DNA of 64,000 nt from Mobula hypostoma (GCF_963921235.1 NC_086097.1:26414001-26478000), one strand, 5' to 3'; positions 1 through 64,000 are shown, counted from the first letter of the stretch. The notes: generated by a model not told the origin, from the sequence alone. Made by a program: numbers and translations.

Positions 1-1115
1 ACACTATACTGCAGTTGTAAAAGTCATTGATGAGACTGCAATTTAAGTACTGTGTACAGATTTGGTCACCATACTACAGTAAAGATCTGACTAAACTGGA
101 AAGAGTGTTGAAAAAAATTACAGATCTGCGCCAGGACTAGGAGGACCTGGGTTATAGAGATATGCTAGCAAGGCTTGGTCTTTATTCCTTTGGAGTATAG
201 GAGAAAGAACGGCGACCTTATGGAGGCTTATAAAATTATGAGGTGCATAGATAATGGGTAACAGTGCCTTTCCAAGGGTTGGGGAATCAAGAATTAGAGG
301 GCACAGGTCTAATGTGAGGGGATAGGATTTAACAGGAACCTGAGAGGCAATGTTGTCATACAGAGTTGTCAGTATATGATTAGATTAGATTATGAGAACA
401 CTCAGTCCTCTTTTATTGTCATTTAGAAATGCATACATGCATTAAAAAATGATACAATGTTTTTCCGGAGTGATATCGCAGAAAACAGGACAAATCAAAG
501 ACTAACACTGACAGAACCACATAATTATAACATATAGTTACAGCAGTGCAAAGCAATACCATAATTTGATGAAGAACAAACCATGGGCACGGTAAAAAAG
601 GAGCCTCAAAGTCCCCGAGTCGATCGACTCCCCGATAGCAGGCGGCAAAAGGGAGAAACTCCCTGCCATAAACCTCCAGGCACCATCAACTTGCCGACGC
701 CTGAGCTACCAGAGGAGGTGGTTCAGGCAGGTACAATAGTATTAATTAAGAAGCACTTGAATAGGTACATGGTGAATCAGAATCAGATTTAATATCACCA
801 GCATATGTTGTGAAATCTGTTAACTTAGTGGCAGCAATACAATGCTGTACATGAGAATACAGAAAAAAAGTAAATCAATTTCAGTAAGTATATATATGTA
901 TATTAAATAGTTAAATTAAAAATAGTGCAAAAACAGAAATAATAAACAAGTGAGGCAGTGTTCATGGGTTCAATGTCCATTTAGGAATCTGATGGCAGAG
1001 GGGAAGAAGCTGTAGTGGCGGGTCTCAGAGAGCTATGGACCGAATGCAGGAAATTGGGACTACCTGGCTGGGCACCATGGTCAGCATGGACTTGTCAGGC
1101 CGAAGGGCCTGTATC
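1..1115 (+). mobile_element. Decayed CR1 LINE 3' end, split by two nested insertions (380-701 and 775-1012)
   Basis: CR1 ORF2 C-terminal DNA (tactgtgtacag..tggtcacc, gacctta..ggaggcttataaaattatgagg) resumes at 702 (tgagctaccagaggaggtgg) and again at 1013, ending in the CR1 3'UTR gggccgaagggcctgt-like motif. Confidence 0.75.
380..701 (-). mobile_element. 5'-truncated non-autonomous retroelement with (TCTAA)n tail, same 3' end as 17955-18580
   Basis: Reverse complement of 381-560 matches about 18400-18580 (aatgcat..aaatgacaataaaagaggactg..catartctaat); it interrupts the CR1 cleanly. Confidence 0.75.
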
Positions 1116-1850
1116 CCACAGGATAGCACCGGGGGAATGATACAGGAGTGGGAATACAGTACATTACTATGTGACTGACAGATGGAAATAGTACTAGGTA
1201 CATGAAGTCCCATGCTGATGATGGCAGAGGAGGAATGGTTGCCAATTCTCAGTCTCAAATATAAAAACAATGGCATCCATAAAAATTAACGTCACTTGTG
1301 CATTGCCCAGGTTATGTAATCCTTTAAAAAGATTCTTTGTGTAATCGGGCTCACTCCCATCAATGATTGCTTTCAATTTCTTGATAGCAAATCATTATTG
1401 GATTGAGCAAAGATCAATACTGGAGAATTGTGCAGTGGATCTCATGAACCTCATCAATCTATACAAACTGCTTATAACATTACAGACAGCACTAGAAAAC
1501 TGGTGAATAATATGACTTAAAAGCACTTAGAGATGTGTATGTTTAAGCATAATGTACCATCTGGTCAATTGGAACTCAACATGTATGCTCTCAAAGGAAA
1601 GCAACTGTTGGGGTTCAAAACATGAGAGCCAAATGTTTTCTCCTCAGCCAGCAGATGATGCCAGTGTCTGTTCTGAATGTGTAACTGGTGAACATTGAAT
1701 AGAAGTTTAATGTTGCCATTACACAGTGAATCACAACTGCAAAACGTTCAAAGTTTCAGCCTATTTACACGAGACACTAAAGGTGGCAGTTGCAATATGA
1801 ACTAACAGGTAATGATATTTGAAGGATTTCATAATACAAGATTCACCATG

Positions 1851-1988
1851 AGTCCTGATGAAGGGTCTCGGCCCAAAAAGTCAACTGTTTATTCATTTGC
1901 ATAGATGCTGACTGACCTGCTGAGTTCTTCCAGCATTTTGTGTGGGTACCTCAAGATATCCAGCATCTGCAGAATCGCTTATGTTTAT
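1851..1988 (+). mobile_element. Penelope pLTR fragment with degenerate hammerhead motif
   Basis: agtcCTGATGAagggtctcggccc-AAAA-agtcaact (GAAA mutated), followed by the family body atagatgctg..ctgctgagttcttccagcattttgtgtg. Confidence 0.8.
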
Positions 1989-2284
1989 CTTCAAATTATC
2001 TTGTACTACCGTCAAGGAGGAGGTACAAGAGCCTGAAGACCTAAAGTCAACAATTCAGAGGCAACTTCCTTCCCCTGCATTATCAGATTTCTGAATGCCA
2101 CGAGCACTACCTCATTATTCCTTTTTAATTACACTATTTATTTCGTAATTTATTATAATTTATAGATCCTTACACTGTACTGCTGCTGCAAAGCAACACA
2201 CTTCATGTCATATAAGACAGCAATAATAAACCTGATTCTGATTATGGGCTGTAAAATTATGCTCTAGTGTAATTTTATGCTGGT

Positions 2285-3238
2285 CGCCATCCACCACAAA
2301 AGGCGGGATTTCCTGATGGCTACTAACTTCAATTTGACTTCCCATTCTGACATATTGGTCCATGGCCCGTCCTACTGGCATGATGAGGCCACACTCAAGC
2401 TGGAGGAGCAACACCTTATAACCTACCTGTGTAGCCTCCAACCTGATGACATCAACACTGATTTCTCCAACTTCGGGTAATTTCTCTCCCACCCCTCCTT
2501 CTCACTTTTTCCATTCCTCATTCTGGTTCTCCTTCACTCCTTTTCTTCTCCTCACTTGCCTATCACCTCCCTCTAGTCCCCTCCTTCTTCCCTCTCTCCC
2601 TTGGTCAACTGTTCTCCATCAGATTGTTCCTGATGTTGGGAAAGTCTGGAATGAGGGGTCACAGTTTGAGGATAAATGGGAAGCCTTTTAGGACCGAGAT
2701 TACCAAAAACTTCTTCACACAGAGAGTGGTGAATCTGTGGAATTCTCTGCCACAGGAAACAGTTGAGGCCAGTTCATTGACTATATTTAAGAGGGAGTTA
2801 GATATGGCCCTTGTGGCTAGAGGGATCAGGGGGTATGGAGGGAAGGCTGGTACAGGGTTCTGAGTTGGATGATCAGCCATGATTGTACTGAATGGTGGTG
2901 CAGGCTCAAAGGGCCGAATGGCCTACTCCTGCACCTATTTTCTATGTTTCTTTTTCAGCCCTTTACCTCTTCCAGCTATCACCTGCCAGCTTCTTACTTC
3001 ATCCCCTTGTCACCACCCACCTTCTCCCTCACCTAACCTATCACCTGCCAGCTTGTACTCCTCCTCCCTCTGCCTTATTCTGGCTTCATTCCCCTCCCTT
3101 TCCAGTCCTGATGAAGGGTCACAGCCCGAGACATCAATTGTTTGTTCCCCTCCATTGGTGCTGCCTGACTTGCTGAGTTCCTCTAGCATCTTGTGTGCGT
3201 CCTCTAGATTTTCAGGATTCACACAATCTCTTGTGTTT
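2285..3238 (+). mobile_element. Penelope-like element 3' part (GIY-YIG C-terminus, 3'UTR, pLTR) interrupted by a CR1 3' end at about 2621-2951
   Basis: ORF 2277-2480 (DEATLKLEEQHLITYLCSLQPDDINTDFSNF) is homologous to the GIY-YIG tail at 4674-4760. Pyrimidine-rich 3'UTR and degenerate hammerhead at 3102-3140. The CR1 insert encodes RGHSLRINGKPFRTE..NFFTQRVVNLWNSLP. Confidence 0.85.
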
Positions 3239-3376
3239 ATAATAAACCTGTTTCTGATTCTGATTATGGGCCTGAGAAATTATGCACTAATGTAACTTTG
3301 TGCTAGTGACCTGAATGGAAAGGAAGTGAAAAATAGCACCACCAACAGAAGAAACAAAACCAAAATTCACTGATCT

Positions 3377-3967
3377 CAGACATCCCACCCTGCAAAAACT
3401 CATTTCAGGGAGGTAGCACCATCAATTTGCGGGAGACTTCCGGGAGAGGTGGGATGTCTGCAATAGAGTAGCTCCTTAGCAGCTGGCCAGCTAGTTTAAA
3501 TAATGTTAGCTATGCTAATGAACGAATAACACCTGTTAAACTCACCTCAACATGTCTTTTACAGTCTTAACCCACCACGGGCAATAGAAAAGTCACTGTT
3601 GCAAACAATGCAGCGAGCAACACTGTCATTATTTTGACCCCTATTAGGCAGCGGTACACTTTAATGTAGTCTGGGGTGACGTACGTTTTATATTTTGTTT
3701 GGAACACTCTGCCATGGCGTGGTCTCGCTCGCGCTCTCTCTCTCTCATGGTCGCTCGCGCGCTCTCAAGCGCTCTCGCTTGCTTTCTCTCTCGCTCGCTC
3801 TCTCTCACGCGCACTCTCACGCTCACTCTCTCTTGCTCTCATGGTCTCTCTCTTGCTTGCTCTCAAAAAATTGATTTCCGTGATATTGTATATAATTTGC
3901 AGGCATCAGGGAACCACTATTAATATGCCGGACACTCCCAGAACTTCCGGGAGAGGTGGGATGTCTG
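3377..3967. mobile_element. Non-autonomous DNA transposon (MITE) with 13-bp TIRs and 6-bp TSD; superfamily uncertain (possibly hAT-related)
   Basis: TIRs CAGACATCCCACC (3377) and GGTGGGATGTCTG (3955-3967); TGATCT on both flanks (3371-3376, 3968-3973); internal (CT/CGCT)n microsatellite at about 3720-3862. Confidence 0.85.
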
Positions 3968-3999
3968 TGATCTCTTAAATCAGCCACACTTTAACATAC

Positions 4000-4145
4000 A
4001 TAAAAAATGCTGGTGAATGCAGCAAGCCAGGCAGCATCTATAGGAAGAGGTGCTATAGATGCTGCCTGGCCTGCTGCATTCATCAGCATTTTTTATGTGT
4101 GTTGCTTGAATTTTCAGCATCTGCAGATTTCCTAGTGTTTACAGA
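4000..4145. mobile_element. Short fold-back Penelope pLTR insertion
   Basis: Inverted pLTR arms (aaatgctggtgaatgcagcaagccaggcagcatctatag / ctatagatgctgcctggcctgctgcattcatcagcattt); ttaacatac repeated at 3991-3999 and 4146-4154. Confidence 0.8.
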
Positions 4146-4384
4146 TTAACATACCTAGTATTAACTGATTAATATAAATTTGTAGCTTTAGCTGGACACA
4201 ATCCTCAACTCTAACTGCAGAATAACGGAAGTGCATCGTATTGCTAGCCTGGAAAAAACCTCGAATTTAGTACCAATGGCGAGATTTTATCAGTGTGCAT
4301 CACCACCACTTTGACAAGAATGAAAATTCCCCTGGTCTTCCATGAATAATGCATTGCCATCTTTCACTCTCCATAAATGGTTGT

Positions 4385-5095
4385 AAACACAAAATAATCT
4401 GGAGATGCTGTTGTCAAAGGAACACTCACAATGCACTGGAGGAACTCAGCAGGTCAGTCAGCATCAGTTGAAAAGATTAGTCGACGTTTCGGGCCAAAAC
4501 CCTTCGTCAGGACTGAAGGAAAAACTTTGGGGAGGATTTGAAGAATGCTGGTAGTCGAAAAAAACAATAATTTGAAAGACAAAGGGGTGGGGGAAGGGAA
4601 GCAGGCAGGTGATTGGCAGGAGAACAATGCGCAGTAGTAGAAGGAGGCGGAACTATGAGGGAGGTGGAGGGAATTACCGGAAGTTGGAGAATTCTATGTT
4701 CATACCAAGGGGCTGGAGACTACCTAGACAGTATACGAGGTGTTGCTCCTCCAACCTGAGTTTAGCCTCATCACGGCAGTAGAGGAGGCCACGTATGGAC
4801 ATATCTGAATGGCAATGGGAAGCAGAGTTAAAGTGGGTGGCTACCGGGAGATCCTGTCTGTCGTGGCGGACAGAGTGGAGGTGCTCGACGAAGCGGTCCC
4901 CCAATCTGCGTCGGGTTTCACTGATGTAGAGGAGGCCGCACCGGGAGCACCGGATGCAATAGATGACCCCAAAAGATTCGCAAGTTAAGTGTTGCCTCAC
5001 CTGGAAGGACTGTTTGGGGCCCTGAATGGTGGCAAGAGAGGAGGTGTAGGGACAGGTGTAGCACTTACGCTTACAGGGATAAGTGCCAGGTGGGA
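4385..5095 (-). mobile_element. Penelope-like element 3' end: GIY-YIG endonuclease, 3'UTR and pLTR with intact hammerhead core
   Basis: The C-terminal part of ORF 4674-5348 reads PCKRKCYTC..CESFGVIYCIRCSRCGLLYISETRRRLGDRFVEH..VATHFN..RLEEQHLVYCLGSLQPLGMN, the Cys-rich linker plus GIY-YIG signature of Penelope/Neptune-type elements. Confidence 0.92.
4479..4514 (-). ncRNA. Minimal type I hammerhead ribozyme motif (PLE-associated), core intact
   Basis: Minus strand reads AGTC CTGACGA AGGGTTTTGGCCC GAAA CGTC GACT: stem I AGTC/GACT, core CUGANGA and GAAA, stem II GGG/CCC, palindromic ACGT stem III, GUC cleavage triplet. Confidence 0.8.
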
Positions 5096-5556
5096 GGTAC
5101 AACACCTTGTATTCTGTCTGGGTAGCCTCCAGACTGATGCCATGAACATCGATTTCTTGAACTTCCTGTAATGCCCACTCCATCTTCACCATTCCCCACC
5201 ATTCCCCATCCCCTTTTCCCTCTCTCACCTCATCTCCTTGCCTGCCCATCGCCTCCCACTGGTGCTCCTCCCCCTTTTCTTTCTTCCATGGCCTTCTGTC
5301 CTCTCCTATGAGACCCCCATTTCTCCAGTGCTGTATCTCTTTCACCAATCAACTTCCCAGCTATTTAATTCATCCCTCCCCCTCCTGGTTTCACCTATCA
5401 CCTTGCATTTCTCTCTTCTCTCCCCCACCTTTTAAATCTGCCCGTCTTTTTTTCTCCAGTCCTGCCGAAGGGTCTTGGTCCAAAACGTTGACTGCACTTT
5501 TTCCATAGATGCTGCCTGGCCTGCTGAGCTCCTCCAGCATTTTGCGTGTGTTGCTT
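5096..5556 (+). mobile_element. Second Penelope-like 3' end (diverged copy), head-to-head with the minus-strand copy
   Basis: QHLVFCLGSLQTDAMNIDFLNF*, then a pyrimidine-rich UTR, a degenerate hammerhead at 5457-5494 and the pLTR body. Confidence 0.85.
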
Positions 5557-7044
5557 AATATTTAAAATCTTATCTTTAAACAAGTGACCTTCAGAAACTA
5601 ATCAGCTGAAGGGCTTGTTTTAATGCTGCAGTGCTCTATAATCCTATGACCTCCCTGAACTGGCCCAGAGGAAGAATAGAGACCAGAGAGAAGCAGAGAT
5701 GGGGCCAGAGATCCTGCGAACTTCAACTGCGAGTGACTTGCCTACAACGTTGTCTGATCAACAATGGCTCACTGCTATAGCATCCTATAGCATGGGATAG
5801 GCAATTTCTATACAGTACTATCAAAATCTAAGCAGGTTCCTGGAAAAAAGAGCCAGTACAACAATCAAGAGAATGCCCAATGTATAGCAGAAATCTGAAG
5901 AAACAAGTATGTGTATTCTTGTCAATTACCCAGCATCCGAAATAGATAAATGAGTTGTAAGATGTTGCAAAGAATGAAGGAATAATAAAAGGGAAGATGC
6001 AGGAGAAAGAAAAAACAATGTTGCAAGGTAAACATAATGGGAAAACAAAAACACAAAAGATAGCTCTAAAATGGGGTGTAACTGAAAAAAGCCGAATCAT
6101 TTCGAAATTGTTCAATTTAGTTTTGAATCCAAAAGTCCGTAATTAAAAGATGAGGTATTATGCTTTAAGCTCACAGCTAAGCTACATAGGAAAATAGTAC
6201 AGCAGCAGATGTTAGACTAAGAGTGGAACAGAAATCTAATGTGATACGTAGTTAGAATCTCAGGATCATACTTGTAAACTGAAGGATCAATGATTAACTT
6301 CATTCGCTAATACATGTACACATATTATGAACTTACTGTAGTGTATTGCCACATTAGGCAACAAAAAGAACAATATTCAACAATTATAAGAATAATTATA
6401 TTTTTAAAAATTAGAGGTTATGGTACGGATACAGAATGGAGATGTCTCATAAAGTTGCAGAGTTATGTTAATATTTCAAACACTTAATAAACAAAATCAT
6501 GAGAAATATGGAAAAAAATAACTCCCCAAAGTTTTTCATTTTGGGGGACAAAGTTATAAATTCCCATATACTTCAAAGATTTAATGGTGGCATTGGGGTT
6601 ACATAATAACAATGACTTTGGGAAAGTTCTCACAAATGTCCTGTTTATTTCAACCCTTATTCATTAGATTCTGATATATTTATCAGACGTACATGTAAAC
6701 AGAGAGTGAAAAGTCTTGTTTGCGTTAACAACCAACACACTTAAGGACGTGCTGGGGCCAGCCTGCAAATGTCATCACACATTCCGGTGCCAGCATAACA
6801 TGCCCACAACACTCGGCAGAACAACAATGAACACAAGAAGCAACAAAGTAACAACAGCAAAACTAGCCCCTTTCCTTCCCATCCACACACACTGGACAGT
6901 CCTCCAACTGCAGGACAGGCATCCAGTCTTAAACTTGGGCCAAACTGGCCTCGACCTCCGATTGACACCCAGACTAGGTGATGTCAGAACCCCGAACTTC
7001 AGGATCAAACGCTGGGTGCGCCAACTCACTTATCATTTAAGTTG

Positions 7045-7182
7045 CAAACACAAGGATATCTGCAGATGCTGGAAATTCAAGCATCTGTCCTGACAAAGGG
7101 TTTCAGCCCAAAACGTCACCTGTACCTCTTCCTATAGATGCTGCCTCCCTGCTGAGTTCCACCAGTGTTTTTTGTGTGTTGC
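7045..7182. mobile_element. Short Penelope pLTR insertion (inverted 3' piece plus direct piece) with 14-bp TSD
   Basis: tatcatttaagttg (7031-7044) and tatcattttagttg (7183-7196); degenerate hammerhead from 7087. Confidence 0.8.
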
Positions 7183-7746
7183 TATCATTTTAGTTGGTTT
7201 ATTTGGCAAGGGCTCATGACTACAGCTCCTATATTTGATTCCCCAGCAACACAGTACATTGATAAATACAGACAGATTAGATTTATGATTTCCATTGGAA
7301 AATACCATGTAATTTAAGTATTTCCAGCACAATTCTAACCTCCTGAATACATGTTAAAATTAATTAATAGTCCTCTAAAATGATTGAAATACATTTTAGT
7401 GAAACTTGTCGCACTTGAGCCCTCACTCAATCTGAATTTACTGGAACTGCAGCTTGTTCTCAGGCTGGGGACCTCGACATTAGACAAGTCAGCAAGCGTC
7501 TATGTTAATATGAGTAATTCACCCCAAGTGTTCAATGTTGCAATAATGAGAACTTTCACTGTGCAACTCAAGTAGTATACAGGCTGATCTTGGATTAGGC
7601 ATAGGTTCCATTCCAGAGAACTGTCTTTCATCCTATTTTACTTTGAAACAGAAATATCTTTTCGGGATCTACCCATATTGCATTATTCTACAAGCACCAT
7701 AATTCTTTCATTAAATAATCACCCACAATTAAATTAATGGAACATA

Positions 7747-8302
7747 TACTCAGAGGCCACTTCATTAGGTACACCACTTGTTAATGCAAATATCAACTCA
7801 GCCAATTATGTGGCAACAACTGAATGCACAGAGGCATGCAGACATGGTCAAGAGGTTTAATTGTTGTTGATACCAAATGTGAGAATGTGGATGAAATGTG
7901 ATCTAAGTGATTTTGACTGTGGAATGATTGTTGGTGCCAGATGGGGTGGTTTGAGTATCTCAAACTGCTGATCTCCTGGAATTTTCATGCACACTAGTCT
8001 CTAGAGTTTACAGAAAATGGTGCAAAACACACAAAAAAAAATCCAGTGAGTGACAGTTCTGTGGGCGAAAATATCTTGTCTAGGAAAGAGGTCAGAGGAG
8101 AATGACCAGACTGGTTCAAGCTGACAGGAAGGGAACACTAACTCAAATAACCACTCATTACAACAGTGGCATGCTGAAGAGCATCTCTGAAAGCACATGT
8201 CGAACCTTGAACTGGATGGGCTACAGCAGCAGACAACCACGAATATGCACTCAGTCACCACTTAATTAGGTATAAGGTAACTAATGAAGTGGCCACTGAG
8301 TG
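7747..8302 (+). mobile_element. Non-autonomous Tc1-type element; partial relatives at about 27975-28352, 33540-34258, 34590-35718, 46248-46365 and 52617-52860
   Basis: TIRs (c/t)actcagWggccacttcattagg ... cctaatgaagtggccactgagtg flanked by TA; internal Tc1 HTH-like remnants; extra internal TIR copy near 8248. Confidence 0.85.
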
Positions 8303-9025
8303 TATACTGTATCTAGTCATTAATAAACACCATGAAACATTTTATTATTAACTTAAAAATTCTTTAAAATGTATGGAGAATTTAGTAGTTTGATTTCTGA
8401 AAGTCAAATCACTCGTAACTCGGGGAACCCCTATACAACACTTCTTTGTTTTTCCAGAAAAACCAAATTTCAAAAGTTAAATTTCAATTTTGGAATGGCA
8501 CAATTCATTGTTCTATCTTGAACCAAAAGTACTGGAATCATAACAAATACACAAGGAGAAAGGTTTGCTGCCATGGAAGGGGTTTGAGGAGGCTCATGTG
8601 GGACATAAAACAGTACTGACTGCCTACAAGAAACTTTACACTCTGTAATCTGACAGCCAATCCAGAAATGCTTAACCCTTTCTCTGGCTGCAGTCTCAGC
8701 CAACAATACATCTTCTCTCAGAGCTTGGATCATCTCCACAACCAACATCCCAATCTCTGCGTTGGCTTTGCAGGTGTGTCAGCAAAGTGTTCCAGAGCAA
8801 GGAGACACATCTCTAGTGAGCTTTACTCCATCAGTAGCTGCTCGCCCATAAATTACATCGAAAGGTGGAAAAATATGGGGGGGCGCTAGTGCGCATGTGT
8901 ATGGATTAGACATGTTTGGTCAGTGCTCCTCTCCGAGACCTCGATAAAATTACTATTATACCATGTTTTATTCATTCGTAGGACAACAGTGTATGTCTAA
9001 ACTAAGTGACTGGAAAAGTTTGACA

Positions 9026-10392
9026 ATGCCGAAGGCAAATAAAGCCAAGACTACCGACTGCCAAACTACCGAAGTTAGTGCTAACAACGGGTCGGTCAAG
9101 AACTTCTCCGCATCTGAGATACCGCCAGATAAAACTTACGCCATGTGCAAGGAATTTGGTCAGGAGATTTCTGAGTCAGTTCTGCGCGGCATTAACAACC
9201 GCTTTGATGTTTTTTGAGGCGCTTGTGGCCTCCCAAGCTGACTTACAAGCCCGTGTGGCTAATCAAAAACTAACCACAAGTGACCTTGAAACACACGTGC
9301 AAGAGCTTGAAGTTAAGTATTCAGAGCTAATGAGACAAAATAGCCAGCTTGAAGCTAGTGCATGACTTAGAGGCTCGTTCCCAGAGACATAATATAGTCA
9401 TAGTCATACTTTATTGATCCCAGGGGAAATTGGTTTTCGTTACAGTTGCTCCATAAATAATAAATAGTAATAGAACCATAAATAGTTAAATAGTAATGTG
9501 TAAATTATGCAAGTAAATTATGAAATAAATCCAAGACCAGCCTATTGGCTCAGGGTGTCTGACTCTCCAAGGGAGGAGTTGTAAAGTTTGATGGCCACAA
9601 GCAGGAATGACTTCCTATGACGCTCTGTGCTGCATCTCGGTGGAATGAGTCTCTGGCTGAATGTACTCTTGTGCCCACCCAGTACATTATGTAGTGGATG
9701 GGAGACACTGACCAAGACGGCATGCAACTTAGACAGCATCCTCTTTTCAGACACCACCGTGAGAGAGTCCAGTTCCATCCTCACAACATCACTGGCCTTA
9801 CGAATGAGTTTGTTGAATCTGTTGGTGTCTGCTACCCTCAGCCTGCTGCCCAGCACACAACAGCAAATGTGATAGCACTGGCCACCACAGACTTGTAGAA
9901 CATCCTCAGCATAATATTAAGATTGTAGGGATACAAGAGGGTGAGGAGGATGGTAATCCTCCTGAATTTGTTTCCAGACTGATTCCCAAGTTGCTCAGGG
10001 AAGAGCATTTCCCATATCCGGTTAAAGTCGATCGCGCGCATTGCTCTCTCCAGCCAAAGTCAGCTGCTGGCGCTAAACCGCGCACCATCTTGGCACGTAT
10101 CCATCACTTTCAAGTGAAAGAGCTGATCCTGCGCCACAGCAGACTACAACTCGTGGAGTAAAAGGGAAGTAAGGTCTTGATCTTCCCGGACTATACTAAA
10201 GAGGTGATGACTCAACGTCGTGCCTTTCGTGATGTACTGCAAACTCTGCGCGATGGAGGAATCAAGCACACCCTGCGGTATCCGGCTAGGCTCTATATTT
10301 ACCATCAAGATGGTAGAGTGCTTAAAGTATATGACGACCCGATAAAAGCAGCACAATTCTTGGAAAGAAATAATGCACTCAAAAGGGAGTAG
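9026..10392 (+). pseudogene. L1 ORF1 (coiled coil plus Transposase_22-like RRM/CTD), frameshifted and interrupted
   Basis: LEARSQRHNI|KIVGIQEGEE, VKVDRAH, IFPDYTKEVMTQRRAF..LRYPARL are typical L1 ORF1p motifs. Confidence 0.85.
9396..9909 (-). mobile_element. Rex1/Babar LINE 3' end inserted in L1 ORF1
   Basis: ORF 9542-9856 (SHPLHNVL..RLIPPRCSTERHRKSFL.VAIKLYN); (ATGACT)n tail; 8-bp TSD cataatat at 9388-9395 and 9910-9917. Confidence 0.88.
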
Positions 10393-10959
10393 ATATATTG
10401 ACACTGTTTATTCAGCTTATATTTGTGCCGGTTTCCATATCGGGATGAGGGGAGGGACTTGCCTGTTATATGTAGTTTTGCAATGTTGTATGCCGCACTG
10501 GGATTTAATTGCAGAGAATGTTCTAAATATTTTTGTTATTATAAAGGTTACATTTGAGTTGGTGTCATGAATGTTCAGCTTCCGGTGCAGACACTGGATA
10601 ACTCACCCCAGCCCTAATAGCATTTGTTTAACGGTATTATATAATTTGTGTTATAAATTTTCTTGGGGGGGGGGGGGTTGTGATAATTGTGTAATGTTAG
10701 TTACCTGCCCAGCAGCTCCTTTTGGGATGGAAATGGGAAACCATGTGTCTGGTTTAGGGAGGCACGAAGGGGGGTGGGTTAGGGTGTGTGTTGTTTCTGT
10801 TTATAGCTCAGACATGCCTTTTTTGGTGTATGTTGTGTTCTTATGAGGTTGCCAGTTATTTTGCATTGTTTACTAAGTTTGTGCTCAACTCTAATAATCT
10901 CTTTTTTTATTCTCATATGCAGAGGCCCTGCAGTAGAATGCAGCTGGGGGGGTAAAGAT

Positions 10960-13900
10960 ATTACAACATTCTCGCGGAATGTTAAGGGCCTTGGTCATGT
11001 TGTTATGAGGGATAAAGTTTTTAGACATCTCAAATCTCTATCTGCAGATGTGATTTTTCTAAAGGAAACCCATATCAAAGTAACTGAGCAACGCAAATTG
11101 AGATCTAGCTGGATATCGCAGGTTCACCAGTCACCATTTACTTTTCATCCCCGTGGTGTTGCTATCCTCTTTAGGAAAAATATTCCATTTCAACTCACTT
11201 CCATGACCACAGATCCTCTCAGCAGGTTTATTATGATCTCTGGCACCGTTAATTCGTTTCCGCTAACCTTCCTTAATATTTATGGTCCAAACACAGACGA
11301 GCCAAATTTTTTTAGGAAAGTTTTTGATTTACTTCCGGATGCCAGTAATTCAAATATAATAATCGGCGGTGACTTGAATTGCTACCTGGATCCATATTTA
11401 GATAGATTGTCCTCCCACCCACCCTCAAATATTGTGTCAGTGCAGGTCCTAAATAATTTGATTAGATCTAGGAATTTAGTAGGTATTTGGCGAGTTCAAC
11501 ATCCCACCGACAAGGACTATTCTTATTATTCTCATGTACACAAATCTTATAGTAGAATAGACTATTTTTTGGTTGACTCTCATTTAATATCTCGTGTTAC
11601 CAATACAAAATATCATAATAGATTAATTTCTGACCATAGCCCCTTGACAATGTCCCTAAGTCTCTCCCCTTCCAAACAAATCTATTCCTGGCATTTTAAC
11701 CCCTCCCTACTCGCTAATAAGAAATTTATAGAATATATCACCACTAGATTAAAAGATTCTATAGAAATTAACGATAACAGCGAGGTGTCAGATTCCACAC
11801 TCTGGGAGACATTAAAAGTTGTAATTCGTGGGTCACTCATACCAACAATAAGAGAAAAACAACTCAGATTTCTAGGACACATCATGCGGAAAGATGAGCT
11901 AGATGCTCTCTGGAAAGATCCAGGGGAGCAAACCTAGAGGAAGACCTCAGCTTATGTACATCAAAAGCCTAGCCGGGTGGCTACACATCGAGGAAATGGA
12001 AGTCATTCAAAGAACGAAGGATAGATCTATATGGAAAACCATGGTTACCAACATCCGCATCGGATATGGTACCTAGACAGACAGACAGAATTCGTGGGTA
12101 TACAATTTCATATGAATCCGCTGCTAAGTGGGAGAGAGAAGGGCGATTATTAGAGATTGAGAATATTCTCCCAACCCTCGAAGCGACGTACCAGGCTTCG
12201 AAATCCTCTGAAGATTATAATAAAGTAATGAAGCTTAAATATGAGTACAACTGTATCCTGGGTAGTCAAATAAATAACCTCCTCTTAAAATTAAGACAAA
12301 AGCATTTTGAAATGGGGGACAAGCCTGAGGGGCTCCTGGCACGGCAGCTCAGGGGTGCCCAGGCCCTAAGGTCAATTCATTGCATTAGGTCGAGGGCAGG
12401 TACCCTGTTAACTAACCCCAAGGAGATAAATGACTGTTTTAAAGAACTTTACAGCGAACTCTACACCTCTAAATGCAATGCCACTCAATCTGATTTGAAT
12501 GACTTTTTTGATTCTCTTGCAATGCCGAGACTTAGTGACGCTGCTAGGGAGGACTTAGATTCTGACTTCACATTGGAAGAAATAACTTCTGCCATTAAGT
12601 CATTTCCGTCCGGCAAGGCTGCTGGGCCGGATGGATTTGGCTGTAAATTTTATAAGAAATTCTGTGATATCCTTGCCCCACTTCTCCTCAGAATGATATC
12701 TTGCTCTGAGAGAGATAAAGCCTTACCTAGGACATTGTATGAGGCTAACATTTCCCTCATTTTAAAGAAAGATAAAGAGGAAACAGACCCGGCCAGCTAT
12801 AGGCCCATTGCACTTCAGAATTTCGATAGAAAGGTAATTACTAAAATGCTGGCTAACCAACTAAATAAGTATTCGTCATCTATCGATCATCCTGATCAGA
12901 CAGGATTTGTCCCGGGTAGGTTCTCTTTTTCCAATGTCAGTTGCCTCCTTAATACTATCTACACTGATCATAGGAAAGCTAATGGGGCAGCAATTTTATC
13001 CCTTGATGCACAAAAGGCTTTTGACCAGATTGAGTGGCCTTACATGTTTGAGTCACTGTACAGGTTTGGGTTCGGGGAGTCATTTGTATTTTGGGTAAAA
13101 CTGATATATGCCAGCCCAATATGCTCTATCATAACTAATGGAGACAATTCAACTCTGTTTCCCCTACACCGTTCAGTCCAGCAGGGGTGCCCTCTCTCGC
13201 CGGCCCTTTTTGCCGTCGCGGTAGAGCCCCTTGCCCTAAAAATAAGAAGTCACCCAAATGTTCTGGGTTTGAAAGTGGGAGGTATTGAAACACTTATTAG
13301 TTTATATGCCAATGATGTCATACTCTACTTACAAAACTCAGAAAAGTCAGTCCCTCTTCTTCTAGATTTAGTCACCTCTTTTGGCAGACTATCGGGATAC
13401 TCAATCAATTGGACAAAAAGTGACTTTGTGCCCCTCTCCAACGACTACACGCGGGGTTTTTTGGCAAGTGTCCCATTCAAAGTAGTTAAAGATCACTTTA
13501 CTTATCTCGGTTTGACAATCCCCAAAGATCCTAAATTAATATTCAAACTAAACTTCGCAGAGTTTATTTCAAAACTTAAACAGAATATAGAATATAGAAT
13601 ATAGAAAGTTGGAAAACCCTACCTCTGTCCATGATTGGTCGCATAAATTCAATTAAAATGGTTTCCCTTCCGAGGTTTCTCTATCTTTGTCAAAATCTCC
13701 CCATTTTTCTTACATCAGCTTTCTTTAAAGAATTGGACTCTATCATATTGTCTTATATCTGGAATTATAAGAAACATAGGATTTCAAAAATTCATTTACA
13801 AAAGCCCTAGTCTGAAGGAGGGCTGGGATTACCTGTATTCAGATACTATTATTGGGCTGTCAATGCTAGGGCTTTAATGGTTTGGCAACAGGGGGCTCCG

Positions 13901-15070
13901 GATAATGTAGCCCCTGGGGCTCCCTTGTGGCTATGTATGGAGTCTAACTCTGTTGTCAATTCCTCCTTGCCAGCCATGCTGTTCTCTAAGTTAGAGAAGC
14001 CTGGGACTTCAAAAAGTTTGAGTTTTGTTTTGAAAAATTCCATCAGAATTCTAAATCAGATTAGGAGCGTTCTGAATTTACCAGAGATCTCTGTACAAAC
14101 ACCAATCTGTTTCAATCACTCCTTTGTACCCTGATGGTCAGATAAAACCTACCATGCTTGGAGAGAGAAGGGTCTAGTTTCTATTGAAGACCTGTACATA
14201 GAGGGACGGTTTGCAACATTTAGTCTGCTGAAAGAGAAATTTGAGCTGCCTCATTTGCTTTTTTTTCATTATTTACAAATTAGACACTACATTCAATCTA
14301 AGATTTGCAACTTCAAAATCCTACCAGGGAAACACATGTTTCTTGATATTTTAAAGAACCCTCCTGACTCCAGGCATCTCGTTTTTAAGTTTGTACGTTA
14401 GTTTGATAATTGCACTGTAGCGTCTACTGTGAAGATTAGAGACGCCTGGAGAGAGGAGTTGGGCATTGAATTATCTGAAGCTGCCTGGAATAAGTGTTTG
14501 TCTATAATACAGGCTTGTTCTGTTAACAGCAGGCACCAAATGATCCAGTTTAAAGTTGTCCACCGTCTCCATTACTCTAAACTTAGATTGCACAGGATTT
14601 ACTCTTCTGTCTCACCAATGTGTGATAGATGCCAAGGGACGGAAGCCACGTTGTCACACACCTTTTGGTTTTGCCCATTATTGACTGGATTTTGGTCCAA
14701 AATATTCGACTGGTACTCAAAGGCCTATAAAAGATCCTTCCCCTTGGAAGCTGGTCTCGCTATATTTGGCTGCTCGCAATCTACTATTTGTTTCCCTGCA
14801 GCCATACAACAGTCTCTGCTGCTGGGGATGATTGTTGCCAAAAGACTTATCTTGAGGGAATGGAAATCACCTTCTCCCCCTTCCTTTCGGAGATGGATGG
14901 CTGATACGGTCTCAGTCATACAGATGGAAAAACTTAGGTTCTTGAGAACCAGTTCAATTAAAAATTTTTCGGCTATCTGGGATCCATTTCTTGCCTACCT
15001 GGACGAGGCCGGGGGATGGATGAGCAATTTCCCCCCAGCTGATTCCTCACGGCCCTCATTTGAGATTTAA
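10960..15070 (+). pseudogene. L1 ORF2: APE endonuclease, reverse transcriptase and C-terminal Cys/His domain, disrupted
   Basis: NVKGL, FLKETH, NIYGPN, IGGDLN, SRIDYF, SDHSP (endonuclease); KAAGPDGF, SYRPIAL, LSLDAQKAFD, QQGCPLSPALF, LYANDV (YADD mutated), YLG (RT); CDRC..HTFWFC. Several stops and frameshifts. Confidence 0.93.
11834..12088 (+). mobile_element. RTE-clade LINE 3' end inserted in L1 ORF2
   Basis: IREKQLRFLGHIMRKD..GKIQGSKPRGRP..DRSIWKTMV is an RTE C-terminus; (GACA)n tail; 11-bp TSD aattcgtgggt at 11823-11833 and 12089-12099. Confidence 0.9.
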
Positions 15071-15349
15071 TGTTTAGTATTTTTGAGCACTTTGTACAAT
15101 AGGTATCCCTCTAATGTTATGTCTTTTATATTGCTTATTTCTTTTTTATACATGTCTGAGCTGGTATGTTTTTGTTGATTTCATTGTTCTTTTTGAAAAT
15201 TTTGAAAATAAAGTATTAAAAAAAGGTGGAAAATATGTGCTAGCAAATGCAGGAGTAGAAAAAATTGGCTCTTCATTCTTGCAGGGGAGGTGAAGTCACT
15301 AAACAGTTATTTTATTTATTCTTCTCCATTGCACTCTATATCCCAATTC

Positions 15350-15716
15350 ATAGAGCACTACAGAACAGAAATGGGCTCTTCGGCCCATCCAGTCCAAACT
15401 ATTATTCTGCTCCTGGACTGCAGCCCTCCATACCACTCCCATCCATGTACTTATCCACATGTGTCTTAAATGTTCAAGTCCAACCTTCACCAGCCTCTTC
15501 CGCAGGCAACTTGCTCCATATTCTCATCACCCTCTGAGTGAAGAAATTCCCTTCCATATTCCTCTTAAATATTTCACCTTTACCTTTAACCCCTGACCTC
15601 TAGTTCAGTGGGAAAAGCCTGCTCGCATTTAACCTATCTATACCCCTCATAATTTTGCACACCTCTATCAAATCTCTCCTCATTCTCCTACACTCCAGGG
15701 AATAAAGCCCTAACCT
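15350..15716 (-). mobile_element. CR1 3' end
   Basis: Reverse complement of the CR1 ORF2 tail and 3'UTR (ttcggcccatc..., cacctctatcaaatctctcctcattc). Confidence 0.75.
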
Positions 15717-15811
15717 AATGTTGACCTTCTGAATTCTGTTTATCAATAAATTAAAAATGGTGGGATGTCCAATCACACTAAACAGGAATTGTGGGAATAC
15801 TTCACAACTAG

Positions 15812-16372
15812 CTATACTTTATTGTCGCCAAACAATTGGTACTAGAACGTACAATCATCACAGCGATATTTGATTCTGCGCTTCACACTCCCTGGATTAC
15901 AAATATTAAATATTAAAAATATTAAACATAGTTAAAATTAGAAATACTAAAAATTTAAATTATAAATCATAAATAGAAAATAGAAAAATGGGAAGTAAGG
16001 CAGTGCAAAAAAACCAAGAGGCAGGTCCGGATATATGGAGGGTATGGCCCAGATCCGGGTCAGGATCCGTTCAGCGGTCTTATCACAGTTGGAAAGAAGC
16101 TGTTCCCAAATCTGGCCATACGAGTCTTCAAGGTCCTGAACCTTCTCCCAGAGGGAAGAGGGTCAAAAAGCCTGTTGGCTTGGTGGGTCATGTCCTTGAT
16201 TATCCTGGCAGCGTGTGATGTAAAGTGAGTCCACGGACGGTAGATTGGTTTGTGTGATGCGCTGAGCCGTGTTCACGATCTTCTGCAGCTTCTTTCGGTC
16301 TTGGACAGGACAACTTCCATATCAGGTTGTGATGCACCCTAGAAGAATGCTTTCTATGGTGCATCTATAAAA
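15812..16372 (-). mobile_element. Rex1/Babar-type LINE 3' end
   Basis: Reverse complement contains ..ttgaagactcgtatggccagatttgggaacagcttctttccaactgtgataaga, a Rex-like C-terminus, followed by an AATAAA-containing tail. Confidence 0.7.
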
Positions 16373-16971
16373 ATAGATAGCATCATAGAGCACAGATTAA
16401 GGTTCTGTGTTGTACTATGACACTTTATGGAGTGTCATATAATGTCACAGAGCAACATGACACTATTACTCTAGTGCTAATGAGTCCTTTCCGACCCAAC
16501 TAGTCCCAATTTCCAGTGAGTCCAGCAAATTCCTATACACCCAACAATGAAAAATCAAGCTGAAACTAAAATAGAGCTTACTTTCAGCACAGATAAGATG
16601 GGCTGAAGGGCCTATTGCCGTGCCCTATGACTATGCTCCGAATCGTATACATTGATTTATTTTAATTAAAGTAGTCCAAGTTTATACAGTCTTGATTGAA
16701 ATTAAAACTGCATGGCTATGATTTATTGCAAGAAGCCTTCCAGATTTATTTCTTTTTCACAGTCTCTCTGTCACAAGATAACCTTTAATTGGAACAGTAT
16801 GTAGAAGAAAAAGACCACTGTCCACAATCACCTTGTTCTTCAGTTAGCTGTCAGGATGCACAAGTGCAACTACTCCCAACTCTTCCACTACACACTGCAG
16901 CAGGGGGACTGGTCTCTTGCCACTCTCTTAACAGGCAAGACAATGGCTGAAACCAAGCATTAGCAATAAAG

Positions 16972-17190
16972 CAAACACAAGGAAATCTGCAGATGCTGGA
17001 ATTTCAAGCAACATACATAAAAGTTGCTGGTGAACGCAGCAGGCCAGGCAGCATCTCTAGGAAGAGGTGCAGTTGACGTTTCGGGCCAAGACCCTTCGTG
17101 ACGAAGGGTCTCGGCCTGAAACGTCGACGGTACCTCTTCCTATAGATGCTGCCTGGCTTGCTGCGTACACCAGCAACTTTTATGTGTGTT
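16972..17190. mobile_element. Palindromic (fold-back) Penelope pLTR insertion with 13-bp TSD
   Basis: Arms of about 90 bp form a near-perfect inverted repeat centred on CCCTTCGT-G-ACGAAGGG (17100); TSD ATTAGCAATAAAG at 16959-16971 and 17191-17203. Confidence 0.92.
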
Positions 17191-17954
17191 ATTAGCAATA
17201 AAGTCAACTATTGGCATCAATCCAGCCTCTTTGACTAGTTACAGAATCAAAATCAGATATAGGTTTATTATCACTGATATCTGTCAAGAAATGAGTTGTT
17301 TTGCAGCAGCAGTACATACTACAAATTACAATATATGCATTTCAAAGAGAGAACAAAAATACTGAGGTAAGGTTCACGGACCGTTCAGAAATCTGACGGC
17401 AGAGGAGAAGAAGCTTTTCCTAAAACATTTAGTGTGTGTTTTCAGGCTCCTGAATCTTCTTCCTGATAGTAGTGACGAGAAGAGGGTGGTGGGGATCTTT
17501 AATGATGGATGCCTCCTTTTTGAGGCATCACCTTTTGAAGATGTCCTTAATTTTGGGGAGAGCAATGCCCATGATGGAAATTTAAAACAATAGTTGAGAA
17601 TCAAAGTTAAAACTGTCAAATATCATTATTTAATCAGAACAAGATCAGCAGATGCAATGATTACATCACTAAAAACTGCAGCTGCTGAACATGAACTTTG
17701 ATTTGATTTTGATTTTCATTTGTAACTAAATGTTACTGCTCAGTTTAAGTACTGCAAAAAAAGTCTAGGGATGAATAATAAGCAAAACAAGGAGGAAAAG
17801 GAGGAAATCTTGCAAAAATATTGGTTCTTTTACTACACACTATTGCTAATCCATTTAGTAATATAAAGTACTTTTTTTAAAAAGAAGTACTCAGTTCATA
17901 CCATTTAACTGAGAGATATTAAAGTGCATGATACAACTGGATAATAATGCTGAA

Positions 17955-18580
17955 AACAGCGGGAGGAGAGAACGCAGCGCACCACACGTGCACAGCCCTC
18001 CGGTGAAAAATGATATTGTATCCGTTAAATAGGGGCCGTGGACAATTCTGATTTGATGGAGAGGGACGTGAAAGCACAGAGGAACATCTGGAGAAATTTC
18101 TGAAACGCTCGTTCGCTGCTGTCGTTACTGCGTGGTCGGGAATCTTTCGGAGGGTAGGCCTCAAAATCCCCGGCTTTGCCTGCTGTTGGCGACTGAGATT
18201 GAGGTCGAATTGCTCAGACAGAGATGGCGCTCAGTACTCGGTGTCGGACAGCTGATCAGAGCTCAAAGTTTTCGGATGACTCAGAGTCGGACTGTGGCCG
18301 GCATGGCAGGGAGAGTTTTTCTTCCTTCTCCCGTCTGCGTGAGATGAGGGACATTTGAGAGACTTTGAACTTTTACTGTGCTCATGGACTTCTTCATCAA
18401 GTTATGGTATTGTTGCACTGTTGTAACTATATGTTATAATTATGTGGTTTTGTCAGTTTTTTCATTCTTGGTCTGTCCTGTATTTTGTGATATCACACCA
18501 GAGGAAATATCGTATCATTTCTTAATGCATGCATTACTAAATGACAATAAAAGAGGACTGCGTGTCTTCATAGTCTAATT
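17955..18580 (+). mobile_element. CpG-rich, apparently non-coding retroelement (SINE-like) with Rex-type AATAAA/(TCTAA) tail
   Basis: 3' end shared with the copy at 380-701; CpG-rich body unlike the AT-rich flanks; no convincing ORF. Confidence 0.65.
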
Positions 18581-19030
18581 AATACACTTAACAAGCAACA
18601 GTTTTTGATAATTTCTTACAGCATATGGAAGTACATAGAAGATATTTTATTAAGCATAATACAAAATTAATGGCACTACAACAGTCAATTCTGTGGTCTG
18701 ATATTAAATCCAAGACACATGTTTCTAAATGACAGAGCAGAAGTTTACTCTAAAAATTAACAATATTTACTTGTGCAGGCTTACAGATCTGTAAACAATC
18801 CTCTCAAGGTATAAACTTCAGCAGATGGTAGAGATCTGGTTTTCTGTCCATGAATATGCTGGAATTGAAGAAACAAGGGGCACCACCAAACTGTGAAACA
18901 TGATTTTAAATCAACCATATGGACAAGACTGCCTATTTAAGAGTGGGATGAGTTATAACAAAATAACTTGCTATTCGTTGTCCGTTTGGGAATGGCTTTA
19001 AAAACTGCACCTTCTCCACCACCGCCTCAG

Positions 19031-19335
19031 GGCGGCATGGTCATGTTTGCAGCAGCAGCTGGAAGACTGGGGTTTGATACCTGCCGCTGCCTGTAAGGAA
19101 TTTATACGTTCTCCCCGCGACCATGCGGGTTTCTTATGGGTGCTCTGGTTTCCACCCATATTCCAAAGACATACAATTAGGGTAGACTAGTTGAAGGCAT
19201 ACTACGTTAGCACCAAAAGCCTGGTGACACTTGTGGGCTGCCCTAGCACATCCTCGCTGATTTGATTTGATGCAAAAATGAAGCACTTCACTGTATGTTT
19301 CTACATACATGTGATAAATAAAGCTAATCTTTAAT
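19031..19335 (+). mobile_element. tRNA-derived core SINE (V-SINE-like); relatives at about 22490-22660(-), 45520-45800(+) and 46515-46820(-)
   Basis: B-box-like ggggtttgatacc, then core tgtaaggaatttatacgttctccccg.gacc..gcgggtttc..gggtgctctggtttcc.ccca.attccaaagac, and an AATAAA tail. Confidence 0.65.
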
Positions 19336-19896
19336 CCTCCTTCACTCCCCTTGCATAGCCATACTTTTTACCCAATCCATTTTATCACTGAATTATATAC
19401 CATTTACCTCATTAACTCTGAAAGAAAATGTTTGCTGTAGAAAATTACATTGAAGCTCCTAGCATTCCAGGTTTGAAAATTCTCCATTATTGCGGAATAA
19501 ATGGTGGTTGATTTGTGTGAGAAATTAGCTCAAATGGGAAGATTAATAATCCTACTGCTTTACAGAAACACTATTTTTTCAAGAACTTTTACTGTTTAAT
19601 GCCAAGGGTTTGACTGTACATACATCACAAGCACTCCAATTTTACGTTTTCTCCCCACCCCCCCAACCAATGTATTCTAGCTTTACTGAATCCCATTTTG
19701 TTTTAATCTTCCAGAGAAAGCTGACCACAAACTGTCATTTCCGATAAAGCACGTTCCTGTGGGTATTTACAAAGATGATGTGATGGTAGGGGGAATGGCT
19801 TGGAGTGGGCAGGGGAAGAAATAACAAGCAAAAAGCATAGACAATTCTCGAGACAAAAAGAAGGCTGAAAGTCGGCTGAAGTCATATGGGGAAAAT

Positions 19897-20053
19897 GTTG
19901 TCAAGGCAATGGTGTATTTCCACATGCTAACGGCCTGTCCATTTGCCAGGCGACAAAACAGAACTCGTGATGCAACTGCACCTGTCTCAGCTATGTGTTG
20001 CTATGACAACCTTCCAGCTTCCATGGTTACCACAACGCTAATCACCTAGCGAG
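19897..20053. promoter_or_regulatory. Cluster of RFX X-box-like motifs (candidate intronic enhancer)
   Basis: GTTGTCAAGGCAAT 19897, TTGCCAGGCGAC 19943, GTTGCTATGACAAC 19997, GCTTCCATGGTTAC 20017, weak ATCACCTAGCGAG 20041, all in non-repetitive DNA. Confidence 0.55.
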
Positions 20054-20244
20054 GCAGATGTACGGCATTCTCCTTCTAAACCCAGCTGTGCATTCAAATC
20101 TCCACTTTGATGACTGACGGACTAAGCATGTGATGGAATGTGCTTTAACCCAGTAACAAGACAATACATTCCCCCATCGTCCTGCTCCAAAACAGCTGCT
20201 GACTGAAACCAGATATCACCACGCGGAGTTTCAACACAGGCCAA

Positions 20245-20808
20245 AAGATATAGGAGCAGAATTAGGCCATTCAGCCCATCAAGAATGCTCCGCCACTCAA
20301 TGACTGATTTATCATTACTCTCAACCACATTCTCCTGCCCTCCCTACGTAACCATTGATGCCCTTACAACCTACCACCTCCACCATAAATATACCCAATA
20401 ACTTGGCCTCCACAGCCATCTGTGGCAACATATTCTACAGATTCACCACCCCCAGCTAAAGAAATTCCTCCTCATCTCTGTTCTAAAGGGATGCCCTTGT
20501 ATTCTGAGGCTGTGCCCTCTGGTCATAGACTCCCCCACTATCAGAAACATCCTCTCCACCTCTGTTCTATCAAGGCCTTTCAATATTTGGTAGGTTTCAA
20601 TGAGATCTCTCTTCATTCTTCTAAATTCCAGTGAGTACAGGCCCAGAGCTATCAAATGCTTCTTGTATGTTAATCTTTTCATTCCCAGGATCATTCTCAT
20701 AAGCTTCCTCTTGACCTTCTCCAATGCCAGCACATCCTCTCTCAGATAAGGGGCCCAACATTGCTCACTATACTCCAAATGTGGTCTGACCAATACCTTA
20801 TAAAGCTT
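20245..20808 (-). mobile_element. CR1 3' end
   Basis: ORF 20443-20859: LYKVLVRPHLEYSEQCWAPY..RGHSLRIQGHPFRTEMRRNFF. Confidence 0.88.
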
Positions 20809-20974
20809 CAGCTTCTGATCTCTTACTTGTACACTCATAGGTAAGAGCAAATATTTCATGCCCCCACCCTCCCCATTCTAGTCGCTCAAGCAATGCAAGT
20901 CTGATTCGCGTCCACTTCCCCCACCTTCATTTCTGAGCACCTGAGTAAACGTGACACCACACTGACATGCTTAC

Positions 20975-21111
20975 CTGTGATATCCCCTCGGGGAAGTTGG
21001 AGGCGTGTTAAAAACATGAGAGTAGGGATGATAGGGCGTCTTTTTCAATGCTTGAATAAGGTTTTGTCTGTATTCTGGATCTATACACCACAAGGAGCCC
21101 TTCCCAATACT
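20975..21111 (-). CDS. FOXN3: Internal coding exon of forkhead box protein N3 (C-terminal end of the forkhead domain)
   Basis: Translates [45 protein letters not shown], matching my recollection of vertebrate FOXN3/CHES1 (FOXN2 reads WCVDPEYKPNL). Flanked by a polypyrimidine acceptor ttcctgcag|AGT at 21111 and donor CAG|gtaagc at 20975. Length 137 nt, phase 0 to 2. No other FOXN3 exon recognised in the window. Confidence 0.93.
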
Positions 21112-21329
21112 CTGCAGGAACAAAGAAAACAAAGGGTCATAAATAGCACATTTCAAAAGTTAATACAGCCATGCAATAATCTATTTTCCAAATGCTGCAT
21201 TAAAAATACACATACATTTTGTTTAAGAGAAAGCACTTGTGAATATTAACAACTTCCAGGTGTGTAAAGAAGGAGGTTAGGCTTAAACAAATTGGTAAAA
21301 TCCATGTCAGTGTAATTCATAAACTATGG

Positions 21330-22060
21330 AAATTCTGCAGGTGGAAATCCCGAACAACACACAAAGGCTGGAGGAGCTCAGCGGATCAGGCAGCATCTAT
21401 GGAGGTGAATAAACAGTTGACGTAGTTGACGTTTCAGCCCAAGACTCTTCATCAGGACTGGAAAGGTGGGGGGGGGGGGCGCAGAGGCCAGTATAATAAG
21501 AAGGTGGGGGAAGAGGAAGGAATACAAAGCTGGCAGGTGATAGGTGAGACCAGGTGAGGGGAAGTGGGTGGGTGGGGAAGCAGGTATGAAATAAGAAGCT
21601 AGCAGGTGCTAGGTGGAAGAGATAAAGGACTTAAAGAAGGAAGAATCTGATTGGAGAGGACAGTGGACCATGGGAGAAGGAAGGAGGAAGGGAATCAGAG
21701 GGAGGTGATAGGCAGGAGAAGAGAAGGGGTAATGGGGCAATCAGAATGGGGAATGGAAAAACTCAACATTTATTCCCCTCCATAGATGCAGCCTGACTTG
21801 CTGAGTTCCTTTCAGTGTTTTGTGCGTGTTGCAAGTCAATGTAATTGTTGAGTGATGACACAAGGGACTGCAGATGCTGGAATCTGGAGCAAGAAACAGA
21901 CTGCTAGAGGTACTGTACTCAGCGGGCTGAGCAGCATCTATGGAGGCAAAGGGATGGTTGGCATTTCGACAGTGTCCTGACCCTAAACGTTAACCATCCC
22001 TTCCCTCTGCAGATGCTGCCTGACCCATTGAGTTCTTCCAGCAACTTGTTTATTGCTAAA
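21330..22060. mobile_element. Two adjacent Penelope pLTR-derived insertions (minus-strand 3'UTR/pLTR with a short inverted arm; a second fold-back copy at 21860-22060)
   Basis: Minus-strand hammerhead cagtcCTGATGAagagtcttgggctGAAAcgtcaact at 21424-21460; purine-rich UTR complement; inverted pLTR arms. Confidence 0.8.
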
Positions 22061-25000
22061 CGTAACTGTTCTTTACACACAGCGCAGCTCACACTGATAT
22101 CTGTGCAACAGTGGGTCTCTGCCAACATTCAATACCTGCTTAGGTTAACATACTACATGACAGGTTTTCCAACAGACAAACAGAAAACTCTTGTGCTCTT
22201 CCAAGTATTGCTGTTCTCTATGAAGCACACTTCAAGGATCAGTTTTATTTTCCACATACGTTCAAGTCTTGGGCACAGCAGGAAACAAAATTAAAACAAT
22301 ATTCAACATTAAGAATAAAGAATCATATAAAAAGTAACGTCAGAGGTTTATTGGCATAATTTGTCTTCGCGTTTCCAATAGCAAAGTGATGAGCTCATCC
22401 TAGTAGTTGCATTCCATGTCCTTTGAAGTTACACCGCTGGCTGGCAAAAGAGGTTCACTTTGTTACTGTCTATTATTTGACTTATTTATTTAGAGATGGA
22501 AAAGCCCCTTCTGGAAGCCCCATTGCCCAGCAACCCACCGCTTTAACCCTAGCTGAATCATGGTACAATTTGCAATGACCAATTAACCTACATCCCTGGA
22601 CTGTGGGAGGCAACCGGAGCACCCGGAGGAAAACTACGCGTACATGGGAAGGAATGTACAAACTTGTGTTTAAGGCAGCTTGCAAGTGTCAACACACATT
22701 TCGGCACCAACAGGCAAGTACTTCTGTGACTGAGAGTGAGACCTCAGAATGGTATGTCGCCTCCCTGGTGCCAGAGTTAGAGATGCCTTGGACCAGGTAG
22801 AGCATTCTGATCGGGCAGGAGAGCAGCCACTGTTACCAATGATGTAGGTAAAAAGAGTGATGACATCCTCACTGGAATTGAACTCTGAACTCTGACACCT
22901 CAAGCTGTAAAAGTGTTGTACTTCTTAAACACCCTTTATTGTTTATCCAAAGGTGGATAGTCATTGCCCTTGGTGAATTACTGCTTTCCTTGGAGTCAAA
23001 GTTGTTCAGCACAGAAACAAGCTCTTTGACTCACGATGTCCATGCCAACTTTTTTGCCCATCTATATTCATCCTATTTGATTAGGTCTATGGAGTCCCTT
23101 CCTTCTGCACCAGCTCTTTAGCTGCACAGTTACTGCCCCCTCCTCTTATTCTATCTTCACTAGCACGTGACACAAATAGCAATCTTGAGATCACGATCCT
23201 AGAGATCCTGCCTTTTAAGCTTCTACGTAACTCAAGCTCACTTAGCAGGACCTCATCCCTCTTTTTACCTACAGCATTGATAACAATGGCTGCTCTCCTG
23301 CCCGATCAGAATGTTCTACCTGATCCAAGGCATCTCTAACTCTGGCACCAGGGAGGCGACATACCATTCTGAAGTCTCACTCTCAGTCAGAGAAGCACTT
23401 GCCTGTTGGTGCCGGAATGTGTGTCAATGCTTGCAAGCTGCCTTAAGCACAAGTTTAGGCTGTGTTGGTTGTTAACATAAATGACACATTTCACGGTATG
23501 TTTCGATGTACATGTGATAAATAAAATAAAACTAAATTTGAATATTCCCTGGACATTTCTCCCCTCTGCTGTTTAGCAGAACTAACTGTAGTGTTACAAG
23601 CCAGCCCTATTGCTGTTTTTCTCTCTAAGGCCATTCCTTCCCAACTGTATCCAAAATGGAAACCCAATGACTTGGCCTCCACAGCCATCCGTGGCAATGA
23701 ATTCCACAGATTCACTCCCCTCTAGCTAAAGAAATTCCTCCTCTTATGGTTATGGACCAAATGTAGCCAAATGGGACTTGCAGGGAGGAGGATGTGGTTG
23801 GCATGGACCAGTTGGGTAAAAGAGCCTCACTCTATAACACCATGTGGGTTGTAATATTTTACAAAACGGATTTTTTTAAAAATGAAACTTTGATATTGCT
23901 AGTGGCACCATCAACAACGATCACAGAAAACATTGGGGAAAAGCCTTTAATGAGCAGCAAGGAATCCCACTGAGAGGGTTTGATTATGCTGGCAAAAATG
24001 TCCTGCAAATGGAGGAAATGGCAGTGATTGCTTTTGACTGCCGGTAGAAACAGTAATCAGCCAAGCTTCTGTATGCCAGTAATGTGGTCTTGATAAGTGC
24101 AAAGACGTCGGGCAAGAAAATTTCAATAAGTAAATGACTGAAAGTGGTGCTGAGGAAGAATAACCAACAAACAAGCCTGCCTAAGAAGAGGCAAAGATGC
24201 TGGTTCCAAGTAACAAACTTTGCCCTTAAATGGCCTTCTTGATTCACATGTTTGTCCACATACATCTTAAATGCTTCCACCACTCTCTCAGGCAGTATGT
24301 TACAAGCACCTTCTGAGTGAATTTTTTTCTTCATACCTCCTGCAGACTTCCTTTTCCTAACCTTAAAGCTATGCCCTCCAGTTCTTAATGTCTCTGTTAT
24401 GGGGAAAAATGTATTGCCATCTACATTTTAACTTTATACATCATAAGTTTGTTTCCGCACTCAAATCACCCCTCCGCCTCCATTGCTTCATGGGAAAAAA
24501 AATTCTCAGCCTATCCAGACTTTCCTCATAACCAAAATGCTCTTATTTTCAGTAACATCCAAGTGAATCTCCTCTGTGCTCTCTCTAGATCTGTAACAGA
24601 GATGAGAAGGAACTTCTTTAGTCAGAGGTTGGTGAGACTCCAGAATTCATTGCCACAGACAGCAGTGGAAGCCAAGTCATTGGGTATATTTAAAGTTGAG
24701 TTTGACAGTTTCTTGATTAGTAAAGGTGTCGAAGGTTACGGGGTGAAGGCTGAATGGGGTTGAGAGGGATAATAAATCAGCCATGATTCAATGACAGAGC
24801 AGACTTGATAGGCTAAATGGCTAAATTTTGCTCTTACATCTCAAGGTCTTATGGTCTCATTAAGTCTATGACATTTGCACTCTCCATGCTTGGGTATCTC
24901 AACTCATTAACATTTCACTGTGTGGTCATATGACTTATTTCTGTAATGCAACATTGCAATACTCTAATTATTTATATTAAACTTAAACATTTCAATTTGG

Positions 25001-25990
25001 TTAAACACAACATCAAGAGTACGTTTATATTAGAACTGTATGGCCATATCATCATTTGCTTATACAATTTTGGAATTAGTTTGCAAAGCGGAAGTGTCAC
25101 AACTTTTTTATTTCCAGAGTCAGCAAGATGCCATCTTGTATCTGCTAATGCCTGCAGCTGATGAACTATTTTTGCTCACTGTATCAACTGAGTGTTTGAG
25201 GAAAACTACTGAAGGTCCCTTCTTGATCTCTGTTTAATGACGCCTGGTAGAAATAGCACAAAGTGTACTAGGCAAAAATTGGCAGTCAATATCAAGCCTA
25301 GTGCATTTTTGGAGAATAAATGACATCCACTTAAACTGCAGAATCAGCCAACACTTTCAGGAAAAAAAGGCAGATAGAGAAATGAAAGCAAACAAATGTG
25401 AACACAGTAAGGATGAATATAATTAGCTGTTGTGACACATCAAGTCTTTGCCTGCCAGATGGCTCAAGAGGGACAGCAAAAAAATGGTGTGGTCACAATC
25501 CATAACTTTTTCTAAGTGTACCAAAATAGATTCAATAGGCTGAATCTATGGAATTGCCACAAACTACTGTGAAGGCCACGTCATCGGCTATATTTAAAGT
25601 GGAGGCTGATAGGTTCTTGATTATAAGAGCCTCAAAAGCAATGGGGAGAAAGTAGAAGAATGGAGTTGAGAGGGCAAATAAATCCTCCATGATGGAATGA
25701 CAGAGCAGACCCAATGGGCCGAATGGCCTGTTTCTGCTCTCGTGTTTTATGGGCTTTTGAAATATGTACTAACAGAGAACTATGCGCATTGGGGCACAAG
25801 TTAAAATTCCAGCAATCTATTATGAATATCTTTGCTGGTTTTATGTAGATCTAGAATCACCCTATCATCGAATGTCATTTGTCAATACAAAACTGTTAAT
25901 TTCTCAGGCTTTTCATCTTCCCTTGTTAATTCACTTTACAACAAAGCTTTTAAATTATAGGCAATGAAGGTGCATATTTAAAGTCATGAA

Positions 25991-26168
25991 TACGTGCAAA
26001 TTGCTGGAAGAACTCAGCAGGTCAGACAGCATCGATGGATGGGAATAAACAGTTGACTTTTCGTCAGGTCCTGTTGAAATTCATCTGCTGCCTGATCTGC
26101 TGAGTTCTTCCAGGCATTTTGTGTGTGTGGTTCAAGATTTCCAGCATCTGATTAATCTTGTTTTGTTT
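25991..26168. mobile_element. Fold-back Penelope pLTR insertion; similar copies at 27881-27972, 32100-32227 and 38540-38713
   Basis: Inverted arms; imperfect TSD atttaaagtcatgaa / atttaatgtcaagaa (25976, 26169). The copy at 38540 has TSD tgctctggatta (38528, 38714). Confidence 0.75.
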
Positions 26169-28709
26169 ATTTAATGTCAAGAAGCCAATATGAGCAATGT
26201 CCCAGCTTTGAATGTAATCCCCACTAATGTATATAAAGATCTTCAACAGTCACACCACATGATCAACCTTGTGAAATAACAGCAACAGATCTGCACAATG
26301 CAGAATCATTTACTTTAAGTTTCTCAACATGACTGTTTCTTCTGAAGCAACACAACATGGATGAAAGTGCAATTTCAGTGAAATAGAGTTATAATGTACT
26401 TATCACAACTGAATTTGGAAAACTTGCTGTACAATTGAAACTTTTGTCTTTCTAAAGTTGAGTACTAATTGCTTATGATACTTGGGGCTAGATAAAACCA
26501 TGTAAAAAAATCATGGTGATAAATTTAGAAATTTAAAGCAATACAGTATGAATATTAAAGCACTTTAGGTACAATATTACCTTCAGTATTCTAACATTAG
26601 TATGAAAAGTAAGACTGGTGGCAGTCAGTACAAGATCGGGGTTGATTAGAATGTAATCAAAAGTGGTGCAGCAGTCCTGAGAAAACAAATATAATTAATA
26701 AGTATTAAATTCTTGCTTTTCCCTAACTAGGTTTATTGGCCTGATGAGTTGTACCACCCAGGGTACTTAGATACATGTCATTAAGCTGCAGATTGCAAAC
26801 ACAATTAAAGTAATGATTTTAAACTTGTTAATACAAGCCGAAGGTATAAATCATTTATGGGCACCATTCATGTGGCACAGCAAAAGACGGTATTGTGCCA
26901 ATCACTTTCTTTCACTTCAGACTGCTCCATCAGGATCAGCAACAGTTATCACCCTTCAACCATCAGGCTCCTGAAGCAGCATGGATAACTTCACTCACGT
27001 CAACTCTGAACTGATCCCACAACCTACACACTTACTTTCAAAGACTCGAGAACCACATTCTCAATATTATTTATGTACTATTTATTTATTACCATTTGTC
27101 CTTTTTGTATTTGCTGTTTCCCTTTTTTTACAAATTGGTTGTTTGTCAGCCTTTGTGTGTAGGTTTTCGTCAATCCTATTGGATTTCTTTGCTCTCCTGT
27201 GAATGCCCGCAAGAGATTAATCTCAGGGTGGTATATGATGCAATATACCTACTTTGATAATAAATTTATTTTGGGCTTTGATATCTAGTCAGTTATCCAT
27301 TTCACATGTACAGCAGTGCAAAGGCCAGAGGTACTAAAGCCAATTTAAATTTCCGAATGCATTTTTAACAGTGGAAAAATCAATAATATTTAAGGCCACT
27401 TTCTTAATGATTTACCAATGTATGAGAAGACAGCTGGCACACTACTCCAGAAATTCATCCAACCCCAAAAGTCAATAGTGTTTTCAATCATCAAAAAAAA
27501 ATGTGGATTATACATCTATTTCCATAGTAACGCAGTCGTTCCAAGCAAATGTTCTTTGAATCTCAGCAAACAGATATCAAACTCTGAATGTGGCTTCCAT
27601 GTCTGCCATTACTCCATATACTTAATCACATTTACTACTTTGCAAGTGTATTGCTTTTATTATTTCTTTCAAAAGGATTAAATAGATACAGACAAACAGT
27701 TTGGATGAAGGCTACAGTCAACTTCTTATTGAAATTACAACCTTCAGAGAGGAGGTACAACCTTCAGAGAGGAGGTACAGGAGCCTAAAAACACACACTC
27801 CAAATTTTTAGAATTGCTTCTGCAGCTCTGCCATCAAATTTCTCAATGGACAATGAATACTATCACACTACATGTCAAAGTTCCTGAAGGTGAGTCTCGG
27901 CCCGAAACTGTTTACTCTTTTCCATAGATGCTGCCTGGTCTGCTGAGTTCCTCCAGCATTTTGTGTGTTGCTTGTAATTTGATCCAAGTGACTTTGTGGA
28001 ATGATTGTTGATGCCAAATAGGGTGGTTTGATTATCTTAAAAACAGTTGATCTCACATTCAACAGTCTCTATAATTTACAGAGATTGGTGTTTGTAAAAA
28101 AAAAATCCAGTGAGCGGCTTTTCTGTGGGCGAAAGTGCCTTGTTAATGAGGGAGGTCAGAGGGGAACGGCCGGGAGAGTTCAAGTAGACAGGAAGGCAAC
28201 AGCAAATTAAATAACCATGCGTTACAACAGTTGGTGTGCAGAAGAGCATCTCTGAATGCACAAAACGTCAAAACTTGAAGTGGATAGGCTACAGAAACAA
28301 AAGACCACATCAGGTTTAACTGCTGTACATAATAAAGTAGCCAATGAGTGCACGTCTCATACTGTAATTTATAATACATATGATGCAATTCATCGCATTG
28401 CTGTCACTTACTTGCACTACTTCTCTTTCTTTACATGCAGTGGATTCCGATTAAATGGGGCATATCAGGAGCAGTACATTTTGTCCCAATTAAGAGGCTG
28501 CCTCAATTAGCTGAAGTTTCATTGAAATATAAACCCCATTTCCAGAAAAGTTGGGATATTTTCCAAAATGCAATAAAAACAAAAATCTGTGATACGTTAA
28601 TTCACATGAACCTTTATTTAACTGACAAAAGTACGAAGAAAAGATTTTCAACAGTCTTACAGATCTACTTAATTGTATTTTGTAAACGTACACAAATTTA
28701 GAATTTGAT

Positions 28710-29047
28710 AGTCATGGTCATACTTCATTGATCCCGGGGGAAATTGGTTTTTGTTACAGTTGCTCCATAAATAATAAGTAGTAATAGAACCATAAATAGT
28801 TAGATAGTAATATGCAAATTATGCCAGTAAATTATGAAATAAATCCAGGAGCAGCCTATTGGTTCAGGGTGTCTGACCCTCCAAGGGAGGAGTTGTAAAG
28901 TTTGATGGCCACAGGCAGGAATGACTTCCTATGACGCTCAGTGCCGCATCTCAGTGGAATGAGTCTCTGGCTGAATGTACTCCTGTGCCCACCCAGTACA
29001 TTATGTAGTGGATGGGAGACATTGTCCAAGATGGCATGCAACTTAGT
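28710..29047 (-). mobile_element. Rex1/Babar 3' end inserted in the Tc1 left TIR
   Basis: Highly similar to 9396-9733; ORF 28856-29065 (SHPLHNVL..RKSFLPVAIKLYN). Confidence 0.88.
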
Positions 29048-29132
29048 ATGGCTGCAACACACCACATAAGTTGGGACAGAGGCATGTTTACCATTGGGTT
29101 ATATCACCTTTCCTTTTAGTAACACTTTTTAA

Positions 29133-30100
29133 TCATTTTGGAACTGAGGATACTAATAGTAGTGGATTTGCAATTGGAAATTTTGTCCATTCTTGCTTGA
29201 TATAAGACTTCAGCTGTTCAACAGTCCGTGGTCTCCGTTGTCTGATTCTCCTCTTCATGATGCACCATACATTTTCAATAGGAGATAGATCTGGACTGGC
29301 AGCAGGCCAGTCAAGCACACGCACTCTGTGTCTACAAAGCCACGCTGTTATAGCCCATGCAGAATGTGGTCTGGCATTGTCCTGCTGAAAAAAGCATGGA
29401 CGTCCCGGGAAGAGACGTCGCCTTGATGGCAACATATGTCTCTCTAAAATCCTCAGAGTCAATGGTACCTTCACATACATGCAACTCACCCATGCCGTGG
29501 GCACTGATACACCCCCATACCATCACAGATGCTGGCTTTTGCACCTTTCGCTGATAACAATCTGGATGGTCGTTTTCATCTTTGGCACGGAGAACTCGAC
29601 GCCAGTTTTTTCCAAAAAACTAGCTGAAATGTGGACTCATCTGACCACAGCACACTGTTCCACAGTCTTTCGGTCCATCTGAGATGAGCTCAGGCCCAGA
29701 GAACTCGCCGGCGTTTCTGCATAGAGTTGATGTATGGCTTCCTCCTTGCGTAATACAGTTTCAAGTTGCATTTCTGGATGCAGCGACTGACTGTGTTGAG
29801 TGACAATGGTTTTACGAAGTACTCCCGAGCCCAGGTGGATATAATTGTCACAGCAGCATGACGATTTCTTAGGCAGTGCCGCCTGAGGGCTCGAAGATCA
29901 TGCGCATTCAACAGTGGTTTCCGACCTTGCCCTTTACGCACTGAGATGTCTCTGAATTCTCTGAATCTTTTCACAATATTATGTACTGCAGATGTTGAAA
30001 GACCTAAATTCTCTGCAATCTTGCGTTGAGAAATGTTCCTTTTGAACTGACTAACAATTCTCTCACGAATTTTGGCACAAAGGGGTGAGCCACGACCCAT
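29133..30100 (-). pseudogene. Tc1 DD34E transposase, disrupted by a stop and frameshifts
   Basis: Paired-like HTH N-terminus (SQRKIAENLGLSTSAVHNIVKRF, GQGRK), [34 protein letters not shown]; 34 residues between the second D and the E. Confidence 0.9.
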
Positions 30101-33100
30101 CCTTGCTTGCAAAGACTGAGCCTTTGATGGACGCTACTTTTATACCCAGTCAGGATACCTCACCTGCTACCAATTAGCCTGCTTAATGTGGAGTCTTCCA
30201 AACCGGTGTTACTTGAATATTCTGTGCACTTTTCAATCTTATTTTAACTCTGTCCCAACTTTTGTTGAGTGTGTTGCAGCCATCAAATTCTAAATTTGTG
30301 TATGTTTACAAAATACAATTAAGTTGGTCAGTAAAACTATTGAAAATCTTTTCTTTGTACTTTTGTCAGTTAAATAAAGGTTCACGTAAATTAACATATC
30401 ACAGATTTTTGTTTTTACTGCATTTTGGAAAATATCCCAACTTTTCTGGAAATGGGGTTTGTAGTTAAAAAGGTATTAAAAAAAGGCAAAATGAGTAACA
30501 AATAATGTACTTAAATGAAATACAGAATAAATCAGAATACCACCCAATAGTACTACATTACTAGAAAACCATTAGTTCATAATAGTTATCGACAGAGGAA
30601 TTCATCTGGTGTATACAATGAAACACAAGCACAATTATGAAGAAAACATGGCAGCGCCTCGACTCCTTGGGAATTTGTGAAGATTCAGCATGACATCTAA
30701 AACTTTGACAAACTTCTGTGGATGTGTGGTGGACAGTGTGTTGACAGACTGCGTCACACCCTGTCATAGGAAAATTAATGCCATTGTACTGAAAATCCTA
30801 CAATAAGTAGTGGATGCAGCCCAGTCCATCACGGGTAAAGCCCTCCTCACCACTCAGCACATCTACATGAAATGTAGTTGCAGGAAAGCAGCATCCATCA
30901 TGAGGGACCTCCATCAACCAGGTCATGCTCTCTTCTCGCTGCAGCCATCAGGAAGAAGGTACAGGAACCTCAGGACTCACACCCCCAGGTTCAGGACCAG
31001 TTGTTGCCCCCTCAGGCATTAGGCTCTTGAACGAAGGGGTGTTGACTTTATTTGGCTTCACATACCCATCATTGAAATGTTCCCACAACCTATGGACTCA
31101 CTTTTGAAGATTCATCTCATGTTCTTGATATTTATCACTTATTTATTTATTATTATTATTTCTTTCTTTTTGTATTTGCACAGTTTGCTGTCTTTAGCAC
31201 ACTGGGTACAGTCTTTCATTGATTCCATTATGGTTATTGTTCTATTATGGATTTATTGAGTATGCCTGGAACAAAATTAATCTCAGGGTTGTGCACGGTG
31301 ACATATATGTACTTCGATAATAAATTTACTTTGAACAAAATCTGCGCAGACACATAGTGCAAATAATGGACAGCCTTCATACAATGCTTTCAATGACTGC
31401 ATCATCCAAATCATTACTTTCATTGTAACATTCAAGATGATTGCTGATACCTTCAAATCCTTTGTAGTACCTAACTTGTTAAAGTAGTGAGATCATTTTA
31501 TTTTCACTCACGGACGTTTCTGGCATCTCCAAGCCTGAATGTTTGAAACCACAGTGAAAACAACTTGGAATTCCCTTAACTGCTTATTTCTTGCCAACTT
31601 TCAGTGACAAAAACCACTGCTTTTTGAACACAAACACATGCAACCAACGTAATTTAAAAACTGTTCACTCTAAGCATGGTGTTGCATCTAATAGCCACAC
31701 AAGTGCTTGCACTGACGCTAGTTAGAATCTATTCGTTAACAGCCTCCTGTCCCAGTTAAGCAGCATAGAGCTCCAAACAAACACAGGGAATCCTGACAAT
31801 TTTCTCAAATAGATTTTTTTTTCCTTTAAAAGTTGTCCCAAGTAAGTGAATGCTCCAATTAGTCAGAATTCATTGTATATTTCTCATTATAATTTGTAAC
31901 TTTTATGTCTTGCACTGTACAAAAGAAATCTCACAACATAGGTTAGTGATAATAAACCTGTTTATGACTTTGAAATGTAGACCTATTCAACAAATAGAAT
32001 TTATAACACAGAAGCCATTCAACTCACTAGGTTTACATAGTTGTTAATGCACAACCTAATCCACAATCTTATCCAACCAACACAGCCACTCATGTCTTAG
32101 CAACACACACAAAATACTGGAGAAACTCCACAAGTCACGGAGTATCTATGGAGAGGAATGAACAGCCAATTCTCCTCCATAGATGCTGCCTGACTGGCTG
32201 ATTTCCCTCACTACTGTGTGTGTGTTACCCTTCTCCTTTATCTGCTTGTGCAGCATTTCTTTAAATGCATCTGTTTTAACCATCTCCTATGACATTAAAT
32301 TCCACATTCTCACTTCTCTTTAGTTAAAGAAGTTTATCCCAAATGCTCTGATGACCATTTTATAGTGATAATCTCTCATTATGTTCTTCTCCATGTGGGA
32401 AATTCCACTTTACCAAAATGTTTCATCATTTTCAGATCTATCCTCAAGACCACCACCTACTTTTTTCAGCTGTGAATTACTATACTTTACCACCACTCGG
32501 CTTACTGTTTGAAGGCAGCTAGCAATTCATTCTGCTACTCATGCCCTGACCTCATGTTGTCTGACCTTAGTTGTGGTTTAATGGGGTCACTTTCCCAAGC
32601 CTTTTGAATATCTAGAGAGAGATCACAACTACTACATCATCATTACCTACTCTATTATGTCTTCAAAAATGCAACAATTTTTTCCTTTTAAAATCCACTC
32701 TGTTTAATAATATATTTTTCATTTACACAATTATTTTATTCTCTCCTGGAGTCGTGATTCCATTATTTTTCCTACCAACAAATTGAAGCTGACTCATTCA
32801 TAATTCCTCGGACGTGCACTAATCCTTTTTAAATATATGTATCAAATTACTATCCACTAGTCCTTTGGCAATACACCTCTTTCCAAAGTATTACACATGA
32901 CAATGACTTTGCTATCTCATCCCTGCTTCTACTAAAATGCGTAGATGCAATCTAATCAGACTGGTAGTTGGTTTATCCTCTGTGTGGTTGTTCAGTTTAT
33001 TTAATATTTTTCTTGCTTTTTTTTCTTTCCTTCAAACACATTCATTTATTGCTCATCAACTATTACCATGTCCACCCAATCCATCCCCCAGTAAACACTT

Positions 33101-33660
33101 AAGCTGATACTTAATCTATTTCTGAATAATGATTTAATATTCAACCATCTCCTCTCTTTCCCTTATTGGCCTTATTCCAGTATACTCCTATCCCAATCTC
33201 TATTTTATTTATGTATTTGCAAATTATTTTACAAGTTTGTTTACAGACATATACACAAGATGGAGGGGAGTGAGGGTTTGATCAGATTAATTGCCTGGAG
33301 GAAGAAATATTTAAGATGGTGTAGTTAGAAGGGAACTTTTGGAAAAGCCACTTTCAGGATGTGTAGCATCTACGATATTCTCCCTGCTCACTTCTTTGTC
33401 CTGGACACATACAACTGTAATCTTTTACACATCAGTTGTTTGTCTTTGTGTGTAGATTTTTATTGATTCTATTGGGTTTCTTTGTACCTACTACAAATAT
33501 CCGCAAGAAAGTGAATCTCAGGGTAGTATATGGTGCCAGATACCTAATAAAGTGATCACTGAGTGTATGTTTGTGGTCTTCTGTTGCTTCAGCCATCCAC
33601 TTCAAAGTTCAAAGTGCAATGCATTCAGAGATACTCTTCTGCACACCACTGTTGTAATAC

Positions 33661-33859
33661 ATATAAAAGTTGCTGGTGAACGCAGCAGGCCAGGCAGCAC
33701 CTCTTCCTAGAGATGCTGCCTGGCCTGCGTCCTGACGAAGGGTCTCGGCCTGAAACGTCGACTGCACCTCTTCCTAGAGATGCTGCCTGGCCTGCTGCGT
33801 TCACCAGCAACTTTTGTGTGTTGCTTGAATTTCCAGCATCTGCAGAATTCCTGTTGTTT
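33661..33859 (+). mobile_element. Short Penelope pLTR insertion inside a Tc1-like MITE, with 13-bp TSD and intact hammerhead
   Basis: TSD actgttgtaatac at 33648-33660 and 33860-33872; inverted arm, short duplicated piece, then a direct pLTR. Confidence 0.9.
33729..33762 (+). ncRNA. Minimal hammerhead ribozyme motif, core intact
   Basis: GTC CTGACGA AGGGTCTCGGCCT GAAA CGTC GAC. Confidence 0.78.
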
Positions 33860-34811
33860 ACTGTTGTAATACGTGGTTATTTGAATTACTGTCGCCTTCC
33901 TGTCAGCTTGAACCAGTCCAGCCATTCTTTGCTGACCTCTCTCATTAATAAGGCACTTTCTCCCAAAGAACTGCTGCCTCATGGATGTATTTTGTTTTTC
34001 GCACTGTTGTACGTGGAAATCCCAGGATGTCATCAAGAGGGACTCAAATCACTACATCTGACACCAACAATCATTCCACAATCAAAGTCATTTAGATCAC
34101 ATTTCTTCCCAATTCTGATGTTTGGTCTGAACAACAACTGAACCTTTTGACTACGCCTGCGTGCTTTTATACATTGAATTGCTGTCATGTGATTCGCTGT
34201 TTAGATAATGTATTAGCGATGTGTACAAGCATACTTAATAAATTGGTCACTGAGTGTATATGAATAGGAAAGTCAGCACGGACTTGAAAAGGGAAGGTCA
34301 TGCTTCACCATCATTATTGAGTTCTTTGAAAGAGTAGATCAGTGTAATGAATTGGATGTAATGTACGCAGTTTTTCAAAAATCATTTGGTATCAGTGGTC
34401 AAAGTGTGTGGAATTGGGGTCAAGGAGCAGAATGAACAGAGAAGTGGCATTCAGACAAAGTAGCCACTCAGACTGGCAGGAAGAGAATTAGTTGCTTTGG
34501 AACTCCTGTGGTTCATAGTTTGTATCAATGATTTAAAATCTAATGTGCAATATCCGAATGGCAGCAAATGTAGAGTAATAGTTAAAAATGAATCCGAAAC
34601 TGCTGATCTCCTGGGATTTTCATACACAACAGTCTCTACAATTTACAGAGAATAGTGTGAAAACATCCAATGAGCAGCAGTTCTGTGGGCAAAAATGCCT
34701 TGTTAATAAGAGTTCAGAGGAGAATGGCCAGACTAGTTCAAGCTGACAGGAAGGTGACCGCATCTCAAATAATCACGCATTCCAACAGTGGTGTGCGGAA
34801 GAGCATCCCCG

Positions 34812-35610
34812 ATCAAGTCAGTCGCTTTTTATTGTCATTTCAACCATAAACTGCTGGTACAGTACACAGTAAAAATGAAACAACGTTCTTCCAGGACCAT
34901 GGTGCTACATGAAGCAACACAAAAACTACACTAGACTAAGTGAGACAACACAAGGCTACACTAGACTACGTAAGACAACACAAAAACTACACTAGACTAC
35001 AGACCTACACAGGACTACATAAAGTGCACAAACCAGTGCAGGGCAGAACAATAAATAATAAACAAGACAATAGGCACAGTAGAGGACAAATTACAATATA
35101 ATAATAAATGATGTAGATGTCAGTCTAGACTCTGAGTATTAAGGAGTCTGATGGCTTGGGGGAAGAAACTGCTGCACAGTCTGGTCATGAGAGCCCGAAT
35201 GCTTCGGTACCTTTTGCCAGATGGCAGGAGGGAGAAGAGTTTGTGTGAGGGGTGCGTGGGGGTCCTTCACAATGCTGTTGGCTTTACAGATGCAGCGTGT
35301 GGTGTAAATGTGTGTAATGGTGGGAAGAGAGACCCTGATGATCTTCTCAGCTGACCTCACTACCTGCTGCAGGGTCTTGTGATCTGAGATGGTGAAATTC
35401 CCGAACAAGGCAGTGATGCAGCTGCTCAGGATGCTCTCGGTACATCTCTATAGAATGTGGTGAGGATGGGGGCGGGGGGTGGGAGATGGACTTTCCTCAG
35501 CCTTCACAGAAAGTAGAGACGCTGCTGTGCTTTCTTGGCTATGGAGCTGGTGTTGAGGGACCAGGTGAGATTCTCCGCCAGGTGCTCTTAACAATCTCTA
35601 CGGAGGAGCC
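34812..35610 (-). mobile_element. Rex1/Babar 3' part inserted in a Tc1-like MITE
   Basis: ORF 35139-35408 (DHKTLQQVVRSAEKIIRVSLP); 3'UTR with tandem ctacactagact repeats, related to 39185-39415. Confidence 0.8.
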
Positions 35611-36419
35611 GAGGATCACACAACACGTCAAACCTTGAAGTGGATGGGCTACACCAGCAAGCGGAAGGCCACACCAAGTTTCTCTCCTGTACTTAAATGA
35701 AGTGGCTACTGAATGTATTTTTAGTTTCTAGATAGTTCTGTATTACATCTTTGAGAAATGACTCAAAGCTAATTTACCTATAACTTTCTGTTAATTATAG
35801 CTCTGATGTTAGATAGTGGTTGAATGTCCCTCTGCCAGTTCTTTGACACCATTTCCTTCCTAAGTCATTTCTTTATTGTTTCTGAACATAGTTGGTTGCA
35901 TGAATTCCAAAGCACTTAATATTTAGAAGTCTATGGGTTGCAGCTTTGACCCACGCATCATTTCAGGAACAGCTTCTTCCCCTCCACCATCAGATTTCTG
36001 AACCGTCAATGAAACCCATGGACACTACCTCACTATTTTTGCTCTCTTTTCTCACTACTTACTTATGTTTTATATACTGAACATTTCTTATTGTAACTTA
36101 TTGTATATTTTACATATTGTAGTGTACTGCTGCTGCAAAACAACAAATTTCAGGACATATGTCAGTGATAATAAGTATGATTCTGATTGAACTTACTCAA
36201 CAACTGAGCCACAACAGTTCTCCTGGGTAGAGAATTCCAGAGACAAACAACTCACAGTTAAAAAAAAAAAGTCCTCTAAAATCAGTCTGAATGACCCATT
36301 CCCTGTTTTGGGACTGACTCCTACTTCAAGCCACTCCTGTAGGGAACTTCACCCTACATGAACTCTGTCAAGCCTTTAAGAATGTTGTGTGTTTCAATAA
36401 GATCACCTTTCACTTCTCT

Positions 36420-37100
36420 GGCCATCCTCATCACAAAGAAGGCATAACAGTAAATCTTAATTTCTTAGATGTTTGCGTAGATTTGGCATGTCACCTAAAG
36501 CTTTGACAAACTTCCATAGATGCACAGTGGAGAGTATCCTAACTGGTTGTATCACAGCCTGATAGGGAAACACCAATGGACAGGAATGAAAAAGCCCACA
36601 GACAGTGGTTCATAAAGCCCAGTCCATCACAGAGAAAGCCCTCCCACAATTGAGCACATTTACATGGAGCGCTGACACAAGAAAGCAGCATCCATCATCA
36701 ATAACCCAGTCATCCATGTCACACTCCCTTCTTGCTACTACCATTGAGCAGGAGATACAGGAGCCTAAGATCCCACACCACCAGGTTCAAGAACAGTTAT
36801 TATCCTTCAATCATCAGGCTCTTGAATTGGTGTGGATAACGACTCTGAACTGATTCCACAACCTACAGACTCACTTTCTAGGACTCTACAACATAGGTTC
36901 CCAGAATTATTGTTTTTAAATTTGCACAATTTGTCTTCTTTTGCACAGTGGTTCTTTGTCAGTCTTTGTTTATGCATAGTTTTTCATCAAATCTGTTGCA
37001 TTTCTTTATTTTTCCTGTAAATGCCTGCAAGAAAATGAATCTCAGGGTAGTAAATGGTAACATATATGCACCTTGATAATAAATTTAATTTGACCTTGAC
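36420..37100 (+). mobile_element. Old Rex1/Babar 3' part
   Basis: gtggagagtatcctaactggttgtatcacagcctg (VESILTGCIT) and the shared tail gaatctcagggtagta..aataaattt. Confidence 0.75.
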
Positions 37101-37754
37101 TTCTTCTAAGACAATCCCAGCCAGGATCAGTTTGGTGGAGATCTTTGAACTCTGCTGCAGGTACATTGTTGCTTCAGTATGAGAACAGATTCATGCTGTA
37201 GCAGATGCAGGATCACCAGGCTTCAATATAATTGCAGATATTTTTACTTTTTACACTAAGGATAATTTCAAATACAGGCCGATATAACCTTTGCCTTCCT
37301 AACACTTGCTGGACCTGTATATTTCTTTCAGTGATTCAGGCACTCATACCATTCAACCTCTCATCGATTAAAATTCCACCATTCCAATCTCGTTCTATCA
37401 AAGTCTTTGACCGCACATTTTCTGAATTAATTAAAGATGAGTATCACTGAGGTCACCTTCTCTAACACTGCACAACACCTCCACTGCTTCTGTACCTGCT
37501 CTCTTGGTACTATTCTGTGCCAGTTGGCAAGCTCCATGTCAAAACCAAAAATCTAAAGTATCCATAATCCAATTGGAAACTCAGAAGAAATTCCTTCCCC
37601 AAAAGTAAGACTGAAAGATGTAACTTATTGCACAATGATTAAAAGAAATAGCAATGATCGATTGGTATCCGTATAGTATTGTCATATGCAGCAAGATACT
37701 GTACAGCGAGAAGCTTGTCTTGCATGCTGTTTATACAGATCAAGTCATTACACA

Positions 37755-38055
37755 GCAACACTCAAAATGCTGGAGGAACTTAGCAGGACAGGCAGCATCT
37801 ATGGAAGAATAAACAGTTGATGTTTCAGGCTGAGACCCTTCATCAGAACTGGAAAGGAATGGGGAAGAAATTCAGTAGAAGGAGGTGGGGGAGGAGGCAG
37901 TGCGAGGTTTACAAGCTAGAAGGTGATAGGCGAAGTCAAGTGAGGGGGGAGGTGGGTGGATGAGGGGGGGGATCAGTGTGAAGCTTGCAGATGATAGAGG
38001 GAAGAGGTAAAGGGTTTACGAAGAAGGAATCTGATAGGAGGGAAGAAGAAGCACC
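37755..38055 (-). mobile_element. Penelope 3'UTR/pLTR with near-intact hammerhead (37814-37851)
   Basis: Minus strand CAGTT CTGATGA AGGGTCTCAGCCT GAAA CATC AACTG. Confidence 0.8.
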
Positions 38056-38899
38056 AAAGTTTATTGTGCACTGTATGTGCATGTTAGAGAAAGTAATATA
38101 TGGGTATGTTGACAGAAAATGAAAAGGACATTTGCAAAGAAAACGCAAAGCAGCTGAGCTGAACGGTCTGTTTCTCTTCTGTACACTTTGAAAGCTCCAA
38201 CTGTTCACTCGGAATCCTATTCCGACTCTGATCATGTGTCTAAATGTAAGAACAAATTTGTGACACCAATTTAAGAATCCACATTGAATCATGCCTTGCA
38301 CTGCAGGACTGTATAATTTGAATGCATACTAAAGAATATGACTCAATATAACATAATTTCGGCCGATTCAGATCAAATAACAGACGGAAACAGAAAATAG
38401 TTACTTGCTGTATATGCAATTTATCTGAAGTTCTACCATTGATTGAAAAAATATCAGCTACAGTGACTGAAAAAACACTTGAAACCCACTGATTAAATAC
38501 CAAGATCTCTTTCCCACTAGAAAACGATGCTCTGGATTAGAAACACAAGAAAATCTGCAGATGCAGGAAATTCAAAGCAACAAACGCTCACTTTATTATC
38601 AAAGTATGTATGTAGAATACAACTCTGAGATTCTGAGCCTGAAACGCTGACTGTTCACTATTTTCCACAGATGCTGCCTGGCCTGCTGGGATCCTCCAGC
38701 ATTTTGTATGTGTTGCTCTGGATTAAATCAGTAATAGAACAAATGTTACAGTTTTGATGTAAAATTGAAGCTAAAACAACACTGATGGTGTAAGCAACAT
38801 TTAAAAGTTAATTCATATATTACACACAGTATTTTACCATAAAAATATGAAAAATGGCATATGGTGTCAATATAATTTTTATATTTTCTTTGCCATTGT

Positions 38900-40300
38900 G
38901 CAACCGATCGACAGGTGACGCATAGCCACTGCTCTACATACCGTCCTTACACATCTGGAGAAGAAGGATGCTTATGTGAGAATGCTGTTCTTAGATACAG
39001 TTCAGCATTCAACACCATAGTTCCATCTAGGCTCGACATGAAGCTCAGAGACCTCGGCCTTGACCCTGCCTTGTGTAGCTGGATCATGGACTTCCTGTCA
39101 GATCACCGGCAGGTGGTAAAAGTGGGCTCCTTCACCTCCAACCCTCTGATTCTCAATACAGGAGCCCCCCAGGGCTGCATACTGAGTCAAGTCAGGTCAA
39201 GTCAAGTCACTTTTTATTGTCAGTTCGACCATAACTGCTGGCACAGTACACAGTAAAAACGAGACGACGTTTTTCAGGACCATGGTGCTACATGAAACAA
39301 TACAAAAACTACACTGAACTACATAAAACAACACAAAAACTACAGTAGACTACAGACCTACCCAGAACTGCATAAAGTGCACAAAACAGTGCAGGCATTA
39401 CAATAAATAATAAACATTCCCCTCCTTTACTCCCTGTATACTCATGATAGTATTGCCACCCACAGCCCTGATCTGTTAATTAAATTTGCCGACGACACTA
39501 CATTGACTGGCTTTATCTCAAACAATAACGAAGTGGAAGATGTCATCTCTGACACAGTGGTGTCAATAAAACAATCTCTCCCTCAATGTCGCAAAAACAA
39601 AGGAGCTGGTTGTGGACTACGGGAGGAATGGAGACGGGCTAACCCCTATTGACATCAATAGATCTGGGGCTGAGAGGGTAAATAGCTTTAAGTTCCTCGG
39701 CATAAACATCAACGAGAACATCACGTGGTCTGTACACACCAGCTGTGTGGTAAAAAAGGCACAACAGTGCCTCTTTCACCTCAGATAGTTCAGGAAGTTT
39801 GGTATGGGCCCCCAAATCCTAAGAAGTTTCTATAGGGGAACAATTGAGAGCATCCTGACTGGCTGCATCACTTCCTGGTATGGGAACTGTATTTCCCTCA
39901 ATCACAGGACTCTGCAGAGAGTGGTACGGACAGCCCAGTGCATCTGTAGATGTGAACTTCCCACTATTCAGGACATTTACAAAGACAGGTGTATATAAAG
40001 GGCCTGTAGGATTATTGGGGACCTGAGTCACCCCACCCAGAATCTATTCCAGCTGCTACCATCCGGGAAGCTGTACCGCAGCATAAAAGCCAGGACAAAC
40101 AGGTTCTGGGACAGCTTCTTCCACCAGGCTATCAGACTGATGAACTCATGCTGACTTGAGTGTACTCTGTATTACATTTACTGTCCTATTTATTATAAAT
40201 CGCTATGATTGCACATTCAGATGGAGATGTAACGTAAACATTTTTACTCCTCGTGTATGTGAAGGATGTAAGAAAAAAAGTCAATTCAAATTCAAATTCA
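38900..40300 (+). mobile_element. Rex1/Babar RT and 3' end, with an antisense Rex 3'UTR inserted at about 39185-39415
   Basis: [45 protein letters not shown]; (AATTCA)n tail. Confidence 0.88.
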
Positions 40301-41194
40301 AGATGAATTTTTGGCTGAGAATCGTGAAAGATAGAAACAGAGCCTATTGATAAATAATCAGCTTAGCTGGCAGAAATGTAACTTATTATTTTATATAAGG
40401 TCACTAACTCATCTGCTGAGTGATCATAGATTATCCATATTTCAATGAAACAAATTATTCTCCACATTATAATGAACATAAATGGCAAAGCAGCAAAATT
40501 ATGACCTCAACATTCCCATAGTTTAATCTGAAGTAAAAGACAGAAGAGACTATGATAGTTGCAACAGTAGTGTGTTCTGGGACACATTATATATAAAAGG
40601 AATGAGGAGGTAAAACCAAGCACTTTGTGTGGGCAACATTATTTTCCATCTAAGATTTACTCATTTCTCTTCAACTGCACGTCCAGTGCACTACGAGACT
40701 TCCTTCTGCTACAACTAGCAGTCTTACTACTTTAACCTTACTGAGATAATGTATGCAGCTTGACCTTGCACTCTCCTGATACCAGAGACTGCATTCTTTA
40801 CTGTTTACTAAATTACCGAGACCTGGTTTATATGCTGAATACTTAGGCAGGAGTTGATATGCTTCATCACCAAGATCTCAAACATTTCATGGCTGTGGAT
40901 GTAAGTGCTACTGGACGTCCTCTTTAAGCATCAGTATAACCGAAGCCTGCTTGAAACAGATGAACACTCCAGCCAGTTGATCAGCACAGGTATTTAGTAC
41001 TTGGCCAGGAACCCCATCCTAGCAGGAAAATAATGTGCCCACCTGAAGTGCTTGATTTTACCTCCTCATTTCTTTTATATGTAAATATGCCCCAGAACTC
41101 ACTACTGTTACAACCATCACCACCTCTTCTGGCTTGTATTCCTGATCAAACTATGGAACTGCTCAGTTCATATTCTTGCTGCGGGCTTCAACTA

Positions 41195-42657
41195 CACTGG
41201 TGCCTAGGAAGAGTTTGGTAACCTGCCTCAATGATTATTGTCCAGTCGCACTTACATCCACTGTGTTGAAACGTATCAGCTCCTGCCTGAGAAGTGACTT
41301 GGATCTGCTCCGATTTGCCTACCAGAGCAATAGGTCCAAAGCAGGTGCCATTTCATTGGCTCTTCACTCAACCCTGGAACATCTGGACAGCAAAGAAGTA
41401 TACATCAGGATGCTCTTTATTGACTACAGCTCAGCATTCAATACCATCATCCCCTCAAAACTAATCAATAAGATCCAAGACTTGGCCTCTATAGTGCAAT
41501 TGGATCTTTGATTTTCTCACTTGCAGACCCCAGTCAGTTCAGACTGGCAACAACATCGCCTCCACGATCTCCATCAGCAAAGCTGCACCACAAGGCTGTG
41601 AGTCTAACCCCCTGCTCTACTCACTTTGCACTTACGACTGTGTGGCTAAGCACTGCTCCAATGCCATATTCAAGTTTGCTGATGACACCACTGCCGTAGG
41701 CTGAATCAAAGGTGGTGATGAATCAGCATATAGGAGGGAGATTTGGGAATTTGGTTGAGTGATGCTACAACTCTTACTCAGTGTCAGCAAGACCAAGGAA
41801 CTGATTATAGACTTCAGGAGAAGAAATCCAGCAGTCCATGAGCCAGTCCCTCACTGGAGGATCAGAGGTGGAGAAGATCAGCAACTTTAAATTCTAAGGT
41901 GTTACTATTTCGGAGGGACCTGTCCTGGGCCCAGTACATAAGTACAATTATGAAGAAAGCACATCAGCACCTCTACTCTACTTCCTTGGTAGTTTGCAGA
42001 GATTCAGCACAATATCCAAAACTTTGACAAATGTTTATACTTTTCAATGTCTCTAAACTTCTATAGCTATGCTGTTGAGAGTATATTGACTGGGTACATC
42101 AGAGCTTGGTATGGAAACACCAATGCCCTTGAAAAGAAAATCTTACAAAAAGTACTGGATATGGCCAGTGCATCACGGGTAATACCCACACAACCCTCAG
42201 CACATCTACATGAAACGCTGTTTCAGGAATGCAGCATCTATTGTTACAGACCCACATCACCCAGGTTATACTCCCTTTTCATCAGTAAGAAGGTACAAGA
42301 GCCTCAGGACTGATACCACAAGGTTCAGGAACAATTACTACCCCTCAACCTGTCAGGGGATAACTTCACTCACCCCATCATTGAAATGTTTCCACAACCA
42401 ATGGACTCACTTTCAAGGACTCTTCATCACATGTTCTCAATATTTATTACTTATTTATTTATATTATTGTTTCTTCTTTTTGCATTTCCACAGTTTGGTG
42501 TCTTCTGCACTCTAGTTGAATGCCCTAGTTGGGCAGTGCTTTGTTGATACTGTTATGGTTATTATTCTATAGACTTGCTGAATATGTCCACAGGAAAATG
42601 AATCTGAGGGTTGTATATGGTGACATATATATACTTTGACAATAACATTGAACTTTG
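41195..42657 (+). mobile_element. Rex1/Babar RT and 3' end
   Basis: [42 protein letters not shown]. Confidence 0.88.
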
Positions 42658-42659
42658 AG

Positions 42660-44330
42660 CCAAAAGAGATGAGGGAGATCTTAAATAGATTTTTTGCATC
42701 TATATTTACCTGGGACATGGACACAGAGTCTACAGAAGTAAGACAAAAAAGCAGTAAGGTCATGGACAGTATACAGATTACAGTGCTGCCTTGCTGCAAA
42801 ACAGGGTGCATAACTCCCCAGGGCCTGACAATGTGTTCCCTCAGACCTTCTGGGAGACTAGTGTAGAACTTGCAGGGGCCCTGGCAGAGATGTGTACAAC
42901 ATCCCCAGCCATGGGTGAGGTGCCAGAGGTTTGGTGGATAGCTAATGCTGCTCTGCTGTTTAAGAAAGGCTCTAAGAATAAACCAGAGAATTATAGACCA
43001 ATGAGCCTGACATCAGTAATGGGGACATTATTAGATGGTATCCGAAGAAACCAGATATATGAGTATGTGGATAGGTAGGGATAGTCAGAATGGCTTTGTG
43101 GATGGTAGGTCGTGTCTAACCAATCTTATAAAGTTTTTTTGAGGAAGTTGCCAGGAAAGTTGATGAAGGCAAGGCAGTGGGCACTGTCTACATGGACTTC
43201 CATCAAGGCACGTGGAAAGGTTCCACAGGGTCACAAACATCCGGTCACTTCGCATTCAAGATGAGGTCGTAAATTGGATGAAACATTGGCTTTGCGGGAG
43301 AAGCCAGAGAGTGGTAGTAGATGGTTTCCTCTCTGACTGGAGACCTGTGACTAATGGAGTGCCGCAGGGATCGGTGCTGGGTCTGTTATTGTTTCTCATC
43401 TGTATCAACAATCTGGATGATAATGTGGTTAACTGGATCAGCAAATTTGTGGATGACAACAAGATTGGGGGTGTAGTGGACAGCGAGGAAGTCTGTCAAA
43501 GCCTGCAGTGGGATCTGGACCAGCTGGAAAAATGGACTGAAAAATAGCAGATGGAATTTAATGCAGACATCTGTGAGTGTTGCACTTTGGGAGGACCAAC
43601 TTGTGTCTTACAGAGTGAGTGGTTCGGCACTGAGGAGTGCGGTAGAACAAAGGGATCTGGGAATGCAGGTCCATAATTCATTGAAAGTGGCGTCACAGGT
43701 AGATAGGGTCATAAAAGATGTATTTGGCACATTGGCCTTTATAGATCAAAGCAATGAATATAGGAGTTGGGATGTTATGTTGAAATTGTATAAGACACTG
43801 GTGAGGCCTAATTTGGAGTATTGTGTGTAGTTTTGATCACCTACCTACAGGAAAGACGTAAATAAGATTGACAGAGTACAGAGAAGATTTACAAGGATGT
43901 TGCCAGGTCTAGAGGACCTGAGTTATATGGAAAGAGTGAATAGATTAGAACTTGGAGGGGAGATTTGATAGAGGCATACAAAATTATGAGGGGTATATAT
44001 ATGGTAAATGCAAGCAGGTTTTTCCACTGAGGATGGGTGAGACTACAACTAGAAGTCATGAGCTAAGGGTGAAAGGTGAAATGTTTAATGGGAATATGAG
44101 GGAAAAGCTCTTCACTCGGAAGGTGGTGAGAATGTGGAAAGAGCTGCCAGCACAGGAGGTGGATGTGATTTTGATTTCAACATTTAGGAGCAGTTTGAAT
44201 AGGTACATGGATAGGAGGGGTATACAGGGTTATGGTCTGGGTGCATGTCGACAGGTCTAGGCAGTTTAAATGGTTCAGCGTGGGCTAGATCAGCTGAAGA
44301 GCCTGTTTCTGTGCTGTGTTCCTATAACTC
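42660..44330 (+). mobile_element. CR1 ORF2 (RT) and 3' end, decayed
   Basis: SPGPD, KKGSKNKPENYRPMSLTS, GVPQGSVLG, SKFVDD, LYKTLVRPNLEYC. Confidence 0.9.
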
Positions 44331-47169
44331 TGTGTAAACAGCTCTTCTGATACCAGGGACTGCATTCTTTAGGGTTTACGAAGCTACCAAGACTTGGCTG
44401 AAATGCTCAATAGATGGTCACTCAGCTTTTATTTAGTCTGCTGATTAACTTAATGATTTGCTGATGCTAACTGATATCTCCTAAATGGCATGCAAAAACC
44501 AGTAAGATAAAAGCATGAATCAATAAATCGCAATAGCTATTGTCCTTGGACAATTTACAATTTATACTTCATCTAAGTTAATCACACGATACTGCAGAGG
44601 AAGGTTATAAATTCATCCACACACTTTATCGGAGTTACCAAAAATGCATACTAAATTACCAGCAAGGTGAACATAACATATTTGTAAATTGGCCATTTGA
44701 TATCAGTTGAATGGCTTTTTAATCCTTCCCATTGTGGTCATGAAGAGTTAGAAAAGAGGAATGCTTTTCATCATCTATTTTTGTACTAATTATTGGATTT
44801 TTAATGTATATTTCTGAATGAAATTTATAGTAATTTTTATGTCTTGCTAATTTTTACTGCTAATGCAGAAAAAATTTCATGACATATATCATTGATAACA
44901 AACCTGATTCTGATTCTGATATTTAGCCGAAGTGTATCAATAAAACATTATGGAGAGGATTGGACTGCTCATGAAAGCAGCCAGATGGAGACCTTATCTG
45001 TGCAGGGAAATGTTAGAGGCAAAGAGAAAGAATGTAAATCAGGGACAAAGAAGTTAACACAAAAAAAATCAGTAAAGATGACAGAGGGGAGAAACAAAGA
45101 CAAAAGCCAAAATGAAAAATATGGAGAATGAATTGAGGAAAAAAATGAAAGTGAAATCATCATAGTAGTGCAATGCTTTACAACATCTATTCAATACTCC
45201 ACAGAGCTAGACATGTAATGAATTGTTTTGTAGTGCAGTCCGTGTCATATGGTCTTTGCTGTACTGTTCATGGCTTTAGGATCCAGTTCCACTGAAAAAA
45301 TAGAACAAGGCTAGCTACTTAAAAAAATCCCACTGTCTATATATATTATTAAACTGATCAAATTAAAATTGATCAACGCACTCAAAGATTCAAAGTACAA
45401 TTATCAAAGTACGTATGCAGTATACAACCCTGAGATTTGTTTTAATACCCTGCCTTAAAATCACCTAATTCACTGTGGGGAGCAAAAGAAAATTGGTAAC
45501 CCAAATATGAACGATAGATGGGGTGCCACAGTAGCGCAGCGGTTAGCACAGCTCAGGGCTTCGGAGCTCGTTCAATTTCAATGTCACCCGTAAGGAGTCT
45601 GTACATTCTCCAGATGGAATGCAGGGCTTTCCCTGGGTCTTCCAATTCCTTCCCACAGTCCAAAGGCATAGCGGGTAGTAGGTTAATTGGTCATTGTAAA
45701 TTGTACCGTTATTAGGCTACGGTTAAATCAGGGGTTGCTGGGCAGTACAGCTCAAAGGGCCAAAAGGGCCAAAACCGTGGTGCATCACTAAATAAAATAA
45801 AAATCAAACAAAATTTAATAAGTAAAAAATCCAAACTCTTAAGTTGGTCTGTAATGTGCAACTCCAAATACAAGTACAAACTATTAAACTGATGTATCAT
45901 TGAAAAAAAAGAGCTGCACTTAGAAGCTCCCTGGGAACATTGCTAAACATTAACGCTGGTAGGGAAGCATTAAAATGATCCCGTTGTGGGTTAAACATCT
46001 TGGGCCAAAGGGCCTGTACTGTGCAATACTGTTCTATGTTCTATATTAAGATGTCCACAATTTGATATGAAGGGTTGCTCTCTACGTCCCCTCATGCTAC
46101 ATCACCCCACCGACGTCTGCCCTATCAACACCCACCTTCCATCACCATCATAATGAATCATTAACTTTTCAGTATGTACACTCGCATTCTTCTAAACTCC
46201 TGTTTATTTACTCCATAAACAACTTACACTAGTTTTCAGCTGCAATACTACACTTGGCCACTTTATTGCTTGTTAATGCAAATATCTAATCAGCCAATTA
46301 TGTGGCAACAACTCAATGCATAGAAGCATGTAGACATGGTCAAGAGGCTCAGTTGTTGTTCAGACCAGTCAACTATTCAACTCTCAGTGATGAACAAAAC
46401 AATGGAAGCCATTGTCAACATGGCCACCAAATGCATTTACTTATCAATGGCCAATGGGGGTATCATCAGACCTCATCAAATCATTGATTAAAAAGCTAAA
46501 TTCTACAGGTTAAAGATTAGTTTTTATTTGTCATATGTACAAAAAAACATTGAAACCTACAGTGAAGTACATCATTTGTGTCAACGACCAACATAGTCCG
46601 AGATGTGCTGGGAGCAGCCCTTGTGCTTCTGGCACCAACACAGCATGCCCACAACTTACTCCCTAATGCGTACATCTTTGTAGGAGGAAACTGGAGTACC
46701 CAGAGAAAACCCAGACAGTCACGGGGGAACATACAAACTCCTTACAGACAGTAGCCAGAATTAAACCTCGATCGTCCAATCACTGTAAGTGTTGCACTAA
46801 CTGCTACATTACCGTACTACCTTGATTGGATAGGTGGAAGAGGTAAAGGGCTGAAGAAGGGCATTAACTGCTGATCTGGAAGGCAATGACAAGATCTCAA
46901 AAATAATATTAAAAAGACTGCAGAAGTCTTCACTGCTCATTACAAAGCATGATGTGTCATGAGACATGTTCAAAACTGGTAAAGAAATGCAAACTCTTGG
47001 AATAAGATCTACAAAAAGTCATTCTAAAGTAGATACTGAGACTAGACTGTTCAAATATGTCAAAGGTATAAAATGCCACCAGTAATTATTTGTTTTGGAG
47101 AAACATATGTTGGTTAATTAACTTTCACTAGCACTGCCAAGAATTCACAATCTAGAAAACTTTATGGAA

Positions 47170-47790
47170 ATCATTTTCACACTTAAGAAATATTGCAAAG
47201 CTACGTCCATTCCATCACAAAACAATGCTGAAAACTAATTCGCGCCTTTATATCAAATAGACTGGATTACTGTAATGTACTTTTTACTGGCCTTCTGAAG
47301 CAATCTAATGACAAACTTCAACTCCTTCAGAATGCCGCTGTTAAGACTTCTAACTAAAACCAGGATGAGGGAGCATATCACTCCCATCTTAAATACTCTA
47401 TATTGGCTTCCTGTATCTTATAGAATTGATTTTAAAGTTTTCTTACTTATTTTTAAATTTCTTAATGGTCTGGGACTGGCATACATAGCAAAGTCACTTT
47501 TGTTTTATGTTTCTGCTCAAGCTCTCTGGTCTTTTTCTGCCGGTTTCTGAAATTTAAAGTCTCCCTGTGAAGATATTTGGCAGATCAGCTTTTTTTTAAA
47601 ACTACACTCCTAAACCGTGGAACTCGATACCTAAAACTATAAGGGATGCAGATTCAGTTGACGCTTATAAATGCCAGCTCAAAATCTATTTATTTAACCT
47701 TGCTCTGAACTAACATCATTGTGGATTTTATTTTCATGTTTGCTCTTTATCCCATTGTAAAGTACTTTTAACTACATTGTTTGTAATGAT
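47170..47790 (+). mobile_element. L2-type LINE 3' end
   Basis: AFISNRLDYCN..REHITPILNTLYWLPVSYRIDFKV, characteristic of the L2 C-terminus. Confidence 0.8.
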
Positions 47791-47849
47791 AAGTTATTAT
47801 CATTATCTGCCTGTTTATGACCTGCTTGTCAAAATCTGGGACCAGCTGA

Positions 47850-49540
47850 ACTCAGGGACACTCTTCAAAAAGGGTGACAAAGCTGACTGCAGAAATTATA
47901 GAGGCATCTCCCTCAACTCTACTACAGGAAAGGTACTCACCTGAATTTTATGTGACTGGCTCTTACCTCTGGCAGAAGATCTCCTGCCTGAGTCTCAGTG
48001 TGACTTCTGTCCAGCCTGAACATCTGACATAATTTTCACAGCATGTCAATTGCAGGAGAAAGCCCGGGAACAAAATCTCCCACTTTATATGGCCTTCATA
48101 CAGCTTACAAAAGCATTTGACTCTGTAAATCATCCTGCTGAAGGGCCTCGGCCCAAAACGTCGACTGTACTTTTTTCCATAGATGCTGCCTGGCCCACTG
48201 AGTTCCTCCAGCATTTCATGTGTCGCTGTAAGTCATCCTGCCCTTTGGCAGTTACTGTCCAAAATTGAGTGCCTGGAGAAATACTTCAAAATCCTTCACA
48301 ATGATATGAGTGCAACAGTCATCATTCTGAAACAACACCTTTTAAGGTTGAGACCAGGGTCAAACATGTGTGCATCATTGCTCCAAGTCTGTTTGCCATT
48401 TTCATTGCAACCATTCTTCACTTCAGTGGCCAAGAGCTCCCACAGGAGCCCAGTTTCACTACAGGATGGATGGGGAGCTTATTAACCATAACAGGTTCAA
48501 GACAAAGAGCAAGGTACCATCATGGAGCTCCACTATGCAAATGACAATGCCATGGTAGCTCACTCTGAAGAGGATCTGCAGTGCATAATGGATGCTTTTG
48601 CCAGTGCATACAAGCTCCTGGCACTTGACCTAAACATCAAGAAAACCAAGTCCTGCACCTACCTACTCCAGATCAAGCTCCTAAACCTCCAACCATCTAA
48701 GTTGACAACATCCCTCTGGAGAACACTGATCATTTCCCATATCTTAGCAGCCTTCTTTCTTCAAGAGCCAACATTGACCTTGAAATAAAACGCAGAATAG
48801 ACTGTGCAAGTGGAGCTTCTGCCAGGCTGAGAAAGATCAGGATATCAAGACTAACACTAAGCTTCTGGTCTATAAAGCCACAGTCCTCCCCTCCTTGCAA
48901 TATGGACCGGAGTCATGGACAACATACCACAGGCACATAAAATCCCCAGAAACTTGCCATCAAAGATGCCTCCGAAAGATTCTGAGGGTTAGCTGGAAGA
49001 ACAGGCATACTAATTCCAGCATCCTGGTGGACGCTAACATTAACTCCATAGCCACCATCATGACTCAACACCAATTGCAGTTGGTTGGCCATATCATTTG
49101 TATGGCTGACTCCAGCCTCCCTAAGCAATTGCAGTTCGGCCAACTCGAGGATGCAAAGCACACTCCTGGAGGGCAGAAAAAGTGGTTCAAGGACAATATC
49201 AAGACCCACCTGAGGAAATGCCGCATCAACCTGAATGGACGGGAGAAATTAACACAAGATAGGGAAAGCTGGAGAAGGACTGTCTATGAGGGGACTGTAC
49301 AGCTCAAAGAACAGCTTCACGGTGCCGCTGAGACTAAGCAGCTTCAACATGACAGGAGACTGGGAAAGGCCCAACCAGCTACATCACCACCCCTTCAATG
49401 ACCTACACCTGCCAACACTGCAATAGGACTTGTGGATCACGGATCAGCCTCTTCAGTCATCTCAAGACCCACAACTGACCAGATCAAGCACCAGGGAATC
49501 ATACTTGACTACGGGTGATCGCTGATGATGATTATTATTA
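47850..49540 (+). mobile_element. RTE-clade LINE (RT to C-terminal C2H2 finger), with a Penelope pLTR insert at 48138-48225
   Basis: NYRGISL, QEKAREQNLPLYMAFIQLTKAFDSVN, YAND, HQRCLRKILRVSW, GGQKKWFKD, CQHC..HLKTH; (GAT)n tail. The pLTR insert has TSD ctgtaartcatcctg at 48123 and 48226. Confidence 0.9.
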
Positions 49541-50479
49541 TCTAACAAACTTATCACTAAAGCTGGTCCATACGCTTAAGGCTGTCTCTGGCTTCATTAT
49601 TTAAGTGCATTATAACAAGGAAGGTTGGTGAGGGAGATGTGGCTGGTCAATGTGGAATAAGAGATCATTGCTGAAGTAGCTGAATACCAATCAAAAAACA
49701 AGAACTATGCCTAAACTCTTTTATCCTCCTCTAACAAGTGTCGCTGAGACCAAATACAGCTCTCTTCCTCTGAGTCTGCAGTAAACCAGACTGGAATCAA
49801 ACCTACATGCAGCTGAGACATACTACGTCAAATTCAAGAAAACTCTAGGCTCTTTGGCCTCAATTAAATCAAAATGTCCATAGAAATAGGTATATTGCAC
49901 TCACCAGCAATATAAGTTGCTACAATAAATAGCATCAGAACAGGAATCAGGTTTATTATCACTGACATATGTCATGAAATGTGTTGTTATGAAGCAGCAG
50001 TACAGGGCAATACATAGAAATTACTATGTTACAATCACAAATATTTTAAAAGATAAGATGTACAAAAAGAGGTTGTGTTCATCGTCCATTCACAGATCTG
50101 ATGGCGGAGGGGAAGAAGCTGCTCCTGAAATACAGTAGTGATTATGTGTCTTCAGTCTCTTGTTCCACCTCCCAGATGATAACAAAGAGAAGAGAGCATG
50201 TCCTGGATGGTGAGGGTCCTTAGTGATGAAGGCATCACCTATTGAAAATGTCCTCAATGGTGGGGAGACTAGTGTCAAGATGGATATTAACACATGCACT
50301 GAAAAATATTGTTCTCAAAAACTGTATAACCTAACGCTGAAGGTGCACTGGTGTACAAATCCCAAACCTCATCACCTACTAAGCATACTGAACAGTTTTA
50401 GGAAAATACCTTTCTTGAGTTGGCTTTCTTGGAATTTCTATTTAAATTTGTAACACTAATTCTCACATCAGTACTGCTT

Positions 50480-51255
50480 ATCCCACTGCTCAACTCTCTC
50501 CACACTCATGACAGTGTGCCCAGGCACAGCTCAAACTCTATCTATAAATCTGCAGGAGCCACCACTGTTGGGAGGCCAAATCTCAGATGGCGGCAAGGAA
50601 GCATACTAGAGCAAAATAGATCCACTAGATACCTAACACTCAATGTGAGCAAGACAAAGAAACCGATCATGGACTTCAGGAAGGGCAAGTCAGGAGAACA
50701 CTTACCAGCTTCATTGCAGAGAGCGCGAGAACCTGCAAGTTCTTGGGTGTCAGCATATTGATGCAATCAGGACAAAGGCACACCATCAGCTATGCTTCAT
50801 GTGGAGCTTGAGGACATTAGATATGTCATCAAAGACTCTTGCACAATTATACATATGTACAGTGGAGAGCATTCTAACTAATTGCATCACAGTCTGGTAT
50901 GGAGCCTCCAATGCACAGGAATGGAAGATTTGCCAGCTCCATTACAGGCACAATCCTCCCCACGATCAAGGGAATCTTCAAAAGGCAGGGCCTCAAAAAG
51001 ATGCCATCCACCATTATGGACCCTTACCATCTGGGACATGCCCTCTTCTCATTACTGCCATTGTGGAGGGGGTACAGGAGCTTGAAGACATATGCTCAAC
51101 AATTTTCTTCTCTGCCATCAGATTTTGAACTATCCATGAACACTACCTTATTATTTATTTTTTGCACTACTTGTTTTGCAATTTATAATAATGTCCTTGC
51201 CAAAAGCAAAACAGTTCACGCTATACTAATCAGTGATATTAAACCTGCTTCTGAA
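50480..51255 (+). mobile_element. Old Rex1/Babar fragment; another at about 52010-52530
   Basis: LNVSKTK..IMDFRK and CTVESILTNCITVWYG. Confidence 0.75.
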
Positions 51256-51485
51256 AATAAATTAAAAATTTGAAACCTTATATTATCCAGTAATTAAGTA
51301 CAATGCTATCAATTTCACTGCTTTAAGTTCAATGAAAATATGAACAAACATGAAAATACAGATAGAGCAAGTAGCCGTTTCAAAAACAGATTAGGGAGGG
51401 CAAGCTGACCACTCCTCACTGTATACAGTACACACGGCTCCTCTTCCCTTTCAAACCAATTTTTACAGGAGCACAATCCAGAGCA

Positions 51486-52008
51486 GAGTTCCGTGAAAGG
51501 TTGCCAGGGGTTCCGCGGGAGATCACGATAAAAAACATCACGCGATTTTTTTTTTAACTTCACACGATGCTAGCGCTCACAGTGGCAGGCAGTGACTGAG
51601 CAGCCTCATTAACAATCTCATTAGAAGACTCTCAGCCCAGTAAGGCAGTGTGCAGTAGGGCCATGTTTATTTGTTTTTGACTGGATACAGAGGAGGCCAT
51701 CGATAATTGGTGAGCACTGTATTGCATGGAGGGGAGAATGGTAAGCTGATGAGCGTGAAATGCATTTTCCGAGCATTGAATGGACTCACCTAAATTGGGC
51801 TGTGATGTCAGCCTCCCCCTCGCAAATTACCTCCCCCAATTACCCCTCAGAAAACAGCATTGACAATTATTTTTGGATTATTATATCTATAACCTACTGA
51901 TCACGCTAACATACCGTGAGCTACAGATATAATTTTTTACGCAGGGTTTCCCTGAGACCTGAAAATTATTTCAAGGGTTCCTCCAGGGCAAAAAGGTTGA
52001 GAAAGGCT
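51486..52008. mobile_element. Probable hAT-type DNA transposon remnant (one end visible)
   Basis: Subterminal gggttcc repeats and right end aaaaaggttgagaaaggctg; no matching left TIR or TSD found. Confidence 0.4.
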
Positions 52009-54253
52009 GATCAGCTGCATCACCATCTAGTATGGGAATTGCAAGGCAACTAACCACAAGTCCCTACAAAGGACAGTGAGAACAGCTGAGGGGATCAGTG
52101 GGGTTTCTCTTCCACCCATTAAAGATATTTATTAGGAGCGCTGTGTACGCGGAGACCTTAGCATTGTCAACGATCCCTCCCATCCATCCAACAATCTCTT
52201 TGACTCCATCAGGCAGGAGATACCATAGCATTAGGATAAGAACTGTTAGGAATGGAAGCAGCTTCTTCCACAGGTTGTAAGACTACTGAACTCCCAGCCA
52301 CCATCCCGGTCTCATCACAAATGAAGTACAAGTAGCGTTTTACTCTTCACTTTTTAAACTTGTGTCATAAATGCACCATATTATTTGTTCATTTACTATA
52401 TTACTTCATGGGTTACGTGTGTGAGTTATTTGTACTGTGTTGTGCACCTTGATCCAGAGAAACGTTGCTTCATTTGGTGATATACATGTGTACGGTTGAA
52501 TGACAATAAACTAAACTTGAACTTGAATTACATTCTACCATGGCAAATTTTATTATTTAAACTGAGTGAAAGGTATGGCCATTGACAAGTCCTCCCACCA
52601 AATATTTGAATCCCATGTGGCCACTTTATTAGGTACACCTGCTCGTGAATGCAAATATCTAATCAGCCCATTGTGTAGCAGCAACTCAAAGTATAAAAGC
52701 ACGCAGACATGGTCAAGAAGTTCAGTTGTTGGTCAGATCAAACATCAGAATGGGAAAGAAATGTGGTCTAAGTGACTTTGACCCTGGAATGATGGTTGGT
52801 TCCAGACGGGGTGGTTTGAATATCTCGGAAACTGCTGATCTCCTGGGATTCTCAACTACCAACTTTCCTGTTGCCACCACAGATGCTGCCTGACACACCA
52901 AGCTCCTCCAATTTGTTTTTGCTAGCATAATGCACACCACATTTAGATCAAATTACTAGAATTTTCTTTTATTTAACATTAAGCACCTGGCAAATAAACA
53001 CTAGCATTTAAAGCAGTACATTTATGCATGCATATGTTTTATATATATGTGTCTATACGATGTACAAGGGTACTGTCCTCATATCTCAAATGTGTGTCAT
53101 GAAAGCACAGATAGGTAAAAATTGTGATAAATACCTCAAGTAAGTATTGGCTTTACCTGCTGAAATTATTAAAACCAAACTCTGCCAATCTCAAAGCATC
53201 ATTATAAGGATGCAGAGATTGAATGTTGAGAAGTGATTATAAAAATTGAGCACATTCTAACAGGCAAAGACGTTGCAGCACGATATGGACTATTTTTAAG
53301 GATTTTATACAAAGAAGAATGATGTAAATCACGACATCTTATTTCATTTTGGCCAGAACATCAGAACTAGGGACTTCATCAATGCTGGGAGAGTGGCAGT
53401 GGCAAATCAGAAAGAAATCTGCAGATGAAAATTATTCGAAGTGAAAAGACTATCTGTGATATATACCGGATAGTCTCTCTAGGGAGAGACTGGAAACATT
53501 TAGCATTTATTGACTCAAATGCAAATTTAATAGAATATCTTCTAGAAAATAACACTTTGAAATTCAAGTAACATGACAATTGATGAGCACGCTTAGAAAG
53601 ACCAGGCAACTTTGGACCAACTGATACTGGGTGAGAGTAGAACTCGAGGTCATGGGTGAAAGGGTGAAAGGTGAAATGTTTAAGAGGAACATGAGGGGGA
53701 ACTTCACTCAGAGGATGGTGAGAGTGTGGAACAAACTCCCTGCTATCGTGGTGGATGAGGCTTCAATTTCAACATTTAGGAGAAATGTGGACAGGTACAT
53801 AGATGGAGGGGTATGGATGGTTTCAGCACAACTTTTCGAAGATAAGAGGCCCAAAACTGCTCACAATACCCCAAGTGAGACCTCATCAGTGCTTTGCATA
53901 GTCTCAACATTACATCCTTGCTTTTATATTCTAGTCCTCTTGAAATGAATGCTCATCCTTAATAATCGACTCCAGTATCTGCCCAACCACTGAGGTCAGA
54001 CTAACTGGCCTATAGTTTCCTTTCTTCTGCTTCTCTTTCTTATTGAAGAGACATCCAACACATCTTTCTTTTTAGTGTTAACACACACAAGGATATTCCC
54101 ATTACCCCCTCTGAAATCTGCAACTACAATTCTGTTCCCTTAACTAATACAGATGAGAAGTATTCACCCACATTCTTGACTCCACACACAGACTGCCCCT
54201 TTAGACCTGAATGACCCTATTCTTTCCCTTTTTACTCTCTTGTTCCAAATATA

Positions 54254-55170
54254 CAGGTTGAGCACCCCTTATCCTAAATGCTTGGGACTGGAAGTGTTTC
54301 GGATTTCAGATGTTTCAGATTTTGGAATATATAATGAGGTAGCTTGGGATTGCCATCATTCCAATTTTGAACTTGTACGCTTCTGATAAGCAGTCTTTGT
54401 CTTGCAATTGTTCATGTACTTAACAGTAAAAATAATTACATATCATTAATATAATGAAAATATAATGCGTGCATGATAACAAAAGCAGCACAGCAGCAGC
54501 GGGAGAATACCTGAATCAGCTGTTGAACAACAACAAACAACGACAGGCTTTCAGTCTCTGCCTATGATGTCGTGTTTTGATGAAAACCTATTTATTTTTT
54601 ATTAGGTTTTATGTAAGGTATAAAAACAATCAGCACTGTAGACTTGTTCTGGTGATTAATTTTTGTCCGTGTTGATCTTCACAAACTCATCAATTAATTT
54701 CTCTGCTGCTTTGTGATTAGCAGATGCTTTATCTCTAAAATTTTTTAATTCTTTAAAAACTTAATGCCATGCTTTTTCTTAAATTTCTGCAAATAGCTGA
54801 CTGAATATTCTTAATTACCTTCAATTTTCAGTTCATCATGATAGACCTTTGCGTGTTTCATGATCTGCATACTGTTAAGCGGTATATGTTCACTCCAAAG
54901 CTGATGAATCCATTCTTTCAATACACGATCGAGATCTTCATTTTTCACTTTACGCGGCGTTTTTCTATTTTTCATTAACTTCTGCTCATTACATATGTGA
55001 GGTCACTTCCCAGAACTGTCTGTGGTGTGCAGAGACCTGCACATCGCCTGGGAACCTTCCCGGTACCCTGCGGAATTCTCCATTTGTGACGTCATGTCAG
55101 CCCTCAAAACTATTTCAGATTTTGGAGGATTTCAAGATTTTGGAATTTCAAACAAGGGGTACTCTACTTG
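54254..55170 (-). mobile_element. Tigger4/MER46-like pogo transposon, internally deleted
   Basis: TA-caggttgagcaccccttatcc..aaatgcttgggac..gaagtgtttcggatttc ... aaggggtactctacttg-TA; minus-strand CENP-B-like remnant (NEDLDRVLKEWI..QKFKKKHGIK). Confidence 0.8.
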
Positions 55171-55330
55171 TACTGATAAAATGCCTGTCTGTTAGTGATG
55201 TTCTGTGGCCCCTTTTTGTCCTGTAAATTTCTTAAGTACCTTCCAACATAGTCTACAGTCCTGAAAGGCTTTTCATGTTCGCAGTAATCTATATATGCCA
55301 CATTTGCCCTTTTTGTAAACTCTCACTCTT

Positions 55331-55628
55331 CCAAGTGGTTAAGGCATTTGACTTGCGATCTGAAGGTCGTGAGTTCGAGCCCCAGCCGAGGCAGCTTGTT
55401 GTATCCTTGAGCAAGGCACTTAATCACACAGTGCTCTGCGACAATACTGGTGCCAAACTGTATCAGCCCTTGCCCTTCCCTTGGACAACATCGGTGTCAT
55501 GGAGAGGGGAGACTTGAAGCATGGGCAACTACTGGTCTTCCACACAAACTTACCCAGGCCTGCGCCCTGCAGAGTGAAGACTTTCCAGGTGCAGATCCAT
55601 GGTCTCACAAGACTAACGGATGCCTTTA
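55331..55628 (+). mobile_element. tRNA-derived SINE
   Basis: A-box-like gtggttaagg and B-box gagttcgagcc in a tRNA-like head, followed by gtatccttgagcaaggcactta core. Confidence 0.75.
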
Positions 55629-55934
55629 ATTTATTTAATTTAACTCTTCCTCAACATCCACCATTCCCTGGACCTTACCTTTCACTTTTATAGGAACAGT
55701 TTGGTCCCAAACCCATTATTTCACATGCTGGATGTACATTTATCCATAAGTAGCTACTCCCAGCTTTCCTTTACCAGATCTAGTCATACAACAATAAAAT
55801 CTGCATTTCTCCAATTCAGGACTTTATTTCCAAGTCACTGTTATCACTTCCCTTAATTACCTTAAAACTTAGCATTATCACCACTTATCCCAAAATATCC
55901 ACAGATACCTGAAGTACCTATCAGCCTCATTCCC

Positions 55935-56360
55935 TCATAGTCATAGAGCACCGAAACAGGCCCTTCAGCCCACCTAGGCCAGGCAGGTTTGTGTTTCTAC
56001 CTTGTCCCATTGACTCATGCACCTGGATCATTGTCCTTTATACACTGCCCATCCATGTCCTTATCCAAACTTCTCTGGAATATTGAGATTGAACCCACAA
56101 TCACCACTTCCACTGGCAGCTCATCCCACGCTCTCACCACCCCCTGAATGAAGAAGCTCCCCCTCATGTTCCCCTTAAACATTTCAGCTTTTACTCTTAA
56201 CCCATGACCCCTAGTTGTAGTCTCACCCAACCTCAGTGAAACAAGCCTGTTTGCATTTACCCTATCTATACTCATAATTTTGTATTCCTCTATCAAGTCT
56301 CCCCTCATTCTCCTACAATTCAGGGAAATAAAGTCTTGGCCTATTCAACTTTTCCCTTTA
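55935..56360 (-). mobile_element. CR1 3' end; other short CR1 ends at about 24590-24857, 25545-25757, 53630-54030 and 57525-57755
   Basis: MRGDLIEEYKIM..TRGHGLRVKAEMF..FFIQGVVRAWDELP. Confidence 0.85.
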
Positions 56361-58015
56361 ACTATATATTAAGTTCATAAGTGTATAGGAAAGAGTATGA
56401 TATCATTTACATTTATTGCGAAGTCAAATAATGAGGGGAATGGATTTTTAAAAAGCAGAAGAAATCATTATCAGAATCAAGTTTATTATCACTGACATAT
56501 ATCCTAAAATTAGCACTATTTATTAATTTGCATACACACATGTATACATACATATCATAATACACACACACACACACAGTGTATAAGTTATGCAAAAAAG
56601 AGACCAAAAATAGTGAGGTAGTATTTATAGGTCCATGGACCATTCAGAAATCTGTTGGTGGAGGGGAAGAAACTGAACCTAACACTACGAGTGTGTGTCT
56701 TCAGGCTCCTGTGCCTCCTCCCTGGATGAATTAGAGGGTGATGAGGAAAAGATCATTCAGGAAACAGGGTGTGGATCACTGCCTGAAATGGTTGTGACAA
56801 AATTGCTCTTCATATTTAAAAGGTGGATGGGTTTGTACTCGAGAGGAATGAACAGCTGCGATTAAACTGGGTAGTTCCTTTTCAACCATCATGAACACAA
56901 AAGCCCAGAAGGTATCCTTGCATTTTAAATTTACCATGACTCTTTCGCTTTCAATAAGATCATGATTGATCTAATTCTTTACTTGAATTTCACTTTCCAC
57001 AATTCAGAGTTCTCTGAGTAAGTATTCTACTTCATCTCAAACTTAAACTGTTGAGCTCTTCCACTGAAATTATACCTCTTTAGTTCACATTGTCAAAGAA
57101 TCAAAGAGATTCAGCGTGGAAACAAGCACACAGCCCTCTCGGGTCACACTGACCACATACAACATCAAAACAGCTGGCCAATCATTTCCATGCCAACCAA
57201 TATGTCTGTGCCTTGGTAAACAACGTACTTCACTGTATTCTTCTATGTACATGTGATAAATATCTGAATCTGAGAACAGCCATTGCCAGACCCCACCAAT
57301 AGCCAGCCAGGGTGCAGACCTAAAACCAACACCTCAGCAATGGGCAGCCACACTTCTTGACCCAGCCTGCTCTCCGAGGAAGCTTTGAGGACAAGGTCAC
57401 AGTTTCATTACTACTGGAGTGTGAAGTTCCCACGTGGCTGCATGTAGAATCAGCCAGTGTCTTTGCTAGGTATACACTTGTGTGTATACCTCTCTGGAAC
57501 ACGAAGTACGATTATGAGATCATAAGATATAAGAGCAGAGTTAGGCTATTTGGCTGATCGAGTCCAGAGTCCACCATTTGATCATGGCTGATTTGACATC
57601 CGTCTCAAACCCATTCTCCCACCTTACGCCCATAACCTAAGATGTCCTTGCCAATCAAGTTCCTGTCAATCTCTGCTTTAAATATACCCAGTGACTTGGC
57701 CTCCACATCCAACTATGGCAATGAATTCCACAGATTCACCACCCTTTGGCTAATCACTCTTCTGTAGGGTAGCACTATATACTTAATGTTGCAATTATCA
57801 CTTTAAGCATCAGCGGGCATTAGTGATAACCATCATAACCGACTTCGTTAGAGCCTATTTCTGTGGAAAAGCTACAGCAGGGGTTCTGGAGCAACATTCA
57901 CAAAATTCTGAAGGAACTCAGCAGGTCAGGCAGCATCTAAGGAGAGGAATAAACAGGCGACAAGATATGAATAGAGTTGTTAAGTGTGATTCAATGTTTC
58001 TCAGGCATCTCTAAA

Positions 58016-58112
58016 GGGGGGGAAGAGAGGGAGAGAGGAAGGGGGGAGAGAGGAAGGGGGAAGAGAGGAAGGGGGAAGAGAGGAAGAGGGAGGAGGGGGA
58101 GTGGGGAGTGGA
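58016..58112. repeat. Purine-rich simple repeat (GAGAGGAAGGGG)n
   Basis: Directly visible. Confidence 0.85.
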
Positions 58113-59149
58113 ATCTACCATATGCATAAGCAAACCAACCATCCTATTAAACTCCACCTATCCCATCTGTGGCAAAGACTATGCATTTCACAACAGACTA
58201 ATAAGGCATTTTGGAACCCACAGAACTGAAGTGAAAACCAGTTATCCTTGACCCCAAAGGACTGTCCAAGAAGAGAATGAATTATACAAAATTCAGTTTA
58301 ACTGCTCAATACAAACTTTGTGAGACACTGTGTATCTGTCACAAATCTGATGTTAGGATCCACTTTAACGATGAGATTTCATTCCTCTTACATTGTGGTT
58401 GAATTATAAACTGACATCACAAAAATCTATTTTCTGTGCAACCTTACACAAGTTAAAAGGAATTCTGCTTATGTGAATTAAATAGTTTAGAAACTGATCT
58501 GTTGGGTACTCTGATTGACCAAACATAAATAACTTGAATTAATAATTCCATCAGACATACAATTCCCATTATCAAAAAGCTTTCAAAACTTCCAAAAAGT
58601 TTGTTGCTAACAAACATTGTTGAAACAGATGGTCTGGTCACTATCTAATTCCTTTTTCTAGAATCCTGGTGTGCATAGATTGGCTAATGTCTTTCCAATG
58701 GGTCTGTTATGAAACATTGGTTGAGTGGATTTAGAGATTATGGCTACAGACATTCACTTCAAGAGCTGTGTTTCAATAACACAATTGCCCTCAAATGACT
58801 AATACAGTTTCTATATGCTAATTAAAATAAGATGATCCACTCAAGAGTTTTGCAACAACATCTAATGATTGCTTTTTGCAATTTCTACAATTCAGAAGGC
58901 ATGTAAAATATTTATATACATATGTGATACCTTTTGTTTTAAAGATTAGCCTTATTTGTTACACGTCATATTAGTACCATGCAGATCTTCTCCAAGGATC
59001 ATCAACTTGTCACAGTAGTGTGTCTTGTGAGTTCCTGAGATCCCAAGAGCAATGTAGCCTGGTAGGGTCACTCAAGGAAGTAAAGTCAAGGGGGAGGTTC
59101 CAGACAAAGACTGATCCAAACCAGACCTCAACAGTGGAGATGACAAAAG

Positions 59150-62100
59150 ATGACCAAAAGACATTAGAGCAGATTTAGTCCATCTGGCCCATCGAGTCTG
59201 CTCCACCATTTGATCATATCTGATCCACTTCCCTCTCAACCACATTTTCCTGCCTTCTCCTGTAAATCTTTCATGCCCTCCAAGTACACAACACCCACCC
59301 ATTCTGCTTTGTCTATCCTGTTTGTTATGACTTCAAAGAATTCCAACAGATTTGTCAGGGAAGATTTTCCCTCAAGGAAACCATGCTGACTTTGGCCTAT
59401 TTTATCATGTGCCTCCACGTACCCTGAAACCTTATCTTTAATAATTGACTCCAACATCTTTCCAACCACTGAGGTTAGGCTAACTGGCCTACAACTTCCT
59501 TTCTTTTGCTACCCTCCCTTCTCAAAGAGTGGAGTGACATTTTTCCAGTCCTCCAGAACCATGCCACAATCTAGTGATTCTTGAATGATCATTACTTAAG
59601 CCCCCACAATCTCTTCAGCCACCTCTTTCAGAACTCATGGCTGTTGTCCATCTGCTTTGGGTGATTTATTTGCCTTCAGACCTTTCAGCTTCCTAAGCAT
59701 CTTCTCTCTTATAATAACAACTGCACTCACTCTGTTCCTGACACTCTCAAATATCCGGCATACTGCTAGTGTCTTCCACAGTAAAGACCAATGCAAAATA
59801 CTTATTTAGTTTGCCTGCCATTTCCTTGTGCCCCATTACTATCTCCTCAGCATCATTTTCCAGCAGTGCAATATCTATTCTCACCTCTCTTTTACTCTTT
59901 ACATAGCTGGAAAAAAATTTTGGTGTCCTCTTTTGATATTATTGGCTAGTTTACTTTCATATTTCATAGAAACATAGAAAACCTACAGCACAATACAGCC
60001 CCTTCAGCCCACAAAGCTGCGCTGAACAAGTCCTTACTTTAGAAATTAACTAGGATTACCAACATACCTTTATTTTTCTAAGCTCCGCGTACCTATCCAG
60101 GAGTCTCTTAAAAGACCCTATCATATCCACCTCCACCACCGTTGCCGGCAGCCCATTCCACTCACTCACCACTCTCTACGTAAAAAACTTAACCCTGACA
60201 TTTTCTCTGTACCTACTTTCAAGCACCTTAAAACTGTGCCCTCTCGTGCTAGCCATTACAGTCCTGGAAAAAAGCCTCTGACTATCCACATGATCAATGC
60301 CTCTCATCATCTTATACACCTCTATCAGGTCACCTCTCATCCTCTGTCGCTCCAAGGAGAAAAGGCCGAGTTCACTCAACCTATTCTCATAGGGCATGCT
60401 CCCCAATCCAAGCAACATCCTTGTAAATTTTCTCTGCACCCTTTCTATGGTTTCCACATTCTTCCTGTAGTGAAGCGACCAGAACTGAGCACAGTACTCC
60501 AGTGGGGTCTGACCAGGGTCCTATATAGCTGCAACATTACCACTCAGCTCTTAATCTCAATCCCACAATTGATGAAGGTCAATGCACCATATGCCTTCTT
60601 AACCACACAGTCAACCTGCGCAGCAGCTTTGCACGTCCTGTGGACTCGGACCCCAAGGTCCCTCTGATCCTCCACACTGCCAAGAGTCTTACCATTAATA
60701 CTTTATTCTGCCATCATATTTGATCTATCAAAATGAACCAGCTCACACTTATCTGGGTTGAGCTCCATCTGCCACTTCTCAACCCAGTTTTGCATCCTAT
60801 CAATGTCCCGCTGTAACCTCTGACAGCCCTCCACACGATCCACAACACCCCCAACCTTTGTGTCATCAGCAAATTTACTAACCCATCCCTCCACTTCCTC
60901 ATCCAGGTCATTTATAAAAATCATGAAGAGCAGGGATCCCAGAACAGATCCCTGAGGCACAGCACTGGTCACCAATTCCATGAAGAATATGACCCGTCTA
61001 CAACCACTCTTTGCCTTCTCTGGGCAAGCCAGTTCTGGATCCACAAAGCAATGTCCCCTTGGATCCCATGCCTCCTTACTTTCTTAATAAGCCTTGCATG
61101 GGGTACCTTGTCAAATGCCTTGTTGAAATCCATATACACTATATCTACTGCTCTTCCTTCATCAATGTGTTTAGTCACATCCTCAAAAAATTCAATCAGG
61201 CTCGTAAGGCACGACCGGCCTTTGATAAAGCCATGCTGACTATTCCTAATCATATTATGCATCTCCAAATATTCATAAGTCCTGCCTCTCAGGATCTTCT
61301 CCATCAACTTACCAACCATTGAAGTAAGACTCACTGGTCTATAATTTCCTGGGCTATCTCTACTCCCTTTCTTGAATAAAGTAACAACATCTGCAACTCT
61401 CCAATCCTCTGGAACCTCTCCCGTCCCCATTGATGATGCAAAGATCATCTCCAGAGGCTCAGCAATCTCCTCCCTTGCCTCCCACAGGAGCCTGAGGTAC
61501 ATCTCGTCCGGTTCCAGTGACTTATCCAACTGGATGCTTTCCAAAAGCTCCAGCACATCCTCTTCCTTAATATCTACATGTTCAACTGTTTCCGTCTGCT
61601 GTAAGTCATCCCTACAATCACCAAAGTCCTTTCCCATAGTGAATACTGAAGCAAAGTATTCATTAAGTACCTCTGCTGTCTCCTCCGGTTCCATACACAC
61701 TTTTCCACTGTCACACTTGATTGGTCCTATTCTCTCAAGTCATATCCTCTTGGTCTTCACATACTTGTAGAATGTCTTGGGGTTTTCCTTAATCCTGCTC
61801 GCCAAGGCCTTCTCATGGCCCTTTCTGGCTCTCCAAATTTCATTCTTAAGCTCCTTCCTGCTAGCCTTATAATCTTCTAGATCTCTATCATTACCTAGTT
61901 TTTTGAACCTTTCGTAAACTCTTCTTTTCTTTTTGACTAGATTTACAACAGCCTTTGTACACTACGGTGCCTGTACCCTCCATCATTTCACTGTCCTATT
62001 GGAACGTACCTATGCAGAACTCCACGCAAATATTCCCTGAACATTTGCCACATTTCTTCTGTACGTTTCCCTGAGAACATCTGTTTCCAATTTATGCTTC

Positions 62101-62670
62101 CAAGTTCCTGCCTGATAGCCTCATAGTTACCCTTACTCCAATTAAACGCTTTCCTAACTTGTCTGTTCCTATCCCTCTCCAAACCTGTGGTAAAGGAGAT
62201 AGAATTGTGATCACTATCTCCAAAATGCTCTCCCACTGAGAGACCTGACACCTGTCCAGGTTCATTTCCCAATACCAGATCAAGTACATCTCTCCTCTTG
62301 TGAACTTATGTATATATTTCATCTTTTCACTCCTTACGGCTTTTTTAGTCGCCATCTGATGGTTTTTAAAAGCTTCCCAATCCTCTAACTTCTCACTAAT
62401 ATTTGCTCTATTGTATGCCCTCTCTTTCCCTTTTATGTTGGCACTGACTTCCCTTTCCAGCCATGGTTGTGTCATCCTACCTTTGGAAGACTTCTTCTTC
62501 GGCATGCATCTATCTTGCACCTTCTGAATTAACTCCAGCCATTTGCAGTTCTACTCATGTCACCTTTCAGCTCCTCGCTCATGCCCCTGTAATTCCCCAT
62601 ACTCAACTATAATACTTCTACATCTGACTTTAGCTTCTCCCTCTCATATTGCAGGGTGAATTCTATCAAG
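59150..62670 (-). mobile_element. Older CR1 (59150-59967 and 62314-62670) with a younger CR1 nested at 59968-62313
   Basis: The inner copy encodes the endonuclease end (SDHNSI) and RT (PGNYRPVSLTS, QHGF, YMDFNKAFDKV, VPQGSVLG, KFADDTK) with a (TTTCTATG) tail; 9-bp TSD atatttcat at 59959-59967 and 62314-62322. Confidence 0.9.
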
Positions 62671-63469
62671 ATGATGACACATCACAACAGCAGTGAAAAT
62701 GGAGGAAGGCTGCAGCAGCGAACGACTCCCAGTGGAGACCTGCACTCCATGCCACTGGACCCTAGCTCCGATCAGTCAAGGACTGTATAGTGGCTGCCTG
62801 CGCATCAGCCTCCCCACTTTAAACAAAGTCACACGCAGGCATTCTTCATTAAGGAAATCCACCCTACCATCTCACTAAGTGGACCTGTCTTTACAACCAC
62901 CTGAGGGTCCACCAATAGACAACTCCTTAGGAGAACATTATACAAACTCGAGTGATCGCACTACTATAATCATACAGTAAGATAATACAAAATCTGGTTC
63001 ATGTTTAATATAAGCATCTAGCCAGTTCAAAGTCCTTTGTCATTGTTTTGTTTAACAAAATGAAAACGCAAAGTCAGAATGCAATAGCACAAAATGTGTG
63101 TCTGTCAATTCAGAAATAATGTTCAAGGCTTCCTCAAAAATGTAATGTATGGTTCACCTTTCACAAAATGTACAATTTCAAGGAGCTGCCTGATGGAAGT
63201 GAGCAACCACTGTTCTCCACACAGTGACAGCCAAATACAGATAATCCTTGATAAATCACTGCTTAAGCTTCATCTGGAGTTGAGAGTCTAATTCTGGTCA
63301 CCACTATTTATGAAGGTTGACAGCGCTTTGAAGAGAGTACACAGAGAGAAGAATTACTAGCAGGATTGAGTTGAAGTTATAAAGAGCTGGAAGGTAGGAC
63401 TGCTGTACTTAGAGCAGAAAAGGCAAAGAAGAGACTTAATGGTGTTTCATACTGCATAAAGCAGATTTA

Positions 63470-63645
63470 GTTATCACATATACATTGATACATACAGTGA
63501 AGTGCCATTTGCAGTAACAACCGACATACTTGAGTATGCGCTGGGGCGGGCCGTGAGTGTCACCACACATTTCATAGCGTGCCCATCGTGTTCAGCAGAA
63601 CAACACAGGCAACAACAGTAGAACAGGCTCCTTTCCCATCCACAT

Positions 63646-63679
<34 letters not shown>

Positions 63680-63800
63680 ACCTCCAATCCCAGAACAGGC
63701 TGCCTCCATTCCCCGAACAGGCTGCCTCCATTCCCCAACCACCAGCCCTTGGCCCTGGACTTTCAGAATCACAGACATCCCAACCCTTCAGCCACCACTC
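63470..63800 (-). mobile_element. SINE-like repeat (related to about 6690-7020) with (CA)n and a 22-bp tandem duplication
   Basis: Shared aacaacc.acat..gtgctgggg..gtgtcaccacacatt; (CA)n at about 63655-63678; gaacaggctgcctccattcccc twice (63693-63736). Confidence 0.55.
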
Positions 63801-64000
63801 CCAGCACAGTAACTCTCGCAAAGTCTTGACAAGATCTCCTCCGATTTTACCCTCTTTTGCAAACCGAGTTAATTCCCCCAACACTGACAAAAAAGCCTCC
63901 AGCAAATTTCTACAGATGTACTGTAGGGAGCATTCTAACTGGTTGCAAAACCGTCTGGTATGGAGATACCAATGCACAGGATTGGAAATTCTTGAAAGGG

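Follow-up and report, generated by a model that had tools for sequence, protein, structure and literature searches.

A high-copy Penelope-like element carrying a predicted minimal hammerhead motif in two FOXN3 introns of a ray

The closest described relatives of the motif considered here are the minimal hammerhead ribozymes (min-HHRs) found in Penelope-like elements (PLEs), which form a class described in fish Neptune, Poseidon and Xena elements and reported to have no activity as monomers and little as dimers (Cervera and De la Pena 2014, PMC4209133). In the D. virilis Penelope element, according to the same paper, helix I marks the end of an intron, and the transcription start lies further upstream. 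What PLE hammerheads do is described as unclear by Craig et al. (10.1101/2021.04.23.441226), who also describe the Naiads, PLEs that spread without a ribozyme. The ribozyme of PAc, a Poseidon element of Anolis, depends on protein, and insertion in vitro proceeds without it (Frangieh et al. 2024, PMC11167929). Two other systems are relevant: the animal non-LTR retrozymes (PMC7229834; 10.64898/2026.07.22.740005), and a natural hammerhead of phage Bcep176 that carries A6C and for which k obs is under 0.1 per min (Perreault et al. 2011, PMC3088659).

The window analysed here is a stretch of 64,000 nucleotides from Mobula hypostoma, at positions 26414001-26478000 of sequence C1, in which the original prediction placed a PLE family spreading a dimer-type hammerhead. 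The ray repeat is the pseudo-LTR (pLTR) of a Penelope-like retrotransposon, and thus belongs to a previously described class. Our main reading, to which we give a probability of about 0.72, is that its copies are 5'-truncated PLE insertions, likely of the Neptune clade, that were made from RNA spanning the predicted cut and are decaying neutrally in two FOXN3 introns, with a pLTR hammerhead predicted to act only as a dimer. In a search of the open literature we found no description of the ray family or of the 5' hotspot described below. Residues follow the standard hammerhead numbering, and initiators and branch points are recognised by their usual consensuses. Positions such as -32 and +65 take the predicted cut after GUC as their origin.

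The repeat lies where it had been predicted: 11 copies in the window reach an identity of at least 26/40 to a 40-nt copy, compared with 0 in each of 20 shuffles, and a profile search of the window found 24 pieces, with 0 in reversed controls (Table 1). Both cores that had been called intact are so. The one at 4479-4514(-), with a predicted cut between 4483 and 4482, is the sole intact copy sense to FOXN3; the other, at 33729-33763(+), is antisense to FOXN3, has a 3-bp stem I and a G-U pair at 10.1-11.1, and lies in an insertion for which a 13-bp duplication can be read from the sequence. Two cores described as nearly intact keep their letters but not their full set of stems: at 21424(-), about 310 nt from a FOXN3 exon acceptor, stems I and II are broken, and at 37814(-) the stem III palindrome is. 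Degeneracy was correctly ascribed to the cores at 1851, 3102, 7087 and 27881, whereas those at 5457 and 48133 carry A6C, a change common to their whole lineage and not mere decay. A head-to-head pair at 16972-17190, both arms of which lack the 5' strand of stem I, had been overlooked.

Table 1. Coordinates of repeat copies, their parts and the FOXN3 exon in the window (strand "." where no single strand applies)
Position	Strand	Feature	Remark
1851..1987	+	Solo F6-like old-lineage copy, starting at the motif's first base; core broken	
3036..3239	+	Old F6 copy with broken core	
3993..4140	.	Fold-back pair of tails without motif	
4384..4478	-	Tail that ends in the distal cluster of 3' ends (+99 relative to the predicted cut)	
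4479..4514	-	Minimal type I hammerhead motif, intact, with stems I and II of 4 bp each and a stem III that has no loop	
4515..4673	-	F2 pyrimidine-rich 3' UTR	
4674..5097	-	C-terminal 140 codons of subfamily F2 ORF: CX3CxxC linker and GIY-YIG/CCHH endonuclease piece	
5087..5555	+	Older F5 copy: ORF end, UTR, A6C motif (5458-5493), short tail; head-to-head with the F2 copy	
7045..7183	+	Inverted tail and copy starting at -31; core broken	
16959..17203	.	Head-to-head F1 pair (16972-17190) within 13-bp target-site duplication	
20975..21111	-	FOXN3 coding exon, second half of forkhead domain	Gene identity from the upstream exon
21342..21563	-	Old F6 copy on the FOXN3 strand, ~230-450 nt upstream of exon acceptor; core letters kept	
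27882..27968	+	Decayed solo copy, start -30	
33648..33872	+	Young F1 insertion made up of an inverted arm followed by a copy (start -31) whose motif is intact	
37758..37948	-	Old F6 copy that retains the core letters; palindrome of stem III broken	
48133..48223	+	Solo F5 (A6C) copy, start -30	
21769-21944, 25997-26169, 32099-32226, 38541-38724, 57889-57961		Other tail-only or part-motif fragments	

The motif is physically joined to a GIY-YIG region, as had been claimed, since 4674-5097(-) is followed by a 160-nt pyrimidine-rich spacer and then by the motif at 4514-4479(-). By itself this GIY-YIG piece matches the Pfam GIY-YIG family weakly (E=0.067); its full relatives carry RT plus GIY-YIG. 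The assignment to the PLEs was borne out, in that long copies carry both domains in one ORF and in that partial tandems and inversions occur. RVT_1 and GIY-YIG were matched on loci L044 and L045, and 1,438 relatives were found at E<=1e-30 among 8,000 scored. A unit of the element consists of the motif, a 100-nt tail, an ORF of ~1,040 codons, a pyrimidine-rich UTR and the next motif, and is 3,551 nt long in tandem (L326 and L327). At 4 of 29 loci sampled at the 5' part of the ORF, a same-strand motif continues through the tail into the ORF. The motif can be called the head of the repeat, as in the original prediction, for the short copies only; in ORF-bearing copies it is the tail. Among named proteins, those of Hypanus and Mobula are the most similar, with 68-84% identity for the best EN matches and 75-81% for RT-EN, which makes a stingray-type ray the likely host.

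Partial tandems, that is, pLTRs, were found at L050 (with a deletion), L205, L216 and L226, an adjacent inverted copy accompanies 58 of 179 copies, and two clusters of 3' ends ~38 nt apart correspond to an optional 30-40-bp tail. All of these are shared with Neptune-clade EN+ PLEs, as are RT, a CX2-5CxxC linker, a C-terminal GIY-YIG with CCHH, and a DKG motif (10.1101/2021.04.23.441226). The linker takes the form CX3CxxC in every long ORF read, which fits the Neptune pattern. The element likely belongs to the Neptune clade, an assignment read from the linker motif, which Nematis has as well (10.1101/2021.04.23.441226). With the animal non-LTR retrozymes the repeat shares a type I hammerhead, derivation from PLEs and occurrence in a chondrichthyan, of which one is on record for retrozymes (PMC7229834; 10.64898/2026.07.22.740005). 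However, retrozymes are described as tandem arrays of non-coding hammerhead units, whereas the ray copies are dispersed truncations of a coding element, those of the window being dispersed or head-to-head and linked to it.

The bare core pattern is not above chance in the window (8 matches vs 6.9 expected), and an Rfam scan of the window gives no hammerhead match, so that the case for the motif is the repeat plus its stems. We grouped 261 copies by their upstream 70 nt alone into subfamilies labelled here F1-F6; the six main clusters hold 135 copies, the rest being truncated, inverted or ungrouped, and pattern-chosen loci are over-represented. The F1-F4 consensuses have the CUGANGA/GAAA/UH core, stems I and II and the palindromic loop-less stem III of a type I min-HHR, and so does that of F6 once CpG decay at G12 is allowed for; F5 lacks A6. 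These features agree with the published description (PMC4209133) and with the minimal type I hammerhead of the original prediction, which is predicted to cut itself as a dimer after GUC. In particular, the ray motif shares with the min-HHRs of that paper the type I arrangement, a 4-5-bp stem I, an extra base between 9 and 10.1, the G10.1-C11.1 pair, a palindromic 15.2-16.2 without loop 3, and the location in pLTRs, mostly as single truncated copies; it differs in its 4-bp stem II and in lineage-wide A6C and G10.1-U11.1. In the text of PMC4209133 used for the comparison, no ray is named. The motif's fold z-scores, which run from -0.1 to -1.6, are modest and were given no weight.

Among the six consensuses, mean identity is 94% in the motif compared with 59% just before and 55% just after it, so that the motif is better conserved than its flanks, as had been predicted. 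By pairwise mean, the upstream sequence reaches 58-59%, the linker 55%, the two parts of the tail 85% and 76%, and the ORF end 85%, with F2-F4 almost identical in the last. The consensuses differ at N7, loop II, the outer stem I pair and A6, and no change is compensatory; the covariation looked for is thus absent within this genome. Therefore selection on structure inside the ray family is not proven, the more so as tail A is 85% conserved too. Copies with both bases of the first stem I pair changed number 23 genome-wide, are sporadic and include 9 that are unpaired, which rules out a covarying subfamily at this pair. Conservation as coding sequence was also rejected as a general explanation, because the frame is open in F4 copies but contains stops in the F1, F2 and F3 consensuses. 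A metagenome scan gave at least 82 motifs of the same geometry with unrelated flanks, among the matches listed (80 of 122 stretches). Stem I, which the search pattern left free, pairs at its first position in 79 of these 82 listed motifs, with four Watson-Crick types, and the 40 distinct stem I types among the motifs listed are 73% paired vs 41% when shuffled (0/5000). As a comparison of sequences, this covariation supports the wider motif class and not the ray family.

The 3' ends of copies form two clusters, near +63..70 and +99..107, in a sample of 179 copies and again in one of 100, and are accompanied by 10-14-bp duplications or head-to-head inversions. Similarly, two internal RT starts define the ends of PAc copies, uncut RNA is the substrate, and no read ends at the cut (PMC11167929). 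The two elements differ in that the start codon of PAc lies in the ribozyme region and its RT starts lie inside the ORF (PMC11167929), whereas in the ray element the probable RT starts precede the first shared ATG, which lies ~134 nt past the cut and is followed by a stop ~3,115 nt further on (L327).

The 5' ends show a hotspot, while none is reported for PAc in the available text of PMC11167929. In the unselected sample, 41 of 179 copies begin at -34..-26 (32/137 in random loci alone), and the rate of ends per nt at risk is 5.4% there, compared with 1.2% below and 0.3% above. The hotspot is present in F1, F5 and F6. An independent set, the first 100 listed of 42,037 F1 copies, all on C1 and selected by a pattern spanning -8..+26, has 14 ends at -33..-31 and 31 at -38..-23; the rate at -33..-31 is 5.8% per nt vs 0.27% and 0.37% on either side (p ~1e-9). 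An artefact of unrecognised UTRs was ruled out, since only 1 of 41 flanks is pyrimidine-rich and the result was repeated in the independent sample. At the predicted cut, on the other hand, there is no significant peak, with 9 of 179 ends within 3 nt. Eight of these nine come from F6, the old lineage with a canonical core (1.75% vs ~0.95% per nt, p=0.13), so that some cut templates are possible.

Since 5' ends pile up at the first bases of the ribozyme and not at the cut, it follows that uncut RNA served as template, and these bases are the likely start of that RNA. A pyrimidine-A step stands at -33/-32 in all six consensuses and is initiator-like, although it equally resembles a 3' splice site; judged by its letters, the conserved YYAG may serve as an initiator or as a 3' splice site, or as neither of the two. 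In F1, where a second initiator-like site occurs at -36, the hotspot is spread over -38..-23. One duplication-flanked copy of 2.5 kb (L324) also starts at the motif.

Alternatively, and with a chance that we put somewhat below even, the hotspot marks a pause, fold-back or template switch of RT, either at stem I or at the edge of the pyrimidine tract, and not an RNA start. This would account for the 17 inversion arms among the 31 young hotspot copies and for an internal jump at -35 in L324, and the stem I strands of the cDNA can pair. However, 10 of the 14 non-inverted hotspot copies are clean inserts with a duplication of at least 8 bp (10-14 bp; 0 among mismatched pairs), and the rate of ends drops upstream to 0.3-0.4% per nt with no rise in the pyrimidine tract.

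Another explanation, which we regard as quite unlikely, is that the motif follows a spliceosomal intron and that spliced RNA is the template of the short copies. It has a precedent in the D. virilis element (PMC4209133). A pyrimidine tract and YAG precede the motif in six of six consensuses, F1 has a branch-point-like heptamer, and two donors at the ORF end fit the points at which the element is left by two isoforms annotated in Hypanus, P0003 and P0016. Templates spliced from the ORF end to the motif are largely ruled out all the same, because a genome search for the two junctions, with 1 mismatch allowed, found 3 and 0 matches, and the hotspot flanks are target duplications or inverted arms with no shared exon.

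In a third model, proposed in PMC4209133, tandem transcripts are cleaved as dimers and ligated into a unit-length circle, which bears one re-formed, monomer-inactive ribozyme and is copied by RT. Such circles would account for copies that span the cut site and for tandems of more than a unit; in addition, five of six lineages keep the canonical core, and in the fold predicted for the monomer the core is trapped by pairing with stem III. We nevertheless consider the model unlikely here: a circle has no end at -32, so that the hotspot needs an extra cause, the A6C lineage was amplified to roughly 70,000 copies by extrapolation, and ribozyme mutants left insertion in vitro unaffected in PMC11167929.

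The copy number is very high, as had been predicted. One exact 37-mer occurs 835 times in the genome, and a degenerate pattern of the intact motif has 45,412 exact matches in 3.48 Gb (control 0), compared with ~4,000 in coelacanth and ~9,000 in Xenopus in PMC4209133, which used another method and older assemblies. Eighty evenly spaced 10-kb loci contain 160 pieces, with 66 of the 80 occupied, which extrapolates to 0.70 million fragments (95% 0.59-0.81 million). Among random motif-spanning copies, 25/104 keep the core and 14/104 are intact. Median identity to the consensus is 93.6% for F1, 84.7% for F5 and 79.5% for F6. Post-insertion decay is similar for core and non-core positions (1.9/1.7%, 10.5/12.3% and 11.5/12.4%), as in neutral debris.

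The core is not invariant across lineages, because one large lineage carries A6C. Of 30 A6C loci, 24 lack F1 flanks and have F5-type flanks where these are present. When the F5 flank is fixed and position 6 left free, that position is C in 92, T in 6, A in 1 and G in 1 (100 listed of 371). Among unselected copies assigned to F5 by their tails (n=25) there are 16 C, 2 T, 6 A and 1 gap, so that either this assignment is imperfect or a related A6 lineage exists. The figure given above for the A6C lineage derives from 18 of 86 motif-spanning copies in 914 kb. In PMC3088659 A6C occurs in a single phage motif, that of Bcep176, whereas here it is fixed in a retrotransposon lineage with a minimal fold; by analogy, it would weaken, without removing, the case for a working F5 ribozyme. 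In young F1 copies, U11.1 is found in 15 of 23 and G12A in just 1, which makes U11.1 a change of the master and not CpG decay.

FOXN3 runs along the minus strand of the window. Its upstream forkhead exon, 44.5 kb past the right end and on the same strand, matches FOXN3 best (6nce, E=5e-44) and then FOXN1 (2e-25), and a further exon, located with a motif search, likely lies 29.7 kb to the left. The gene was therefore named correctly, but the repeats do not lie in a single intron as had been stated, because the exon at 21111-20975 splits the window into two introns, both of them occupied. The 138 kb between the flanking exons contain 49 repeat pieces, 27 of which span the motif; core letters are kept in 6 of the 27, and 2 are fully intact, one of them sense.

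A host-relevant ribozyme, with copies in the introns cutting FOXN3 pre-mRNA or being removed by selection because they do, seems most improbable. There is one intact sense copy (4514), with a core-bearing sense copy near the exon acceptor, and repeat pieces are about twice as frequent in the window as in random DNA (24 vs 12.8 expected; bootstrap 0.002, with regional clustering ignored). However, only 1 of 16 sense motif-spanning copies is intact, and the 4514 copy has no intact sense partner within the 138 kb. Neither is there strand depletion (16 sense vs 11 antisense, p=0.44), and core bases decay like non-core bases, so that neither a host role nor anything special about FOXN3 is supported.

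For the truncated-insertion reading, the following steps are proposed. By analogy with the anole element, the protein of the ray element would prime internally at the two tail sites. The RNA would probably begin at the initiator-like site on the first base of stem I; given such a start, priming in the 5' repeat would give short run-off copies of 95-135 nt, and priming in the 3' repeat longer ones. The ribozyme is likely weak and would act only in tandem master transcripts, in RNA trimming or in switching them off, and cleavage is likely unnecessary for insertion. More tentatively, an RNA that starts on the first base of its own hammerhead may be a self-decapping switch, in which cutting would remove the capped 32 nt, while uncut RNA would yield strong-stop-like cDNAs that insert alone or jump to the 3' repeat; lineages with weakened ribozymes (A6C, G10.1-U11.1) would then have kept or gained mobility.

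The combination of a PLE and a ribozyme is of a textbook kind and gives no pointer to a role in FOXN3. Two points are added to it, namely 5' ends at the first bases of the ribozyme instead of at the cut, and one large lineage with an A6C core, which shows that a lineage with a weakened core was still amplified widely. Fragments of the element also enter ray gene models, which matters for annotation. Four natural variants (canonical, A6C, G-U closing pair and N7=A) can be assayed side by side, and the hundreds of thousands of copies allow genomic tests of PLE hammerhead function. If the RNA does start on the ribozyme and the self-decapping switch is real, this genome would provide a natural series in which the purpose of PLE hammerheads could be tested.

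One insertion of the Penelope-like element elsewhere in the genome (L324:717-3203) is bounded by a duplication, and its 5' start lies at the predicted hammerhead motif, from which it continues 2.4 kb into the ORF before jumping to another motif and tail. In the F4 lineage, one of our six element clusters, the open frame of the ORF extends upstream across the tail and the motif (loci L205, L216, and L226, from the motif onward). The window holds a further fragment of the element, together with other mobile elements.

Mobile element features in the window
Feature	Position	Strand	Evidence or structure
Penelope-like fragment, ORF end and UTR	2290-2616	+	different repeat inserted between its parts
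LINE, near-full	10807-15070	+	endonuclease, RT, and zf-RVT matches across three long frames
Tc1/mariner-type transposase fragments	29133-30133	-	HTH_Tnp_Tc3_2 and DDE_3 matches
Additional RT fragments	38876-39256, 41146-41511, 43167-43547	+	domain matches
Additional RT fragment(s)	60703-61739	-	domain matches

A repeat unrelated to the Penelope-like element contributes a 65-nt near-palindrome (8243-8307), both strands of which were matched in the Rfam scan with scores under the Rfam cut-off.

The consensus of lineage F1 contains, about 20 nt upstream of the motif, a heptamer that resembles the branch-point consensus, followed by a pyrimidine tract and then by two AG dinucleotides spaced 4 nt. 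The endonuclease end of the element is present within three annotated Hypanus host-gene isoforms (P0003, P0016, and P0017), two of which (P0003 and P0016) leave the element at putative splice-donor sites.
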